NCBI GenBank assembly: GCA_963851265.1
Contig: CAWKNZ010000002.1
Location: 1,088,001-1,152,000 of the forward strand
Length of the DNA stretch: 64,000 nucleotides
Source of the DNA: an uncultured Gemmatimonadales bacterium
GTDB taxonomy: Bacteria; Gemmatimonadota; Gemmatimonadetes; Gemmatimonadales; Gemmatimonadaceae
Direction: 5' to 3'
The number at the start of each line of letters is the position of its first letter. Within the stretch, counting starts at the first letter, position 1. The translations under genes were made by a program, and so were the position numbers. Below the pieces are notes generated by a model. It saw only the letters and a program-made list of their open reading frames with translations. It was not told the DNA's origin and did not search any database. This document shows, one piece after another, positions 1 to 64,000 of this stretch.

Positions 1-656
1 ACCGCCTGATATCGCTCCGGGAACCACTGCTTCGTGCGCATCGGATGCCGAGCCGTCAGCCCTGCGCTCTGAATCACGACCTGGTTCGGCGCGAGGACGC
101 CGCGGGCGCGCTCCGCGTCGGTGAGGTGCAGGTAGGTTCGGCGCGCGATCGGGCCGACGATCCCGACCAACTCGCACATGATGGTCAGGATGTGCCGCGG
201 GGGCGGAACGTCACGATCCTCGGCCGGACGATTGGTCGTGTAGTGTGGAAGGAACAACGACCAGCCGAACAGCTGGACCCACCGGAAATAACGTTCATCC
301 CAATCGACGACGAGCGCGGGATCGGTGTTCCCTCGCCACAGTTCCGGCCGCGTACTGAACACCCACGCTCGTTCGACGCCGCGGCGCCGTAACTCGTGCG
401 TCACGCCCGTCATCAGCAACTCGTCGCCGATCCCGCCCCAAAACGCCAGCGTGAGATCCGGGTCGCCGTAGCGCAGCCGCACCATCAGCGCCTCCGGTCC
501 CGCCGCGGCAGCCTTCAGGCCGCGCTGCGCCCGCGCGAGTGCGGCCGCGAGGCGAGCCCGCCGCGAACGGGTCGGGTGCGCCGCGGCGCTCTCGGGCGGC
601 TGGCGCACGAGCCCCGGGTCGGTCGTAGCGATGTCCAGTCCTGCGGTTTCGAGCAT
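1..656 (-). CDS. Glycosyltransferase family 9 (heptosyltransferase-like), 3' end runs off the window
   Basis: Not in the ORF track because it is truncated. Manual translation from ATG 656 gives MLETAGLD...LAFWGGIGDELLMTGV...MRTKQWFPERYQA, with the GT9 GIGD and K-x-W motifs. Confidence 0.75.
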   Translation of the reverse strand, partial: MLETAGLDIATTDPGLVRQPPESAAAHPTRSRRARLAAALARAQRGLKAAAAGPEALMVRLRYGDPDLTLAFWGGIGDELLMTGVTHELRRRGVERAWVFSTRPELWRGNTDPALVVDWDERYFRWVQLFGWSLFLPHYTTNRPAEDRDVPPPRHILTIMCELVGIVGPIARRTYLHLTDAERARGVLAPNQVVIQSAGLTARHPMRTKQWFPERYQA

Positions 657-808
657 GCAGAGCGGTCGGGGGGCGGAGCGAGCCGCCGTCGCGCGACGGC
701 GCTGAGCGGACACTCACGCGTCTGGCCCCAAGCTATTCCGGCCGGAATGCTCCCGCGAACGGGACGCGGTGCCACGCGTCGGTCCATTCGTGGCTACGTT
801 CCGGGGCG

Positions 809-1906
809 ATGGAACCGTCGCCACCGCCGTACGCGAGCCCGGGAGCCGGATCGGGCGAGACGCCGTCGAGAGCCGCGTCCGTCACGCGGCCGCTCGTGAC
901 CGTGCTGATCACGGCCCATAACCGGCCCGACGAGCTGGGCGAGACGTTGCGCGCGATTCGCGCGCAGAGCTACCCCGCAGTCGAGCTGTTGGTCATCGAC
1001 GACTGTTCGACGGAGAGCCTGGCCCCCGTCGTCCGGTCCGAGGCGCCCGAGGCGGTACTGTGGCGGAACCCCGCGAACCTCGGCCTCGTTGCCAGCCGTT
1101 CCCTCGGCATGACGCGCGCGCGCGGGGAATACATCGTGACGCTCGACGACGATTCGCACCTCGTCGCGCCGGACGCGCTGGAGCAGGCAGTCAGGCGCAT
1201 GGAGCGCGAGCCCCGCGTGGGCGTCGTCACGTTCCTGCTGCACGAAGGGTTGAACGCGCCCGCGGACTGCCCGGCCGGTGACGAGCATTACGCGCACACG
1301 TTCCTGGGCGGCGCGAACATGATGCGCCGGCAAGCCGCCCGCGACGTCGGCGGGTTTCGCGACTTCTTCGAGTACTACTCGGAAGAGTCCGAGTATGCGC
1401 TGCGCTTGATCGACCGCGGGTGGCGGATCCTGCACTTCCCGCGCGTCGTCGTCCATCATCGGGTGTCCCCGATCGGGCGCTCCGCCGCGCGAATTGCCGC
1501 ATACAGCGCGCGGAACTCGATCTGGACCGTGCTGCTGAACATGCCGGCCCACGTGGCGCTCGTCGAGGCGCCGTGGAAGTTCATGGTCGGGTTCGCAGAG
1601 ATCGCGCGGCGCGGGCAGCCGCGATGGGCCGCGTGGGCACTCGCGTCGACCGTGCGCGGCCTTCCGCGCGTGCTGCGGGCTCGGACGCCGATCTCGCCCG
1701 CCGCCGTCCGCACGCTCCGGACTCTCCGCTTTCGCGACGTACGCACGGCCGAGTTGCTCGACGACGCACGTCCGCCGAGTGCGCGTGAGCGTTGGCGGTG
1801 GTTCACCACCGTCTGGCTGCGACGGCGCCGCCCGCGTGCGTTCTGGGACCGTCGCGAGGGGCACCTCGGCGCGTCCGCGTGGATGACCAGGCCGTCTCGC
1901 GACTGA
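809..1906 (+). CDS. Glycosyltransferase family 2
   Basis: VTVLITAHNR, LVIDDCS, NLG...RSLG, LDDD (DxD), FFEYYSEE motifs. Confidence 0.92.
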   Translation: MEPSPPPYASPGAGSGETPSRAASVTRPLVTVLITAHNRPDELGETLRAIRAQSYPAVELLVIDDCSTESLAPVVRSEAPEAVLWRNPANLGLVASRSLGMTRARGEYIVTLDDDSHLVAPDALEQAVRRMEREPRVGVVTFLLHEGLNAPADCPAGDEHYAHTFLGGANMMRRQAARDVGGFRDFFEYYSEESEYALRLIDRGWRILHFPRVVVHHRVSPIGRSAARIAAYSARNSIWTVLLNMPAHVALVEAPWKFMVGFAEIARRGQPRWAAWALASTVRGLPRVLRARTPISPAAVRTLRTLRFRDVRTAELLDDARPPSARERWRWFTTVWLRRRRPRAFWDRREGHLGASAWMTRPSRD

Positions 1907-1936
1907 GCTGGTCGGCGTTCCGATAGATTCGAAGCC

Positions 1937-3374
1937 GTGGCCACCGTCGAGCGTCCTCCGATCCGTCGGCTCGGTAGCTCGCCTGCGTTCGGGGTGCAGC
2001 TAGGGCTCGCCGCGCTCGTCGGCGGCACGCTGGTCGCCGCCGGTGGCGCGCACCTCGGGATCGAGATCGCGGTGTGTCTGCTGCTCGGCGTCGTGACCGC
2101 GGCGCCGGTCGTGCTCCGTGTGTGGGCCGGCGAGTTCGACCTGTTCGAGCCCGCCGTGATCGTCGCGACCGTGTACTTCGTGTACTTCGTGTTCGCGCCG
2201 CTCGCCCGGTTCGCCACCGACGACCTCACGTTCATCGGGCGAAACTTCGAGCCCGACTACCTGCGCGCGCTCGTCGCCGCGCTCGTCGCGGCGCTCGCGC
2301 TCTGGCTCGGCTACGCCGTGCCGGTCGGGCCGGAGCCGGCCCCGGCAGACGCCCGTCCGCCCGTCACGTCCGCCGCGGCGCTCCGCCGAGGGCGCCAGCT
2401 CGGCTGGATGCTCCTCGTCGCCGCCGTATTCTGCCTCGTGGTCTGGGCGCGGCTCGCGGGTCGTTCGCTGCTGACGTTCTTCCTGCCGGGCGTCTTCCAT
2501 GCGGCGGACGAAGGCGGCGGGACGGACATCGCGTACCTGTTCCTCGCGATCGAATGGTTCATCCCGGCGCTCGTGTTGATCATGGCCGGCGGCGGCCTGC
2601 AACGGACCAGTCGTCGCGTCGCGGCGGTCCTGGTCGTCACCGTCGTCTACGTCTCGATCGGCTTCCGCTACCGTATCGCCCTGCTGTGGCTCGCCACGGC
2701 GATGCTGACGTACATCCAGCGCGGCCAGCGGCCTCGAGTACTCCGGCTCGTCGTGCCCGGGGCGGTCGCGTTCGTCGCCTCCGGATGGCTGACGGGTGCG
2801 CGCCTGTACTTCCGGACGGCGGGGGCGCTCGGGACGCTTCGGTTCGACTTACGCGGTGCCGTGCTCGGCGGGCTCTCGGACACGCGAATTTTCGAGACGT
2901 TCGCGGCGGTGCTCAGCACCATCCCGCGGTACATCTCGTACAGCGGACCGACGCCGTTCACCTACGTGCTCCTGCTCCCGATCCCCCGATTCATCTGGTC
3001 GGAGAAGCCGTTACCGACCTCGCTGGCTGACGTCGCCGCGAGTGTCGGCACGGCCGAAGCGCCGGGCGGCGGCCTGTTCGTGCCACACTTCGGCGAGTAC
3101 TACCTCGCGTTTGGCTGGCCCGGCATCGCGGTCGGCGCCTTCCTGTTCGGGATGGGCGCGAAGTGGCTCTGGCGGTGGTACCGCGCTGCACCGCAGGACC
3201 CGTGGCGGCAGACCCTGTTCGTGCTCAACAACGCGCTTGTTGTTCCAGGCGATCATCCGCGGGTACACACCGCAGATCGTGATGGAATGGTGCTTTCTCG
3301 TCCTACCGGCGATCGTGATGACGCGCTCCGCGCGACGCAGATCGGCGACCCCCGCGCCGTTCGTGCATGCGTAA
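1937..3374 (+). CDS. wzy: Wzy-like polysaccharide polymerase, apparent +1 frameshift near 3237
   Basis: Multi-TM protein with PIPRFIWSEKP and GEYYLAFGWPGI motifs. The natural hydrophobic C-terminus (LLFQAIIRGYTPQIVMEWCFLVLPAIV) is in another frame ending at TAA 3374, overlapping the next ATG. As written the ORF runs to 3433. Confidence 0.7.
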
Positions 3375-4524
3375 GGTGCTCGTCGTCAGCAACATCCCGA
3401 CGCCGAACAACGACGCCCTGTTCGCGCGCGTGACGTGTCAGCCCGGGGTCGAGTTGCGCGTCGTGTACGCTGCGCTCGTCGAGCCCAATCGGAAGTGGCA
3501 CCTCGCGGCCGACAAGGCCTACGCGTATGACGTGCTCCCGGGGTGGACCGTAGCGGGAACGGCTCACGTCAACCCTGGCGTGCTGCGCGCGGTTCGGGCG
3601 TTTCGGCCGGACGTGGCCGTGCTCACCGGATGGTACGGCATGCCCACGGTGCAGCTGGCCGCCGCGGCCCTGCGGACGCGTCGTACGCCCTGGGTCTACT
3701 GGGGTGAGGAGCTCGCCCACGACACCGCGTCTGCGACCGTGCGGTTCGGGCGCGCGGGCCTTCGCCGGATCCTGTCGCGCGCGCGCGGTGTGCTCGCGGT
3801 CGGATCGCGGGCGTGCGCGTCGTACGTACGTGCGGGGGTCGCCAGCGAACGTGTCGCGGACTTCCGGTATTACGCCGACACGGACCGGTTCGCGCTTCCC
3901 GATCACGCGCGGCACGAGGCGCGCGCCGCGGTCCGGACGGCGCTCGGCATCGCGCCAGACGACTTTGCGGTGCTGTACTGCGGACAGCTCATCCCGCGGA
4001 AGGGGGTCGACACGCTGCTGCGTGCCGTGGCGCGTCTCTCCGATGGGCCGGCTCCGACGTCGGTCCTGCTGGCGGGCGAAGGCCCGGAGCGGCCGACCTT
4101 GGAGGCACTGTCGATCGAGCTCGGGATTCGCGACCGCGTGCACTTCGTCGGCTTCCGCCAACCGTACGCGCTGCCAGAGGTGTTCGCCGCCGGTGACGTG
4201 CTCGTGCTGCCATCGCACGCCGAAGGCTGGGGGCTCGTCGTTTCGGAGGCGCTGGCTGCCGGACTGCCCGTATTCGCATCCGATCGCGTGAACGCCGCGG
4301 TCGACCTCGTGCGCGACGGCGAGAACGGAGGCCTGTTCCCCGCCGGCGACCACGTGCGACTGGCGGAGTTGCTCGACGTCGTCGCACAGGATCCGGTCCG
4401 GCGTCGGGCGATGGCGGACGCGACGCGCCCCGCGGTCCGGTGCGAGACGCCCGCGTTCGCGGCACGGCGCCTCATCTCGTTGCTCGAAGCTGCAGCCGCG
4501 TGCGAGCCCTTGCGCGGCCTGTGA
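3367..4524 (+). CDS. Glycosyltransferase family 4
   Basis: GQLIPRKG, LVLPSHAEGWGLVVSEALAAGLPV (EX7E). Confidence 0.93.
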   Translation: MRKVLVVSNIPTPNNDALFARVTCQPGVELRVVYAALVEPNRKWHLAADKAYAYDVLPGWTVAGTAHVNPGVLRAVRAFRPDVAVLTGWYGMPTVQLAAAALRTRRTPWVYWGEELAHDTASATVRFGRAGLRRILSRARGVLAVGSRACASYVRAGVASERVADFRYYADTDRFALPDHARHEARAAVRTALGIAPDDFAVLYCGQLIPRKGVDTLLRAVARLSDGPAPTSVLLAGEGPERPTLEALSIELGIRDRVHFVGFRQPYALPEVFAAGDVLVLPSHAEGWGLVVSEALAAGLPVFASDRVNAAVDLVRDGENGGLFPAGDHVRLAELLDVVAQDPVRRRAMADATRPAVRCETPAFAARRLISLLEAAAACEPLRGL

Positions 4525-4713
4525 CACGACGCGCGCCGGCACGCGGGTGACGCGTTCTTGCGCGCGCTGTCATGCGCCTTTTGGGCGCACTATCTTGCGA
4601 CGTTCGGACGCGGGCGGTCCGGCTCGCCTTCGCGCGCCGCGGCGTGGAATCGCCGCCGCCCGCTGCCCGCCCGCACAGGACGTTTGGTGGCCCACGTTCG
4701 AGACGCCGTCGAC

Positions 4714-6054
4714 ATGCACGCGCAGAAGACGGAGCGCTCGGACGCGGCGCTCGCGCCGGGCACCCGCCTGTGCTTTGTCGCTGACGGCCGAAGCCCTATC
4801 GCACGCAACTGGATCGCCGACTACGGCGCGCGTGGCTTCGAGGTTCACCTGATCTCGACCTATCCTTGCGACGGTGCCGGGCTCGGCCTGGCGAGCGTCA
4901 CCGTCATCCCGGCCGCGTTCGGTCGCCTCGCCGGGTCCGGAGCGAGCGTCTCGACCGCCTCGGGGCCTGGCACCGCGCCGCACGGCGCGCCGACCGTGTG
5001 GCGTGCAGTCCGTCGCGTCCGGGCGGCCGCGACGAGCGCGCTCCTCCCCGCCGTCCTCGGCTGGCTCGCGCCGTTCGACCTCGCTCCGCACGCGCGCAGG
5101 CTGCGCGACGTCATCCACCGCATCGATCCGGCGCTCGTCCACGCGATGCGTGTGCCGTACGAGGGCGTTCTCGCCGCGCTCGCGCTCGAACATTCCGACC
5201 GGCCGCTGGTGGTGTCGATCTGGGGGAACGATCTCGAGCTGTGGGCGGCGCGCTACCCGCTCGTCGCGCGTCTCACGCGCCGCGCGCTGCGGCGCGCCAC
5301 GGCGCTACACCCGGACTGCGTGCGCGACCTGCGACTTGCCGCGGCGTGGGGGTGGGACCCTGCCCGACCCGCGTCGGTCATCCCCGGCAATGGCGGCATC
5401 CGTGAGGACGTCTTCCACACCGGACCGGCCGACGCCGCGCTTCTCGCGCGCTACGACCTGCCGAGCGCGGTGCCGCTCGTGCTCAACGCGCGCGGGTTTC
5501 GCGGATACGTCCGAAACGACACGTTCTTCCGCGCGATTCCGCTCGTGCTCGAGCGCCGCCCCGACACACTGTTCGCCGGTGTCGGCATGCGCGGTCATCC
5601 CGCCGCGCTTCGCTGGACGCGCAGCCTCGGGATCGAGCGCGCGGTGCGCCTGCTCCCGCCGGTCCCGCCCGCGGACATGGCGGCGCTCTTCCGGTCGGCG
5701 ACTGCCGCGGTGTCGCCGGCCACGTTCGACGGGACGCCCAACACGCTGCTCGAGGCGATGGCGTGCGGCGCGTTGCCGGTGGCGGGCGACATCGCGTCCG
5801 TGCGCGAGTGGATCGACGACGGGCGCAACGGACTGCTGTTCGATCCGGCGAGCCCGCGCGCGCTCGCCGACGCGCTCGTGCGCGCGCTCACCGATGCGCC
5901 GCTGCGCGCGGCCGCCGCGGCGACCAACGCAGCCCTCGTGGCCGAGCGGGCCGATTTCCGAGCCGGGATGCGTCGCGCCGACGCGCTGTACGCGGCGGCG
6001 CTCGGGGACGCGGGTCGATCGCCCGTCGCCGCCCGCGCGCCCGCGGCGGCCTGA
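4714..6054 (+). CDS. Glycosyltransferase family 4 (start uncertain)
   Basis: ARGFRGYVRND, SPATFDGTPNTLLEAMACG, NGLLFDP; ATG 4714 preferred over TTG 4558. Confidence 0.88.
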   Translation: MHAQKTERSDAALAPGTRLCFVADGRSPIARNWIADYGARGFEVHLISTYPCDGAGLGLASVTVIPAAFGRLAGSGASVSTASGPGTAPHGAPTVWRAVRRVRAAATSALLPAVLGWLAPFDLAPHARRLRDVIHRIDPALVHAMRVPYEGVLAALALEHSDRPLVVSIWGNDLELWAARYPLVARLTRRALRRATALHPDCVRDLRLAAAWGWDPARPASVIPGNGGIREDVFHTGPADAALLARYDLPSAVPLVLNARGFRGYVRNDTFFRAIPLVLERRPDTLFAGVGMRGHPAALRWTRSLGIERAVRLLPPVPPADMAALFRSATAAVSPATFDGTPNTLLEAMACGALPVAGDIASVREWIDDGRNGLLFDPASPRALADALVRALTDAPLRAAAAATNAALVAERADFRAGMRRADALYAAALGDAGRSPVAARAPAAA

Positions 6055-6065
6055 CGGAGCGCGCG

Positions 6066-8087
6066 ATGTGTGGCCTCGCCGGGTTTGCCGGCTCGTTCGA
6101 CTCGACGCTGCTCGCGGCGATGAACGCGTGCGTCGCCCACCGCGGTCCGGACGGCGGCGGCGATTTGGTGCTGCGTGCCGGTGCCGGACGTGGACGGGTC
6201 GGGCTCGCGCACCGGCGGCTGTCGATCATCGACCTCTCGGCGGCCGGCGCGCAGCCGATGGGGGTCGCGTGCGCGCGCTGTGGCGTGCGCCACGACGCGC
6301 CTGCCGACGACGCGCTCTGGCTCGCGTACAACGGCGAGATCTACAACTTCCCGGCGCTCCGCTCCGAGTTGGAAGCGGCCGGACACCAATTCCGCAGCCG
6401 GACGGATTCGGAGGTGCTCCTGCACCTGTACGCCGAGTGCGGACCGGCCATGCTCGAACGGCTGAACGGCATCTTCGCGTTCGCGCTCTACGACGGACGG
6501 CCGACGGGGCGCCCCGACGGCGTCGCGCGTGGAGATGTGGTGCTCGCGCGTGACGGGCTCGGGACGAAGCCGCTCTACTACGCGAGCATTGCGGACGGCG
6601 TGTTGTTCGGCTCCGAATTGAAGTCGCTGCTGCAGAGCCCGGCCGTCTCCCGCGACGTGGACGCCGCGGCGATCCACTTCCACCTCGCGTACCTCTGGTC
6701 GCCCGCGCCGCATACGGTCTTGCGCGACGTCCGCAAGCTGCGACCGGGGCACGCGCTCGCGCTGCGGGACGGCGCGGTCGTACGCGAGTGGTGCCACTAC
6801 GACCTGCCGTATGGCCGCACGCCGCTCGGCGGCTCGCGAGACGAGATCGCCGCCGAACTTGCGGCGCAGATCGAGGCGGCGGTGAACCGGCAGATGGTGG
6901 CCGACGTGCCGGTCGGGGCGTTCCTGTCGGGCGGGCTCGACTCGAGCGCCGTGGTCGCCATGATGCGCCGCGCGCGCCCGGACTACCGGCCGCGCTGCTA
7001 CACCATCGGTTTCGCCGACGACCGCGACGTCGAGGGCAACCCCGCGGACCTGCCCTACGCCCGGCGCGTCGCGGCGCACCTCGACGTCGACCTCCGGGTG
7101 CTCGAGATCGCCCCCGACGCGATCGGCCACCTCGGCCGCATGCTCTACCACCTCGATGAGCCGCAGGCCGATCCCGCGCCGATCAACGCGTTGCTGATCG
7201 CCGAGGCGGCGCGCGAGGACGGGACGAAGGTCCTGCTGTCGGGCGCCGGCGGCGACGATCTGCTGAGCGGGTACCGGCGGCACCGCGCGTTGGGCGCCGA
7301 ACGCGCGTGGCGCTGGCTGCCGCGTCCTGTCCGCCGCGGGATGGCCGCCGGCGCGCGCGCGGCGAGTGAAGGGCGGGGCGCCGTCGCGGTGATGGACCGT
7401 CCGCTGGCCCGCCGCGTGGCGAAGATGTTCGCGCACGCCGACCTCGCGCCCGACGCCCGGCTCGCGAGCTACTTCTGGTGGAGCGGGGAAGCCGTGCGGC
7501 GCTCGCTCTACACGCCCGCGTTCGCCGAGGCGACGCGCGCGCTCGACACGGCCGGACCTCTTCTCGATTCGCTGGCCCGCATCCCCGCCGAACGCGACCC
7601 CCTCAACCGGATGCTGTACCTGGAAGGCAAGCACTTCCTGGCCGACCACAACCTGAACTACACGGACAAGACGGGCATGGCGGCGGGCGTCGAGGTGCGG
7701 GTCCCGCTCCTCGACCGCGAGCTGGTCGACTTCGCGACGCGGATCCCGACGCGCATGAAGCAGCGGGGCGCCGTGGGTAAGGCGATCTTCAAGCGAGCGA
7801 TGGAGCCGTATCTACCGCACGACGTGATCTACCGGCCCAAGAGCGGATTCGGCGCGCCCCTCCGCCGCTGGATCCACGGCGAGCTGCGCGATCAGGTGCA
7901 GGATGCGCTGAGTCCGGCCGCGCTCGTTCGCCGCGGGTGGTTCGAACCTGCGGCCGTCGCGCGTCTCATCGAAGCGGACCGCCGCGGCGCGGTCGACGGC
8001 GCATACACCATCTTCGCGCTCGTGTGTCTCGAACTGTGGTGCCGCATGTTCATCGACGTGCCGGCGCCGTCGCGCGCGCGCGCGTGA
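6066..8087 (+). CDS. asnB: Asparagine synthase (glutamine-hydrolysing) family amidotransferase, polysaccharide-associated
   Basis: MCGLAG Ntn start, HRGPD, HRRLSIID, YNGEIYN, FLSGGLDSS, LSGAGGDD, EVRVPLLD. Confidence 0.95.
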   Translation: MCGLAGFAGSFDSTLLAAMNACVAHRGPDGGGDLVLRAGAGRGRVGLAHRRLSIIDLSAAGAQPMGVACARCGVRHDAPADDALWLAYNGEIYNFPALRSELEAAGHQFRSRTDSEVLLHLYAECGPAMLERLNGIFAFALYDGRPTGRPDGVARGDVVLARDGLGTKPLYYASIADGVLFGSELKSLLQSPAVSRDVDAAAIHFHLAYLWSPAPHTVLRDVRKLRPGHALALRDGAVVREWCHYDLPYGRTPLGGSRDEIAAELAAQIEAAVNRQMVADVPVGAFLSGGLDSSAVVAMMRRARPDYRPRCYTIGFADDRDVEGNPADLPYARRVAAHLDVDLRVLEIAPDAIGHLGRMLYHLDEPQADPAPINALLIAEAAREDGTKVLLSGAGGDDLLSGYRRHRALGAERAWRWLPRPVRRGMAAGARAASEGRGAVAVMDRPLARRVAKMFAHADLAPDARLASYFWWSGEAVRRSLYTPAFAEATRALDTAGPLLDSLARIPAERDPLNRMLYLEGKHFLADHNLNYTDKTGMAAGVEVRVPLLDRELVDFATRIPTRMKQRGAVGKAIFKRAMEPYLPHDVIYRPKSGFGAPLRRWIHGELRDQVQDALSPAALVRRGWFEPAAVARLIEADRRGAVDGAYTIFALVCLELWCRMFIDVPAPSRARA

Positions 8088-9340
8088 CCGCCGGCGTGAC
8101 ACGCGGCACGCCGGCGACCGATCGCGGTCCGACGCTGCTCTGGGTGAACCAGTTCGCGGTCACCCCGGCGCAGCAGGGCGGGACGCGGCACTTCGAGTTG
8201 GGCCGCGAACTCGTCCGCCGCGGCTGGGGGGTGACCGTCGCCGCGTGCGACCTCAACCTGCACTCCCGCGAGTACGCGCGGCGAGCCGACGCGCGTGCCA
8301 CGGGCGCCGTCGACGACGTGGTAGACGGCGTGCACTTTCGGTGGCTCTGGGCCGCGCCGTACGCGCGCAACGACTGGCGCCGCGCGCACAACTGGCTGTC
8401 GTTCAGCCGTCGCGTGTGGCGCTGGCGCGGCGCGCGCCCGAACGTCGTGATCGGGTCGTCGCCGCAGCTTTTCGCGGCGCTCGCGTCGGAGCGCCTCGCG
8501 CGGCGCTGGCGGGTGCCGTTCGTCTTCGAGGTGCGCGACCTGTGGCCCGAGAGCCTGCTCGCCGCGGGCGGGCGTCGCGGCCTTTCCTACCGCGTGCTCG
8601 AGCGCATCGCGCGCCACCTCTACGCGCGCGCGGAGCGCATAGTCGTGCTCGCGCGCGGTTCGGCCGACTACCTCGTATCGTTAGGCGTCGATCCGGCGAA
8701 GATCGTCTTCGTGCCCAACGGGGTGGACGTGTCGGCGTTCGCGGCGGTCGACCGGCCGCCGCGCGAGACGCTCACGTTGGTGTACACCGGCGCGCACGGG
8801 CCGGCCAACGGGCTCGACGCGGTGCTCGACGCCGCGGAACTGCTCCGGGACCGGCGCGACGTGCGCTTCCTCCTCGTGGGCGACGGCCCGCTGAAGGGCG
8901 CGCTCGTCGCCGACGCGGCGCGGCGGGCGCTCGGCAATGTCGAGTTCCGCGACCCGGTGCCCAAGTCGGCGATGCCGGCGCTGCTCGCGAGCGTCGACGC
9001 GGGGCTCATGGTACTCCGCGATTCGCCGCTGTTCACGTTCGGCGTCAGCCCCAACAAGCTGTTCGACTACCTCGGCGCGGGACTGCCGGTGGTCTGCAAC
9101 GTCCCCGGCGAGGTCGCGGCGATCGTGCGCGACGCGGGCGCGGGCGAGCAGACCGCGGACGCGAGCGGGGCCGCGCTCGCCGCCGCGGTCGCGCGGCTCG
9201 CCGCCCGGGCGCCCGCGGAACGCGCGGCGCTCGGCGCGGCCGGGCGGGCGTGGGTCGCCCACGAGCACGACCGCCCCGTGCTCGCCGATCGTCTGGACGC
9301 TGTGCTCCGCCCCCTCGCGCGTTCCCGTGCTGCCCGTTAG
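8084..9340 (+). CDS. Glycosyltransferase family 4 (WbuB-like)
   Basis: GTGA overlap with asnB stop; FEVRDLWPES, PNGVD, SPNKLFDYL. Confidence 0.92.
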   Translation: MTAGVTRGTPATDRGPTLLWVNQFAVTPAQQGGTRHFELGRELVRRGWGVTVAACDLNLHSREYARRADARATGAVDDVVDGVHFRWLWAAPYARNDWRRAHNWLSFSRRVWRWRGARPNVVIGSSPQLFAALASERLARRWRVPFVFEVRDLWPESLLAAGGRRGLSYRVLERIARHLYARAERIVVLARGSADYLVSLGVDPAKIVFVPNGVDVSAFAAVDRPPRETLTLVYTGAHGPANGLDAVLDAAELLRDRRDVRFLLVGDGPLKGALVADAARRALGNVEFRDPVPKSAMPALLASVDAGLMVLRDSPLFTFGVSPNKLFDYLGAGLPVVCNVPGEVAAIVRDAGAGEQTADASGAALAAAVARLAARAPAERAALGAAGRAWVAHEHDRPVLADRLDAVLRPLARSRAAR

Positions 9341-11261
9341 GCGCTGGCCCGCGGCGGCCGGCACGCTCGCGCGCACCTTCGGCGTGCGCGGAGCGGCGTT
9401 CCGCGCCGTGCACGAGCTACGGCGCGCCGCGAACCGGTTCCGCGCCGCGCCGCGACACCCGCTCGTGGTCGACCGGCTGCGCGCCGACGCGACCTTCCGC
9501 GTGGACGCGGCGCGCCTGGCCGCGGCCACCGACGCGGCGGCCGCGATCGCGCGCGGCGACCGCGTCCTCGCCGGCGAACACGAGGCGTACCGGTGGACGT
9601 GGATGCCGCTTCCGACCACTCCCGCCGCGTGGCTCCGGCATCCGCGCACCGCACACGTCCACCCGGGCCGCGCGCCCTGGTGGACGGTGGCGCACCTCGA
9701 CGCGTCGGCGGGCGACATCAAGGACGTGTGGGAGCCGGCGCGCTTCGGCTGGGTCTACGATCTCGTTCGGGCGTCGCTCGTCTCGGGGGACCCGCGGTAC
9801 TCGGCGGCGTTCATCCGCGAGTTCGAGCGTTGGGCGGCGAGCAGCCCGCCGTTCGCCGGACCGCACTGGTCGTGCGGCCAGGAGACCGCGATTCGTGCGG
9901 TCGCGCTGTTGTACGCCGAAGCGAACCTGCCACTCGCGCCCGACGCCGCGGCCGCGGTCCTCGCCACGCTCGCCGCGTCCGGGGAACGGATCAACGACGC
10001 GCTCGGCTACGCCGTCTCGCAGCGCAACAATCACGCGATCTCCGAGGCCGTAGGGCTGCTCGCGATCGGGGCGCGGTTGCGTGACGCACACCCCGAAGCG
10101 GCCCGGTGGGAGGCGCGGGGGCGTCGATGGTTCGCGCGGCTCGTGTCGGAGCAGTTCGCCGACGACGGGTGGTACGCCCAGCACTCGTTCACGTACCTGC
10201 GACTCGCGCTCGACCAGTGCATCGTCGGCGCACGGGTGCTTCGCGCGGCCAGCGGCGAGCTTCCCGACGTCGCCGTGCAGCGGCTACGCGCAGCCGTGGC
10301 GTTGCTGCTCGCCGTCGTTGAGCCCGAGTCGGGCGATGTGCCCAACTACGGCGCCAACGATGGTGCGTTCGTGCACCCGATCACGACGGCTGCCTATCGC
10401 GATTTCCGCCCCGTGATCACCGCCGCGTGCGCGACGTGGGACATTCCGCTCCCCGAGAACGTCGTGTGCGACGCCGAAGCGCTCGCCTGGCTCGGCCTCC
10501 CCGCGCCAAGCCCCGCCCCGCCGCTCGTCGACGGGGTGCAACACGGCGCGTCCGGCTGGGCGGCGGCGCGCGTCGGGAACACGCGCGTGTTCGTTCGCGC
10601 GGGCCGCTACGCGAGCCGGCCAAGCCACGTCGATCCGCTGCACGTCGACGTGCGGTTCGGGCGCGAGCCGGTGATCGTCGACGCCGGCACGTTCGCGTAC
10701 AACGCGGCGGCCCCGTGGCGGAATGGGCTCGTGACGGCGCACGTGCACAACGGCCCACTGCTCGATGAGCGCGAGCCGGGCGTACGCGGTCCGCGCTTTC
10801 TGTGGTACGCTTGGCCCGACGCGCGGTTGGCGGCGGTCGGGTGGTCCGGCGGCGTCGCGACCATCGTCGCCGAACGCGGCGGTGAGGTGCGGCGCACCAT
10901 TCGTGTGACGCCGGAGCGCGTCGAGATCGAGGATCACGTCGAGCCGGGTATCGCGGACGAAGTGGCCGTACGCTGGCTTCTTCACCCCGACGCGATCGAC
11001 TCGTCGCTCCACGTCGACATCCTCGAGCGCGAGGACGGTCCCGCGCAGACGGAGGTCGTCCGCGCGATCGAGGGCAGGGTGGATGGCTGGTACTCGCCGG
11101 CGTATGGGGTCCGCCAGCCGTCTCGGACCGTCGTCGTCCGGCGCGCCGCGCGACGCGGTGGCACACTGGTGACGACCATCTGCCCGCGCGATGGCCGGCC
11201 AGGTGGTACATCGTCCAGTGTCCCGGCCGCCGAACGCCTCCTCGCCATCGCACCCGCATGA
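9327..11261 (+). CDS. Heparinase II/III-like protein
   Basis: DIKDVWEPARF, NNHAISEA, QHSFTY, PNYGANDG, HVDPLH, DAGTFAYN, HN motifs. Confidence 0.85.
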   Translation: MLPVRRWPAAAGTLARTFGVRGAAFRAVHELRRAANRFRAAPRHPLVVDRLRADATFRVDAARLAAATDAAAAIARGDRVLAGEHEAYRWTWMPLPTTPAAWLRHPRTAHVHPGRAPWWTVAHLDASAGDIKDVWEPARFGWVYDLVRASLVSGDPRYSAAFIREFERWAASSPPFAGPHWSCGQETAIRAVALLYAEANLPLAPDAAAAVLATLAASGERINDALGYAVSQRNNHAISEAVGLLAIGARLRDAHPEAARWEARGRRWFARLVSEQFADDGWYAQHSFTYLRLALDQCIVGARVLRAASGELPDVAVQRLRAAVALLLAVVEPESGDVPNYGANDGAFVHPITTAAYRDFRPVITAACATWDIPLPENVVCDAEALAWLGLPAPSPAPPLVDGVQHGASGWAAARVGNTRVFVRAGRYASRPSHVDPLHVDVRFGREPVIVDAGTFAYNAAAPWRNGLVTAHVHNGPLLDEREPGVRGPRFLWYAWPDARLAAVGWSGGVATIVAERGGEVRRTIRVTPERVEIEDHVEPGIADEVAVRWLLHPDAIDSSLHVDILEREDGPAQTEVVRAIEGRVDGWYSPAYGVRQPSRTVVVRRAARRGGTLVTTICPRDGRPGGTSSSVPAAERLLAIAPA

Positions 11262-13420
11262 AGCAGTTGCTGCAACAGCTCGACACGGGGGTGACCCGGC
11301 TCGTCGACGTCCCCGCGCCGAGTGCCGGCTCCGCCGCGCTCGTCGTCGAGACACGGGCGACGGTCGTCTCGGCAGGCACGGAGCGCATGCTCGTCGAGTT
11401 CGGTCGCGCCAACCTGCTCGACAAGGCGCGCCAGCAACCCGATAAGGTCCGTCAGGTGCTCGACAAGGTGCGCACGGACGGGCTCGCGCCGACGCTCGAG
11501 GCGGTACGCGCCAAGCTGGATGCGCCCATCCCGTTAGGCTACTGCCACGCCGGGGTGGTCGTCGAGGCCGGCGACGGCGTGCGCCAGTTCCGGCGCGGCG
11601 ACCGCGTCGTGACCAACGGCGCGCACGCCGAGTACGTGCGCGTGCCGCAGACGCTCGCGGCCCGCATCCCCGACGCGGTCGGCTTCGAGACGGCGGCGTT
11701 CACCCCACTCGCCGCCATCGGCCTGCAGGGAGTGCGGCTCGCCGCCCCCACGCTCGGCGAGACCGTCGTGGTCTACGGGCTCGGTCTCATCGGCCTGCTC
11801 ACCGTGCAGTTGCTCCGCGCGAACGGGTGCCGCGTGATCGGGATCGACCGCGACGCCGCGCGCCTCGCTCTCGCCGAGCGCTTCGGAGCGACGGTGATCG
11901 ACGGCGGGGCGGGGGTGGCCGCGGAGCACGTGCTCGCGCATACGCGTGGCGTGGGAGCGGACGCCGTGTTGCTCACACTCGCATCGCAATCGGACGAGCC
12001 GGCACACGACGCCGCCGTGATGAGCCGCAAGCGCGGCCGGATCGTGCTCGTCGGCGTGACGGGACTCCACCTGCGACGCGACGACTTCTACCGCAAGGAG
12101 CTTTCGTTCGCGGTGTCGTGTAGCTACGGACCGGGCCGCTACGACCCCGAGTACGAGGAGGCCGGGCGCGACTATCCGCTCGCCTTCGTGCGGTGGACCG
12201 AACAGCGGAACTTCGACGCGGTCCTCGCGCTCATGGCACAGGGAGCCGTCGATCCGCTCCCGCTCGTCACGCACCGCGTCGCATTCGACGACGCGCCCGC
12301 CGCGTACGACGTGATTGCGGGCGGAACTCCGAGCCTGGGCGTCGTGCTCCAGTATCCCGACCGCGGTGGCGAGCGCCCGACGGCCGCCGCGCGACTCGTC
12401 GCCACACCCGGCGCGGGCGCGGCCGGGCGCGCCCGCAAGCCGACACCGGGAGTGGTCGGCGTGATTGGGGCAGGCAATTTCGCGGTTCGCACCCTGCTGC
12501 CCGCGTTACAGGCGACCGGTGCGCGTCTACAGACCATCGTATCGTCGGGCGGAACGACCGGTGCGATTGCGGCTCAGAAGTTTGGCTTCGCGCAGACGAG
12601 CAGCGACGTCGATGACGTCCTCAACGACAGCGTCGTCGACACCGTGTTCGTGCTCACTCGACACGATTCGCACGCGCGGCTCGCCGAGCGCGCGCTCGGC
12701 GCGGGTAAGCACGTGTTCGTCGAGAAGCCGCTCGCGCTGACCGAGGACGCGCTCGAGCGCGTGCGCGAGGCGCAAGCGGCATCGGGCCGACTGCTCACGG
12801 TCGGCTTCAACCGCCGGTTCGCGCCGCTGACGCGGGAAGTTCGTGCGCTTCTGCGCGGCCGCGCGGGACCGGTGTCGGTGATCGCGACCGTGAATGCGGG
12901 CGCGATCCCGCGCGATCATTGGACGCAGGACCCGGAGGCGGGTGGCGGCCGCATCGTCGGTGAGGCGTGCCACTTCATCGACCTCTGCCGCGCGCTGGTC
13001 GGCTCACCGATCCGCGAACTCCAGGTCGCCACGGCGCGCGATGCCGCCGGCCGGCCGATCGACGACATCGCGCACCTGTCGCTCGGCTTCGACGACGGAT
13101 CCACGGCGGCGGTGCACTACCTCGCGACCGGGGCACGCGCGTTCCCGAAGGAGCGGATCGAGTGCTTCTGGGATGGGAAGACGGCCGCAATCGACAACTG
13201 GCGTCGCGTGCACCGGTACGGCGTACCCGGCCCGATGTGGGAGCGATCGCGGGCGATGGACAAGGGCCACGCAGAGGAGCTGCGGCGCTGGATGGCAGCC
13301 GTGCGGGGTGAGGGCGCGCTTCCGATTCCGCTCGACGAGCTGTTCGAAGTCTCGCGCTGGTCGGCGTACGCGGGACGCGTCGCACGCGCGGGCGACGCCG
13401 GCGGCGCGCCTGCGTGTTGA
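11258..13420 (+). CDS. Bi-domain oxidoreductase (Zn-binding dehydrogenase + Gfo/Idh/MocA)
   Basis: SAGTERML, GLGLIG, SYGPGRYD, RWTEQRN, GAGNF, HVFVEKP, GFNRRF, GEACHFID. Confidence 0.93.
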   Translation: MKQLLQQLDTGVTRLVDVPAPSAGSAALVVETRATVVSAGTERMLVEFGRANLLDKARQQPDKVRQVLDKVRTDGLAPTLEAVRAKLDAPIPLGYCHAGVVVEAGDGVRQFRRGDRVVTNGAHAEYVRVPQTLAARIPDAVGFETAAFTPLAAIGLQGVRLAAPTLGETVVVYGLGLIGLLTVQLLRANGCRVIGIDRDAARLALAERFGATVIDGGAGVAAEHVLAHTRGVGADAVLLTLASQSDEPAHDAAVMSRKRGRIVLVGVTGLHLRRDDFYRKELSFAVSCSYGPGRYDPEYEEAGRDYPLAFVRWTEQRNFDAVLALMAQGAVDPLPLVTHRVAFDDAPAAYDVIAGGTPSLGVVLQYPDRGGERPTAAARLVATPGAGAAGRARKPTPGVVGVIGAGNFAVRTLLPALQATGARLQTIVSSGGTTGAIAAQKFGFAQTSSDVDDVLNDSVVDTVFVLTRHDSHARLAERALGAGKHVFVEKPLALTEDALERVREAQAASGRLLTVGFNRRFAPLTREVRALLRGRAGPVSVIATVNAGAIPRDHWTQDPEAGGGRIVGEACHFIDLCRALVGSPIRELQVATARDAAGRPIDDIAHLSLGFDDGSTAAVHYLATGARAFPKERIECFWDGKTAAIDNWRRVHRYGVPGPMWERSRAMDKGHAEELRRWMAAVRGEGALPIPLDELFEVSRWSAYAGRVARAGDAGGAPAC

Positions 13421-14058
13421 AGCGGATCGTCGACGTCGTCGGCGCTGCACTGGGACTGGTCCTGCTGTCGCCCGTGATGCTCGGCGTTGCTCTCGTCGTC
13501 GCACGGCGAATCGGACGCCCCGTGCTGTTTCAGCAGACGCGTCCGGGGCTGCACGGTCGGCCGTTCACGATCTACAAGTTCCGCACGATGCGGGACGCGG
13601 TTGGCACCGACGGCCAGCCGCTGTCCGACGCCGAGCGCATGACGTCGCTCGGCCGGATCCTGCGCGGCGCGAGTCTGGACGAGCTGCCCGAGCTGTACAA
13701 CGTGCTACGAGGCGAGATGAGCCTCGTCGGCCCGCGCCCCCTTCTGATGCAGTACTTGCCGCTGTACACGCCGAGGCAGGCTCGGCGCCACGAGGTGCGG
13801 CCAGGGATCACCGGTTGGGCGCAGGTAAACGGCCGCAATGCGATCACGTGGGAAGACAAATTCGAGCGCGATGTGTGGTATGTGGAGCACCACTCCGTCG
13901 CGTTGGACCTGCGTATACTCCTTCTGACCGTCGCCCGGGTGTTCTCGCGCCACGGTGTGAGCGCAGCGGGAGAGGCGACGATCACGCCGTTCACGGGCTC
14001 TCACGCAGTGGTCGCTCCGGAGCCCGTTCGGCGGCAGCACGAACCGTCCCCTACGTAG
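13414..14058 (+). CDS. Phosphoglycosyl transferase (PglC-like sugar transferase)
   Basis: KFRTM, SLDELPEL, GEMSLVGPRP, RPGITGWAQVNGRN. Confidence 0.95.
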   Translation: MLKRIVDVVGAALGLVLLSPVMLGVALVVARRIGRPVLFQQTRPGLHGRPFTIYKFRTMRDAVGTDGQPLSDAERMTSLGRILRGASLDELPELYNVLRGEMSLVGPRPLLMQYLPLYTPRQARRHEVRPGITGWAQVNGRNAITWEDKFERDVWYVEHHSVALDLRILLLTVARVFSRHGVSAAGEATITPFTGSHAVVAPEPVRRQHEPSPT

Positions 14059-14181
14059 GCGCACAACTTCCGCTCGCGGCATGTTGATCGTCCGCATGGC
14101 GACGCCCAGCGGCGTCCGCGCCCGCCTCGGCTTCGGATCGCGCCCGGGCGCGATCTCGATATTCGACAGCGCCGCGCCGGC

Positions 14182-14883
14182 ATGACGGAATTCGAGTTCG
14201 CCGCATCGCCGCTTCGCGCCCGGACGCGTCGGCTGCTGATCTGGGGTGCCGGCGGTCACGGCCGAGTCGTCGCCGATCTCGCGCGCGCACTCGGCTACAC
14301 GATCGTCGGGTACATCGACCGCGACGAGGCAAGAGTCGGAGACGCCGTCGAGCCCGGCGGGGCGCGCGTCGTGATCGGCGAGCGCGCGTTCGTCGAGGCC
14401 GTTGCGGCTGGTGCGGAGTACCCCGGGCACGACGCGGACGTCGCCGTCGCGATCGGCGACAACGCCGTCCGTCTCGCCTGCGTCGCATCGCTCGGTGCGC
14501 ACCACGTTCCGGCGCTCGTCCATCCGACGGCCGTGTGCAGCGATTCGGCGACCGTCGGTGCTGGAACGGTGGTGCTTCCGCGCGCGGTCGTGAACGCCGC
14601 CGCGCGCGTCGGAGCGGCGGTGATCGTGAACTCCGGCGCCATTGTCGAGCACGACTGCACGGTCGGCGACGGCGCTCACCTCTCGCCCGGGTCGATCCTC
14701 ACGGGCGGGGTGCGTGTGGGTGCGCGCGCGTGGGTCGGCGCCGGCGCGACCGTCATCCCGCTCGTCACGGTGGGGGACGACGCGGTCGTCGGCGCAGGCG
14801 CGGTAGTGATCCGCGACGTTCCGCCCGGTGCCACGGTCGTGGGGAACCCCGCCCGCGTGCTCACGCCGAAGCGGCGCGCGTAG
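14182..14883 (+). CDS. PglD/NeuD-family sugar acetyltransferase
   Basis: GAGGHG, AIGDN, VEHDC, hexapeptide repeats, GNPAR. Confidence 0.92.
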   Translation: MTEFEFAASPLRARTRRLLIWGAGGHGRVVADLARALGYTIVGYIDRDEARVGDAVEPGGARVVIGERAFVEAVAAGAEYPGHDADVAVAIGDNAVRLACVASLGAHHVPALVHPTAVCSDSATVGAGTVVLPRAVVNAAARVGAAVIVNSGAIVEHDCTVGDGAHLSPGSILTGGVRVGARAWVGAGATVIPLVTVGDDAVVGAGAVVIRDVPPGATVVGNPARVLTPKRRA

Positions 14884-14918
14884 CGCCGGAAGGCGCCACG
14901 CGCGAGCGCGGCGGCGTC

Positions 14919-16241
14919 TCAGTCGCCGCGTGCCCCGGGGACCTGGCGGCCGATGGAGGCGTAGCGGAAGCCTAGTGCGGCCATGCGCGCCGGATCGTAG
15001 AGATTACGGCCATCGATGATCACGGGCTGCCGCAGACCGGCCTTGATCCGGGCGAAGTCGGGGTTCCGGTACTCACTCCAATCCGTGACGATCACGAGCG
15101 CGTCGGCGCCGTGCGCCGCGTCGTAGTTCGTCTCGGCGTACTCGATGCGGTCGCCCAGCCGGCGTCGCGCCTCCTTGATGGCCTCGGGGTCGTGGGCGAC
15201 GACGGACGCACCGCGCGCGAGTACGCCTTCGATGAGCGTGAGCGATGGAGCCTCGCGCATGTCGTCGGTCCGCGGCTTGAACGCGAGGCCCCAGACCGCG
15301 ATCCGGCGCCCTTCGAGTGGGCCGTCGAGCTCGGCCGCGAGCTTCTCGAGCAGCCGCGTCTTCTGGCGGTCGTTGGCCGCCTCGACGGCCTCGAGAACCT
15401 GCAGCGGCGATCCGGCATCGTGTGCGGTGCGCACGAGCGCCTGCACGTCCTTCGGGAAGCACGACCCGCCGTAGCCGGGTCCCGGGAACAGGAACGACCG
15501 GCCGATGCGGGAGTCCGTTCCGATCCCCTCGCGCACGAGGTCGACGTTCGCGCCGACCTGATCGCAAAGGTTGGCGATCTCGTTCATGAACGAGATGCGC
15601 GTCGCGAGCATCGCATTGGCCGCGTACTTCGTCATCTCCGCGGACGGGATGTCCATGAAGATGATCGGGTTGCCGGTCCGGACGAACGGCGCGTAGAGCG
15701 TCGCCATCACGCTCCGCGCGAAGTCGCTGTCGACGCCGAGCACGACGCGGTCCGGCTTCATGAAGTCGTCGACCGCCGCGCCCTCCTTCAGGAACTCGGG
15801 GTTGCTGCATACGTGGAACGGCACGCTCGAGTGCCGCGCCACCGCGGCGCGCACCTTGGCCGCGGTCCCGACGGGGACGGTGGACTTGGTGACGATCACC
15901 GCCTCGCGCGTGAGGCGGCGTCCGACCGTGTCGGCCACGGCCAGCACGTGCCGCAGGTCGGCCGAGCCGTCCTCGTCGGGTGGCGTGCCGACCGCGATGA
16001 AGACCACCTCCGCGTGCTCGACCGCGGCGCCCACGTCGGTGGTGAACGCGAGTCGCTTCTGCACCTGGTTGCGCTCGACGAGCGCGTCCAGGCCCGGCTC
16101 GTAGATCGGGAGGACGTTGTTCCGGAGTCCCTCGATCTTGGCGACGTCGAGGTCGGCGCAGACGATGTCGTTGCCGGTTTCCGCGAGGCAGGCGCCGACC
16201 ACGAGTCCGACGTAGCCGGTGCCGATGACAGAAATCTTCAC
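14919..16241 (-). CDS. ugd: UDP-glucose/GDP-mannose dehydrogenase
   Basis: GTG start MKISVIGTGYVGL, KSTVPVGT, SNPEFLKEG, GYGGSCFPKD, GLAFKP. Confidence 0.95.
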   Translation of the reverse strand: MKISVIGTGYVGLVVGACLAETGNDIVCADLDVAKIEGLRNNVLPIYEPGLDALVERNQVQKRLAFTTDVGAAVEHAEVVFIAVGTPPDEDGSADLRHVLAVADTVGRRLTREAVIVTKSTVPVGTAAKVRAAVARHSSVPFHVCSNPEFLKEGAAVDDFMKPDRVVLGVDSDFARSVMATLYAPFVRTGNPIIFMDIPSAEMTKYAANAMLATRISFMNEIANLCDQVGANVDLVREGIGTDSRIGRSFLFPGPGYGGSCFPKDVQALVRTAHDAGSPLQVLEAVEAANDRQKTRLLEKLAAELDGPLEGRRIAVWGLAFKPRTDDMREAPSLTLIEGVLARGASVVAHDPEAIKEARRRLGDRIEYAETNYDAAHGADALVIVTDWSEYRNPDFARIKAGLRQPVIIDGRNLYDPARMAALGFRYASIGRQVPGARGD

Positions 16242-16291
16242 GTTAGGAGGAGCGGGGGTGGCGGGGTGGGGGCGACGAGACGCGCCGATGG

Positions 16292-17449
16292 TCAGACGGC
16301 GGCGGGGTGGAGCTCCGCGGCGCCTAACGTAGCCCTGACGGCCGCGGTGACGCGTGCTTGGTCCCGAGCGGTGAGTGACGACGACGACGGTAGGCACACG
16401 CCGGTGCGGTACAGGCGCTCGGCGACGCCGCCGCCGATCACGCCGCAGCCTTCGAACATCGGCTGCATGTGCATCGGGCGCCAGACGGGGCGCGCCTCGA
16501 TGTCGTCGGCCCCCAGTCGCGCGACGAGCGCGGTCGGCGTCGCCGCCGCGACGTCGGGGTCGAGGAACATGACCGTGAGCCATCGCGAGTGCGTGCCCCA
16601 GGCGGCCTCGCGCTGGAACTCGACGCCGGGCAGCGAGCCGAGCGCGTCGCGGTAGCGTTCGAACACGGCTCGGCGCTGGGCGACGCGCTCGGCGAGCACG
16701 GTGATCTGCCCGCGCCCGATCCCGGCGAGGACGTTGCTCAGCCGGTAGTTGTAGCCGAGCTCCGCGTGCAGGTACTCGACCGCCGGCTCGCGCGACTGGT
16801 TGGCCCACTTGCGCATGCGCGCGAGGGCGTCGGCGTCGCGCGTGACGACCATCCCGCCGCCGGTGGTCGTGATGATCTTGTTGCCGTTGAAGCTCAGGAT
16901 GGCGTAGTCGGCGGTGGTCGCGGTCGGGCGGCCGCCGTACGTCGCGCCGAGCGACTCGGCCGCGTCCTCGACGAGGGTCACGCCGTACTCGGCGCACGCG
17001 TGCGCGATCGCGTCGACGTCGGCGTGTTGGCCGTACAGGTGCACCGCGACGAGCGCCTTCGGCAGCGCGCCGCGCCGCGCCGCGTCGCGCAGGTACTCCG
17101 CGACGAGATCCGCAGAGACGTTGCCCGACTCGGCCTCGCTGTCGACGAATACCGGCGTCGCGCCGAGGTACAGGATGGGCCACACGGAGCCCGCGAACGT
17201 GAGCGACGAAACGGCGACCCGGTCGCCCGGGCCGACGCCGACGGCGCGCAGCACGAGGTGTAAGGCCGCCGTGCCGCTCGCAGTCGCCAGGGTGCGCACG
17301 CCGTGGCCTAACGCAGAGGCGACGTCGGCTTCGAAGCCGTCGAGGCTGGGCCCGGTCGATGACAGCCAGTTCGTGCGGAACGCCTCGTCCACGAACGAGC
17401 GCTCGAGGCCGCTCATGTGTGGGACGGAGAGGTAGATGCGATCGGACAT
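16292..17449 (-). CDS. DegT/DnrJ/EryC1/StrS aminotransferase (PglE-like)
   Basis: SGTAALHL, VHLYGQ, EDAAESLG, SFNGNKIITTTGGG, GYNYRLSN, CLPS. Confidence 0.95.
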   Translation of the reverse strand: MSDRIYLSVPHMSGLERSFVDEAFRTNWLSSTGPSLDGFEADVASALGHGVRTLATASGTAALHLVLRAVGVGPGDRVAVSSLTFAGSVWPILYLGATPVFVDSEAESGNVSADLVAEYLRDAARRGALPKALVAVHLYGQHADVDAIAHACAEYGVTLVEDAAESLGATYGGRPTATTADYAILSFNGNKIITTTGGGMVVTRDADALARMRKWANQSREPAVEYLHAELGYNYRLSNVLAGIGRGQITVLAERVAQRRAVFERYRDALGSLPGVEFQREAAWGTHSRWLTVMFLDPDVAAATPTALVARLGADDIEARPVWRPMHMQPMFEGCGVIGGGVAERLYRTGVCLPSSSSLTARDQARVTAAVRATLGAAELHPAAV

Positions 17450-17628
17450 GACTGGCGGGACGGCGCGCGAACCGGGGCCGACCCGTCGCCCCCGCCCCAG
17501 GGCGGTCGCGCGGGCCGCGAAACCGACTCGTTATACTTCGCGGGCTAACACGTTAACCTTGTTCGGGTTACCTGCGCCACGGTCGAGTACGTGATGGTCC
17601 GTCGGCGCGGCCTCGCGACTCCCCCCGC

Positions 17629-19533
17629 ATGCTCCAGATCCGGAACCGCCACCTGATGACGGCCGACGCGCTGCTACTCGGCGCGGCAGCGGCGCTCGCG
17701 TTCGTGGCGCGATTCGAGACGTGGTCGCTGCCGCGGGGTGTGGCCGTCGTGCTTGGCGTGTATCTCGGCGTGGCGATGCCGCTACGGCTGCTCGCGTTCG
17801 TGCGGCTCGGGCTGTACTCGCGGCTCTGGCGGTACGCCGGCCCTGCAGACCTCAGGTCCCTCGTCGCCGCCGCGGCCACGTCCGTCGTGATCTGCACCGG
17901 CACCGGGCTGCTGCTCCCGATCACGGGGCTCGCACGGGTGCCATACGGTGTTCTCGCCCTCGACGGCCTGTTGAGCGCGCTCTTCCTCGCGCTGCCTCGC
18001 GTCGCACTCCGGATGCACGCGCCGAGCGCGCCGCGGCCGCGTGCCAACACGAGGCGCGTGCTCGTCGTCGGCGCCGGCTCGGCGGGCTCGTTCATGGTGC
18101 GCGAGCTACGCGCCCATCCGCAATTGCACCTGACGCCGGTCGCGTTCGTCGACGACGACCCATACAAGGCGCACCGCACGCTCCAGGGCGTTCCCGTGGT
18201 GGGACGCGTGGACGAGATTCCCGGCATCGCGCGGCAATTCGAGATCGATGAGATCGTCATCGCGATGCCCTCGGCGCCCGGCGCGGCGCTGCGGCGCGTG
18301 ATGCAGGCCGCCGCCGACGCGGGCGTACCGGCGCGCACCGTCCCGGGGATGTTCGAACTCATCTCCGGCGCGAAGTCGGTCAGCGCGCTGCGCAAGGTCG
18401 CGATCGAAGACCTGCTCCGCCGGGCGCCGATCAAGACCGATCTCGCGCGCGTTCGCAGCCTCGCCCAGGGAAAGACCGTGCTCGTCACCGGCGCCGGCGG
18501 GTCGATCGGGTCGGAGCTCTGTCGGCAGATCGCGCAACTCGGTCCGAGTCGCATCGTCGCCGTTGGACGTGGCGAGAATTCGGTGTTCGAGCTGCTACAG
18601 GAGTTCACGCGCACGTTTCCCAACGTTCCCGTCCACCCGGTCATCGCCGACGTGCGCGACCGGACGCGACTGGAACCCGTGTTCGACGCGTTCGAGCCGG
18701 CGACGGTGTTTCACGCCGCCGCGCACAAACACGTCCCGCTCATGGAGCAGAACGTGTCGGAAGCGGTGCTCAACAACGTGCTCGGCACGCACGTGCTCGC
18801 CGAACTCGCGGCCCGTCACGGCACGGAGCGGTTCGTGCTCGTCTCGAGCGACAAGGCCGTGCGTCCGTCGAGCGTGATGGGCGCCACCAAGCGCATCGCG
18901 GAGGGCGTGCTGCAGGACGTCGGACGCGACGGCACGTGCCGCTTCGTCTCGGTGCGTTTCGGCAACGTGCTGGGGAGCCGCGGAAGCGTGATCCCGACGT
19001 TCATGCGCCAGATCGCCGCGGGCGGCCCGGTCACGATCACGCACCCCGAGATGACGCGCTACTTCATGACGATCCCCGAGGCCGTCCAACTGGTGCTCCA
19101 GGCGGGCGCGATGGGCACCGGGGGCGAGGTCTTCGCACTCGACATGGGCGAGCCGATCCGCGTGATCGACCTCGCGCGCGACCTCATCCGGCTTTCGGGA
19201 GTGAGCGAGCAGGACATCGAGATTCGCTTCACAGGGATGCGGCCGGGTGAGAAGCTCTACGAGGAGGTGTTCTTCGACGAGGAGAACGCTTCGCCGACGG
19301 AGCACCCCAAGGTCCTCCGCGCACGGAACGCCGAACTGCACATCGCTCGGCAGGGCTCGCTCTCCGCGCTCATCACGCTCGCCCGCCGTAACGGCGACGC
19401 CGACGAGATCCGGCGCGCCATCAAACAGTTGGTGCCCGAATACACCGGCGCGGCGAGCGAGAAGATCACCCAGACGCCGAGCACGGCGCACCAACCGGAC
19501 GCGAGCTTGATCGGGCTCGCCGCCGCGAGCTGA
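17629..19533 (+). CDS. PglF/CapD-type UDP-GlcNAc 4,6-dehydratase
   Basis: N-terminal TMs, VTGAGGSIGSEL, HAAAHKHVP, MGATKR, RFGNVLGSRGSV, TRYFMTIPEA, RPGEKLYEE. Confidence 0.95.
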   Translation: MLQIRNRHLMTADALLLGAAAALAFVARFETWSLPRGVAVVLGVYLGVAMPLRLLAFVRLGLYSRLWRYAGPADLRSLVAAAATSVVICTGTGLLLPITGLARVPYGVLALDGLLSALFLALPRVALRMHAPSAPRPRANTRRVLVVGAGSAGSFMVRELRAHPQLHLTPVAFVDDDPYKAHRTLQGVPVVGRVDEIPGIARQFEIDEIVIAMPSAPGAALRRVMQAAADAGVPARTVPGMFELISGAKSVSALRKVAIEDLLRRAPIKTDLARVRSLAQGKTVLVTGAGGSIGSELCRQIAQLGPSRIVAVGRGENSVFELLQEFTRTFPNVPVHPVIADVRDRTRLEPVFDAFEPATVFHAAAHKHVPLMEQNVSEAVLNNVLGTHVLAELAARHGTERFVLVSSDKAVRPSSVMGATKRIAEGVLQDVGRDGTCRFVSVRFGNVLGSRGSVIPTFMRQIAAGGPVTITHPEMTRYFMTIPEAVQLVLQAGAMGTGGEVFALDMGEPIRVIDLARDLIRLSGVSEQDIEIRFTGMRPGEKLYEEVFFDEENASPTEHPKVLRARNAELHIARQGSLSALITLARRNGDADEIRRAIKQLVPEYTGAASEKITQTPSTAHQPDASLIGLAAAS

Positions 19534-19568
19534 CGGCGCCCCCGGCCGCCGCCCTGTCCGCCGGCGAT

Positions 19569-20747
19569 ATGGGAGGCGTCGCGAGCGGCCCCGCGCCTCG
19601 GCGCGTCGCGATCGTGCACGAATGGCTCGTCAACTACGCCGGGTCGGAGCGCGTGCTCGAGCAGCTGCTCCTGCTGTTCCCGCACGCGGACCTGTTCGCG
19701 GTGGTCGACTTCGTGCCCCCCGACGAGCGCGCGTTCCTCGGCGGCCGCCGCGCGCGGACGACGTTCGTGCAGCGGCTGCCATTTGCGCGCACGCGCTACC
19801 GCACGTATCTGCCGCTCATGCCGCTCGCCATCGAGCAGCTGGACGTGTCCGCATACGACCTCGTGATCTCGAGCAGTCACGCGGTGGCGAAAGGCGTACT
19901 CGTCGGGCCGGACACGCTGCACGTGTGCTACTGCCACACCCCGCTCCGCTACGCCTGGGAACTGCAGCACGCGTATCTGCGGGATAGTGGGCTCGCGAAT
20001 GGCGTCGCCGGGTGGGCGGCGCGGTGGATGCTTCACCGCCTGCGCATGTGGGACGTCCGGTCGTCGACCGGCGTGGACGCGTTCGTCGCCAACTCGGCGT
20101 TCGTCGCTCGCCGCATTCGCAAGGCGTATCGGCGCGATGCGGGCGTGATCTATCCGCCGGTCGACGTCGAGCGGTTTCGTCCCGCGGGCGCTGGACGCGG
20201 GAATTACTACGTGACCGCGTCGCGCTTCGTCCCGTACAAGCGCGTCGGGATGATCGTCGACGCGTTCCGCGCGCTACCGGATCGCGAGCTGGTCGTGATC
20301 GGCGACGGACCGCAGCGCCGGGAGATCGAGCGCCTGGCGGGCCCGAACGTGCGCGTACTCGGGCACGTGCCCGGGGCCGAGTTACGGGGCTGGATCGCGG
20401 GGGCGCGCGCGTTCCTCTTCGCCGCCGTCGAGGATTTCGGGATCGCGCCGGTCGAGGCGCAGGCTGCCGGCACGCCGGTGATCGCCTACGGCGAGGGCGG
20501 CGTGTGCGAGACGATTCCGGGTCTCGATGCGTTGGAACCGTGCGGGGTTCTGTATGCCGAGCAGACGGCCGCGTCACTCGCCGACGCGGTGCGCCGGTTC
20601 GAAGCGACGGGGGACCTCATCACCGCGGCCGCCTGCCGCAGCAACGCCGTGCGCTTCTCCGCCGATCGGTTCCGGGCGGAGTTCGCCGCGTTCGTCGACG
20701 CGGCGCTCGCGGCGGAGCGAACGGCGGCGCGCGCCGCCGGCGCCTAA
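19569..20747 (+). CDS. Glycosyltransferase family 4 (WbaZ-like)
   Basis: HEWLVNYAGSERVL, YCHTPLRYAW, SRFVPYKR, EDFGIAPVEAQAAGTPV. Confidence 0.93.
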   Translation: MGGVASGPAPRRVAIVHEWLVNYAGSERVLEQLLLLFPHADLFAVVDFVPPDERAFLGGRRARTTFVQRLPFARTRYRTYLPLMPLAIEQLDVSAYDLVISSSHAVAKGVLVGPDTLHVCYCHTPLRYAWELQHAYLRDSGLANGVAGWAARWMLHRLRMWDVRSSTGVDAFVANSAFVARRIRKAYRRDAGVIYPPVDVERFRPAGAGRGNYYVTASRFVPYKRVGMIVDAFRALPDRELVVIGDGPQRREIERLAGPNVRVLGHVPGAELRGWIAGARAFLFAAVEDFGIAPVEAQAAGTPVIAYGEGGVCETIPGLDALEPCGVLYAEQTAASLADAVRRFEATGDLITAAACRSNAVRFSADRFRAEFAAFVDAALAAERTAARAAGA

Positions 20748-20757
20748 CGCGCGACTG

Positions 20758-21723
20758 TCAGGTCGCGCCGCGCCGCTGGAGTACGGCGCCGACCGTCTTG
20801 AGCAGGATGACGGCGTCGTGCCGGAGCGACCAGCCGCGCACGTAGGCGACCTCGATCGCGGCGCGTTGCGGGTAGACGACCCGGCTGCGGCCCGCGACGG
20901 CCCAGGCGCCCGTGATCCCGGGGCGCATCGAGAGCAGGACCGCGCGGTCGGCCGCGCCATACTGGAACAGCTCCTGCGCGACGATCGGTCGCGGGCCGAC
21001 CAGCGACATGTCGCCCCGCACGACGTTCCAGAGCTGCGGCAACTCGTCGAGGCTCGACACGCGAAGTAGCCGTCCGATGCGCGTCACCCGCACGTCGGTC
21101 GACGACGGCAGCTTGAAGTCGCTCGCGACGTATGCGGCGCGGAGGCGCGGGTCGGCATGGAGACGCGCCTCCGCGTCGGCGCACATCGTCCGGAGCTTGT
21201 AACACGTGAAGAACCGGCCGCCCCGGCCGATCCGTTGCTGCGAGAATAGCACCCGCCCGGGCGACTCGAGGCGGACCGCCGCCGCGAGCACCAGCAGCAG
21301 CGGGGCGACGAGCAGAAGCGCCAGCGTTGCGATGACGACGTCGACCACGCGCTTGACTCGAAGGCCCCAGACCGCCGGGTGCGGAAGGTCGACGAGTGCG
21401 ACGACGCGTCCTTCGGGTTGCGCGCGGGCTCCGCGCCCCACCGCACCACGCGCCGCGGCGTCTGCGCGTGCGCGTACCATCGCGCCGCGGCGACGCCTTA
21501 CCGGTCCTGCGGGCGTGCCGAAAGGAGTCGCCGGTCCCGGCAGCACGGCCGGAACGGCGCCAAGCCGGTGGTCTCGTCCCGCGCGCGTCTCGCCGTCGTG
21601 CGCGTCGCGCTCGACCGCGGCGTCGTCAGCTCGGGCACGCCGGCCCGCTCGGCCCTTGGACCGATCGGGCGGGACCACAGGCTGCTCGACCGCGTTGTCG
21701 ACGCGCTCGGGGCGACTCGGCAT
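20758..21723 (-). CDS. Bacterial sugar transferase (second phosphoglycosyl transferase); start uncertain
   Basis: KRVVDVV, YKLRTM, DVRVTRIG, SLDELPQLWNV, MSLVGPRP, RPGITG. Confidence 0.9.
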   Translation of the reverse strand: MPSRPERVDNAVEQPVVPPDRSKGRAGRRARADDAAVERDAHDGETRAGRDHRLGAVPAVLPGPATPFGTPAGPVRRRRGAMVRARADAAARGAVGRGARAQPEGRVVALVDLPHPAVWGLRVKRVVDVVIATLALLLVAPLLLVLAAAVRLESPGRVLFSQQRIGRGGRFFTCYKLRTMCADAEARLHADPRLRAAYVASDFKLPSSTDVRVTRIGRLLRVSSLDELPQLWNVVRGDMSLVGPRPIVAQELFQYGAADRAVLLSMRPGITGAWAVAGRSRVVYPQRAAIEVAYVRGWSLRHDAVILLKTVGAVLQRRGAT

Positions 21724-22092
21724 GCAATGGGAGTGACGGGTGGCTTGGGTGGAGATCGTGGCGATCCGGACGCCGCCGCTCCCAACGTAACGCGTACATC
21801 TCGGGGCAGGTAGCAGCCCAGGCGCAGGTGCCGCAACTGCGTGCCGGTCGCGCCGCCCCCAGCCCCCGCCGCGGGGCAGGGGTCGGCGCGTGCGTCACAG
21901 CGACTGCGTCACTTCTCGTCCCGGCCGCGGTCGACACGTCTACACAGGGCACGTGACCGCGTTCCCCCAGAGGCGGACGGCTCTTGATCCTTGCGCCGCG
22001 ACGGGGGTAGCATGCACGCCGGAAACGCGGTCGTTCGGCCCGCCGCCGAGTCAGGTCCGGGTCCGACGCCCGCTTCCCTCTCACTTTTTTTG

Positions 22093-22854
22093 ATGTTTTT
22101 CGTCCGACGTCCGCCCGCCGCCATGCGGCGCCTGGGCCTGCGCCGCCGGTTGTACACGCACTCCGCCCTTGTACGCGTCGCGGTTGTGCTACTCGCGTGG
22201 CCCGCTGCAGCCTCGGGACAGCGCGCCGCGGGCGACACCGCCGCGCCTGTTGTCGGCTCCGCGCGCGCGTCCCTGGGCGCCGACTCCACCGCGGCGGCCG
22301 CGCGCCGCGCTGCCGCGGTTGCGATCGCGGTGGGAGATCGCATCCGCGTGCGCGTGTGGCGCGAACCGACGCTGGGCGACACCGTGACGGTGGACGAGCG
22401 CGGCGAGGTCGTGCTGCCGCGTCTCGGCAGCGTGCGCGTCGAGGGCCGGACGATCACCAGCCTGCAAGACACGCTGCGGGCCCGCTTCTCCGAATACCTC
22501 CGGAACCCGAGCGTCGAGGTGACCGTGCTCCGGCGGGTGAGCGTGCAGGGCGAGGTCCGGTCGCCCAACGTGTACTACGTCGACGCAACGGAAACCGCTC
22601 GCGAGGTACTCGCCCACGCGGGTGGGATCACGGAGATCGGTGATCCGAACAACATCGTGATCTCGCGCGACGGTCGGACGATCCCGCTCGGGCGGTGGCG
22701 CGACGGCGGCTCGCTGTCGGCCGATCTGCGGTCGGGCGACCAGCTGATCGTCGGGCGGACGAGTTGGTTCTCGCGGAACGCCCTCGCGGTCGTCAGTACG
22801 GTCGGCCTGATCGTCACGGTGGCCATTCAGGTGATCAATGCCCGTCGGAACTGA
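22093..22854 (+). CDS. wza: Polysaccharide export protein (Wza/OPX-like); start 22093 or 22123
   Basis: GDRIRVRVW...VDERGEVVLPRLG (Poly_export), VSVQGEVRSP, HAGGIT (SLBB), C-terminal hydrophobic helix. Confidence 0.85.
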   Translation: MFFVRRPPAAMRRLGLRRRLYTHSALVRVAVVLLAWPAAASGQRAAGDTAAPVVGSARASLGADSTAAAARRAAAVAIAVGDRIRVRVWREPTLGDTVTVDERGEVVLPRLGSVRVEGRTITSLQDTLRARFSEYLRNPSVEVTVLRRVSVQGEVRSPNVYYVDATETAREVLAHAGGITEIGDPNNIVISRDGRTIPLGRWRDGGSLSADLRSGDQLIVGRTSWFSRNALAVVSTVGLIVTVAIQVINARRN

Positions 22855-25054
22855 AGACGGCGCGCGCGTCGCGGTCGCCGACGCGATGCGTGGCGTGCCG
22901 CACGCACCGACCGGGAGCGACGCCGACAGCGTCGACCTGGTCGAGATCGGTCGCGGCATCCGCCGGAACTGGGCGACGGTGCTGGCGACAGCCGTCCTCG
23001 GTGTGCTCGCGGCGCTGGCGGTGGTGGTCTTCGTGCCGCCGCGTTACCACGGCGCCGCCACCGTGCTCGTCCGGAGCGCGAACGCGAACGGCGCGTCGCT
23101 GCTCTCCCGGCTCGGCTCCGCGGGCGACCTTGCCGCCTCGGCCGGTGCCGGCGGCATCGGCAACGCCTTGTCGACGCCGCTCGAAACCGAGCTGCGCATT
23201 CTGGACAGCCGGGACGTCCTCGGGCAGGTCGTCGACTCACTCGGGCTGCAAGCGCGCGTGCTCTCGCCGCGCGGTGTCGCCGCCGCGCGGCTGCTCGCGC
23301 CCGCGCGATATCCCGGAGCGTTCAGGCCCGTCGCGTACACCTTCACGCCGTCGGGCGCGTCGACCTACCAGGTCAGCGGACCGACCGGACCGCTCGGATC
23401 GGTGCGAGCCGGAACGAACATCACGCTCCCGCAGGTCGGCGCGGTCACGGTCGTGCCGACGGCCGCCGCCGTAGCGGGTCCGTTTCGCGTCGACTTCGAG
23501 GACCGTGAGGACGCGATCACACGACTCGCCAAGCGGGTCACGGTCGACAAGAAAGGGGGAGAGCTCGCGAGCGTGGATTACTCGGGGCCGGATTCGCTCA
23601 CCGCGGCGGACGTCCCCAACACGCTCGTCGCGGTCTACCTCCAGCGGCGCCGCACGGTGGATCGCGGCACCAACCAGCGCCGGTTCGAGTTTCTCACCAC
23701 GCAGGCCGACAGCCTGCAGCGCGCGCTGCGTGTGGCGGAGGACGCGCTTCGCGCGCAGCAGGATGCGAGCGGGCTGTACGATCCGGACGTCGTCGGAAAG
23801 TCGGAAATCGAGGCGCTGCAGGCGTTGCAGACGCGGCTGAGCGATGCCGAGACGGAGCGCTCGTCGGCGCGGCGCGCCGTGGAGCAGGCGGAGCGGGGTG
23901 CGATCGCGCCGCGTCAGCTGACGGCCTTCCCGACCTTCCTCCGGAGCCCGGCGATCAACTCGCTGTTGACCCAGCTCACGCAGCTCGAGACACAGCGCGA
24001 CACGCTGCTCGAGCGGCGGACCGAGCGGGATCCGCAGGTGATCGCACTCGCGCAGAGCATCGCCCAGATCGAACGGCAGTTCGTTCCGCTCGCCCGGACG
24101 TACGCCGCGTCGCTCGATCGGCAGGCCGCGGAGCTCACGCGAGAGTCGGGTGTGCTCGAGAGCCGCCTCACCGCGCTCCCGGGCCAAGCTCTCGCAAACG
24201 TGCGCCGGCAACGCGAGGTCCGCCGGCTTTCGCAGACGGTTCTCGGTCTGCAGTCCGAACTCATCGACGTCCGACTCTCTGCGATGGGGGAGGGAGGGCA
24301 GGTCCGCCAGGTGGACGTCGCGTACCCGCCGAAAGACGTCGGATTCCCGCGCCCTCTGCTGACCGTCGCCGCGGGATTCGTGGCCGGATTGATCGTCGGC
24401 GCCTTGATCGCGGCCGTGCGAGCGTTGCTCGCGACGCGTCTGGTCACCGCGGCCGACGTCGAACGTGCGACGGGGCTGCCAGTCTACGAGTTCGACGACC
24501 GTCGTCCGCTGCTCGCGGTTGCGCGCTGGCGCGGCGTGCTCACGCTCGTCCCCGTCCCGGCCGGTGCGCCCCTCGCGGTCGACGCGCTAGCGCGTGCGAT
24601 CGCCGAGCAGGCGCGCACGGCGGGGCGCGACGCCGTCGCCCTGGACCACATCGCCGCCGTGGCGCGTGTGACGGGAACCCCGGTCGGCGACGCGCCGAAC
24701 GCGTCGTCGGCGCGTCCGGGTCTGCTCGTGGCGGGTGGCGTCGCACTCGATGACGCGCGCGCGCTCGCGCTGCTGGATGCCACGGACGCGGTGCTCCTGT
24801 GCGCGTCGCCCGGCCGCACGCGCCGCGCAGCGCTCGTCGACGCCGCGACGACACTGGCGGGCGCCGGCATCCCGTGCGACGGCGTCCTGCTCGTGTTGCG
24901 CCCACCGGCCGCGCGTTCGTCGGTCGGCGACGGTGAGCGTTCGGCCGAGTCGCCGGGGCGGCGATCCGTTGAGGTGAGCCGCACGCTCGCGGGCAACGGC
25001 GCGGCAAGCGATCCCGCGACGAACGGCGGCTCGCACGTCGGCGGTCGGCACTGA
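22838..25054 (+). CDS. wzc: Wzc/GumC-like polysaccharide co-polymerase with degenerate kinase domain
   Basis: N-terminal TM, coiled-coil periplasmic region, VDVAYPP...PRP plus second TM, DVERATGLPV; no GK(S/T) Walker A and no Tyr cluster. Confidence 0.8.
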   Translation: MPVGTEDGARVAVADAMRGVPHAPTGSDADSVDLVEIGRGIRRNWATVLATAVLGVLAALAVVVFVPPRYHGAATVLVRSANANGASLLSRLGSAGDLAASAGAGGIGNALSTPLETELRILDSRDVLGQVVDSLGLQARVLSPRGVAAARLLAPARYPGAFRPVAYTFTPSGASTYQVSGPTGPLGSVRAGTNITLPQVGAVTVVPTAAAVAGPFRVDFEDREDAITRLAKRVTVDKKGGELASVDYSGPDSLTAADVPNTLVAVYLQRRRTVDRGTNQRRFEFLTTQADSLQRALRVAEDALRAQQDASGLYDPDVVGKSEIEALQALQTRLSDAETERSSARRAVEQAERGAIAPRQLTAFPTFLRSPAINSLLTQLTQLETQRDTLLERRTERDPQVIALAQSIAQIERQFVPLARTYAASLDRQAAELTRESGVLESRLTALPGQALANVRRQREVRRLSQTVLGLQSELIDVRLSAMGEGGQVRQVDVAYPPKDVGFPRPLLTVAAGFVAGLIVGALIAAVRALLATRLVTAADVERATGLPVYEFDDRRPLLAVARWRGVLTLVPVPAGAPLAVDALARAIAEQARTAGRDAVALDHIAAVARVTGTPVGDAPNASSARPGLLVAGGVALDDARALALLDATDAVLLCASPGRTRRAALVDAATTLAGAGIPCDGVLLVLRPPAARSSVGDGERSAESPGRRSVEVSRTLAGNGAASDPATNGGSHVGGRH

Positions 25055-25076
25055 TGCCGTTGCCGCGCGTCGCCGA

Positions 25077-26450
25077 ATGCCCGCGCCCGCGGCATCGCGC
25101 GTGACTACCGCGTCGCTCGCGCCGCTCGGGCGGCCGCTGTCGCTCCCGGCCCTTCGCACGCGCGCCGGGATCCGGCCGATCCGCCTCGTTCACTTCTGCA
25201 TCGTGATCATGGCGGCCGGCAATCTCGGCCGCTTGCCTGCGCTTTGGGTGCTCGGCCGAGACACGCCGATCCTGCCGCACGAAATCGTGCTGCTTGGAAC
25301 GCTGCTGGTCGCGGCGCTCGCGTGCGTCCAGGCGCGCGCGCTTCGCGTCGACGGCGTGATCGGTGCGGCGGCCGCGTTCGCCGTGGTCGGCCTCGGCTCC
25401 GCAGTCGCGACTGCGTTACGCCTCGGGCTCGGTGCGGCCGACCTGTTGTACGCGCTCGCGTACCTCGCCCGGTGGCTGGCGTACGTGGCGCTCTACGTCG
25501 CGATCGTCAACGTGGGCCGAGGCGCCGACGCCGAGGCGCTGTGGACGACGGTCGAACGCACCGTGCTCGCCTTCGCCGCATTCGGCGTCGTGCAGGCGCT
25601 CGTGATTCCGGGCTTCGCGCAGCGCGTGTTCCCCACCGGCGGTGACACGGCGGGGTGGGACGTGCAGGGCCATCGGCTCGTGTCGACGCTGCTCGACCCC
25701 AACTTCGCCGGAGCGTTCATCGTCCTACCGCTCCTGGTCATGCTCGGGCGGCTCTCGTTCGGCGTGCCCGTTCGCGCGTGGAAGCCGCTGCTGCTCATCA
25801 CGAGCGTGCTGCTGACCGCGTCGCGCAGCAGCATCCTCGCGCTGATCGTCGGCGGAGGCGTCATCGTGCTCGCGCGCGGTATCTCGCGTCGACTCGTTCG
25901 GTTCGCCGCCCTCGCGCTCGCGTTGACAGTGCCGTTCGTTCCGCTCCTCGTGCAGTTCGGGCAGCAGTACAACAAGTTCGGCATCGACGGCTCGGCGTTG
26001 TTGCGACTGGTCGCGTGGCTGCGCGCGCTGGTCGTGCTGTCGGACTACCCGGTGTTCGGCGTGGGCTTCAACACGTACGGATACGTGCAGGCGAGCTACG
26101 GCTGGGCGTTGATCGGGCGCGACGGATTCGGCCTCGACGGCGGCCTGCTGTTCATCGCCGTGCTGACCGGTGCCGTGGGACTGACCGCGTACGTCGCCAT
26201 GCTCGCCGCCGTGGTACGTCGGTCGCGCCGCCTCTGGCGCGACTCGAGTGCTCCGCTCGCGGTCCGCGGGACGGCGCTCGGCGTCGGCGCCGGCGTTCCG
26301 GCCATCTGTGTCCACAGCATCTTCGTCAACAGCATACTGCTGCCCTGGATCGTCGCGATGCTGTCCGTGCTGTGGGGGATCGTCTACCTGATGAACCGCC
26401 GGCAGGCCACCGCGCGAACGCTCGCCGGCGTCGGGGCCGCGTTCGCATGA
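25077..26450 (+). CDS. O-antigen ligase/Wzy_C family membrane protein
   Basis: Multi-TM; RLVSTLLDPNFAG, LTASRSS, PVFGVGFNTY. Confidence 0.8.
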   Translation: MPAPAASRVTTASLAPLGRPLSLPALRTRAGIRPIRLVHFCIVIMAAGNLGRLPALWVLGRDTPILPHEIVLLGTLLVAALACVQARALRVDGVIGAAAAFAVVGLGSAVATALRLGLGAADLLYALAYLARWLAYVALYVAIVNVGRGADAEALWTTVERTVLAFAAFGVVQALVIPGFAQRVFPTGGDTAGWDVQGHRLVSTLLDPNFAGAFIVLPLLVMLGRLSFGVPVRAWKPLLLITSVLLTASRSSILALIVGGGVIVLARGISRRLVRFAALALALTVPFVPLLVQFGQQYNKFGIDGSALLRLVAWLRALVVLSDYPVFGVGFNTYGYVQASYGWALIGRDGFGLDGGLLFIAVLTGAVGLTAYVAMLAAVVRRSRRLWRDSSAPLAVRGTALGVGAGVPAICVHSIFVNSILLPWIVAMLSVLWGIVYLMNRRQATARTLAGVGAAFA

Positions 26451-27616
26451 CGCGCGTCGCGCGGGACATCACGGTGGCCGTCGACGCACGCGCGCTGCAC
26501 TCGTCCGGCATCGGGCGGTACCTCCGTGAGCTGCTCGGAATCTGGCTCCGCGACGCGTCGTTCGATCGCCTGACGCTCCTCGGCGAGCCCGACGTGCTCC
26601 GGCCTTTCATCGCCGAGCGCGAATCCGCGATGCGCGTCGACATCGTTCCGCACCGCGGCACGGCGTACTCGCCGGTCGGGCAGTGGTCGTGGGTCGCCGG
26701 CGGGCGCGGCGCGGCCGCGCAGGCCGACGTCACGTTTTTCCCGAACTGGGACGCGCCCGCAGTCGGGCTGCCGCGCCGCAGCGTCGTGACCGTGCACGAC
26801 CTGACGCCGTTCCGCGTTCCCGACGCCTTCGGGGCCGCGCGCCGCGCGGGCGGCCGGGTGCTCCTGCGGCGCGTGCTGTCGCGCGCCGCTCGCGTCGTGT
26901 GCGTGTCGCAGGCGGCCGCGGCGGACGTGCGCGCCGACTTCCCCGCGCTGACGTCGCCGATCGACGTGGTGCCTAACGGCGTCGATCCGCGGTTCGGCGA
27001 ACCGGCCGGTCCACCGCCGGTGGCGGGGCCGTACCTGCTGTGGGTCGGGAATCTCAAACCGCACAAGAACCCTACGGCCGCCCTCGACGTGCTCGCTCGC
27101 GCGCGAGCCGCCGGATGGCCCGGGCTCCGGCTCGTGTGCGTCGGGCGTGCGTTCCCCGAGCTCGAACTCGCCGATCTCGCCGCGGCGCGCGGGCTGGGAG
27201 ACGCGGTCCTCGCGCTCGGCGAGGCCGACGACGCGACGCTCTGCGCGCTCTATGCCGGGTGCGTAGCGCTGGTCTTTCCGTCGCGCGCCGAGGGGTTCGG
27301 GTTGCCCGTACTCGAGGCGATGACGGCGGGCGCGCCGGTGATCGCGTCGGGCCTGCCTGCCCTGCGCGAGGTGGTCGGAGATGCGTGGCCGCTCCACGCG
27401 CCCGACGACGTCGATTCGATGGCGCGCGCCGTGACGCAGCTACTCAGCTCGCCCGAGGCACGCGCGGCCGGGATCGCTCGGGGCCGCGCTCGCGCCGCTC
27501 ACTTCAGCTGGACGGCGAGCGCGGGCCGGACGGCAGCCATCTTTCGAGACGTCGCGGGGCCCTCTCGCGCCGAGCGCGGCCGGATCGGCGCGGCGCACCG
27601 GGCGGCGGTGGGCTGA
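26447..27616 (+). CDS. Glycosyltransferase family 4
   Basis: ATGA overlap; SGIGRY, VTVHDL, VGNLKPHKN, FPSRAEGFGLPVLEAM. Confidence 0.93.
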   Translation: MTRVARDITVAVDARALHSSGIGRYLRELLGIWLRDASFDRLTLLGEPDVLRPFIAERESAMRVDIVPHRGTAYSPVGQWSWVAGGRGAAAQADVTFFPNWDAPAVGLPRRSVVTVHDLTPFRVPDAFGAARRAGGRVLLRRVLSRAARVVCVSQAAAADVRADFPALTSPIDVVPNGVDPRFGEPAGPPPVAGPYLLWVGNLKPHKNPTAALDVLARARAAGWPGLRLVCVGRAFPELELADLAAARGLGDAVLALGEADDATLCALYAGCVALVFPSRAEGFGLPVLEAMTAGAPVIASGLPALREVVGDAWPLHAPDDVDSMARAVTQLLSSPEARAAGIARGRARAAHFSWTASAGRTAAIFRDVAGPSRAERGRIGAAHRAAVG

Positions 27617-27680
27617 GGTGTCATTACAGGTGCATGCAACTTTGCGGAAGTCGATCGGGCGCGAGTCAGCCGTCTCGAAC

Positions 27681-28502
27681 GTGATTGCGAACGGGACGCG
27701 GCGGTACGCGCCCCGACTGTCGGCCGTGGCGAACGCGCTGGCGGTCGCGGGCGGCGCGTTCGTGATCGGCGGCTGCGGTCCTTGCGACGGCGTGATCGGC
27801 TGCAACCGGAACCCCCGCCTCGACATCAGCGGTCAGTTCATCGACCGCGACGCTCCGGGCACGCCGCCGCTCGGCGGCGTGCGCGTCGAGGTGATCCGCA
27901 TCTCCGGCGTCGGCCTCAGTGCGCCGTCGGTGGTCGGGGTGAGTGACGCGACCGGCTGGTGGTCGGTGTCGATCGGCGCGGGGGCGCCCAACGCATTCGT
28001 CAACGTCGACCTGCTCGTCACGCCCCCGGCGCCCAACGCGCCATACCGTGTGCGCGCGGTCCAGTTCGCGACGACGTCGACGTACGGCGCTGGCGCACAG
28101 GTCGGGCGCTGGGTCGCGCACCCGTACATCACCTACGTGGGCCTGCTCCTCGACGCGGCCAGCGGACGCCCGATCGCGAACGCGAACGTCACCATCGTGC
28201 CGCGCGGCGGCGTGGCGATCACGCCGACGCCCGCGACGAAAATGTCGTCGCTCACCGACGAATCGGGCCAGTTCGTGTACGACGTTCGCCCGGCGGACCT
28301 GCAGCCACTGTTCGTCGACTTCTACGTCGACCGGCCCGGACTGCCCCGGGCCGTGGTCACGAACGCGCAGCTCGACCCCAGCTACGAAGACACGCCCCCG
28401 CGCGCGTTCGCCGCGAGCACCTTCACGATCGACAGCGCCGGACGGGTGTCCGGCGGGCTCACGCAGTCCCGGGCCGCCGCGCGCGCGCGCGGCTTGCGTT
28501 AG
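27681..28502 (+). CDS. Hypothetical lipoprotein with two beta-sandwich (carboxypeptidase-regulatory-like) repeats; start uncertain
   Basis: Signal-like N-terminus ending VIGGC; PLGGVRVEV...SDATGWW and PIANANVTI...TDESGQF repeats. Confidence 0.6.
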   Translation: MIANGTRRYAPRLSAVANALAVAGGAFVIGGCGPCDGVIGCNRNPRLDISGQFIDRDAPGTPPLGGVRVEVIRISGVGLSAPSVVGVSDATGWWSVSIGAGAPNAFVNVDLLVTPPAPNAPYRVRAVQFATTSTYGAGAQVGRWVAHPYITYVGLLLDAASGRPIANANVTIVPRGGVAITPTPATKMSSLTDESGQFVYDVRPADLQPLFVDFYVDRPGLPRAVVTNAQLDPSYEDTPPRAFAASTFTIDSAGRVSGGLTQSRAAARARGLR

Positions 28503-28510
28503 GCGCCGTC

Positions 28511-30064
28511 GTGCTCGGGACCTCGAACGAGCTCACGCGAGGCCGCCTCCTCGCGGCGAACGTCGGCCTGAACCTGGCGGGGTGGTTCCTCCCGGCACTC
28601 TCCGCGCTGGTCGCGATCCCCGCGCTCGTCCACGGGATGGGCGCGGAGCGGTTCGGCCTGCTCTCGCTGGCATGGACGATCGTCGGGTACTTCAGCGCGT
28701 TCGACCTCGGCATCGGCCGGGCGCTGACCCAGGCGCTCGCCGAACGCGTCGGAGCAGGCGACCAGTCAGACTCGCCCTTCGTGACCTGGACCGCGTTCTG
28801 GCTGCTGCTGCCGATCGGAGGCGTGTGCGGCGTCGCGCTCGCGCTCGCGGCCCCGAGCCTGGCCGCCCGCGGGCTGCACGTCACGCCTGCGCTGCGCGGC
28901 GAGGCCGCGAGCGCCGTCGGCCTGCTCGCGCTCGCCGTCCCGTTGATGGTGATGACGTCCGGGTTGCGCGCAGTTCTGGAGGCGGGACAGCGGTTCCGCA
29001 CGATCAACGCGCTCCGCGTGCCGCTCGGCCTGCTGACGTTCCTCGGACCGCTCGCGGCGCAACGCATCAGCCACTCGCTCCCGCTCGCGATCGGCGTCCT
29101 CGCGGCCGCGCGCGCGCTCGTCTTCCTCATGCACGTGCTCGCGGTGGGCCTCGTGCACCCGGAGCTACGCCGACCGCGTCCCCCGCGCACCGCCGACCTT
29201 CGCCGCCTCTGGCGCGTCGCCGGATGGATGACGGTCAGCAGCATCATCAGTCCCGTGCTCGTCTCCGCCGACCGGTTCGTGATCGGCGCCGTGCTGCCCA
29301 TGGTGGCGGTCGCGCACTATGCGACCGCCAGCGAAGTTGCGACCAAGATGTGGCTGTTCACGGCCGCGCTGCAGCCGGTCATCTTCCCCGCGCTCGCCGC
29401 GACCGTCGTCGCGGCCCCGCAGCGCGCGGTCGTGCTCTTCGACCGCGGCGTGCGCGCGACCACGCTCGCGCTCGCGCCGGCGACGCTCGTCCTCGTGCTC
29501 TTCGCGCCCGAGTTGCTCGCGCGCTGGCTGGGCGGAGACTTCGCCGCGGCGAGCGCGCCGCTCGTGCGCTGGCTTGCCGTCGCGGTGTTCGTGAACTCGC
29601 TCGCCGGAGTCCCGCACGCGGTCTTGCAGAGCGCCGGGCGCGCCGACCTGCCGGGCAAACTGCACGCGCTCGAACTGCCGCTGTATTTCGGCGCGCTCTG
29701 GCTGCTGCTGCCGCGCTTCGGGCTGAACGGCGTGGCGTTCGCCTGGCTCCTCCGCATGGCCGCGGACGCATTCGCGCAACTCGCCGTCGTCCCACTCGTG
29801 CTGAAGCAGGCGCGCACGGCCGTCTGGCGCGCGGCCGGGATCATGGCCGGCGGTATGGCGTTCTTCGGCGTGCTCACCATCCCGATGCCGCTCGTCGCCC
29901 GCGTCGCGGTCGGTGCGTGCGCCGTCGCCGTGTATCTGGTTGGTGCGCCGCGTTGGCTCGTGACGAGCGGCGAGCGACGCGAAGCGCTCGCGTGGTCGCG
30001 GCAGCGGCTCGCGACGCTCCGGCGGCGCGGCACGGACGGCGAGGCACCGCCGGTCGTCGCGTAA
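28511..30064 (+). CDS. wzx: Wzx flippase (MATE-like)
   Basis: Many TMs; GAERFG, FDLGIGRAL, DRFVIG, GRADLP, FGLNGVA. Confidence 0.9.
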   Translation: MLGTSNELTRGRLLAANVGLNLAGWFLPALSALVAIPALVHGMGAERFGLLSLAWTIVGYFSAFDLGIGRALTQALAERVGAGDQSDSPFVTWTAFWLLLPIGGVCGVALALAAPSLAARGLHVTPALRGEAASAVGLLALAVPLMVMTSGLRAVLEAGQRFRTINALRVPLGLLTFLGPLAAQRISHSLPLAIGVLAAARALVFLMHVLAVGLVHPELRRPRPPRTADLRRLWRVAGWMTVSSIISPVLVSADRFVIGAVLPMVAVAHYATASEVATKMWLFTAALQPVIFPALAATVVAAPQRAVVLFDRGVRATTLALAPATLVLVLFAPELLARWLGGDFAAASAPLVRWLAVAVFVNSLAGVPHAVLQSAGRADLPGKLHALELPLYFGALWLLLPRFGLNGVAFAWLLRMAADAFAQLAVVPLVLKQARTAVWRAAGIMAGGMAFFGVLTIPMPLVARVAVGACAVAVYLVGAPRWLVTSGERREALAWSRQRLATLRRRGTDGEAPPVVA

Positions 30065-30163
30065 GCCGGTCACGGCCTGCCCCGATCCCCGTACGATCGG
30101 GATGCGGGGCTTCGTAAGCCGCGCGGCGGCCCCGTGCGGTGACGCGCGGGGCGCGCCGTGCGG

Positions 30164-31270
30164 TCAGGCGTGCGTCGGGCCGGTGTGCACGACGCGCGCG
30201 TTGCGCGGCGCCTCGGTGAACGACGGGCTGTACCCGAGCCGCCGGCGCAGCGCGTGGAGCAGCGCATCGGTACGTTGGCTGCCGAGCAGGCCGACGCCCG
30301 CCGCGTAGGCGTGGAAGAGCGGGTACCGCCAGAAGCCCATCTTCCAGAGATCGCGGTACAACCCGAAATACGCGCGGACTCCCTCGCCGGCGTGCTGCGC
30401 GAAGGTCGGATAGATGTTGCGCCCGTGGTCGCGGTGAATGCGCGCCAGGAGCTGCGTGCCGTACACCTCGTCGGCGTGGCTCGCGATGTCGAGGTGCGCG
30501 CGCAGGAACCGCACGCTCGCGCCGGCGCGGTGGCCTCCGGGCGTGAAGCGCCCCCGCTCGCGGCGGCTCGCGCCGAAATCGGGGATGCCGCCCATGCGGT
30601 ACCAGGCGAGCACGTCCGGCAGGAAGAGCCCCGGGCGGTTCATCAGGATGTGCGCGGCGAGGTGCAGCTGATAGAACAGCGTTCCGTCGAAGCGATCGGT
30701 CGCGTGGCGCAGCGCCTCTTCGCGGTGGAAAACGAGGCCGGACATCACGACGAGCCGCCGGTAAAACGTGACCACGGTGTCGGGGCCGGGCGGGAAGAGC
30801 AGCGCGTCCTTGTAGTACCGCGTGACGGTGTACAGCTCGTCCGGTCGCTCGCCGCGGAAGCGCGCGAACGTGCGCAGCACGACGCCGACGTCGGGGAACT
30901 GCGTGAGGGCGTTGGCGACGATGCCCAACGCGCCCGGCGCGACCAGGTCGTCGTTGCCGATGATGAAGCAGTAGTCGCCGTGCGACTGGCGGATCAGCTC
31001 GCGGAAGTTGCCGTCGTAGCCGAGCGTCTCCGGGTTTTCGACGTACGTGAACTTGCCCGGGTGCGCGGCCTCGTAGCGCGCGACGACCTGGCGGATCTGT
31101 TCGCGCTGCGGCGAGTTGTCCTCGCAGATCACCACCTCGTAGTGCGGGTAGTCCTGCGTGACGATCGAGTCGAGGAGCGCGGGCAGCTCGGCCGCGCGAT
31201 TGTACGACGGGATGCAGACGGAGATTACGAGCGGAGCCGCGGCAGCCGCGGCGGGAAGTTCCGAAGTCAC
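30164..31270 (-). CDS. Glycosyltransferase family 2
   Basis: GTGA overlap with upstream gene; ISVCIPSYNR, ICEDNS, LGYDGN, IGNDD. Confidence 0.92.
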   Translation of the reverse strand: MTSELPAAAAAAPLVISVCIPSYNRAAELPALLDSIVTQDYPHYEVVICEDNSPQREQIRQVVARYEAAHPGKFTYVENPETLGYDGNFRELIRQSHGDYCFIIGNDDLVAPGALGIVANALTQFPDVGVVLRTFARFRGERPDELYTVTRYYKDALLFPPGPDTVVTFYRRLVVMSGLVFHREEALRHATDRFDGTLFYQLHLAAHILMNRPGLFLPDVLAWYRMGGIPDFGASRRERGRFTPGGHRAGASVRFLRAHLDIASHADEVYGTQLLARIHRDHGRNIYPTFAQHAGEGVRAYFGLYRDLWKMGFWRYPLFHAYAAGVGLLGSQRTDALLHALRRRLGYSPSFTEAPRNARVVHTGPTHA

Positions 31271-32976
31271 TGGCGTTGTCGGGCCGCGCGTGGCGAGAGA
31301 GAGAACCTCAGCGCGATGTTGCTGACGTCCACGGTGCCGAGCGCGAAGATGTTGGACTGTCCGTTCTGGAACAGGTAGTTCAACCGGTTGGTCGCGGCGA
31401 GCTCGCCGCGCACGTCCAACGCGGGGAGCCGAAGCCCGCCGCGCACGCCGCCGCCGAGCGTGACGTCGTGGCGCGCGAGGTTGGCGGCAAACTGGCGGTA
31501 CAGCGCGTCGTTCTGGTTGCGTACGCGCTCGGCGAAGGTTCCGAATTGCCAGGTACGCGCGTAGTAGTCGACGCCGAGATACTGGCTCTGCGACCCGGGG
31601 CCGATCGCCGCGCCGAGCACCTGCCCGCGGTTGGTGAAGCCGCCCGGCGCCGCACGCCCCGTGTAGTAGTCGGGCGGCGCGGGTAGGTCGCTGAACTTGC
31701 GCGTCTGCTCGAGGTCGGTCAGCTCGGCGCGGACGATCACCGACGCGCCCTGCGGCGCGCGCCACCCGTGCGCGACTCCGAGCGTGTACGCGCCGGTGTA
31801 GAGCGGCGCGATGAGGAACTGGCGGACCGAGCGCGGAAGTTCGGAGCGCGAGAATTCCGCATACACCTCGGAGCGGGCGCTCGGCAGCAGCCACCGCGCG
31901 AACGCCCCGGTCAACTGATCGCTGCTGCGCGGCGTCGATGGCGTCGTGCCGGACCCGAGATTCTGATTCCGGTACAACACGTCTAACGCGTGCCCGAACA
32001 CGTCGAAGCCGGAGTGGACCGGCGTGAGCACCATCCGCTCGAATCCGACGGTCACCGTCGTGTCCGCCGACGGGCGGAGCGTGACGACGGCACCGCTCAA
32101 CGCGCGGCCACTCGGCGAGCCGGCCGGCTGGCGAAAATAGAGCGACGGCGTGAGCGACCCGATGATGGCGCGCCCCTCGACATCCCCGATCCGCGTTCGT
32201 AGCGGACGGGCCGTCTGGACGAACGCGTGCATCATTCCTTCGGCCGAGTTGCCGAGCAGGAGCGCGTTCCGAACGCCGGGGCCCCACCACTGATTCTCGC
32301 TCGACACGCCGGCGACGAGCGGGCCCGCGTCGACGCTGACGCGGCTCTGTCCCCAGCCGAGCGTCGCGTAGGGCAGGTCGCCGAACCGCAGCGGAAGGTC
32401 GGCCGAGTATGCGCCGGTGTACCACGGCGCCGCGTATGGACCCGTCGTCGAAGTCTGTCCGGTCAGTCCGGACGCCACCGTCTGAAATCCGCGGTTTTGC
32501 GCGTACGTGAACTCCGGGTCGAAGACCAGGGTCACGCGCGACGCGCGAAGCGCGATTCCCGCGCGCACGAGCGTGCTCACGCCGCGGCCTGCCCAGAGCG
32601 CCCCATCGTTCGCCGGCGTCGCGATCGCGGAATTGGTGCTCACGAGCGCCTCGGGCGCGATGAACCAGACGGCGTACGACGTGCCGACGCCGAGGCGTAA
32701 CGGCACGAGCGGCGTCGGCGTGCGCAGGAGGTAACCCGCCGCGGCGGAATCGCCGCTCAACTGTCGGACCCGAGCGCGTTCGTCCGACGGACTACCGACC
32801 GTCGCGAGCGCGGTGGCGTTCACGCCGACGAACGGCGCCGACGCGGGCGCTTGCGCGGCCGCGCGCGCGAATGGGACGAATGGGACGAGCGCCGACGCGA
32901 GGCCGCCTGCGCGCACGAAAGGGCGGGTAGATTGACGGCGGGCCGGCCGCGTCCGCGAGCAGAACGGTCCGTTCAC
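31267..32976 (-). CDS. Capsule assembly Wzi-family outer-membrane protein (start uncertain)
   Basis: Signal peptide (ARAAAQA), NDGALWAGRG, DLPLRFG, ENQWWGPG..NALLLGN, GQVLGAAIGPGS. Confidence 0.75.
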   Translation of the reverse strand: MNGPFCSRTRPARRQSTRPFVRAGGLASALVPFVPFARAAAQAPASAPFVGVNATALATVGSPSDERARVRQLSGDSAAAGYLLRTPTPLVPLRLGVGTSYAVWFIAPEALVSTNSAIATPANDGALWAGRGVSTLVRAGIALRASRVTLVFDPEFTYAQNRGFQTVASGLTGQTSTTGPYAAPWYTGAYSADLPLRFGDLPYATLGWGQSRVSVDAGPLVAGVSSENQWWGPGVRNALLLGNSAEGMMHAFVQTARPLRTRIGDVEGRAIIGSLTPSLYFRQPAGSPSGRALSGAVVTLRPSADTTVTVGFERMVLTPVHSGFDVFGHALDVLYRNQNLGSGTTPSTPRSSDQLTGAFARWLLPSARSEVYAEFSRSELPRSVRQFLIAPLYTGAYTLGVAHGWRAPQGASVIVRAELTDLEQTRKFSDLPAPPDYYTGRAAPGGFTNRGQVLGAAIGPGSQSQYLGVDYYARTWQFGTFAERVRNQNDALYRQFAANLARHDVTLGGGVRGGLRLPALDVRGELAATNRLNYLFQNGQSNIFALGTVDVSNIALRFSLSPRAARQRQ

Positions 32977-32991
32977 GATATCGGGACAGGG

Positions 32992-34641
32992 ATGAACTTC
33001 TTGCTGGGCGTTCGCCGGTGCGCGCGGATCGCGGCGTGCGCCGGTGGCGCGCTGACCGTGACCGCGCTCGACGTGCAGCGCGGCGTTGCGCAGGGTACGA
33101 CCGTGGTCATGGGCGGCCGACCAGCAGACTGGTCCGACGCCGCGGTGGCGAGCGAAGAAGAAAACTACCTGCGCGTGCTGCAGGTGGCTGGCCTCGCGAA
33201 GTCCCGCCCCTGGTCGTTGCGTCCGTTCGGCCCAGGCGAGGTGCGCGACCTGCTGCCGGCGGGCACGAAGCACCCGTGGTCGCGCCGGTTCGCCGCCGAC
33301 TCCGTGCCGAGCGGTGCATTCCGGGTCCGCTCCGTCGGATTCGACGCCGGTCTGGCGGTGAACACGGGGTTTCCGTTGAGCATGAACGACGGTGCGATCT
33401 GGACGGGTCGAGGCCCGACCGTGTACGCACGCGGCGGATACGTCCTCGAATGGCGCGCCGTGCGCGGGATCACGTTCAGCGCGCGCATCGAGCCCACGGC
33501 GTTCTGGGCGTCGAACCTCAGCGCGTCGATCGCGCCCAACGGGCAGACGGGGCCGCGTCGCTTCGGCGACGCGCTCGAGCCGTTCTACATCGACAACCCG
33601 CAGCGCTTCGGAAGCACCGCCTATGCGCGGCTCGATCCCGGGCAGAGCGACGTGCGTCTCGACGTCTTCGTCCTGACGGCGGGAATCTCGACGGCAAACG
33701 CGTGGTGGGGGCCGACGATCACCGATCCGCAGATCCTCGGCAGCAACGCGGCGGGGTTCCCGCACGCGTTCATCGGCACCAGCCACCCCGTGAACCTCGG
33801 GTTCGGGACCATTCACGCGCAACTGATCGCGGGGAAGTTGTCGCAGTCCGCGTATTCGCCGATGCCGGCCGATTCGGCGGACCGAACGGCGACCGGCGGC
33901 GTGGTCGTGTTCTCGCCTGCGGGTGCTGCCGGTCTCGAGCTCGGCGCGACTCGCTTCATCCACACGCCTTGGTCGGGAACGTCGCACGCGCTCTCACGCA
34001 TCACCGCGGGGATCGCGTCCGGTGTTCACGCGAGCGATCAGACCAACTCGCAAAACCAACTCGCGAGCGTCTTCGGGCGGTGGGTGTTCGCGCCGGCGCG
34101 CTTCGAGGTGTGGGGCGAATACATGCGGAACGACGCGGTCGCGAATTCGCGCGACCTCGCGGTCGAGCCGGACCACGACGTGGGGTTCACGGTGGGCGCG
34201 CGACGCGTCTGGACGCGCGCCGACGGCGGGCTCGGCGCGCTCCGCGTCGAGTGGCTGAACGACGCCATCACGCACCTCGACCGCGTACGTGATCAGGTCC
34301 GTCCCTACCAGCACACGCAACTGCGTCAGGGCCACACCGAACTCGGGCAGGTCCTCGGCTCCGAAGGCGGGCAGGGCGGTTCGAGCGTGACTCTCGGCTA
34401 CGATCGCTACGCGCGCGACGGCCGCTGGACCTTTGAGGCCGCCAGACGCGTGGTGCAGTCGTCGCTGGTGGAGGCCGCGCCCGTCTCGTCGTACGACGTG
34501 CTCCTCTGGCTCCGCGCCGAGCGGCTGCGGTTTGGGAAGCGACACGACCTGTTCTACGGTGCCGCCGTCGCGCCCGAGCTCAACCGAAACTTCGGGTCGG
34601 ACGCCTTCAACCTGCGCCTCGACGCCGGCTACCGCTTCTAA
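32992..34641 (+). CDS. Capsule assembly Wzi-family outer-membrane protein
   Basis: NDGAIWTGRG, DNPQRFG, ANAWWGP..ILGSNAAGFPH, GQVLG, C-terminal beta-signal ending YRF. Confidence 0.75.
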   Translation: MNFLLGVRRCARIAACAGGALTVTALDVQRGVAQGTTVVMGGRPADWSDAAVASEEENYLRVLQVAGLAKSRPWSLRPFGPGEVRDLLPAGTKHPWSRRFAADSVPSGAFRVRSVGFDAGLAVNTGFPLSMNDGAIWTGRGPTVYARGGYVLEWRAVRGITFSARIEPTAFWASNLSASIAPNGQTGPRRFGDALEPFYIDNPQRFGSTAYARLDPGQSDVRLDVFVLTAGISTANAWWGPTITDPQILGSNAAGFPHAFIGTSHPVNLGFGTIHAQLIAGKLSQSAYSPMPADSADRTATGGVVVFSPAGAAGLELGATRFIHTPWSGTSHALSRITAGIASGVHASDQTNSQNQLASVFGRWVFAPARFEVWGEYMRNDAVANSRDLAVEPDHDVGFTVGARRVWTRADGGLGALRVEWLNDAITHLDRVRDQVRPYQHTQLRQGHTELGQVLGSEGGQGGSSVTLGYDRYARDGRWTFEAARRVVQSSLVEAAPVSSYDVLLWLRAERLRFGKRHDLFYGAAVAPELNRNFGSDAFNLRLDAGYRF

Positions 34642-34665
34642 GCGCGGACGGAGGGGCGGACTGCG

Positions 34666-34703
34666 CGACGGGGTCACGGCGCGCCTGCGCCGTGACCCCG
34701 TCG
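34666..34703. terminator. Perfect 17-bp stem/4-nt loop between convergent wzi and tRNA-Val; probable bidirectional terminator
   Basis: CGACGGGGTCACGGCGC-GCCT-GCGCCGTGACCCCGTCG; no U-tract. Confidence 0.7.
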
Positions 34704-34714
34704 GATAATCAGAG

Positions 34715-34788
34715 TGGACGCGCAGGGACTCGAACCCCGGACCTCTGCTGTGTGAAAGCAGCGCTCTAACCAGCTGAGCTACGCGTCC
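34715..34788 (-). tRNA. tRNA-Val(CAC), CCA not encoded
   Basis: GGACGCGTAGCTCAGCTGGTTAGAGCG CTGCT-TTCACAC-AGCAG AGGTCCGGGGTTCGAGTCCCTGCGCGTCCA. Confidence 0.96.
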
Positions 34789-34856
34789 TCGCGCCGCCGT
34801 GTGGCGGCTCGTGGATCCTAACCAACACCGATCCGGCGCGGAAGTCCGACGGCTGA

Positions 34857-34929
34857 TGGGCCCTGTGGGATTTGAACCCACGACCGAGCGATTATGAGTC
34901 GCCTGCTCTAACCGCTGAGCTAAGGACCC
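34857..34929 (-). tRNA. tRNA with CAT anticodon, most likely tRNA-Ile2 (lysidine) rather than Met
   Basis: GGGTCCTTAGCTCAGCGGTTAGAGCAGGCGA-CTCATAA-TCGCTCGGTCGTGGGTTCAAATCCCACAGGGCCCA; anticodon arm matches the E. coli Ile2 type as recalled. Confidence 0.9.
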
Positions 34930-35274
34930 GGCGACGGCGGCGGCCACGAGCCCCCACCGAACGCGGAGGAAGATAACGCCGACCGTCCGTCAACGCGGAT
35001 CGGCGGTAAGGGGCCGATTAGAATCCGGGGTTACACGGAGCGTGGGGACCGGGCGTTGCGCCGTACTGGGCGCAACAGCACGGCCAATAGACGTGAACGA
35101 GCGGCGGCATCGGTGAAACCGGCCGCGCGACAGGGAGGTTGCGTCAGGGATGGGATACAGGGATCAGCACGGTGAGCGGTGCCCGAGGGCGGCGATCGCA
35201 GAGGCGAGGGCCGCGCTGCGTACCCGATCGCGGGTCGACCGGCGGGAAATCGGCGGCAGAGGCGCTGCCCTGCG

Positions 35275-35889
35275 ATGAGCACGCGCTCGCCCGAGTCGGT
35301 CGTCGTGGCGCCGCACCCGGACGGCGCCCGCGGATTCGCGAGCGCGACGGACCTCCCCGGAGTGGTTCTATTCTCTCCCCCGGTCTACCGCGATCCGCGC
35401 GGGTTTTTCCGCGAGGTGTGGCGTGCCGACCGGTACACGGCCGCGGGAATCCGCGAAGCGTTCGTGCAGGACAACGTGTCGTACTCGCAGCGCGGCGTGT
35501 TGCGCGGGCTCCACTTCCAGGAGCCGGAGGGCCAGGGCAAGCTCGTCAGCGCCCTCATGGGTGCGGTGTGCGACGTCGTCGTCGACGTGCGCCTGGGATC
35601 ACCGACGTTCGGCCGCTCGGAATGCTTCGAGTTGTCCGAGCAGAACGGACGTCAGCTGTATGTCCCGCCCGGGTTCGCTCACGGTTTCGTCGTGCTCTCC
35701 GAGGTCGCGCTCTTCGCGTACAAGTGCACGGCGTACTACTCACCGGCGCATGAGCGCGTGGTGATGTGGAACGACCCCGAGCTGCGCATCGACTGGCCGG
35801 CCGACCTCGAATTCACCGTCTCGCCTCGTGACGCGGCCGGGCGGCCGCTGCGCGAGTTCGCGCCGGACGAGCTCCCGCGCTGGCGTTGA
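35275..35889 (+). CDS. rfbC: dTDP-4-dehydrorhamnose 3,5-epimerase
   Basis: DPRGFFRE, QDNVSYS, LRGLHFQ, QGKLV, VPPGFAHGF. Confidence 0.96.
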   Translation: MSTRSPESVVVAPHPDGARGFASATDLPGVVLFSPPVYRDPRGFFREVWRADRYTAAGIREAFVQDNVSYSQRGVLRGLHFQEPEGQGKLVSALMGAVCDVVVDVRLGSPTFGRSECFELSEQNGRQLYVPPGFAHGFVVLSEVALFAYKCTAYYSPAHERVVMWNDPELRIDWPADLEFTVSPRDAAGRPLREFAPDELPRWR

Positions 35890-36884
35890 TCGCGCGTTCC
35901 GCGGGCGACGTGAGCATCGGGGAGCAGTCGCCTGTGGCGTCCTCACGTCCGCCGATCGTCGTGGTCGGAGCCGGCGGTCAGGTCGGGTGGGAGTTGGTGC
36001 GCGCGTTCGCCCCGCTCGGACCCGTCATGGCGCTCGACCGCGCCCGACTCGACCTAACCGACCTCGATGCGGTCTCGGCGTGCATCCGGCAGATCGCGCC
36101 GCGCGCCGTGGTCAACGCGGCCGCGTACACCGACGTGGACGGCGCCGAGCGAGAGCCCGCGCTCGCCCGGCGCATCAATGCGGAGGCGCCGGGCGCGCTG
36201 GCCGCCGCGACGGCGGCTCTCGGCGTGCCGCTCGTGCACTACTCGACCGACTACGTCTTCGACGGAACGGCTGTCACGCCGTATCGCGAGAACTCGCCGA
36301 CCGCGCCCCTGGGCGTCTACGGCCGGACGAAGGTCGACGGAGAGACTGCGATCGCCGCCGCGGACGGGCCCCATCTCATCATCCGCACGAGTTGGGTCTA
36401 TGGCGCACGTGGGCGCAATTTCCTGCGCACGATGCTGCGCCTCGCGCACACGCGCCCTGCGCTGCGCGTGGTCGCGGACCAGCGCGGCGCGCCGACGTGG
36501 AGCCGGGCGATCGCGGAGGCAACGGCGTGCATGCTCGCGCGGCTCGCGCAGCCCGACGGGCGGTTCGTGCTCGACGGCGACCGCGCGGGCGTGTACCACG
36601 TGACCGCGGCCGGGGAGACGACGTGGCACGAATTCGCCCGCGCCATCCTCGCGGCGGATCCGGCGCGCGACGCCCAGAGCTGTCGGGAGTTGGAGCCGGT
36701 CACGTCTGCGGAATACGGCAGCCCGGTCGCGCGCCCCGCGTATTCGGTGCTCGCGTGTGACCGCGCGCGCGAGGTATTCGGCGTTCAGCTTCCCACGTGG
36801 GACGAGCAGCTCGCGCTCGTCATGGCCGAGGTCGCGGAGCGGGCGAGCGGGGCCGGGGCCGCGACCGCCGGCTCGCCGCGTTAG
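35886..36884 (+). CDS. rfbD: dTDP-4-dehydrorhamnose reductase (start may be GTG 35910)
   Basis: GAGGQVG, NAAAYTDVD, STDYVFDG, YGRTK, RTSWVY, DQRGAPT, RPAYSVL. Confidence 0.95.
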   Translation: MIARSAGDVSIGEQSPVASSRPPIVVVGAGGQVGWELVRAFAPLGPVMALDRARLDLTDLDAVSACIRQIAPRAVVNAAAYTDVDGAEREPALARRINAEAPGALAAATAALGVPLVHYSTDYVFDGTAVTPYRENSPTAPLGVYGRTKVDGETAIAAADGPHLIIRTSWVYGARGRNFLRTMLRLAHTRPALRVVADQRGAPTWSRAIAEATACMLARLAQPDGRFVLDGDRAGVYHVTAAGETTWHEFARAILAADPARDAQSCRELEPVTSAEYGSPVARPAYSVLACDRAREVFGVQLPTWDEQLALVMAEVAERASGAGAATAGSPR

Positions 36885-38044
36885 GCTCCGCCGGCGCGCT
36901 CCGCCGGCGGGTGTTCCTCGAGCAGCATGTCGTACGCGCTCACGACCTCGTCGGGCGCGACCGATTGCGCGCCGAGCTTTCCGACTTCGACGCCCGCCGC
37001 GAAGTTGGCGATCACCGCCGCCTCGCGCGGGGTCGCGCCTGCGCCGAGCATCACCGCGAGGTACGCCGTCACGGTGTCGCCCGCGCCGACCACGTCGTAC
37101 ACGTCGCGCGCCGCGGTCGGGATCCGAAATGGGACGGCGTCGCCGGTGAGCAGCGCCATCCCGCGCTCGCCCAGGGTGAGGAGGAGCTGGTCGACGCCGA
37201 GCCGGGCGAGGGTCGCGGGGAGGGCCTGCGGGTCGTCGAGGTCGACGGCGGCGCCGAGCGCGGCTTCGAGTTCGCGCCGATTCGGCTTGAAGACGGTCGC
37301 GCCGCGGTACTGAAAGAAGTTGCGGTACTTCGGGTCGACGACGATCGGGATGCCGCGACCGCGGGCGACGGCGATCGCGTGCGTGATGACCGCCGGCACG
37401 AGCACGCCCTTGTTGTAGTCCTCGAGCACGAGCGCGGTCGCGCCCTCGAGCGCCGCGGATACGGCGCCGAGGACGCGCGCCTCGTCGTTGGCCGCGAGAT
37501 CGGCGTCGTCTTCCTCGTCGAACCGGACGACCTGCTGCGCGCGCGCGAGGACCCGCGTCTTCGTGGTCGTCGGGCGGTCGAGCGTGACGAGGGCGGTCGG
37601 GTCCGCGCCGATCGCGACGAGCATCTCGCGGAGCCGGCCGCCGGCGAGGTCTGCGCCGACGGTGGCGACGAGCGCGCACCCCGCGCCGAGCGCGGCAACG
37701 TTCTGGGCGACGTTGGCCGCCCCGCCGAGCGCGTCGCGCCGTTCCCGGACGCGTACCACGGGGACCGGCGCCTCGGGCGAGATGCGTTCGACGTCGCCGC
37801 GATAGTAGACGTCGAGCATCGCGTCGCCGACCACCACGACGCGCTGCGCGGGCGCGTGGGCGAGCAGTTCGAGCAGGCGCGCGCGGGGCAGGGCGGCGAG
37901 TGCCACGTCGTGCGCCGGGCTGTGTGCCGGGGGCGCGAATTCGGTGCCGGTGGCGGGGACCGCCGGCGCGTGCGCCGGCGGCGATGACGCTCCTGCCGTC
38001 TGCGGCGCGGGCTCGGTCGTGGCGGTGACGGGGACGGTGGTCAC
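36881..38044 (-). CDS. rfaE1: D-glycero-beta-D-manno-heptose-7-phosphate kinase (RfaE1/HldA, kinase domain only); start uncertain
   Basis: VGDAMLD, RISPEAPVPV, GGAANVA, DYNKG, DPK, DVVGAGDT. Confidence 0.92.
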   Translation of the reverse strand: MTTVPVTATTEPAPQTAGASSPPAHAPAVPATGTEFAPPAHSPAHDVALAALPRARLLELLAHAPAQRVVVVGDAMLDVYYRGDVERISPEAPVPVVRVRERRDALGGAANVAQNVAALGAGCALVATVGADLAGGRLREMLVAIGADPTALVTLDRPTTTKTRVLARAQQVVRFDEEDDADLAANDEARVLGAVSAALEGATALVLEDYNKGVLVPAVITHAIAVARGRGIPIVVDPKYRNFFQYRGATVFKPNRRELEAALGAAVDLDDPQALPATLARLGVDQLLLTLGERGMALLTGDAVPFRIPTAARDVYDVVGAGDTVTAYLAVMLGAGATPREAAVIANFAAGVEVGKLGAQSVAPDEVVSAYDMLLEEHPPAERAGGA

Positions 38045-38166
38045 GCGCGATACGGTAACCCGGCGGGGTGCGCGGGGCAACGCGCGGTCGCGCCCGGCAC
38101 GACGATTGCCCACCAGCGGGACGCACGTGGGGGCGCGTCCGACCCGCGCCCCGCCCCGACGCCACC

Positions 38167-38979
38167 GTGCCCGCACTCACCACGCGCCTCAGCGCGTTCG
38201 CTCTGGACACCGCCCAGGGCGCGCAGAATTATTCTCAGCTCGCGTGGAAGTCCGCGCGCTTCGTCTTCGCGCGCCCGTTCTACACGGCCGACCTGTTCCA
38301 GCAGATGGACGCGATGGGCGTCCAGTCGCTCGGGATCGTGTTGCTCACCGGGTTCTTCACCGGGATGGTCCTCGCGCTGCAGTCGTCGGTGCAGCTGAAG
38401 ACGTTCGGCGCCACGCAGTACATCGGCTCGCTCGTGTCGGCGTCGATGATCCGCGAACTCGGGCCCGTGCTCGCCGGGCTGATGGTCGCCGGGCGCGTCG
38501 GGTCCGGCGTCGCCGCACAGATCGGCTCGATGAAGGTGACCGAGCAGATCGACGCGCTCAACACGCTCGGCACCGATCCGATCAAGAAGCTGGTGACCCC
38601 GCGCGTACTCGCGGCGGTCGTGATGCTTCCGTTGCTGACCGTGATCAACGACCTGGTCGGCATTCTGGGCGGCAACCTGATCGCGAAGATCTACGTCGGG
38701 CTGCCGACGTCGTTCTACTGGCAGACCGTGTGGCAGCAGATCGCGCAGGGTGGATTTTCGTTCGGCGTCATCCCGAACGATTTCATCCAGGGGCTCGTGA
38801 AGCCGATCGTGTTCGGCGCGATCATCGCCGTCACCGCGTGCTACTACGGGCTCGGCACGTCCGGCGGGACCGAGGGCGTCGGCGTCGCGACGACGCGGAC
38901 CGTCGTTGCGGCGAGCATCTCGATCCTCGTGGTCGACTACTTCCTGACGCAGGTCCTGCTCGCGGTGTTTGCGGTATGA
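38167..38979 (+). CDS. mlaE: MlaE-family ABC permease
   Basis: RELGPVL, AGRVGS, IGSMKVTEQIDAL, PRVLA, GVGVATT. Confidence 0.95.
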   Translation: MPALTTRLSAFALDTAQGAQNYSQLAWKSARFVFARPFYTADLFQQMDAMGVQSLGIVLLTGFFTGMVLALQSSVQLKTFGATQYIGSLVSASMIRELGPVLAGLMVAGRVGSGVAAQIGSMKVTEQIDALNTLGTDPIKKLVTPRVLAAVVMLPLLTVINDLVGILGGNLIAKIYVGLPTSFYWQTVWQQIAQGGFSFGVIPNDFIQGLVKPIVFGAIIAVTACYYGLGTSGGTEGVGVATTRTVVAASISILVVDYFLTQVLLAVFAV

Positions 38980-39004
38980 CTGCGCGGCACGGGGAGCGTC
39001 CGCG

Positions 39005-39895
39005 ATGAGCGAGACGGACGATCGCCGGGCGGCCGCGCCCGACGCGACGCGGCCAGAGCCGGACGAGCGCCGCGTGCGCGCCGCGATCCGCCGCGCGCTT
39101 GCCGACGACGTGGAACCCGGCGGCGAACGCCCCGACGCCGCCGACCCGGGACCCGCGGAGGGCGCGGTGATCGAACTCGAGCACGTGCACCTCGGGTTCG
39201 ACGGGCGGACGATCCTCGAGGACGTATCGTTCCTCGCGATGAAGGGCGAGACGATCGTCGTAGTCGGCGAGTCCGGCACGGGCAAGTCGACGACGCTCAA
39301 GCTCATCCTCCGGCTCCTCGTCCCCGACCGCGGCTGCGTCTACATCAACGGGCGCGAGATCGGCGGGCTGTCGTTCGAAGAAGCGTTGGACATCCGCCAG
39401 CGGATGGGCATGGTGTTCCAGGGCGCCGCGCTGTTCGACTCGATGACGGTGTACGAAAACGTTGCGTACCCGCTCCGCGAGCACACGGACTACGACGAGG
39501 ACGAGATCGAGCGGCGCGTTCGCGAGAAGCTCGCCTTCGTCGACCTCGACCCGGAGGTCGTGATGCCGCTGCTCCCGTCCTCCCTTTCTGGCGGAATGCG
39601 CAAGCGCGTGGGCATCGCCCGCGCGATGGCGAACGACCCGCACGTGATGCTCTACGACGAGCCGACCTCGGGGCTCGATCCGCTGACGACGGGGACGATC
39701 ACGCGCCTCATCCTCAAGCTGCAGCGCGAGCTCGGCGTGACGAGCGTCGTCGTGTCGCACGACATCCGCTCGGTGTTCCGCATGGCGAGCTACGTCGCGC
39801 TCTTGGCGGACAAGCGGATCCGGTTCTTCGGCACGCCCGAGGAGATGGCCGCGAGCGACGACCGCTACATCCAGGACTTCCTCGGCGGGTTATAG
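39005..39895 (+). CDS. mlaF: MlaF-family ABC ATPase
   Basis: GESGTGKST, FQGAALFDS, LSGGMRKR, YDEPTSGLDP, SHD. Confidence 0.95.
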   Translation: MSETDDRRAAAPDATRPEPDERRVRAAIRRALADDVEPGGERPDAADPGPAEGAVIELEHVHLGFDGRTILEDVSFLAMKGETIVVVGESGTGKSTTLKLILRLLVPDRGCVYINGREIGGLSFEEALDIRQRMGMVFQGAALFDSMTVYENVAYPLREHTDYDEDEIERRVREKLAFVDLDPEVVMPLLPSSLSGGMRKRVGIARAMANDPHVMLYDEPTSGLDPLTTGTITRLILKLQRELGVTSVVVSHDIRSVFRMASYVALLADKRIRFFGTPEEMAASDDRYIQDFLGGL

Positions 39896-39931
39896 CCCGC
39901 GGCCCTCCAGCGCCCTGCCACCGCCCCGCCC

Positions 39932-40909
39932 ATGCGCCGCAGCAATTTCGTCACCGTCGAACAGCTCCGGGTCGGCGCCGTCGTCGTCGCCGCACTCGCC
40001 ATCCTGCTCTTCGGCGGCTACCGACTGGGCCAGGCCGCGCACCTGTTCAGCAAGCGCTACCATCTGATCGCGTTCGTCCCGAACGCGAGCGGGCTGCGCG
40101 TCGGCGGCACCGTCAGCGTCGCGGGGCAGCTCGTCGGAACGGTCGAGGACATCAGCTTCCTCCCCCCGGACGCCGACACGACGCGCAATCTGAGGCTGAC
40201 CGTCAATATCGACGAGGACGTCCGGACCCAGATCCGCGGCGACTCGCGCGCGCGCCTTCGCACGCAGGGGCTGCTCGGCGACAAGGTGTTCGACATCAGC
40301 CCCGGCACGCCGCGCTTCGCGCCGCTGCGGCCCAACGACACGATCCCGATCGCGCCGTCACTCGACTACGACGAGATCGTTCAGCAGGCGTCGGGCGCCG
40401 TGAGCGACGTGGTCGGCCTCACGCACGACCTGCGCAACGTCACCGGCGGCATCGCGCGCGGCGAGGGGACGGTGGGCCAACTCGTCACCAACCGTGCCCT
40501 GTACGACCAGCTCACGGGCACGCTCGACCGGACCAACCGGCTCATCGCCCGCATGCAGAACCCGAACGGGACCGTCGGCCGCCTGCTCGACGACCCGCAA
40601 CTCTACCGCAACCTGGTCCGCGTCACGTCGTCGGTCGACTCGCTCACCCGCGAAGTCGCGAGCTCGCAGGGCACCGTGGGCAAGCTGCTCCGCGACGACT
40701 CGCTCTACGTACGCCTCGTGGGAGTCGCCGGCGGCGCCGACTCGCTCGTGCACCTGCTGACGCGCGGCAACGGCCTCGCCGCCCGCGTGCTCACGGACCA
40801 GCAGTCGTACGACCAGTTGAACAAGACGCTCACCGAACTCAACGCGATTCTGGTCGACGTCCGGCGCAACCCGCAGAAGTACACGAAGGGGCTCATCAAG
40901 GTCTTCTGA
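39932..40909 (+). CDS. mlaD: MlaD/MCE-family protein with helical C-terminal repeats
   Basis: N-terminal TM, SGLRVGGTV..AG..VG, TQGLLGDK..ISPG. Confidence 0.92.
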   Translation: MRRSNFVTVEQLRVGAVVVAALAILLFGGYRLGQAAHLFSKRYHLIAFVPNASGLRVGGTVSVAGQLVGTVEDISFLPPDADTTRNLRLTVNIDEDVRTQIRGDSRARLRTQGLLGDKVFDISPGTPRFAPLRPNDTIPIAPSLDYDEIVQQASGAVSDVVGLTHDLRNVTGGIARGEGTVGQLVTNRALYDQLTGTLDRTNRLIARMQNPNGTVGRLLDDPQLYRNLVRVTSSVDSLTREVASSQGTVGKLLRDDSLYVRLVGVAGGADSLVHLLTRGNGLAARVLTDQQSYDQLNKTLTELNAILVDVRRNPQKYTKGLIKVF

Positions 40910-40975
40910 CCTCCAACGCGGTCGTCCGCCACGCGCTCGTGCCGTCCGAGCCCTCCGGCGGTGTAGCTTGCGCGT

Positions 40976-41974
40976 ATGCGGACGCTCTCTCTCGACGTGG
41001 TCGCGACCCGGGGCGCGCTGGTCGAGTCGCGCCACGTCGTGCACGCGGCCGTGGTCCGCGTGGGCCGCGGCGGCGACGAACTCGTCGCGCGCGCCGGCGA
41101 TCCCGACGCGGTCAGCTTCTGGCGCTCCTGCGCCAAACCCTTCCAGGTGCTGCCGCTGCTGCGCGACGGCGGGTTCGACCGCGCGCGCTGGGGTGACGAC
41201 GAACTCGCGCTCGCGTGCGCGTCGCATGGCGGCGAGCCGGAGCACGTAGCGCTCGCGGCGAGCATGCTCCGCTCGCTCGGGCTCGAAGAGGGCGACCTCG
41301 CCTGCGGTCCGCAGGAGCCACTCTCCGCGCGCGGCGCCCGGCTCCTGCGCGAGAGCGGGCTGCGCCCCACGCGGCTGCACAACAACTGCTCGGGCAAGCA
41401 CGCGGCGATGCTCGCACGCGCCGCGGCCAAGGATTGGCCGGCGGCGGGATACGAGCGCGAGGATCATCCGGTGCAACGCGCCTGCACCGCCGAAGTCGCC
41501 CGCTGGTCGGGGCTTCGCGAACCCGAGATCGGGACGGCCGTGGACGGGTGCGGCGTGGTGGTCTACGCGCTCCCACTGGTCGCGATGGCCACGGCCTACG
41601 CCCGGCTGGCGGCAGCGGCGCACGCTGGCGAGGACGAGCCGGCCCGCGTGCTCCATGCCATGCGGACGCGCCCGTTCCTCGTCGGAGGCACCGACCGGTT
41701 TGACACGGTGATCTCCGAGGCGACGGACGGGCGCGTGGTCGCCAAGATCGGCGCCGAAGGCGTTCACTCGCTCGCCGTGATCGACGCCGGGATTGGCGTC
41801 GCGATCAAGGTCGCCGACGGCGCGACCCGCGCCCAATTTCCCGCCGTCGTCCGGCTGCTCCAACACCTCGGCGTACTCGACGACCCCGTCCCGCCGCCGC
41901 TGCAGGATTGGCTCGTCCGCCCGGTCCGCAACACCCGCGGCGCGGCCGTCGGCGACGTCCGCCCCGCGGCGTGA
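40976..41974 (+). CDS. L-asparaginase II (Rhizobium AnsA-type)
   Basis: RGALVESRH, RSCAKPFQ, CASHGGE, NNCSGKH, DGCG, KIGAEG, KVADG. Confidence 0.92.
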   Translation: MRTLSLDVVATRGALVESRHVVHAAVVRVGRGGDELVARAGDPDAVSFWRSCAKPFQVLPLLRDGGFDRARWGDDELALACASHGGEPEHVALAASMLRSLGLEEGDLACGPQEPLSARGARLLRESGLRPTRLHNNCSGKHAAMLARAAAKDWPAAGYEREDHPVQRACTAEVARWSGLREPEIGTAVDGCGVVVYALPLVAMATAYARLAAAAHAGEDEPARVLHAMRTRPFLVGGTDRFDTVISEATDGRVVAKIGAEGVHSLAVIDAGIGVAIKVADGATRAQFPAVVRLLQHLGVLDDPVPPPLQDWLVRPVRNTRGAAVGDVRPAA

Positions 41975-42008
41975 CCCCGCGCGTCCGCACCACTTCGCCC
42001 CACTCGGC

Positions 42009-42659
42009 GTGAATTCGATACACCCGACCGCGAGCGACGCCGGTACGCTCTCCGATGTCGAACGCCTGCTCGTCCGAGTGGCCGCGGTGGTCGCCGTCGG
42101 CGACGAACAGGCAGTGCGTGCGGTGCTCGCGTCCGCCTCCGCACGCGACGTCCCCCCGCGCTGGGTCGAGGAGGTCCTCCTGCAGTCATACATGTTCGCG
42201 GGCTTCCCGCGTGCCCTCAACGCGATGCGCGAATGGCGGCGCCTCTCTGGCCGCGCCGCTCCAGCCGACGACCCGGACGCTGACGTCGCCGACCACCTCG
42301 CGCGCGGCGAGGCGACCTGCGCCCGCGTCTATGGCCGCTTCTACGACAAGCTCCGCCGGAACGTCGCGGCCCTCCACCCGGCGCTCGACCGGTGGATGGT
42401 CGACACCGGGTACGGACAGGTGCTCGGACGCCCGGGCCTCGACCTCGGACGCCGCGAACTGTGCGTGATCGCCGTGTGCGCGGCCGCGGGCCAGGAACGT
42501 CAGCTGCATTCGCACCTGCACGGCGCCATCCACGTCGGTCTCCCGACGGCGGCCGTGGACGACACGCTCGCCGCCGTCGCCGACCTCACGCCCGACCGCG
42601 GCGACCGCGCCGCGCGCCTGTGGGCGCGCGTCCGTGAGTCCGCCTCCGCGACGGCCTGA
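42009..42659 (+). CDS. Carboxymuconolactone decarboxylase (AhpD-like) family protein; start uncertain
   Basis: FAGFPRALNA, YGQVLGRPGLDL..REL, QLHSHLHGA. Confidence 0.8.
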   Translation: MNSIHPTASDAGTLSDVERLLVRVAAVVAVGDEQAVRAVLASASARDVPPRWVEEVLLQSYMFAGFPRALNAMREWRRLSGRAAPADDPDADVADHLARGEATCARVYGRFYDKLRRNVAALHPALDRWMVDTGYGQVLGRPGLDLGRRELCVIAVCAAAGQERQLHSHLHGAIHVGLPTAAVDDTLAAVADLTPDRGDRAARLWARVRESASATA

Positions 42660-42723
42660 CGTCGCGACCATCTACGTACCGGCGGCGCCGCACGGCGCCC
42701 CCGCCCCCAACGCAGCTCAGCTC

Positions 42724-43743
42724 ATGTTCATCGATCGCGTGGTCGTTCGCGTGGAAGCCGGCACCGGCGGCTCCGGCGCCAGCTCCTTCCGCCGCGAGAA
42801 ATTCGTCCCCATGGGCGGCCCCGACGGCGGCGACGGGGGGCGCGGCGGCGACGTCGTCATCCGCGGCGACCGCAACCTCGCCACCCTGCTCGACTACACC
42901 TACCGCGACCACTGGCGCGCCGAACGCGGCGAACACGGTAGCGGCTCGAACCGCACCGGCGCGTCAGGCGCGGACGTCATCCTCCCGGTCCCGCCTGGCA
43001 CGGTCATCCGCGACGAAGCCACAGGCGAGTTCCTCGGCGAGATTCTCGACGACGGCCAGGAACTCACGATCGCCCGCGGCGGACGCGGCGGACGCGGGAA
43101 CGCCAAGTTCACCTCCCCGACGCACCAAGCACCCCGTGAGTGGGAGCCGGGCGACGAAGGCGAACAGCGCAACCTAGAGCTGGAACTCAAACTCATCGCC
43201 GACGTCGGACTGGTCGGCCAGCCCAACGCGGGCAAGTCGACGCTCCTGTCCGTCATCTCCGCCGCCCGCCCGAAGATCGCCGACTACCCGTTCACGACGC
43301 TCTCGCCCAACCTCGGCGTCGTTCAACTCTCCGACCACCGGACCTTCGTCGTCGCCGACATCCCCGGCATCATCGAAGGCGCGCACGAAGGCCGCGGACT
43401 CGGCCTCCAGTTCCTTCGCCACATCGAACGCACCCGCGTCCTCGCGTTCCTGATCCCGATCGACGCGATGGACTGGCAGGCGGAATACGACCAACTCCGC
43501 CGCGAGGTGGAAGAGTACTCCCCCGACCTCGCCGCCAAACCGCACTGCGTGGTCTTCACCAAGCTCGACCTGCTCGGTGAGGACTACACGCCGCCGATCG
43601 AGGCGCCGGCGAGCTTCGGGAGCTTCGCCGTCTCGGCGGCCGGACGCACGGGAATCGACGCCCTGCTCGCCGGCTGGTGGTCGCAGCTGCTGCGCATGGA
43701 GACCGCGCTCGCTACGACCAGGGCAGACGCCGCACTCCCCTGA
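42724..43743 (+). CDS. obgE: GTPase ObgE
   Basis: MFID, FRREKFVPMGGPDGGDGG, GQPNAGKST, YPFTT, DIPG, TKLD. Confidence 0.97.
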   Translation: MFIDRVVVRVEAGTGGSGASSFRREKFVPMGGPDGGDGGRGGDVVIRGDRNLATLLDYTYRDHWRAERGEHGSGSNRTGASGADVILPVPPGTVIRDEATGEFLGEILDDGQELTIARGGRGGRGNAKFTSPTHQAPREWEPGDEGEQRNLELELKLIADVGLVGQPNAGKSTLLSVISAARPKIADYPFTTLSPNLGVVQLSDHRTFVVADIPGIIEGAHEGRGLGLQFLRHIERTRVLAFLIPIDAMDWQAEYDQLRREVEEYSPDLAAKPHCVVFTKLDLLGEDYTPPIEAPASFGSFAVSAAGRTGIDALLAGWWSQLLRMETALATTRADAALP

Positions 43744-43748
43744 TCGGC

Positions 43749-44924
43749 GTGCCGACCGCGCAACGCGGCCACGACGCGACGGTCCGCCGCGACCCGTTCC
43801 CGACCGACGTTCACGCCCTGTTCGATCGCCCGCTCGTCGACCGCGAGGCGGCGGCGGCCCTCGCGCTCGTTCCAGGCGTCGGCCCAGTCCGCTGGCGTGC
43901 GCTCCTGACCCGCCACGACGGCGACGGCGCGCGCGCGGCGCTCGCGCACGGCGTCACGGCACCGACGTGGGCACGCGCGTTGCGCGACGCAGCCGCGTAC
44001 CTCAGGTCGACCGACGCGGACACCGCGGTCGCGATCCCCGGCGACGCGCGCTACCCGCGCGCGCTGCTCGACCTGCCGGATGCCCCACCCCTCCTCTGGA
44101 TCCGCGGCGATCGCAGCGCGCTCGCGCACGCACCGCGCGTCGCACTCGTGGGCACGCGTCACAACACGTCGGCCGGGGCAGTGACTGCACGCCGGCTCGT
44201 CGGCGCGCTCCGTGACACCAACGCGTGCGTCGTCAGCGGCATGGCCCGCGGCATCGACGGCGTCGTACACGACGCCGCCCTCGGCGCGGATCTCCCCACG
44301 ATCGCGGTCCTGGGCACCGGAGTCGACGTGCCGTACCCCGCGCAACACCGCCGACTCTACGAGCGCATCGTCGCCGGCGGCGCCGTCGTGAGCGAGCAAC
44401 CGCCGGGGACCGCACCCGTGCCCGGCGCCTTCCCACGCCGGAACCGGATCATCGCGGCCATCAGCCACTGCACCGTCGTCGTCGAAGCGGGGGAACGCAG
44501 CGGCGCGCTCATCACCGCCGACATCGCGCTCGAACTCGGCCGTACCGTCGCCGCCGTTCCGGGCCCGATCGACGCGCCGGCGTCGCTCGGCGCGAACTCC
44601 TTACTCCGGGACGGCGCACACCTGCTCGCAACCGTCGACGACCTCGCTCCGCTCCTCGCGGCTCCGATCACGCGTACGACACCCGGTCCGCCGCCGAATC
44701 GGCGGCGGCCGGTCGAGCCGCGGCCCGAGCCACGGCCGCGCCGGCCCGACCTCGCGGGCGACGAACTCGTCGTGTGGGACGCGCTCACCGAGCCGGCGCC
44801 GGATGCCGACGCGCTCGCGGCCCGGACCGCACTGTCGGCGCGCCAGTGCGCCACCGCGCTCGCCGGGCTCGAGATCCGCGGCGTCGTCGCGACCGAACTG
44901 ACCGGCGCCATCCGGCGCGTGTGA
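43749..44924 (+). CDS. dprA: DNA-processing protein DprA
   Basis: YP..L, VALVGTR, VVSGMARGID, FPRRNRII, VVEAGERSGALITA, C-terminal wH. Confidence 0.95.
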   Translation: MPTAQRGHDATVRRDPFPTDVHALFDRPLVDREAAAALALVPGVGPVRWRALLTRHDGDGARAALAHGVTAPTWARALRDAAAYLRSTDADTAVAIPGDARYPRALLDLPDAPPLLWIRGDRSALAHAPRVALVGTRHNTSAGAVTARRLVGALRDTNACVVSGMARGIDGVVHDAALGADLPTIAVLGTGVDVPYPAQHRRLYERIVAGGAVVSEQPPGTAPVPGAFPRRNRIIAAISHCTVVVEAGERSGALITADIALELGRTVAAVPGPIDAPASLGANSLLRDGAHLLATVDDLAPLLAAPITRTTPGPPPNRRRPVEPRPEPRPRRPDLAGDELVVWDALTEPAPDADALAARTALSARQCATALAGLEIRGVVATELTGAIRRV

Positions 44925-44973
44925 GCAGCGCGCTCGCGCATGCCTCGCCCGAACGCACCCGCTCGGAGCGGGT

Positions 44974-46119
44974 ATGAACGGCGTGCCCACGCCGTTCCGC
45001 CACGTCTACGTTCACGTCCCATTCTGCGCGCGTCGATGCGTGTATTGCGATTTCTCGATCGCGGTTCGCGCGCGCGTGCCCGTCACCGAGTACGTGGGCG
45101 GCGTTCGGCGAGAACTGCGTGCCCGGTTCGGGCCGCCCCCGGCGGCTACCGACCGGACGCCTATCACCACGCTGTACTTCGGCGGGGGAACGCCCTCGCG
45201 CCTCGGCGGCCCCGGTCTCGCCTCGCTCGTGACCGAACTACGCACGTGGTTCGCGTGGGATGACCGCGCGGAGGTTACCGCGGAGGCGAATCCGGAAGAC
45301 GTGACCGAGGCGAACGTGCACGCGTGGCGCGATGCCGGAATCACGCGGCTTTCGATCGGCGCTCAGACGTTCGACCCGGACGCGCTCGCCTGGATGCGGC
45401 GTACTCACGCGCATGACGCGGCGGCGCGCGCGGTCGCGGTCGCTCGCGATGGCGGCATCGCGGACCTCTCGCTCGACCTCATCTTCGCGCTGCCGAGCGA
45501 AGTGCCACGTGATCTCGACGCGGACCTCGCGAGCATCGTCGCGCTCGAGCCGTCGCACGTCTCGATCTACGGACTCACGGTCGAGCCTGGGACCCCGCTC
45601 GGGAGGTGGGCCGATCGCCACACGGTCGCCGAAGCGGACGAGTCGCGCTACGAATCCGAGTTTCTCTCGGCGCACGATGCGCTCGCGGCGGCGGGGTTCG
45701 ACCACTACGAGGTGTCGAATTTCGCGCTGCCCGGGCACCGCGCGCGGCACAATTCCGCGTACTGGTCGGGTGTGCCGTACCTCGGACTCGGGCCGTCAGC
45801 ACACGGCTTCGACGGCGCGGTCCGACGTTGGAACGAGTCCGCCTACGCGCGCTGGCTGCCGCGCGTCGACTCCGGAAATGATCCCGTCGCAGGCTGCGAT
45901 CCGCTCGATGACGCCGCCCGTACGACCGAAGGTGTATACCTGGGCTTGCGCACCGTCGACGGTCTCGCGCTCCGCGACGACGAGCGGGCGCGCGTCGGGC
46001 GGTGGGTCGAGGCGGGTTGGGCGTCGGTCGATGACGCGCGCGTGCATCTCACGCCGTCGGGCTGGCTGCGCCTCGATGCCCTCGCCGCCGACTTGACAGC
46101 GGTCCGAAGTCGTTCGTAG
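44974..46119 (+). CDS. hemW: Radical SAM heme chaperone HemW
   Basis: YVHVPFCARRCVYCDF, YFGGGTPS, EANP, YEVSNF, HNSAYW. Confidence 0.95.
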   Translation: MNGVPTPFRHVYVHVPFCARRCVYCDFSIAVRARVPVTEYVGGVRRELRARFGPPPAATDRTPITTLYFGGGTPSRLGGPGLASLVTELRTWFAWDDRAEVTAEANPEDVTEANVHAWRDAGITRLSIGAQTFDPDALAWMRRTHAHDAAARAVAVARDGGIADLSLDLIFALPSEVPRDLDADLASIVALEPSHVSIYGLTVEPGTPLGRWADRHTVAEADESRYESEFLSAHDALAAAGFDHYEVSNFALPGHRARHNSAYWSGVPYLGLGPSAHGFDGAVRRWNESAYARWLPRVDSGNDPVAGCDPLDDAARTTEGVYLGLRTVDGLALRDDERARVGRWVEAGWASVDDARVHLTPSGWLRLDALAADLTAVRSRS

Positions 46120-46122
46120 GAT
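46093..46122 (+). promoter_or_regulatory. Sigma70-type promoter upstream of hrcA
   Basis: TTGACA (46093-46098), 18-bp spacer, TAGGAT (46117-46122). Confidence 0.6.
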
Positions 46123-46132
46123 TGGAGTTACC

Positions 46133-47176
46133 ATGCATTCAGAACTCTCCGACCGCGAGCGCCGCGTGCTCGCGGCGGTGATTCAGAGCTATGTAGCGAC
46201 CGCGGAGCCCGCCGGGTCGCGAACGATCGCGCGAAAGTTCGGGCTGAACGTGTCGCCGGCGACCATCCGGAACACGATGAGTGACCTGGAAGAAAAGGGG
46301 TTCCTCTTCCACCCACACACGTCCGCCGGGCGAGTGCCCACGCACAAGGCTTATCGGGTGTACGTGGACGCCCTCATTCACGTCCCCGCGCTCGCCGCGG
46401 CCGACGAGGACCGGCTGAACGAGCACCTCGCGACTGCGCCCGGCGCAGGGCGCGTCGACACGATCGAGGCGATCCTCCGGCGCGCCGCGCAGTCCTTGGG
46501 GGTCCTCACTCAGGAACTCGGCGTAGCGGTCGGCCCGCAACTCGACGCTGCCGCGCTCCGCCAGATCGATCTCGTCCGACTGGCGAGCGACCGCCTCCTC
46601 GTGGTGTTCACGCTCGACCGCGGTGCCGTGCGTACGGTGTTCGTCGAGGTGCCCGGCGAGATTGCAGACGACGCAGTGCGCGAGGTCGCGCGCGTCCTCA
46701 ACGATCGGCTCGCCGGCCGGACGCTCGCCGAGTTGCGCGGAACGTTGGCCGAGCGCCTGCGGGACGCGCCACCGACGGCCGACGCCGCCGATCTGCTGAA
46801 CATCTTCGTCGCGGGCGCCGCGCCGCTCATCGAGCCCGACGCGGCCCTCGTCATGGGGCAGCCCTCGCTGCTGGCCGACAAGCCCGAATTCGCGAGCGGC
46901 CCCGAAATGCGGCGTCTGCTCGAACTCACCGAGACGCGCGAGGACCTGGCCCGGCTGCTCACACGCCGCGCCGGACACACGACCGGGCTCTCGATCACGA
47001 TCGGAAGCGAACACGACGACCCGCGTCTCGCGCCCTTCACCGTCGTGACCGCGGAGTACCGCGCGGCCGGGTTGACCGGCGTGATCGGCGTGATCGGCCC
47101 CACCCGCATGCCCTACGAAAAGGTGATCGCGCTCGTCAGCCACACGTCCCGCCTCGTGTCCGATCTCCTGCACTGA
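46133..47176 (+). CDS. hrcA: Heat-inducible transcription repressor HrcA
   Basis: SPATIRNTMSDLE, PHTSAGRVPT, GVIGPTRMPY. Confidence 0.97.
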   Translation: MHSELSDRERRVLAAVIQSYVATAEPAGSRTIARKFGLNVSPATIRNTMSDLEEKGFLFHPHTSAGRVPTHKAYRVYVDALIHVPALAAADEDRLNEHLATAPGAGRVDTIEAILRRAAQSLGVLTQELGVAVGPQLDAAALRQIDLVRLASDRLLVVFTLDRGAVRTVFVEVPGEIADDAVREVARVLNDRLAGRTLAELRGTLAERLRDAPPTADAADLLNIFVAGAAPLIEPDAALVMGQPSLLADKPEFASGPEMRRLLELTETREDLARLLTRRAGHTTGLSITIGSEHDDPRLAPFTVVTAEYRAAGLTGVIGVIGPTRMPYEKVIALVSHTSRLVSDLLH

Positions 47177-47206
47177 CGGTTCCGCGCGTGATGCACGCGC
47201 CAACCC

Positions 47207-47233
47207 TGCCGTCCCGAGCGTAGCGAGGGACCT
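47207..47233. repeat. REP-like imperfect palindrome in the hrcA-dnaJ spacer
   Basis: TGCCGTCCCGAGCGTAGCGAGGGACCT (GTCCC...GGGAC stem); GTCCCGAGCG recurs at 47255-47264. Confidence 0.4.
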
Positions 47234-47322
47234 CCTCTCCTTGGCGGTGGGCCGGTCCCGAGCGGATCGCGCCCGTCCGCCCGCATTCTCGGTTCCCCGC
47301 TGCGTTCGGCACGAAACGGATC

Positions 47323-48465
47323 ATGGCTGATTACTACGAAACTCTCGGCGTCGCGCGCGACACGTCGGACGACGACCTCAAGAAGGCCTATCGCAAACTC
47401 GCGATGCAGTGGCACCCGGACCGCAACGGCGGGTCGGCCGAGGCCACGGAGAAGTTCAAGGAGATCACCGAGGCGTACGACGTGCTGCGCGACCCGCAGA
47501 AGCGCGCCGCGTTCGACCGCTACGGTGAGGCGGGACTGCGGAGCGCGGGCGGCGGCGGCGCGTACCACCACGTCGACCTCTCCGAGGCGCTCAACATCTT
47601 CATGCGCGAGGCCGGCTTCAGCGGCATCGGCGATCTGTTCGGGCCTGCCGGGCGCGGAGGGGCGAACGGGCCGCGCACGGGCTCGGACGTCAAGATCGAC
47701 GTGCCGCTCACGCTCGCAGAGGTCGCGACCGGGGTCGACCGCACGCTCACGGCGAAACTCCTCGACGCATGCGACCGCTGCGAGGCGACCGGGGCCGAAC
47801 CGGGGTCCAAGCCGACGACCTGCACGACGTGCGGCGGTACGGGCGAGGTGCGCCGCGCGCAGCGCTCGTTCTTCGGCCAGTTCGTCAGCGTCGCGCCCTG
47901 CCCGACCTGCGCGGGCGAGGGCACCGTCATCGCGACGCCGTGCAAGAAGTGTCGGGGCGAGGGGCGGGTGCGTGCGGAAAAGCAGGTGAAGCTGTCCGTG
48001 CCCGCCGGTGTCGCGACCGGCCAGTACATGACGCTCCGCGGGCAGGGCAACGTCGGCCCGCGGGGCGGCCCGCGCGGCGACCTGATCATGCTGTTCGACG
48101 TCGAGGAGGACCCGCGCTTCGACCGCGACGGCGAGGACCTCTACTGCGAGCGCCTCGTCAGCTATCCGCAGCTGGTCCTCGGTGCCGACGTCACGGTTCC
48201 GGGCGTGACGGGCGACCTGTCGCTGCGGGTTCCGCCGGGAACACAGAGCGGGGAAGTCTTCCACCTGCGCGGCCGTGGGCTTCCGCGCGTGAACGCGACC
48301 GGCGTCGGTGACCTGCACGTACGCGTGCAGCTCTGGACGCCGGACAAGCTCACCGAGCGCGAGGAGGAACTCATCCGCGCGCTCGAGGACGCATCGGCCA
48401 CGCCCCCGCAGAAGTCGCACGCGAAAGGGTTCTGGGGCAAGATGAAGGAAGCGTTGGGCGCATGA
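47323..48465 (+). CDS. dnaJ: Chaperone DnaJ
   Basis: J-domain HPD, four CxxCx(G)xG zinc motifs, C-terminal domain. Confidence 0.98.
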   Translation: MADYYETLGVARDTSDDDLKKAYRKLAMQWHPDRNGGSAEATEKFKEITEAYDVLRDPQKRAAFDRYGEAGLRSAGGGGAYHHVDLSEALNIFMREAGFSGIGDLFGPAGRGGANGPRTGSDVKIDVPLTLAEVATGVDRTLTAKLLDACDRCEATGAEPGSKPTTCTTCGGTGEVRRAQRSFFGQFVSVAPCPTCAGEGTVIATPCKKCRGEGRVRAEKQVKLSVPAGVATGQYMTLRGQGNVGPRGGPRGDLIMLFDVEEDPRFDRDGEDLYCERLVSYPQLVLGADVTVPGVTGDLSLRVPPGTQSGEVFHLRGRGLPRVNATGVGDLHVRVQLWTPDKLTEREEELIRALEDASATPPQKSHAKGFWGKMKEALGA

Positions 48466-49337
48466 CCGGGCCGACGACGGACGCGACCGCGAGCGGTTCG
48501 GCAGCCGGAGGTTGGACGGCGGTGCGTGTGCGCCCGCGCGGTGGCGCCCAGGCGGTGGAACGCGTCGCTGCCGCCCTCTTCGCGGCCGGCTCGATGGGAT
48601 TACACGAGGACGGGCCGACCCTCGCGACGCAGTTCCCCGACGGCGTCGACATCGACGCGGTGCGCGCAGCCGTACTCGCCGCCGACTCGACCGCGGACGT
48701 CGAGATCGCGCCGGCCGCACCGGTCGACTGGTCGGAGCGCTGGCGCGCCCTCATCGGCGCGCACGACCTCGGCGCACTCGCGATCGTGCCGCCGTGGTTG
48801 GCGGACGGCCGCGATCCGGCGCGCACGGTGGTGATCGATCCGGGGATGGCGTTCGGTACGGGCGATCACCCGACCACGCGCGGCGTCACCCGACTCCTTC
48901 CAGGCGTCATCCGGTCCGGGGACGTGGTCGCCGATCTCGGCGCGGGTAGCGCGGTGCTCGCCATCGCGGCCGCGAAGCTCGGCGCGCGGCGCGTCGCGGC
49001 GGTCGAGTTCGACCCGGACGCGATCGGCAACGCCGAGGAAAACGTCGCGCGCAACGGGGCCGCGGACGTGGTGACCGTCATCGAGGGCGATGCGGGTGTC
49101 CTGCTCCCACTCATCGCACCGGTGCGCGTCGTGCTCGCGAACATCATCTCGAGCGTCCTCGTCGACCTGTTGCCGGTCATCGAGCACGCGCTGGCCCCCG
49201 ACGGTGACGTCGTGCTGAGCGGGATCCTCTGGGAGGAGCGCACGGCGATGCTCGAGATCCTCGACGTCCGCGGCTGGCGCGTCGCGGCGGAGGATCGCGA
49301 AGACGCGTGGTGGAGCGTGCACGTGCGACGGGTGTGA
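48462..49337 (+). CDS. prmA: Ribosomal protein L11 methyltransferase
   Basis: IVPPW, IDPGMAFGTGDHPTT, DLGAGS, ANI, LSGI. Confidence 0.95.
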   Translation: MTGPTTDATASGSAAGGWTAVRVRPRGGAQAVERVAAALFAAGSMGLHEDGPTLATQFPDGVDIDAVRAAVLAADSTADVEIAPAAPVDWSERWRALIGAHDLGALAIVPPWLADGRDPARTVVIDPGMAFGTGDHPTTRGVTRLLPGVIRSGDVVADLGAGSAVLAIAAAKLGARRVAAVEFDPDAIGNAEENVARNGAADVVTVIEGDAGVLLPLIAPVRVVLANIISSVLVDLLPVIEHALAPDGDVVLSGILWEERTAMLEILDVRGWRVAAEDREDAWWSVHVRRV

Positions 49338-50152
49338 GGGCGCCGCCCGGCACGGGCGCCCGCCCGACGGTCGCGTCGTTCGTCGCGCGGGGCCCGCTCG
49401 TCGTCGGTCACGTCGTGCTCGACGCGGATGCAGCGCACCACGCCCGCGTCCGCCGCCTCGACGACGGCGATCCCGTCACGGTGCGCGACGGCGCCGGCGC
49501 GGTCGCGACGGGGCAGATCGCGCGGCTCGGGAAGCACGCGCTCGAGGTCACCATCGCCGCCGTCGACCACGTGCCCGCACCGGCCCCCGTCCACGTACTC
49601 GTCCCCGCGGGCGATCGGGACCGCATGCTCTGGCTCGCCGAAAAGGCCGTCGAGATTGGGGTGACGAGTTGGCGCGCCGTGCGCTGGCAGCGCTCGCGCA
49701 GCGTGTCGCCGCGAGGCGAGGGGGAGGCGTTCGTCGCCAAGCTCCGCGCCCGTATGACCCAGGCGCTCGCGCAGTGCGAGGGCGCGTGGTTGCCGGAAGT
49801 GCACGACGCACGCGAGGCCGACGATGTGGTGCGCGACCTGCCGTTGGGCGTGCGCCTGCTGCTCGACGGCGACGGTGTCGACCTCGTCGCGATCGAGTCC
49901 GAGTGTTCGACCGCGTCCGATCGTCACCGCGGGGCCGTCGTCGCGGTCGGGCCGGAGGGCGGCCTCGAAGCCGACGAGATCGCGTGCTGCGAGGTGGCGG
50001 GCTTCCGCCGGATGCGGCTCCCGGGCAATGTGTTGCGATTCGAAACTGCCGGCGTGCTCGGCGTCGCGTTCGCCCGCGCGCTGGTCGAGCGCGCGCGGCC
50101 GAGCGCGGCCGCCGCGACCGCGTTCACCCCTCACGACGTCGCCCGTGGCTGA
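49334..50152 (+). CDS. rsmE: 16S rRNA m3U1498 methyltransferase
   Basis: HHARVRRL, EKAVEIGV, VGPEGG, VLRFETA. Confidence 0.93.
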   Translation: MRAPPGTGARPTVASFVARGPLVVGHVVLDADAAHHARVRRLDDGDPVTVRDGAGAVATGQIARLGKHALEVTIAAVDHVPAPAPVHVLVPAGDRDRMLWLAEKAVEIGVTSWRAVRWQRSRSVSPRGEGEAFVAKLRARMTQALAQCEGAWLPEVHDAREADDVVRDLPLGVRLLLDGDGVDLVAIESECSTASDRHRGAVVAVGPEGGLEADEIACCEVAGFRRMRLPGNVLRFETAGVLGVAFARALVERARPSAAAATAFTPHDVARG

Positions 50153-50486
50153 CACCTGTCTGTTCTGCCGGATCGTCGCCGGTGAGATCCCCGCGACCAT
50201 CGTCGCCCAGAACGACGCGTGCGTCGCGTTCCGGGACGTGTCGCCTCGGGCGCCCCTGCACGTGCTGGTCGTGCCGCGCGCACACGTCGCGTCGCTCGGC
50301 GAGGCGACCGATCCGCTCCTCGTGGGACAGGTCGCGCTGCTGGCCGCGCAGGTCGCGCGCGACGCGGGCTACGGCGACCGCGGATTTCGGACCGTGATGA
50401 ACGACGGCCCCGACGCCGGTCAGACGGTGCGTCACCTCCACATGCACGTGTTGGCCGGTCGCCCGCTCGACTGGCCGCCGGGCTAG
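50145..50486 (+). CDS. hinT: Histidine triad (HIT) nucleotide-binding protein
   Basis: CLFCRI, HVLVVP, AGQTVRHLHMHVL, WPPG. Confidence 0.95.
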   Translation: MADTCLFCRIVAGEIPATIVAQNDACVAFRDVSPRAPLHVLVVPRAHVASLGEATDPLLVGQVALLAAQVARDAGYGDRGFRTVMNDGPDAGQTVRHLHMHVLAGRPLDWPPG

Positions 50487-50547
50487 CACGGCGCGCTTCT
50501 GCGGGCGACGATCGGTCGTCCCATTCCTTTTCACCTCCCGCCGGCCG

Positions 50548-50994
50548 ATGTCCGAACTCGCTGATCGCCTGCAAGCCGACCTCAACGCCTCGCGCAAGGC
50601 GCAGGACAAACCGCTGACGCTCGTGCTCGGGACCGTGCTGTCCGAGGTGAAGAACCGCCGCATCGAATTGCGCCGCGATCCCACCGACGAGGAAGTCGTC
50701 GAACTCGTGCGGCGCGGCATCAAGCGGCGCCGCGAGTCGGTCGAGATGTACCGCGCCGGCGGGCGCGAGGACCTCGAAGCGAAGGAGGCGTCCGAGATCC
50801 TCCTGCTCGAGCGCTACCTTCCGCCGACGGTGGACGAGGCCGAGATCCGCGGCGTCGCGCGCGCCGCCGTTGCCGGGGGTGCGGGCAACCTCGGCGCCAT
50901 CATGGGGAAGCTGATGGCGCAGTACAAGGGACGCGTCGAAGGGTCGGTGCTCAACCGCATCGCGCGCGAGGAGCTGGCCGCGGGAATGAGCTAG
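50548..50994 (+). CDS. GatB/YqeY domain protein
   Basis: IKRRRES..Y..GGREDL, YLPP, LGAIMG. Confidence 0.92.
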   Translation: MSELADRLQADLNASRKAQDKPLTLVLGTVLSEVKNRRIELRRDPTDEEVVELVRRGIKRRRESVEMYRAGGREDLEAKEASEILLLERYLPPTVDEAEIRGVARAAVAGGAGNLGAIMGKLMAQYKGRVEGSVLNRIAREELAAGMS

Positions 50995-51039
50995 CGGCGC
51001 GGCGCGATCCGTACGCGCGGCGCGGGGTAGTATTCGGCG

Positions 51040-53481
51040 ATGAATTCGCACGCGCTCACCGTCCTTGAGTATCCCCGCGTCCTGGCCGTCGTCGCCGACC
51101 GTGCGACGTCCACGCTCGGCGCCGCCCGCTTGCGGGCGCTCTCCCCGTCGTCGGACATCCCCTGGCTGGAAGGGGAGCACCGGCGCGTGGCGGCGGTGCG
51201 CGCGCTCGTCGCGAGTGAGGGCGGGTGGTCGCCAGAGCCAACGCCCGACCTGACCGAGCCGCTCGCGCGCCTGCGCGTCGTGGGCACCGTGTGGAGCGGG
51301 CCCGAGCTGGTCCAGGGCGCGACGTTGCTGCGCTCGTCGCGGCGCACGCGCGACGCGCTGTCGGACGCCAAGCGTCCGGCCATCGTCGCGGCCGTGCTCG
51401 CGCCATTCGCCGACCGCCTGCCGAGTGCGTCGCGCATGGAGCAGCAGGTCGAGCGGGCCGTCGCCGAGGACGGCACGGTGCGGGACGACGCGAGCGCGGT
51501 GCTTCGCGGGCTGCGGCGCGAGCTGCGCGGCGCGCAGGGCGAGCTGATCGCGTTGCTCGAGCGCGCCATCGGTCGACTCGAAGCGCACCAACAGGTGCCG
51601 GATGCGTCGGTCACGGTGCGCAACGGGCGCTACGTCATTCCGGTGCGTGCCGCCGCGCGCGGCGTGGTCGGCGGGATCGTGCACGACGCGTCGAGCACCG
51701 GCGCGACGCTGTTCGTCGAACCGCCGGCCGCGGTCGAGTTCGGAAACCGCATCCGCGAGCTCGAAGCGCGCGAGTCGGCGGAGGTCCAGCGTATCCTCGC
51801 CGAGCTGACCGATGAGCTTCGGCCCCTGCGCGAGGCGCTGCTCGCCGCGCTCGACGTGCTGGTCGCGCTCGACACGCTGTACGCGCGCGCGCGCTTCGCG
51901 ACCGAGTTCGGGTGCGCGCCGTGCGACATCGTGCCGGCCGGCGAGGGCTTCGCGATCGTGAACGGTCGCCACCCGCTCCTGCTCGCGCAGGGGGTCCCCG
52001 TCGTGCCGTTCGAGCTCGCGATGGACCCGAACGAGCACACTCTGCTCGTGTCCGGGCCCAACACCGGCGGCAAGACGGTGCTGCTGAAGGCGCTCGCGCT
52101 CGTCTCGCTGCTCGTCCAGAGCGGGATCCCGGCGCCGGTCGGCGACGAGAGCCGCGTCGCGGTCTTCGACGACTTCTTTGCCGACGTCGGCGACGAGCAG
52201 AGTCTGCAGGCATCGCTCTCGACGTTCTCGGCGCACCTCAAGAACCTCACCGAGATCGTCGCCGCCGCGACGCACGCGTCGCTCGTGCTCATCGACGAGC
52301 TCGGCTCCGGCACCGACCCGGTGGAAGGAGCGGCGTTAGGCGCCTCGGTGTTGGAGGAGTTGACGGGCCGCGGCACGACGACGATCGCGACCACGCACCT
52401 CGGCGCCCTGAAGGAGCTCGCGACCGAAGTGCGTGGCGTCGTGAACGCGTCGCTCCAGTTCGACGCCGTCGCGCTCGCGCCGACGTACCGGCTGCTCAAG
52501 GGCGTGCCGGGGCGCTCGTACGGCCTCTCGATCGCCCGCCGGCTCAACATGCCGGAGGCGATCGTCGCGCGCGCGGTCGAGCGCATTCCGAAGGGCGAGC
52601 GCGACGTCGACGCGCTGCTCGCCGACCTCGAAACGCGCGAGAAGGCGCTCGAAGATCGGGAGAAGCTCGCCGACGAGCTCGTCGAGAGCGGCCGGGCGCG
52701 TGCGCAGCGACTCGCCGAGCGTGAGAAGGCCGTGCGCGACCGCGAGCGCACGGCCGAGCGCGAGGCGCGCTTGGAGGCGCGCCGGCACCTTCTCGACGCC
52801 CGGAAACAGGTCGACCGTCTGCTTCGCGACCTCAAGACCGCCGCGTCCGAGTTGAGCGGTGTGCCGGCATCCGAGCTCGACGAGCGCGCGCGCGCCGCGC
52901 GGCGCCGTGCGGAGGAACTCGCCGCCGGACAGCAGGAGCACCTCGAGCGGCTCGCGCGCGAGGAGCGGAACCTCGCGCGCCGCGACACGCCGCGCGCCCG
53001 CCCGAACGGTGCCGCGCAGACGAGTGCGGCGAGCCCGCCCGCCGCGGGCGACACCGTCATCGTCCAGACGTTGGGCGGGAAGCTCGGCAAGCTCCTCGAA
53101 CTGCGGGGGAAGGACGCGGTCGTGGCGGTCGGCGCGTTGAAGCTGACCGTTCCGCTGGACGGCGTCGCGAAGACGTCGCAGCAGATTCCGAAGCCCGAGA
53201 TCGTCGTGCCATCGCTCGGCGCGCTCCCCGAGGTGCGCGCCCAGAGTGAGGTGGACCTGCGGGGCATCCGCGCGGACGAGGTCGACGACGCGCTCCTGCC
53301 GGCGATCGACGCGGCGGTGCACGCCGATCTGCGCCACCTCCGCATCATCCATGGCAAGGGAACCGGCGCGCTGCGCGAGCGCGTGACGGAGTTACTCCGC
53401 AAGGACACGCGCGCGCGCTCGTTCCGCATGGGGCTGTGGAACGAGGGAGGCTCCGGCGTGACCGTGGTGGACCTCGAGTGA
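51040..53481 (+). CDS. mutS2: Endonuclease MutS2
   Basis: SGPNTGGKT, DEQSLQASLSTFSAH, DELGSGTDP, TTH, C-terminal Smr IIHGKGTGAL. Confidence 0.97.
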   Translation: MNSHALTVLEYPRVLAVVADRATSTLGAARLRALSPSSDIPWLEGEHRRVAAVRALVASEGGWSPEPTPDLTEPLARLRVVGTVWSGPELVQGATLLRSSRRTRDALSDAKRPAIVAAVLAPFADRLPSASRMEQQVERAVAEDGTVRDDASAVLRGLRRELRGAQGELIALLERAIGRLEAHQQVPDASVTVRNGRYVIPVRAAARGVVGGIVHDASSTGATLFVEPPAAVEFGNRIRELEARESAEVQRILAELTDELRPLREALLAALDVLVALDTLYARARFATEFGCAPCDIVPAGEGFAIVNGRHPLLLAQGVPVVPFELAMDPNEHTLLVSGPNTGGKTVLLKALALVSLLVQSGIPAPVGDESRVAVFDDFFADVGDEQSLQASLSTFSAHLKNLTEIVAAATHASLVLIDELGSGTDPVEGAALGASVLEELTGRGTTTIATTHLGALKELATEVRGVVNASLQFDAVALAPTYRLLKGVPGRSYGLSIARRLNMPEAIVARAVERIPKGERDVDALLADLETREKALEDREKLADELVESGRARAQRLAEREKAVRDRERTAEREARLEARRHLLDARKQVDRLLRDLKTAASELSGVPASELDERARAARRRAEELAAGQQEHLERLAREERNLARRDTPRARPNGAAQTSAASPPAAGDTVIVQTLGGKLGKLLELRGKDAVVAVGALKLTVPLDGVAKTSQQIPKPEIVVPSLGALPEVRAQSEVDLRGIRADEVDDALLPAIDAAVHADLRHLRIIHGKGTGALRERVTELLRKDTRARSFRMGLWNEGGSGVTVVDLE

Positions 53482-53497
53482 TCCGGGCCCACCGCGC

Positions 53498-55531
53498 GTG
53501 ATCACCCCCGAGAGCATCGAGCGCGTGCGCGAGGCCGCCGACATCGTCGACATCGTCGGCGAGCACGTGAAGCTCAAGCGGAGCGGGTCGAGCTTCCGAG
53601 GCCCGTGCCCGTTCCACCACGGTACGGGTCCCAACTTCGCCGTCACCCCGCGCACGAACGCCTACTACTGCTTCGTCTGCCACGCGAAGGGCGACGTGAT
53701 CGGCTTCGTGCGCGACCACCTCGGGCTCGATTTCGTGGAAGCGGTGAAGTACGTCGCGGACCGCGCCGGCGTGGAGGTGCAGGAGACGCGGAACCGCCCC
53801 ACCGAGGAGCGCGACGCGCGCGAACCGCTCTGGGAGGCGAACGCTGCTGCCGCGGAGCTCTTCCGGACGACGCTCTGGGAGGACGCCGAGGCGCAGGGCG
53901 CGCGCGAATACCTCGCCTCGCGCGACGTCTCGCGCGACGACGCGGACCGGTTCGGACTCGGCTACGCGTGGCGCGACGGGTCGCGGTGGGTGCAGAAGCT
54001 CGGCGCGTTAGGCCACGACCCCGCGCGGTTGCTCGACGCGGGGCTGCTGGGGCGGCGCGACGAGCGCCCCGACGAGCCGTACCCGTACTACCGCGGGCGC
54101 CTCATGATCCCGATCCAGGACGCCGCGGGACGGACGGTCGGGTTCGGAGGCCGCGCGCTCCGCGCCGACCAGCAACCGAAGTACCTGAACTCGCCGCAGG
54201 GCGCGCTGTTCGACAAGGGGCGGCAGCTCTACGGCCTGTCGTGGGCCAAGCACCCGATCCGCAAGGCCGAGCGCGCGCTCGTGGTCGAAGGCTACTTCGA
54301 CGCGTTGCGGCTCGCGCTCGCGGGAATCGAGGAGACGGTCGCCGGCCTGGGCACCGCCCTCACCGAAGATCAGGCCGCGATCGTCGCCAAGCTCACGCGC
54401 AACGTGTTCCTCGTCTACGACGGGGATGGCCCGGGGCAGAAGGCGACCGTGAAGGCTGGGCACGCGCTGCTCCGGCTCGGCGTCGCGCCGCGTGTCGTAT
54501 CGCTTTCCGGCGGCGAGGACCCGGACACGTACGTCCGCGCGCACGGCCGTGAGGCGATCGAGGCCGCCCTCGCGCAGGGGCTCGACGTGCTCGACTGGCA
54601 GATCCTGCTGCTCCAGCGCCACGCGTACTTCACCGACCTGCACCGCACGCGTCGCGCGATCGACAAGCTCTTGCCCACCGTGCGCGCCGCGGCCGACCCG
54701 GTCACGCGTGACCTCTACATCGCGCGGCTGGCCGAAGTGGCGAAGCTCGACCGCGACGTGCTGCAGCGAGAGGTCGACGCGCCCCCACAGCGCGGGACGG
54801 GGGCGGCACCGCCCCCGGGATCGCAAGCGCCGACGGGCGGACCAGCCGCGCCGCGCGGCGCGGTCGCCGAGCCCGCTCGGGGAGCGCCGCGCGGCGCCCG
54901 CGAGGTGAGCGCGGACGGCGTCGAGTACGTGACGGCCGCACCCGCCCGCGAGGATCGCCCCGGATTCCGCCCGTTCGAGCGACGCACGCTGCGCGGGCGT
55001 CGGGCCGAGGAGTGGGTGAGCGTCCGCGCGGTCCCACGCGTCCCACTGGACGCGATCACGCGGCGCGCCGAACGCGAACTCGTGCGGGCGATGGTGCAGG
55101 ATCGCCGGCTCGTCGAGGCGGTCGCGGAAAAGTGGCAGCCCGAGGCCTTCCACGAGGATGCGTTCCGCGAGCTGTTCGCTCGGCTCCTGCACGACCCCGA
55201 CCAGCCGCTCGACGACGCCGCGCGCGGCTTCCCCGAGCAGGCCGTTCGCCTCATCGACGAAACGCTGAGCGAGCGCGACCCGTCGCCCGAACTCACCGTG
55301 GCGAGCTGGCTGGTGAAGCTGCAGGTGCGCGCGCTCGACAACGAGAAGGCCGAGATCCTGCGCAGGCTCACGGTGAATACGCCGCCGGTGCTCGACGGCG
55401 AGAAGGATCTGCTGATCACGCGCATGCAGGCCCTGCAAGCGGAGCGCGCGGCGCTCTCGCCGACGTACGGGCGGGTGGCCGCGTCGCGCGAGTCGTACGC
55501 CAACGAACCGGGCGCCGACGAGCGCCGCTGA
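53498..55531 (+). CDS. dnaG: DNA primase
   Basis: CPFHH...CFVC zinc finger, GFGGR, KYLNSP, VEGYFD, YDGD, DPD. Confidence 0.97.
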   Translation: MITPESIERVREAADIVDIVGEHVKLKRSGSSFRGPCPFHHGTGPNFAVTPRTNAYYCFVCHAKGDVIGFVRDHLGLDFVEAVKYVADRAGVEVQETRNRPTEERDAREPLWEANAAAAELFRTTLWEDAEAQGAREYLASRDVSRDDADRFGLGYAWRDGSRWVQKLGALGHDPARLLDAGLLGRRDERPDEPYPYYRGRLMIPIQDAAGRTVGFGGRALRADQQPKYLNSPQGALFDKGRQLYGLSWAKHPIRKAERALVVEGYFDALRLALAGIEETVAGLGTALTEDQAAIVAKLTRNVFLVYDGDGPGQKATVKAGHALLRLGVAPRVVSLSGGEDPDTYVRAHGREAIEAALAQGLDVLDWQILLLQRHAYFTDLHRTRRAIDKLLPTVRAAADPVTRDLYIARLAEVAKLDRDVLQREVDAPPQRGTGAAPPPGSQAPTGGPAAPRGAVAEPARGAPRGAREVSADGVEYVTAAPAREDRPGFRPFERRTLRGRRAEEWVSVRAVPRVPLDAITRRAERELVRAMVQDRRLVEAVAEKWQPEAFHEDAFRELFARLLHDPDQPLDDAARGFPEQAVRLIDETLSERDPSPELTVASWLVKLQVRALDNEKAEILRRLTVNTPPVLDGEKDLLITRMQALQAERAALSPTYGRVAASRESYANEPGADERR

Positions 55532-55592
55532 CGCGCGATGGTCCGCGTCGGCCGGTATACCCGCGGTCGCCCGGCTTCGTAGATTGGGCCTC

Positions 55593-57377
55593 GTGCCCGC
55601 ACACGCCACCGCTCGTCCGGCCGTTCGCCCGCGCCCTCGGCCTCGCTGGACCATCGCTCCCGCGCCGGACGCCGCGACGGTCGCCGCGCTCGCCGCCGGG
55701 TTGCAGCTGCCCGAAACCGTGTGTCGGCTGCTCGTCGTGCGAGGACATCGCGCGGTGGACGGTGCCAAGCACTACTTGCGCCCGCGCCTCGACCAGCTCC
55801 ACGCGCCCGACCGGCTGAACGGCGTCGCGCGGGCCGCCGAGCGGCTCGCCACGGCGGTGCGGCGGGGCGAAACGGTGCTGGTGCACGGCGATTACGACGT
55901 CGACGGGATGTGCTCGACTGCGATCATGGTGCGCGTGCTGCGCGCCGTCGGCGGCGTCGTGGTCCCGTTCATCCCCGACCGCCTCACGGACGGCTACGAC
56001 CTGACCGGGGCGGGCGTGCGCGCGGCCAAGGCGGCCGGCGCGGCAGTGGTGCTCACCTGCGACTGCGGAACCAGCGCGCACGGTCCCGTCGAGGCGCTCT
56101 GCGAGGCCGGGGTCGACGTGATCGTGAGCGACCACCACCTCCCGGGTCACGGGCGCGACGTGCCGGCGTGTCACGCGGTGCTCAACCCGAATGCGCCCGG
56201 CACCGACTACCCCGACGCGGACCGCGGGCTGTGCGCCGCGGGCGTCGCGTTCAAGCTCGCGCTCGCGCTCGTCCAGACGTTAGGCGCGAGCGACGCGATC
56301 GTCTGGCGGCAGCTCGACCTCGTCGCGCTCGCGACCATCGCGGACGTCGCACCGCTGCGGGGCGAAAATCGCGTGCTGGCGCGCTACGGCCTCAAGCTCA
56401 TGGCCGATTCGCCGAATGCCGGCCTGCGCGCGCTCGTTCGCGCGGCGGGGCTCGACGCGAAGCCGCTTACGGCCGGGCGGGTGGGCTTCATCCTCGCGCC
56501 GCGGCTCAACGCCGTCGGCCGGCTCGGGTCGGCGCTCCGCGGCGTGGAGCTGCTCACCACCGACGACGCGCACGAGGCGAACGTGATCGCGCGCGAGCTC
56601 GAGGAGCTCAACCGGCGGCGTCAGGATCTGGACCGCGCGACGCTCGACGCGGCACGCCGGCAGCTCGACCGGATCGACCTCGACGCCACCTACGGACTGG
56701 TGCTCGCGGGCGACGGCTGGCACCCGGGGGTGATCGGGATCGTCGCCTCGCGCGTCGTCGAGGAGACCGGGCGACCGGCCGTGCTGGTCGCCGTCGAGAA
56801 CGGGGTCGGGAAGGGCAGCGGCCGCTCGATCGCCGCGTTCGACCTGCACGACGCGCTCTCCGCGTGCGACGCACGCGGCCTGTTCCACCGCTTCGGCGGC
56901 CACAAGGCGGCCGCCGGCGTGACGCTCGACGCGGCCAAGGTGCCCGCCTTCGCCGAGGCGTTCGCCGCGGTCGCGCGCGAGCGGCTGACGAAGGACCAGC
57001 TCGTCCCCGAGCTGCGCGTCGACCTCGAGTTGCCGTTAGGCGCCGTCACCGACGCGCTCGAGGCCACGCTCCGCCACCTGGAGCCGCACGGCCTCGGCAA
57101 CGCGGCGCCGGTCCTCGCCGTACGCGGCGCGCGGCTCGCGACGCCGCCGCGTCCGGTCGGCACGGACGGCGTACGGCTGAGCTTCCGCACGCCCGACGGC
57201 GGCGAGATCGGCGCGATCGGGTGGGGGATGCTCGACCGCGCCGAGGGGCTGGACGTGCACACGCCGGTCGACGTCGCGTTCCGGCTCGAGCGCGACGACT
57301 ATCGTGGCGCCGACCGGCTGCAGCTACGGCTCGCCGACGTCACGCCGTCCGCGCGCACGGGCGCGCTCGCGGAGTAG
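55593..57377 (+). CDS. recJ: ssDNA exonuclease RecJ
   Basis: GDYDVDG, DCG, DHH, ATIADV, PRLNAVGR, GSGRS, GGH..AAG. Confidence 0.97.
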   Translation: MPAHATARPAVRPRPRPRWTIAPAPDAATVAALAAGLQLPETVCRLLVVRGHRAVDGAKHYLRPRLDQLHAPDRLNGVARAAERLATAVRRGETVLVHGDYDVDGMCSTAIMVRVLRAVGGVVVPFIPDRLTDGYDLTGAGVRAAKAAGAAVVLTCDCGTSAHGPVEALCEAGVDVIVSDHHLPGHGRDVPACHAVLNPNAPGTDYPDADRGLCAAGVAFKLALALVQTLGASDAIVWRQLDLVALATIADVAPLRGENRVLARYGLKLMADSPNAGLRALVRAAGLDAKPLTAGRVGFILAPRLNAVGRLGSALRGVELLTTDDAHEANVIARELEELNRRRQDLDRATLDAARRQLDRIDLDATYGLVLAGDGWHPGVIGIVASRVVEETGRPAVLVAVENGVGKGSGRSIAAFDLHDALSACDARGLFHRFGGHKAAAGVTLDAAKVPAFAEAFAAVARERLTKDQLVPELRVDLELPLGAVTDALEATLRHLEPHGLGNAAPVLAVRGARLATPPRPVGTDGVRLSFRTPDGGEIGAIGWGMLDRAEGLDVHTPVDVAFRLERDDYRGADRLQLRLADVTPSARTGALAE

Positions 57378-57387
57378 GGCGGACCGC

Positions 57388-57930
57388 ATGCGGATCGTTG
57401 CCGGTCGCTGGCGCGGGCGCCCGATCGACGCGCCGCGCGACGCGCGCGTGCGCCCCACGTCGGACAAGGTGCGCGAGGCGTGGCTCAGCATCGTCGCGGC
57501 CGAGGTGGCTGGGGCGGCAGTGGTCGACCTGTTCGCCGGCTCGGGCGCGTTGGGGATCGAGGCGCTCTCGCGTGGTGCCGCGACCTGCGATTTCGTCGAG
57601 TTAAACGCGGCGTCGCTGCGCGCGCTCGGCGCCAACCTCGAGCGCGTCGCCGCGGGTGACGCGGCGCGCGTCCGGCGCGGCGACGCGTTGCGGTTCGTCG
57701 AGGCGCTGCCGGCCTATGCGTACGACCTCGCCTTCGCCGACCCCCCCTACAGCACCGACGCCGCCATTCGCGTGGCCGAGCGATGGCTCGCGGTCCCGTT
57801 TGCGCGCGTACTGGGCGTCGAGCACGACGCGCGCGTCGCGTTGCCCGAGGCTGAAGACTCGCGCAAGTACGGCACGACGCGGGTGACGTTCTACCGCGCC
57901 GACCCGGTGATCTGGTCGGCGGATCCGTGA
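57388..57930 (+). CDS. rsmD: 16S rRNA m2G966 methyltransferase
   Basis: MRIVAG, RPTSDKVRE, DLFAGSGALG.EALSRGA, DPPY. Confidence 0.95.
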   Translation: MRIVAGRWRGRPIDAPRDARVRPTSDKVREAWLSIVAAEVAGAAVVDLFAGSGALGIEALSRGAATCDFVELNAASLRALGANLERVAAGDAARVRRGDALRFVEALPAYAYDLAFADPPYSTDAAIRVAERWLAVPFARVLGVEHDARVALPEAEDSRKYGTTRVTFYRADPVIWSADP

Positions 57931-58433
57931 CGCGCGCGGCCGTCTTCGCCGGCAGCTTCGACCCGATCACGCGCGGGCACGTCGACCTCGTGCGGCGTGC
58001 CGCGGCGCTGTTCGACCGCGTGACGGTCGCCGTCGCCGTGAACTCCGGAAAGCAGCCGTTGTTCACGCTCGACGAGCGCGTGCAACAGGTCCGCGACGCT
58101 CTCGCGGGCGCGGGTGTCGCGGCCGACGTCGCGCGACTCGACGGGTTGCTCGTGGCGTTCGCGCGGAGTGCGGGCGCGACGTTCCTCGTGCGCGGCGTCC
58201 GCAGCGTCGCGGACTTCGAGTACGAACAGCAGATGGCGCGGATGAACCGGCACGTCGCGCCCGAGATCGACACCGTGTTCCTCTCGCCGGCGCCCGAACT
58301 CGCCTGGGTGAGTTCGACCCTCGTCCGCGACGTCTCGCGCCTCGGCGAGTCGGTCGACGCGCTCGTCACGCCGAACGTCGCGACCGCGCTCCGTGCGCGG
58401 TTCGCGCGCGTGGACGCGGCCGCGCGCGCGTGA
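57927..58433 (+). CDS. coaD: Pantetheine-phosphate adenylyltransferase
   Basis: GSFDPITRGH, RGVR..DFEYE, SSTLVR. Confidence 0.97.
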   Translation: MTRAAVFAGSFDPITRGHVDLVRRAAALFDRVTVAVAVNSGKQPLFTLDERVQQVRDALAGAGVAADVARLDGLLVAFARSAGATFLVRGVRSVADFEYEQQMARMNRHVAPEIDTVFLSPAPELAWVSSTLVRDVSRLGESVDALVTPNVATALRARFARVDAAARA

Positions 58434-58466
58434 GCGGCGCGTGAGTCGCACGTGAGCGGTACGTGA
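58428..58466 (+). repeat. 11-bp tandem repeat (three full units plus a partial, CGTGA core) between coaD and pta
   Basis: GCGTGAGCGGC GCGTGAGTCGC ACGTGAGCGGT ACGTGA. Confidence 0.8.
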
Positions 58467-59542
58467 CGCAACCCGGCGGCGCGACCGAACGCCCGGGCGG
58501 GTCCGCGTTTCTGCGCGACGTTCTACGCCGCGCGGCGGAGTCGCCTCGTCGCATCGCGTTCGCCGAGGCGGGCGACGAGCGGACGTGCGCGGCCGTCCGT
58601 CGCCTGCTCAAAGAGCGCGTGGTCCACCCCGTACTCGTGACCGGCGACGACGGCGCTGCCGCCGACGTGGGCTTGGCGGCACTGCGCGAGCTGACGGCGG
58701 CGGGCGCAGAAGTCGTCGACGCGCGTGACCCGGCGATCGTCGATCGCGTTGCGGCCCATCTGCTCATGCGCCGTGCCGCGAAGGGGCTGACCGAGGATGC
58801 CGCGCGCGCGCTCGCCCGCCGCCCGCTCTATGCGGCCGATGCTCTCGTCGCGCTCGGCGAGTGCGACGGGAGCGTCGCCGGTGCGGTGAATACGACGGCC
58901 GACGTGCTGCGTGCCGCGTTATGGACGATCGGCGCGGCGAGCGCCGGCGGCACCGTCTCGAGCGCGTTCTACATGGCCGTCGGCGATTTTCGCGGCGCCG
59001 GGGACGAGGTGCTGACCTTCACGGACTGCGCCGTGGTGCCTGAGCCGAACGTGGCGCAACTCGTCGACATCGCACGCGCCGCCGCGGTCGATCGGTCCCG
59101 CGTCGTCGGCGACACACCGCGCGTCGCATTCCTCTCGTACTCCACCTACGGGAGCGGCGGCGCCGCCGAGTCCGTGGAGCGGGTGAGGCGCGCGGCCGCG
59201 CTCCTGCGCGACGCGGCGCCCGGCCTCGCCGTGGACGGAGACTTGCAAGCCGACGCCGCGCTCGTCCGCGACGTCGGGCAGCGCAAGGCGCCCGGAAGTC
59301 GCGTCGCCGGCGACGCGAACGTGCTCGTGTTTCCGTCGCTCGACGCCGGCAACATCGCGTACAAGCTCGTGCAGCGGCTCGCCGGCGCGGCCGCCGTCGG
59401 GCCCATCCTGCAGGGATTCGCGCGGCCCTGTAGCGACCTCTCCCGCGGCGCGTCCCGCGACGACATTGTTCACGTCGCCGCGATCACGGCCCTGCAGGCC
59501 GGATCCGCCGTCAGCTCGCACCCGAACACACCAGCCTCATGA
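58463..59542 (+). CDS. pta: Phosphate acetyltransferase
   Basis: DCAVVPEP, LSYST.GS, DGDLQADAAL, FPSLDAGNIAYK, GPILQG, DLSRG. Confidence 0.95.
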   Translation: MTQPGGATERPGGSAFLRDVLRRAAESPRRIAFAEAGDERTCAAVRRLLKERVVHPVLVTGDDGAAADVGLAALRELTAAGAEVVDARDPAIVDRVAAHLLMRRAAKGLTEDAARALARRPLYAADALVALGECDGSVAGAVNTTADVLRAALWTIGAASAGGTVSSAFYMAVGDFRGAGDEVLTFTDCAVVPEPNVAQLVDIARAAAVDRSRVVGDTPRVAFLSYSTYGSGGAAESVERVRRAAALLRDAAPGLAVDGDLQADAALVRDVGQRKAPGSRVAGDANVLVFPSLDAGNIAYKLVQRLAGAAAVGPILQGFARPCSDLSRGASRDDIVHVAAITALQAGSAVSSHPNTPAS

Positions 59543-59871
59543 GTTTTACCATGCACCGCGAGCGCGACGTGCTCGTCGTGGACGTCGACGGCCAGCTCAT
59601 CGTCGGCAACCGTCAGGAGATGAAGCAGAAGGTTCTCGACGCGCTCGAGGGCGGCGAGCGCAAGTTCCTGATCGACTTCGAAAAGACGGGCTACATCGAC
59701 AGCTCGGGGCTGGGCGTGCTCGTCTCGCTCAGCAAGAAGATTCGCGAGCAGGGAGGCGAGCTGCGCCTCGCGAACCTCAACGAGGACCTCAAGACGCTGT
59801 TCGAGCTCACCAAGCTCGACACACTCTTCCAGATCTCCGACTCGCGCGAGCGGGCGCTCGAAAGCCTCTGA
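59539..59871 (+). CDS. STAS-domain anti-sigma antagonist (RsbV/SpoIIAA-like)
   Basis: YIDSSGLGVLV phospho-Ser motif, FELTKLD. Confidence 0.93.
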   Translation: MSFTMHRERDVLVVDVDGQLIVGNRQEMKQKVLDALEGGERKFLIDFEKTGYIDSSGLGVLVSLSKKIREQGGELRLANLNEDLKTLFELTKLDTLFQISDSRERALESL

Positions 59872-59884
59872 CCGTCCATCCGCG

Positions 59885-60310
59885 TTGAGCCCCGACCGGC
59901 TCGACCTCGCGATCCCGAGCGACGTCGGGCACATCGAGCGCGTCGTCGACGCGGTGGTCGCGCGCTGCCAGGCGCACGCCTACTCGCGCCGTGCGTGCGC
60001 GCTCAACGTGCCCGTCGCGCTCACCGAGGCACTCGCGAACGCGATCGTGAGCGGGAATCGCGAGGACGCCGCGAAGCGCGTGCACGTGCGCGCCTCGGTC
60101 GACGACCTCCAACTCGTCCTCGAAGTGCGCGACGAGGGCGCGGGGTTCGACCTCAGCGCACAGGTCTGGGGTCCGGACGCCTCCGACGTGCACGAGCGCG
60201 AAGACGGGCGGGGGCTCTTTCTCATGCGGCGACTGATGGACCACGTCGAACAGTTCGCGGTGCCCGGTACCGGCAACGTCGTCCGGATGACCCTCCGGCG
60301 CTCGGCGTGA
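59885..60310 (+). CDS. RsbW-like anti-sigma/Ser kinase (HATPase_c)
   Basis: EALANAI..GN, VRDEGAGFD, GRGLFLM..LMD. Confidence 0.9.
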   Translation: MSPDRLDLAIPSDVGHIERVVDAVVARCQAHAYSRRACALNVPVALTEALANAIVSGNREDAAKRVHVRASVDDLQLVLEVRDEGAGFDLSAQVWGPDASDVHEREDGRGLFLMRRLMDHVEQFAVPGTGNVVRMTLRRSA

Positions 60311-60312
60311 CG

Positions 60313-61917
60313 ATGGGCCGCGCGAGCACGCGCGCGGCGACCGAACTCGGCGCCGTGCTCCGGGCGTTCCGGGCCGCGACCGGTTGCGGCGCCGCACTGT
60401 GGGCGGCCGACGCACCCGACGCGGCCCTGCGGCTCGTCGCCGACGACGGGCAGGCGCACGCGTCGGGCCCACCGAACGTCGCCGACGCGACGGAAGCGCA
60501 GATCGCCGGTGGGCAGCGTGCCGCGGCGGTGCCGGGCCTGCCCCTCACGTGGCTCGCGGTGGGCCCGTGCGCCGACGGCGCCGCGCCGTCCCCCGAACAG
60601 GTCCAGCTGCTGCTCCCACTCGTCGCGGGTCAGCTGCACGCGATCGGTGAGGTCGAGCAGGCCGCGCTCGAGCTGTCCGAGCGCTACGAGGAGATCAACC
60701 TCCTCTATACCATCAGCGAGATCCTCGGTCGCGCGGTCACGCTCGAGGAGACCGCGGGCGTGATCCTCGACGAGGTCTCGGAGACGGTCGGCGCGCGCCG
60801 AGGCGCGATCTACCTGCACGAGCCCGCGGGCGGGGTGCTGCGCGCGATCGCGACGTTAGGCGTCGCCGGCGCCGCCGTCCCGGCCATCGACGCGAGCGAC
60901 CCGCAGAGCACGGCGGCGCGCGTGTTCCGCACGCTCAACCCGACGATCGACGACCGGGACGGCGTTGCGTCGGACGCCGACGGGCCCGTCCGCGACGGCG
61001 CGCTGCTCTGCGTCCCGATCGTGTGGAGCGGGCCCGAGCGTGGAGACCCGCTCGGCGTCGTCGCGCTCTCGGACCGCCGCGCCGGTCAGCAGTTCACCGC
61101 CGGCGACCTCAAGCTCGTGACGGCGATCGCGTCTCAGATCGCGGCCGCGATTCAGAATGCGCGCCTCGTGCGCGCCTCCATCCAGCAGCAGCGCCTCACG
61201 CAGGAGATGGCGCTCGCGCACGACCTCCAGATGTCGCTCCTGCCACGCGTCGACGTCGTCGCGCCCGCGGCCACCGTCGCCGCGCGCGTCGAGCCCGCCG
61301 ACAGTGTGGGAGGCGACTTCTACCAGCTCGTCCGGTTGCCCGAGGGGAGGACCGGCGTGATGGTCGGCGACGTGTCGAGCCACGGCTACCGGGCCGCGCT
61401 CATCATGGCGCTCACGATGAGCGCCGCGGCGATCCATGCCCAACAGTCGGCCGACCCGGCCGAAACACTCGGCGCCGTGCTCGGCTCGCTCGGCGACGAG
61501 CTGGCGAACACGGAAATGTTCATCTCGACCGTGTACGCCGTGGTCGACCCTCGCGCGGGAACGCTCCTGTACGCGAACGCCGGCCACCCGCACGCGTTCG
61601 TGCTGCGCGCCGACGGGACGGCCGAGCGGCTTCCGGCCGGCGCGCCGCCATTGGGGCTCGTCTCCGTGACGCCCGCGTGCGCGCAGACCGAGTGGCACGC
61701 CGGCGAGGACCTGCTGCTCGTGTTCACCGACGGGATCAGCGAGGCGACGAACGCCGACGGCGAGATGCTCGGCGAGGAGCCGGTCCTCGCGGCCGCGCGC
61801 CGCGCGCCACGGCGCGAGCCCGCCGCGGTCGTGGCCGCGGTTTTCGACGCGCTGCACGCTCACACGGGCGGTTCGAAGCCGCGCGACGACCTCACGCTCG
61901 TCGTCGTCCGGAGCTGA
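60313..61917 (+). CDS. GAF + PP2C (SpoIIE/RsbU-like) phosphatase
   Basis: GAF region, LQMSLLP, VGGDFY, GDVSSHG, NAGHP, FTDGISE, DDLT. Confidence 0.93.
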   Translation: MGRASTRAATELGAVLRAFRAATGCGAALWAADAPDAALRLVADDGQAHASGPPNVADATEAQIAGGQRAAAVPGLPLTWLAVGPCADGAAPSPEQVQLLLPLVAGQLHAIGEVEQAALELSERYEEINLLYTISEILGRAVTLEETAGVILDEVSETVGARRGAIYLHEPAGGVLRAIATLGVAGAAVPAIDASDPQSTAARVFRTLNPTIDDRDGVASDADGPVRDGALLCVPIVWSGPERGDPLGVVALSDRRAGQQFTAGDLKLVTAIASQIAAAIQNARLVRASIQQQRLTQEMALAHDLQMSLLPRVDVVAPAATVAARVEPADSVGGDFYQLVRLPEGRTGVMVGDVSSHGYRAALIMALTMSAAAIHAQQSADPAETLGAVLGSLGDELANTEMFISTVYAVVDPRAGTLLYANAGHPHAFVLRADGTAERLPAGAPPLGLVSVTPACAQTEWHAGEDLLLVFTDGISEATNADGEMLGEEPVLAAARRAPRREPAAVVAAVFDALHAHTGGSKPRDDLTLVVVRS

Positions 61918-61921
61918 GCGC

Positions 61922-62776
61922 GTGCCGCGCCGCGAAGGCGGGCTGCCCGCGCCCCGCAAACGATTCGGGCAGCACTTTCTGCGCGACCGTGCCGTGCTCG
62001 CGCGCATCGTCGACGCGCTCGCGCTCACCGGTACCGAGACCGTGATCGAGATCGGCCCGGGTCGCGGCGCGCTCACCGACCTGCTCGCGCCCCGCGCCGG
62101 CCGGCTCGTCGCCGTCGAGATCGACCGCGACCTCGCCGCGCACCTGCGTGCGCGCTACGCGGCCGATCGCCACGTCGAGATCGTCGAGGGCGACGTGCTG
62201 CAGCTCTCGCTCGCGGCGCTGGCGGGCCCGGAGTACGTGCTCGCCGGCAACGTGCCGTATTACATCACGACGCCGATCCTCTTTCACGCGCTCGCCGTGC
62301 CGCGCCCGCGGCGCGCGGTGTACCTCGTACAGCGCGAAGTCGCGGACCGGCTCGTCGCCGAGCCCGGCGGGAAGACGTACGGCGCGTTAGGCGTGAACGT
62401 GCAGGCCGTCGCGTCGGTCGAACTCGTCGTGCGCGTGCCGCCCGGCGCGTTCGCGCCTCCTCCGCAGGTGGATTCGGCGGTCGTCCGCGTGACGCCGCGC
62501 GCCGACCCCGTGGTCGCGCCGGATGAAGAGGCGCGCTTCCGGCGCTTCGTCCAGGCCGCCTTCGCGCTCCGCCGCAAGCAGCTGCGGCGCGTGGTGCGCA
62601 CGATCGGCGGGCTCGACGCCGAGGCCGCCGACGCGATACTGAACACCGCCGGGGTCGACCCGGACGCGCGCCCCGAGACGTTGACGGCTGCCGAGTTCGC
62701 CGCGCTCGTGCGCGCCGTCGCGGCCGGCGGTGGTGCGACGGGCACGCCCCTTCCGGCGCTGCCGGGCGGACCCTAG
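61922..62776 (+). CDS. rsmA: 16S rRNA dimethyltransferase RsmA/KsgA
   Basis: KRFGQHFL, EIGPGRGALT, EID, GNVPYYIT, QREVA, FAPPPQVDS, RRKQL. Confidence 0.97.
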   Translation: MPRREGGLPAPRKRFGQHFLRDRAVLARIVDALALTGTETVIEIGPGRGALTDLLAPRAGRLVAVEIDRDLAAHLRARYAADRHVEIVEGDVLQLSLAALAGPEYVLAGNVPYYITTPILFHALAVPRPRRAVYLVQREVADRLVAEPGGKTYGALGVNVQAVASVELVVRVPPGAFAPPPQVDSAVVRVTPRADPVVAPDEEARFRRFVQAAFALRRKQLRRVVRTIGGLDAEAADAILNTAGVDPDARPETLTAAEFAALVRAVAAGGGATGTPLPALPGGP

Positions 62777-62790
62777 GTTCTCCGACAACA

Positions 62791-62890
62791 CGACCGGGGT
62801 GCCCACGCGACTCGCGCACGATGCGAGGCTCGCGCCGGGCTGAGAAAAACCCGTAGAACCTGATCCGGTTCGCACCGGCGGAGGGAGTCG
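62791..62890 (+). promoter_or_regulatory. TPP riboswitch
   Basis: GGGGTGCCC...GGGCTGAGA-AAAACCC-GTAGAACCTGATCCGG...CCGGCGGAGGGA with P1 CGAC/GTCG; -10-like TAGGTT at 62774-62779. Confidence 0.92.
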
Positions 62891-63033
62891 CGTCATCGCG
62901 TCGAGCGGGCACACGTCGTCCGCGCGCGCGATCGCAGGGGAGCCGTCGCGCCCCGGCCGTGTTCGCGTCGTTCCGCGCGCCCGCATCCGGCGGACGTGCA
63001 GGACGGCGGCGTCATGTCCGGACCTCTGTTTTC

Positions 63034-64000
63034 GTGTCGCTCCGTCGCCGTCCTCTCACACCGCGCCCACCTCATGGCGCGACGCTCCTGCTCGCCTGCC
63101 TTGCCGCCCCGTGCGCCTTGCGCGGGCAGGGCGCGCCCGCCGGCTCGGTCGCGCGCCCCGACAGCACGCCACGGGACTCGTCGCGCGCGCGCAGGCTCGA
63201 AGGCGTCACGGTGCGCGCGGTCCGCTCGGGCGCCGCCGTCGCGCAGACGACGCTCGACGCGCCCGCCATCGCGCGCACGTACACCGGACAGGACGTTCCG
63301 CTCGTGCTGCAGCAGGCCGCGAGCGTGAGTACGTACAGCGAGAGCGGATCGCAGAACAACTACTCGTATTTCCGGCTGCGCGGCATCGACCAGTCGCGCA
63401 TCAACATGACGCTCGACGGCATTCCGCTCAACGAGCCGGAGGACCAGGAAGTGTACTTCTCGGACTTCCCCGACCTCGCGAGTTCGTTGCGCAGCGTCCA
63501 GGTACAGCGCGGCGTCGGAACGAGCAGCTTCGGCCAGGCGTCGTTCGGCGGGTCGGTGAACCTCGAGACCGTTCCGTTAGTCGCGACGCCGCGGGGCGGT
63601 GAGGTGCAACTCGGCGGCGGGTCGTTCGGCGCCGCGCGCGCGAACGCGTCGTACGCCACCGGGCTCCTCCCCAGCCACTTCGCCTTCGCCGGCCGGTTCT
63701 CGAACCAGAAGGAGACCGGGTATCGCTACGGGTCGGAGCACTCGGGGAACAGCCAGTTCCTGACCGGCGCGTACTTTGGCGCGCGAGACCTCGTCAAGCT
63801 GACGCTCCTCACCGGCGTCGAGTCCAACGGGCAGGCGTACGAGGCCGTTCCGCTCGCCGAACTCCAGGTCGACCCGCGCGTCAACCCGCTCGCGGGCGTC
63901 GGCGACCGGTTCCGCGAGAGCATGGCGGCCCTCACATACACGCGCGTGCTGTCGTCGTCCGCCACGCTCTCGACGACGGCGTACGGATTCCGCGCGGGCG
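63034..64000 (+). CDS. TonB-dependent receptor (probable thiamine uptake), truncated by window end
   Basis: Not in the ORF track. GTG 63034 gives a signal peptide MSLRRRP...LLLACLAAPCALRGQ, a TonB-box-like LEGVTVRA, and plug RLRGIDQSRINMTLDGIPLN...VQVQRGVG..FGGSVN. Confidence 0.9.
   Translation, partial: MSLRRRPLTPRPPHGATLLLACLAAPCALRGQGAPAGSVARPDSTPRDSSRARRLEGVTVRAVRSGAAVAQTTLDAPAIARTYTGQDVPLVLQQAASVSTYSESGSQNNYSYFRLRGIDQSRINMTLDGIPLNEPEDQEVYFSDFPDLASSLRSVQVQRGVGTSSFGQASFGGSVNLETVPLVATPRGGEVQLGGGSFGAARANASYATGLLPSHFAFAGRFSNQKETGYRYGSEHSGNSQFLTGAYFGARDLVKLTLLTGVESNGQAYEAVPLAELQVDPRVNPLAGVGDRFRESMAALTYTRVLSSSATLSTTAYGFRAG

What the first reader, a model, noticed from the sequence alone, without database searches (positions are those of the whole stretch)
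8679..62392. Over-represented non-palindromic octamer CGTTAGGC: candidate Chi-like, DNA-uptake or architecture motif
Seen: at least 15 exact copies by eye. Plus strand: 8679, 9335, 11532, 28497, 36879, 52334, 54006, 56278, 57034, 60854, 62385. Minus strand (GCCTAACG): 16322, 17306, 20742, 26971. One-mismatch copies lie at 16241, 31981 and 63575. A zero-order estimate at about 73% GC predicts about 2, and TTA/TAG are otherwise scarce. Ten copies are in-frame xCG-TTA-GGC (Leu-Gly) using the rarest Leu codon, roughly half of the TTA codons I noticed. Flanking bases vary, so the unit is the octamer, not a longer repeat. Density is about 1 per 4 kb with 11 of 15 on one strand. Known: E. coli Chi is a non-palindromic, strand-biased octamer of similar density that is often absorbed into codons, and Neisseria DUS/Haemophilus USS also embed in coding DNA. 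Inference: this may be an uncharacterised lineage-specific recombination, uptake, segregation or modification signal. dprA is present and four copies fall in mutS2/dnaG/recJ, but the numbers are small.
Basis: partly seen in the sequence, partly recalled or inferred. Interest (0 to 1): 0.85.

Follow-up and report, generated by a model that had tools for sequence, protein, structure and literature searches.

The report
Genome-wide selected DNA word (C)GTTAGGC
This soil bacterium and some of its relatives keep one exact seven-to-eight-letter DNA word written about every 2.6 kb through ordinary genes, stop codons and spacers against their own codon habits, which means that some still unknown protein reads the DNA itself, most likely as a "self" tag for DNA exchange.

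Summary
All 15 CGTTAGGC copies sit at the stated coordinates, against 1.2 expected. The excess holds genome-wide: 1396 octamers and 1762 GTTAGGC heptamers in 4.6 Mb. That is 17-24 times Markov and synonymous-codon-shuffle nulls.

The signal is a DNA-level word, not a codon effect. It fills every tolerated frame on both strands, including stop codons, and the sense-strand bias disappears once coding opportunity is counted. A congener conserves it far better than synonymous alternatives, 31/44 against 57/146 and 376/3141. Copies are spaced more evenly than chance.

It shows no replication polarity, and most word-rich genomes have no RecC, so Chi and KOPS are rejected. No DNA methyltransferase partner was found.

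Within Gemmatimonadaceae the word is patchy: 38 of 151 genomes are rich. It was enriched in none of the 92 genomes from 11 other families of the phylum.

It is spelled like the integron core site, flanks included, yet its abundance does not track the integron integrase.

The best reading is a tag resembling the DNA uptake sequences of Neisseria (DUS) and Haemophilus (USS), with an unknown reader (confidence 0.4).

Earlier agents of this scan reported the same word in this genome and in other DNA.

The parts
8679..8686 (+). CGTTAGGC, in frame as TCG-TTA-GGC (Leu-Gly) in a glycosyltransferase gene (8084-9340 +)
9335..9342 (+). CGTTAGGC whose TAG (9338-9340) is the stop codon of the gene 8084-9340; it overlaps the modelled start region of the next gene (9327-11261)
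11532..11539 (+). CGTTAGGC, in frame as CCG-TTA-GGC in an oxidoreductase gene (11258-13420 +)
16322..16329 (-). CGTTAGGC on the - strand, in frame as ACG-TTA-GGC in the DegT-family aminotransferase gene (16292-17449 -)
17306..17313 (-). CGTTAGGC on the - strand, in frame as GCG-TTA-GGC in the same aminotransferase gene
20742..20749 (-). copy on the - strand; on the + strand it reads GCC-TAA-C and gives the TAA stop of the glycosyltransferase gene 19569-20747 (+)
26971..26978 (-). copy antisense to the glycosyltransferase gene 26447-27616 (+), read there as G-CCT-AAC (Pro-Asn)
   Evidence: frame worked out from the coordinates
28497..28504 (+). CGTTAGGC whose TAG is the stop codon of the gene 27642-28502 (+)
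36879..36886 (+). one copy serving two convergent genes: TAG stop of the RmlD-type gene 35886-36884 (+) and, on the other strand, TAA stop of the PfkB kinase gene 36881-38044 (-)
52334..52341 (+). CGTTAGGC, in frame as GCG-TTA-GGC in mutS2 (51040-53481 +)
54006..54013 (+). CGTTAGGC, in frame as GCG-TTA-GGC in dnaG (53498-55531 +)
56278..56285 (+). CGTTAGGC, in frame as ACG-TTA-GGC in recJ (55701-57377 +)
57034..57041 (+). CGTTAGGC, in frame as CCG-TTA-GGC in recJ
60854..60861 (+). CGTTAGGC, in frame as ACG-TTA-GGC in a GAF/SpoIIE phosphatase gene (60307-61917 +)
62385..62392 (+). CGTTAGGC, in frame as GCG-TTA-GGC in the rRNA adenine dimethylase gene (61922-62776 +)
43749..44924 (+). dprA (DNA_processg_A + DprA_WH), a transformation gene. 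It belongs to the machinery the uptake reading needs; it carries no copy of the word.

Best explanation
(C/T)GTTAGGC is a word selected at the level of the DNA duplex. A sequence-specific protein, not yet identified, reads the exact heptamer in either orientation. The genome is kept stocked with about one copy per 1-3 kb.

Copies are written wherever the proteins tolerate them: Leu-Gly as TTA-GGC, Pro-Asn as CCT-AAC on the other strand, TAA and TAG stop codons, spacers, and a few hairpins between convergent genes.

The most likely use is as a 'self' tag in DNA exchange between kin, working like the uptake sequences of Pasteurellaceae and Neisseriaceae. Under that reading, DNA fragments that carry a copy are imported, or kept, preferentially. 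That both selects for and drives the spread of copies, and a second copy close by adds nothing.

Shown: the excess, the frame and strand pattern, the conservation, the even spacing, the lineage distribution, and the presence of ComEC, PilT and DprA.

For: Excess. 1762 heptamers and 1396 octamers against 160 (order 1) and 58 (order 3) expected. In coding DNA, 1305 and 1043 observed against 77 +/- 10 and 45 +/- 8 in 20 synonymous-codon shuffles. The word is sharply defined: single-base variants that keep TTA have 8-102 copies against 1396. There are no conserved flanks beyond -1 and +7.

DNA level, not RNA or translation. The 1762 copies divide as follows:
- sense Leu-Gly 995, which is 75% of all 1321 TTA codons
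- intergenic 268 (15% of copies on 10% of bases)
- antisense Pro-Asn 205
- antisense TAA stop 121 (of 438 TAA stops)
- antisense Leu-Thr 78
- sense TAG stop 71 (of 748)
- sense Val-Arg 24
Per opportunity, the antisense Pro-Asn placement is used at least as often as sense Leu-Gly: 205/1480 against 995/10947.

Purifying selection. In 150 kb aligned with congener G125 (80% nucleotide identity), G-TTA-GGC is identical in 31/44 cases. The figures for alternatives are 57/146 for G-CTC-GGC, 1/18 for G-CTG-GGC, 0/10 for G-TTG-GGC, and 376/3141 for other A/T-ending codons. Unshared sites mostly face GCTCGGC, two changes away, with few intermediates.

Even spacing. For coding sites, gaps under 100 bp number 2 against 37 +/- 6, gaps of 100-200 bp 7 against 34 +/- 5, and gaps over 6.4 kb 189 against 218 +/- 8. 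The null is a random choice among the same coding opportunities.

No replication polarity.

Some inverted pairs form hairpins between convergent genes, as seen for DUS and USS (that comparison is recalled).

Machinery. ComEC was found in 139/151 family genomes and in 37/38 rich ones. The three genera with no ComEC hit in any sampled genome (g18, g44, g63) have no word-rich genome. PilT was found in 151/151. dprA is in the window.

Lineage. 38 of 151 family genomes are rich. None of 92 genomes from 11 other families of the phylum is enriched.
Against: No uptake or transformation data exist for these bacteria, and none was found in print.

The competence genes do not discriminate. ComEC and PilT are just as present in word-poor genomes: ComEC in 78 of 87 poor genomes, PilT in all.

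No ComP-type receptor reaches the family cut-off in any of 5 genomes.

Two word-poor genomes sampled over 200 kb each show no alternative 'dialect' word. So the trait is present or absent, unlike the DUS dialects (recalled).

Inverted terminator pairs are few. There are 19 inverted pairs within 200 bp among 1762 copies, and about half of them look like integron attC sites.

The uptake model does not predict that the word, with its flanks, equals the integron core site.

One 45-kb housekeeping stretch of G000 has no copy at all.

My gene models are home-made (3752 genes, 90% coverage). Replichores were inferred from gene-strand bias on one contig, because GC skew is flat.
Confidence: 0.4

Rival explanations
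1. Integron-linked word. The word is the recombination core (R box) of this lineage's integron attC sites. Its genome-wide spread is caused by, or serves, something in integron biology: binding of an IntI- or Xer-type recombinase, or another attC-reading factor, at lone half-sites; secondary cassette insertion sites; or cassette formation.
For: GTTAGGC fits the integron core consensus GTTRRRY, whose crossover falls between G and TT (passage read in PMC3681742).

In G000, about 8 pairs of GCCTAAC and GTTAGGC lying 66-149 bp apart fold like attC sites. Their boxes read CGCCTAACG and CGTTAGGCG, the same -1 C and +7 G that the genome-wide word prefers.

IntI is common in the family: 88/151 genomes over cut-off.

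In word-poor genomes of other families, the few copies often sit on one strand 0.6-1 kb apart, like cassette arrays (not examined further).
Against: Word abundance does not track IntI. Using E < 1e-84 as my proxy for the cut-off, IntI is present in 23/38 rich and 48/87 poor genomes, Spearman rho 0.05. The three genomes with the densest word (genus g9) and G047 and G106 have no full IntI hit, though these are fragmented assemblies. G000's own IntI match covers only positions 2-265 of 315.

More than 98% of copies are solitary and lie in frame in housekeeping genes without a partner box.

Site-specific recombination cannot turn CTC-GGC into TTA-GGC.

A passage in PMC3681742 argues that IntI1 recombination with genomic sites can cause deleterious deletions. 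That would select against such sites in genes.
Confidence: 0.2
2. Binding site of a chromosome-organising protein. On this reading the word is a nucleoid-associated, condensin-loading or occlusion-type factor's site, needed at regular intervals along the chromosome and kept out of particular domains.
For: Even spacing, with a deficit of both very short and very long gaps. Both orientations are used.

The longest copy-free stretch of G000 (45,086 bp, about 17 copies expected) is not foreign DNA (GC 0.738, GC3 0.908). It holds gidA, parA, parB, mnmE and the genome's only two perfect parS-like palindromes.

The orthologous DNA of two congeners is also depleted. By my reading there are about 7 copies in 40 kb in G125 and about 3 in 34 kb in G073, against 0.3-0.6 per kb over the stretches of them that I fetched.
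Against: The depletion around parB is not seen in other rich genera. G039 has 35 copies and G106 has 26 within +/-20 kb of parB. So it is not a general property of the word.

I recall no known nucleoid protein that reads a strict asymmetric 7-8-mer at thousands of sites.

No candidate protein was found. Each of 5 genomes, rich or poor, has a single FtsK gamma domain.
Confidence: 0.15
3. Methylation- or repair-driven word, like the cyanobacterial HIP1 octamer as I recall it. A methyltransferase site, or a very-short-patch-type repair bias, keeps regenerating the word.
For: HIP1 is the other known case of a hyper-abundant short word inside genes whose cause is unresolved (recalled, no call). The complement GCCTAAC has the look of an asymmetric type IIL or BREX-like site (recalled).
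Against: G000 and G048 have no N6_N4_Mtase and no C5 DNA_methylase hit. G000 has only frameshifted pieces of N6_Mtase genes, plus a weak hit in an ORF that poor genomes share.

C5 methyltransferases occur in 7/38 rich and 23/87 poor genomes (counted by hand).

A site-autonomous bias cannot produce even spacing.

Other methyltransferase families and Vsr were not searched.
Confidence: 0.07
4. Chi-like or KOPS-like polar signal. On this reading the word is an attenuator of a RecBCD/AddAB-type nuclease or a guide for FtsK.
For: G000 has an AddAB/AdnAB-like pair of PDDEXK_1 ORFs at C3:244.5-249 kb.
Against: Neighbouring copies in oppositely oriented genes lie on the same strand in only 115 of 329 pairs, about what gene strand alone predicts.

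On putative replichores, Leu-Gly sites are realised in 165/1779 opportunities in co-oriented genes against 42/587 in counter-oriented genes (p = 0.13). For Pro-Asn the figures are 22/222 against 9/84.

RecC was found in 16/151 genomes and only 2/38 rich ones. G048 and G150 (about 4000 copies each, 96-97% complete) show no PDDEXK_1 domain. No alpha-type AddB was found in 5 genomes.
Confidence: 0.03

Closest known systems
DNA uptake sequences: USS of Pasteurellaceae and DUS of Neisseriaceae
   Same: An exact short asymmetric word, thousands of copies, on both strands without replication polarity. It is written into genes in the frames that cost least, found at gene ends and in some hairpins between convergent genes, evenly spaced, conserved between related species and lineage-specific. 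The properties of USS and DUS are recalled, not tested here.
   Different: It occurs in another phylum with no known competence. No ComP-type receptor was found. The word is shorter (7-8 bp) and the excess is lower (about 11-24 times). It is present or absent among genera of one family, and even within one genus, rather than universal with dialects. It is spelled like the integron core site. Uptake bias is untested.
Integron core site (R' box, GTTRRRY) of attC and attI
   Same: The heptamer fits the consensus. The preferred flanks match the attC-like sites of this same genome.
   Different: Copies are solitary, mostly in frame in housekeeping genes, with no partner box or hairpin. Abundance is unrelated to the presence of IntI.
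HIP1, the highly iterated palindrome of cyanobacteria (recalled)
   Same: A hyper-abundant octamer-size word inside coding DNA of a whole lineage, with no agreed function.
   Different: HIP1 is a palindrome and has been linked to methyltransferases (recalled). This word is asymmetric, and no methyltransferase partner was found in G000 or G048.
Chi sites and FtsK-orienting KOPS
   Same: Asymmetric words of 5-8 bp at kilobase spacing, absorbed into codons.
   Different: Those are polar with respect to replication and need RecBCD/AddAB or FtsK gamma. Here there is no polarity, RecC is mostly not found, and the excess is much larger.

Membership tests
DNA uptake sequence (USS/DUS) | Exact short word far in excess genome-wide, on both strands | tested here: met
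   1762 heptamers and 1396 octamers (708 on +, 688 on -), 11-24 times Markov nulls and 17-23 times codon-shuffle nulls
DNA uptake sequence (USS/DUS) | Embedded in coding DNA in tolerated frames of either strand, plus intergenic copies and inverted pairs at gene ends | tested here: met
   Six coding placements used. Use per opportunity is similar for sense and antisense. 192 copies are stop codons. Intergenic enrichment is 1.5-fold. A few hairpin pairs lie between convergent genes, though such pairs are rare
DNA uptake sequence (USS/DUS) | No replication-strand polarity | tested here: met
   Replichores were inferred from gene-strand bias only, because GC skew is flat
DNA uptake sequence (USS/DUS) | Competence machinery present (ComEC, type IV pilus retraction ATPase, DprA) | tested here: met
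   G000 has ComEC (C2:1510102-1510974), PilT (C7:762201-763226) and DprA (window 43749-44924). Not discriminating: word-poor genomes have them too
DNA uptake sequence (USS/DUS) | Dedicated receptor of the ComP_DUS minor-pilin family (Neisseria type) | tested here: not met
   No hit over cut-off in 5 of 5 genomes. The best is 20.7 bits against a cut-off of 27.3, with similar weak pilin hits in rich and poor genomes
DNA uptake sequence (USS/DUS) | DNA carrying the word is taken up or transforms preferentially | not testable with these tools
   Needs uptake or transformation assays
Chi site | Orientation bias with the direction of replication | tested here: not met
Chi site | Cognate RecBCD or AddAB enzyme in the genomes that carry the word | tested here: not met
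   RecC found in 2 of 38 rich genomes. No PDDEXK_1 domain in G048 or G150. G000 does have an AddAB/AdnAB-like pair
KOPS / architecture-imparting sequences | Strong skew that flips at ori and ter | tested here: not met
   The cumulative word skew follows the cumulative gene-strand skew and nothing more
Integron attC / attI core site | Sequence fits GTTRRRY | tested here: met
   GTTAGGC. Consensus taken from the passage in PMC3681742
Integron attC / attI core site | Partner inverse core site 60-150 nt away in a foldable attC, in cassette arrays | tested here: not met
   Only 11 '-+' pairs within 200 bp among 1762 copies. About 8 of them are attC-like (C10:188.9-203.8 kb, C6, C9, C11)
Integron attC / attI core site | Depends on an integron integrase | tested here: not met
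   No association across 151 genomes
HIP1-type methyltransferase-linked word | Cognate DNA methyltransferase in the genomes that carry the word | tested here: not met
   PF01555 and PF00145 not found, and PF02384 only broken or marginal, in G000 and G048. Other methyltransferase families were not searched
REP / MITE-type dispersed repeat | Conserved sequence or palindrome beyond the core | tested here: not met
   The flanks show only codon periodicity

The most novel reading that the evidence does not exclude
The word is a self or import tag whose spelling is the integron recombination core. On this reading, the DNA-import or DNA-retention system of these Gemmatimonadaceae is tuned to the very sequence that marks gene cassettes. 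DNA import would then be coupled to integron capture, and the same preference, acting on the bacterium's own DNA, would have driven thousands of copies into its genes.

This would account for several observations together:
- the match to the attC box, flanks included
- the lack of dialects
- the same spelling in every rich genus
- the independence from IntI itself
Probability: 0.1. Interest if true: 0.95.

Novelty: new variant of a known kind. Interest (0 to 1): 0.78.

Why it matters
As far as I recall, sequence-tagged DNA uptake is established in only two families of Proteobacteria. The only other hyper-abundant intragenic word I recall, the cyanobacterial HIP1 palindrome, is still unexplained.

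This word is in a different phylum of common soil bacteria. It is strong enough to hold three quarters of all TTA codons and about 5% of all stop codons. It is under measurable purifying selection and spacing constraint.

Close relatives differ in the trait. One genus holds about 4000 copies in two species and 66 in a third.

The match to the integron core site, if it is not a coincidence, would connect two major routes of gene acquisition.

On the practical side, the word is a composition marker for binning, for host assignment of mobile DNA, and for spotting recently imported regions in these genomes.

Tried and rejected
**Translation- or RNA-level signal** (my first thought, from the 3-base periodicity). 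Rejected. Antisense placements are used as much per opportunity. tRNA-Leu(UAA) is present, so TTA is read normally. Copies are spread evenly along genes, 7.5-12% of opportunities per decile.

**Total strand skew in relatives.** One search listed only + copies for some genomes. This was a listing artefact: the fetched DNA shows both strands.

**Dialects.** The 200-kb samples of word-poor G050 and G041 show no 7- or 8-mer above about 3-10 times expectation, and none as a family of overlapping words. Only two genomes were sampled.

**Integron integrase, ComEC, PilT, C5 methyltransferase and RecC as phylogenetic-profile partners.** None separates rich from poor genomes.

**Small five-genome contrasts** (G000, G048, G150 rich; G107, G050 poor) for RecC, AddB, PDDEXK_1, N6_N4_Mtase, N6_Mtase, C5 methylase, FtsK gamma, ComP_DUS and HK97 capsid. 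No family is confined to the rich genomes. The apparent lack of methyltransferases in rich genomes did not hold family-wide.

**A transducing-particle packaging signal.** No HK97-type capsid was found in 5 genomes. Other capsid families were not searched.

**A rich-specific gene next to comEC.** None was found among 24 G000 genes compared with 4 rich and 40 poor loci.

**Species tree.** The genome-contig scan returned mostly word-poor relatives: 4 rich among 44 family loci. The ComEC-domain tree is only the quick tree, on 55 hand-picked rows.

**parS.** The canonical consensus, recalled from memory, has no match with up to 2 mismatches. A GC-rich variant was found instead.

**Amino-acid drive.** Word-encoded dipeptides are less conserved in word-poor orthologues, 12/39 against 188/394 (Fisher p = 0.045). 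The sample is small, 113 gene pairs from two 200-kb stretches.

**Literature.** 'GTTAGGC' is held by 94 papers; all 25 listed are unrelated, such as primers. 'Gemmatimonas' with 'natural transformation' gave nothing relevant. 'Uptake sequence' with 'Gemmatimonad' gave 0 papers.

Full report
**Status within the scan.** Earlier agents of this scan had already reported the word GTTAGGC in other windows of this same genome and in other Gemmatimonadaceae DNA. They read it as DUS/USS-like, with an unknown reader and the spelling of the integron core. I treated those notes as leads.

**1. The observation**

The window holds 15 exact CGTTAGGC copies at exactly the stated coordinates, 11 on + and 4 on -. 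Dinucleotide-preserving shuffles give 1.20 +/- 1.12, with at most 4 in 100 shuffles.

One-off copies as a class sit at chance level: 69 matches with up to one mismatch against 51 +/- 7 expected.

The window is G000:C2:1088001-1152000 of a 4.60-Mb, 12-contig, 73%-GC genome. It carries:
- a polysaccharide-synthesis cluster (about 1-37 kb)
- an Mla transporter, obg, dprA, hrcA, dnaJ and prmA
- mutS2, dnaG, recJ and ksgA

By my gene models, ten copies are in-frame NCG-TTA-GGC; they account for 10 of the window's 25 TTA codons. Four copies provide stop codons and one is antisense Pro-Asn. The copy at 36879-36886 gives TAG to one gene and, on the other strand, TAA to the convergent gene.

**2. Genome-wide excess and the true unit**

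All 12 contigs carry the octamer at 0.27-0.41 per kb, 1396 copies in all. Expected counts are 145, 82, 50 and 58 at Markov orders 0 to 3.

Among 8-mers with at least 150 copies, ranked by observed over expected at order 3, the top 30 rows (each word listed with its complement) are all overlapping pieces of this one word. The first unrelated word reaches only 4.7-fold.

The unit is the heptamer GTTAGGC, with 1762 copies against about 160 expected at order 1.
- It is preceded by C in 79% and T in 14% of copies.
- It is followed by G in 54%, A in 22%, C in 19% and T in 5%.
- Nothing else in the flanks is conserved except codon periodicity.

About 30% of all TTA/TAA trinucleotides in the genome lie inside the word. 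Single-base variants that keep TTA have 8-102 copies against 1396, so the word is sharply defined.

I shuffled synonymous codons within each gene 20 times. This gives 77 +/- 10 heptamers and 45 +/- 8 octamers, against 1305 and 1043 observed in coding DNA. That null is conservative, because it keeps the TTA, CCT and AAC codons that the word itself contributes.

**3. DNA level, not translation**

No gene caller is installed, so I built my own gene models: 3752 genes covering 90% of the genome. All frame statements rest on them.

The 1762 copies are placed as follows:

| Placement | Copies | Note |
|---|---|---|
| sense G-TTA-GGC (Leu-Gly) | 995 | 75% of all 1321 TTA codons |
| intergenic or unannotated | 268 | 15% of copies on 10% of bases |
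| antisense G-CCT-AAC (Pro-Asn) | 205 | |
| antisense GCC-TAA stop | 121 | of 438 TAA stops |
| antisense GC-CTA-AC (Leu-Thr) | 78 | |
| sense GT-TAG stop | 71 | of 748 TAG stops |
| sense GTT-AGG (Val-Arg) | 24 | |

The 73% sense bias is an opportunity effect. Counting amino-acid contexts that could encode the word, it is realised as follows:

| Context | Realised / opportunities | Share |
|---|---|---|
| Leu-Gly (sense) | 995 / 10947 | 9.1% |
| Pro-Asn (antisense) | 205 / 1480 | 13.9% |
| x-Leu-Thr (antisense) | 79 / 1928 | 4.1% |
| Val-Arg (sense, two rare codons) | 26 / 3578 | 0.7% |

Copies are spread evenly along genes. tRNA-Leu(UAA) is present.

So the word is selected in the duplex and is placed wherever it costs least.

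**4. No replication polarity**

GC skew is flat and gives no ori or ter. dnaA lies on C1.

I ran two indirect tests.
- For neighbouring copies in oppositely oriented genes, the word lies on the same strand in 115 of 329 pairs. For genes of the same orientation the figure is 614 of 966. This is close to what gene strand alone predicts.
- On the part of C2 where gene orientation switches (about 0.8 and 1.4 Mb), genes co-oriented with the local majority realise Leu-Gly sites in 165/1779 opportunities, against 42/587 for counter-oriented genes (p = 0.13). For Pro-Asn the figures are 22/222 against 9/84.

The enzymes a Chi site would need are mostly not found.
- RecC was found in 16 of 151 family genomes and in 2 of 38 word-rich ones.
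- RecC and alpha-type AddB were not found in G000, G048 or G150.
- G048 and G150, with about 4000 copies each, show no PDDEXK_1 nuclease domain. G000 has an AddAB/AdnAB-like pair.

Chi-like and KOPS-like readings are therefore very unlikely.

**5. Selection on the word**

A 200-kb stretch of congener G125 is syntenic with G000:C2:1.657-1.825 Mb at about 80% nucleotide identity.
- Of 59 alignable G000 copies, 39 are shared.
- Of 96 alignable G125 copies, 39 are shared.
- The unshared ones mostly face GCTCGGC (17 and 6 cases), two substitutions away, with few intermediates.

Against controls in the same alignment:

| G000 sequence | Identical in G125 |
|---|---|
| G-TTA-GGC | 31 / 44 |
| G-CTC-GGC (preferred codons) | 57 / 146 |
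| G-CTG-GGC | 1 / 18 |
| G-TTG-GGC | 0 / 10 |
| all other A/T-ending codons | 376 / 3141 |

A heptamer built on the rarest Leu codon is thus the best-conserved synonymous state. That is purifying selection on the DNA word.

In 113 orthologue-like pairs with two word-poor genomes, word-encoded dipeptides are conserved in 12/39 cases against 188/394 for the same dipeptides spelled otherwise (p = 0.045). This weakly suggests that the word sometimes overrides the protein.

**6. Even spacing**

The mean gap is 2.6 kb. Only 46 gaps are 200 bp or less, against 130 expected for an exponential distribution.

I then compared against a null that picks the same number of sites at random from all Leu-Gly and Pro-Asn opportunities per contig, 200 times:

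| Gap | Observed | Null |
|---|---|---|
| under 100 bp | 2 | 37 +/- 6 |
| 100-200 bp | 7 | 34 +/- 5 |
| 200-400 bp | 46 | 62 +/- 8 |
| 0.4-3.2 kb | in excess | |
| over 6.4 kb | 189 | 218 +/- 8 |

A site-autonomous mutation or repair bias cannot do this. The benefit must be per DNA segment of roughly 1-3 kb, with nearby copies redundant.

**7. Who has it**

I surveyed 151 genomes of the family, covering 77 genera. Relatives' record titles name the family Gemmatimonadaceae.

The ratio of the octamer to its reversed control runs from 0.03 to 34. It is above 3 in 38 genomes and at or below 0.3 in 87.

Every rich genus uses the same spelling. Genera are mostly consistent, but g49 holds 3896 and 4141 copies in two species and 66 in a third.

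None of 92 genomes from 11 other families of the phylum is enriched; the maximum is 91 copies.

Word-poor G050 and G041 (200 kb each) have no other hyper-abundant word.

A quick ComEC-domain tree has these limits:
- 55 rows: 20 handle genomes that I picked as 10 rich and 10 poor, G000, and 34 of the 80 loci chosen by hand
- 46 loci left out: 14 family-level ones and 32 from other groups
- the careful search did not finish

It places 8 of 13 rich rows together on a weak branch. The other five fall among poor rows. At least 2 changes are forced by well-supported branches. So the trait is clustered but has been gained or lost several times.

These tallies include four genomes flagged unpublished (G007, G033, G034, G134) and, for the phylum survey, G197 and G227. 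No named example rests on them.

**8.

None of the families I profiled separates rich from poor genomes.

| Family | Overall | Rich (ratio > 3) | Poor (ratio at or below 0.3) |
|---|---|---|---|
| Integron integrase | 88/151 over cut-off | 23/38 (proxy E < 1e-84) | 48/87; rho 0.05 |
| ComEC | 139/151 | 37/38 | 78/87 |
| PilT | 151/151 | all | all |
| C5 methyltransferase | 36/151 | 7/38 | 23/87 |
| RecC | 16/151 | 2/38 | 11/87 |

For ComEC, the exception among rich genomes is 79% complete. The genera with no hit in any sampled genome (g18, g44, g63) have no word-rich genome.

In a five-genome contrast (G000, G048, G150 against G107, G050):
- No ComP_DUS pilin reaches the cut-off.
- Each genome has one FtsK gamma domain.
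- None has an HK97 capsid.
- N6_N4 methyltransferases are not found in G000 or G048. N6_Mtase genes in G000 are in frameshifted pieces.

The comEC neighbourhood holds no rich-specific gene.

**9. The integron coincidence**

GTTAGGC fits the integron core consensus GTTRRRY. I read that consensus, and the crossover between G and the first T, in a passage of PMC3681742. Integrons are reported from Gemmatimonadota in a passage of PMC8618304.

In G000, about 8 pairs of the word's complement and the word, 66-149 bp apart, fold like attC sites. They lie at C10:188.9-203.8 kb, at C6:1.6 kb near a truncated IntI match, and on C9 and C11. Their boxes read CGCCTAACG and CGTTAGGCG, the same -1 C and +7 G that the genome-wide word prefers.

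This goes beyond a seven-letter coincidence. However, more than 98% of copies are solitary, abundance is independent of IntI, and recombination cannot write TTA-GGC over CTC-GGC. I keep an integron-linked reader as the main rival, and a coupling of DNA import to cassette capture as the boldest reading not excluded.

**10. An unexplained desert**

The longest copy-free stretch of G000 is 45,086 bp (C1:182876-227962), where about 17 copies would be expected. It has normal composition and holds housekeeping genes, including gidA, parA, parB and mnmE. It also holds the genome's only two perfect copies of a GC-rich parS-like palindrome.

The same palindrome occurs twice near parB in G125 and G073. 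Their orthologous DNA is also copy-poor. By my reading, G125 has about 7 copies in 40 kb and G073 about 3 in 34 kb. Only 2 and 1 of these fall in aligned columns.

In the rich genera g40 and g48 the parB region has normal density: 35 and 26 copies within +/-20 kb. So this is a genus-level peculiarity. It could be an old import from a word-poor lineage that refills slowly, or a local exclusion around the centromere. It is not a general property of the word.

**Verdict**

The finding is real, strong and unexplained by any known system of this phylum. I found no paper in the held library that links these bacteria with uptake sequences.

It behaves like an uptake-type self tag. Membership of that family cannot be claimed, because the defining property, biased uptake, is untested and a ComP-type receptor is not present.

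Noticed in passing
G000:C1:182876-227962 (outside the window): Longest stretch without the word (45 kb, about 17 copies expected). It has normal GC and holds gidA, parA, parB, mnmE and other housekeeping genes. It is partly conserved as a copy-poor zone in congeners G125 and G073, but not in the rich genera g40 and g48.
   Followed up: partly
G000:C1:192709-192724 and 195715-195730; also L162:1699-1712, 4621-4634 and L166:1447-1460, 4454-4467: A GC-rich parS-like 16-bp palindrome lies just upstream of gidA and of parA. These are the only two perfect copies in the genome. The canonical parS consensus (recalled) has no match with up to 2 mismatches. The same 14-mer occurs twice near parB in both congeners.
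   Followed up: partly
window 36879-36886: Two convergent genes (RmlD-type, + strand; PfkB kinase, - strand) end inside one copy of the word. Its TAG is the stop of one gene and its TTA, read on the other strand as TAA, is the stop of the other.
   Followed up: yes
window 1-37000: Large polysaccharide-synthesis and export cluster: many GT2 and GT4 glycosyltransferases, Wzx/Wzy/Wzz/Wza-type genes, two Wzi-like genes, asparagine synthase, heparinase II/III-like protein, and rmlC/rmlD.
   Followed up: no
G000:C7:771474-772495 and C9:923-1858: N6_Mtase (type I-like) methyltransferase genes matched only as several short frameshifted pieces. They look like pseudogenes. No N6_N4 or C5 DNA methyltransferase was found in G000.
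   Followed up: no
G000:C6:5244-6044 (-), C6:1591-1701, C10:188935-203785: An integron-integrase match covers only positions 2-265 of 315 of the model. An attC-like pair lies 3.5 kb away. Four attC-like pairs on C10 look like a cassette array without an integrase nearby.
   Followed up: partly
G000:C2:11180-11260, C2:116117-116147, C7:567606-567639, C8:177680-177714: Inverted pairs of the word form perfect hairpins between convergent genes. At C8 each arm also supplies a TAG stop codon.
   Followed up: partly
L001-L010 (G047:C2, 186 kb): A second over-represented word family (ACCCTCTA, CCCTCTAC, CCTCTACC) has 17-21 copies, 10-28 times the order-3 expectation. It is not seen in the G000 sample.
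   Followed up: no
L125 (20.6 kb, record labelled as an uncultured Actinomycetes MAG): Three exact octamers in 20.6 kb of a contig from outside the phylum. This could be chance, an integron or a mislabelled bin.
   Followed up: no
G207:C12:90891-94109, C23, C27; G211:C55; G245:C51, C89 (places listed): In word-poor genomes of another family of the order, the few octamers cluster on one strand at 0.6-1 kb spacing, as cassette boundaries of integron arrays would.
   Followed up: no
window, TTA codons listed: Most TTA codons outside the word sit in G-TTA-C contexts (for example GCG-TTA-CGC, GAG-TTA-CGG). This is a possible second context preference for the rare codon.
   Followed up: no
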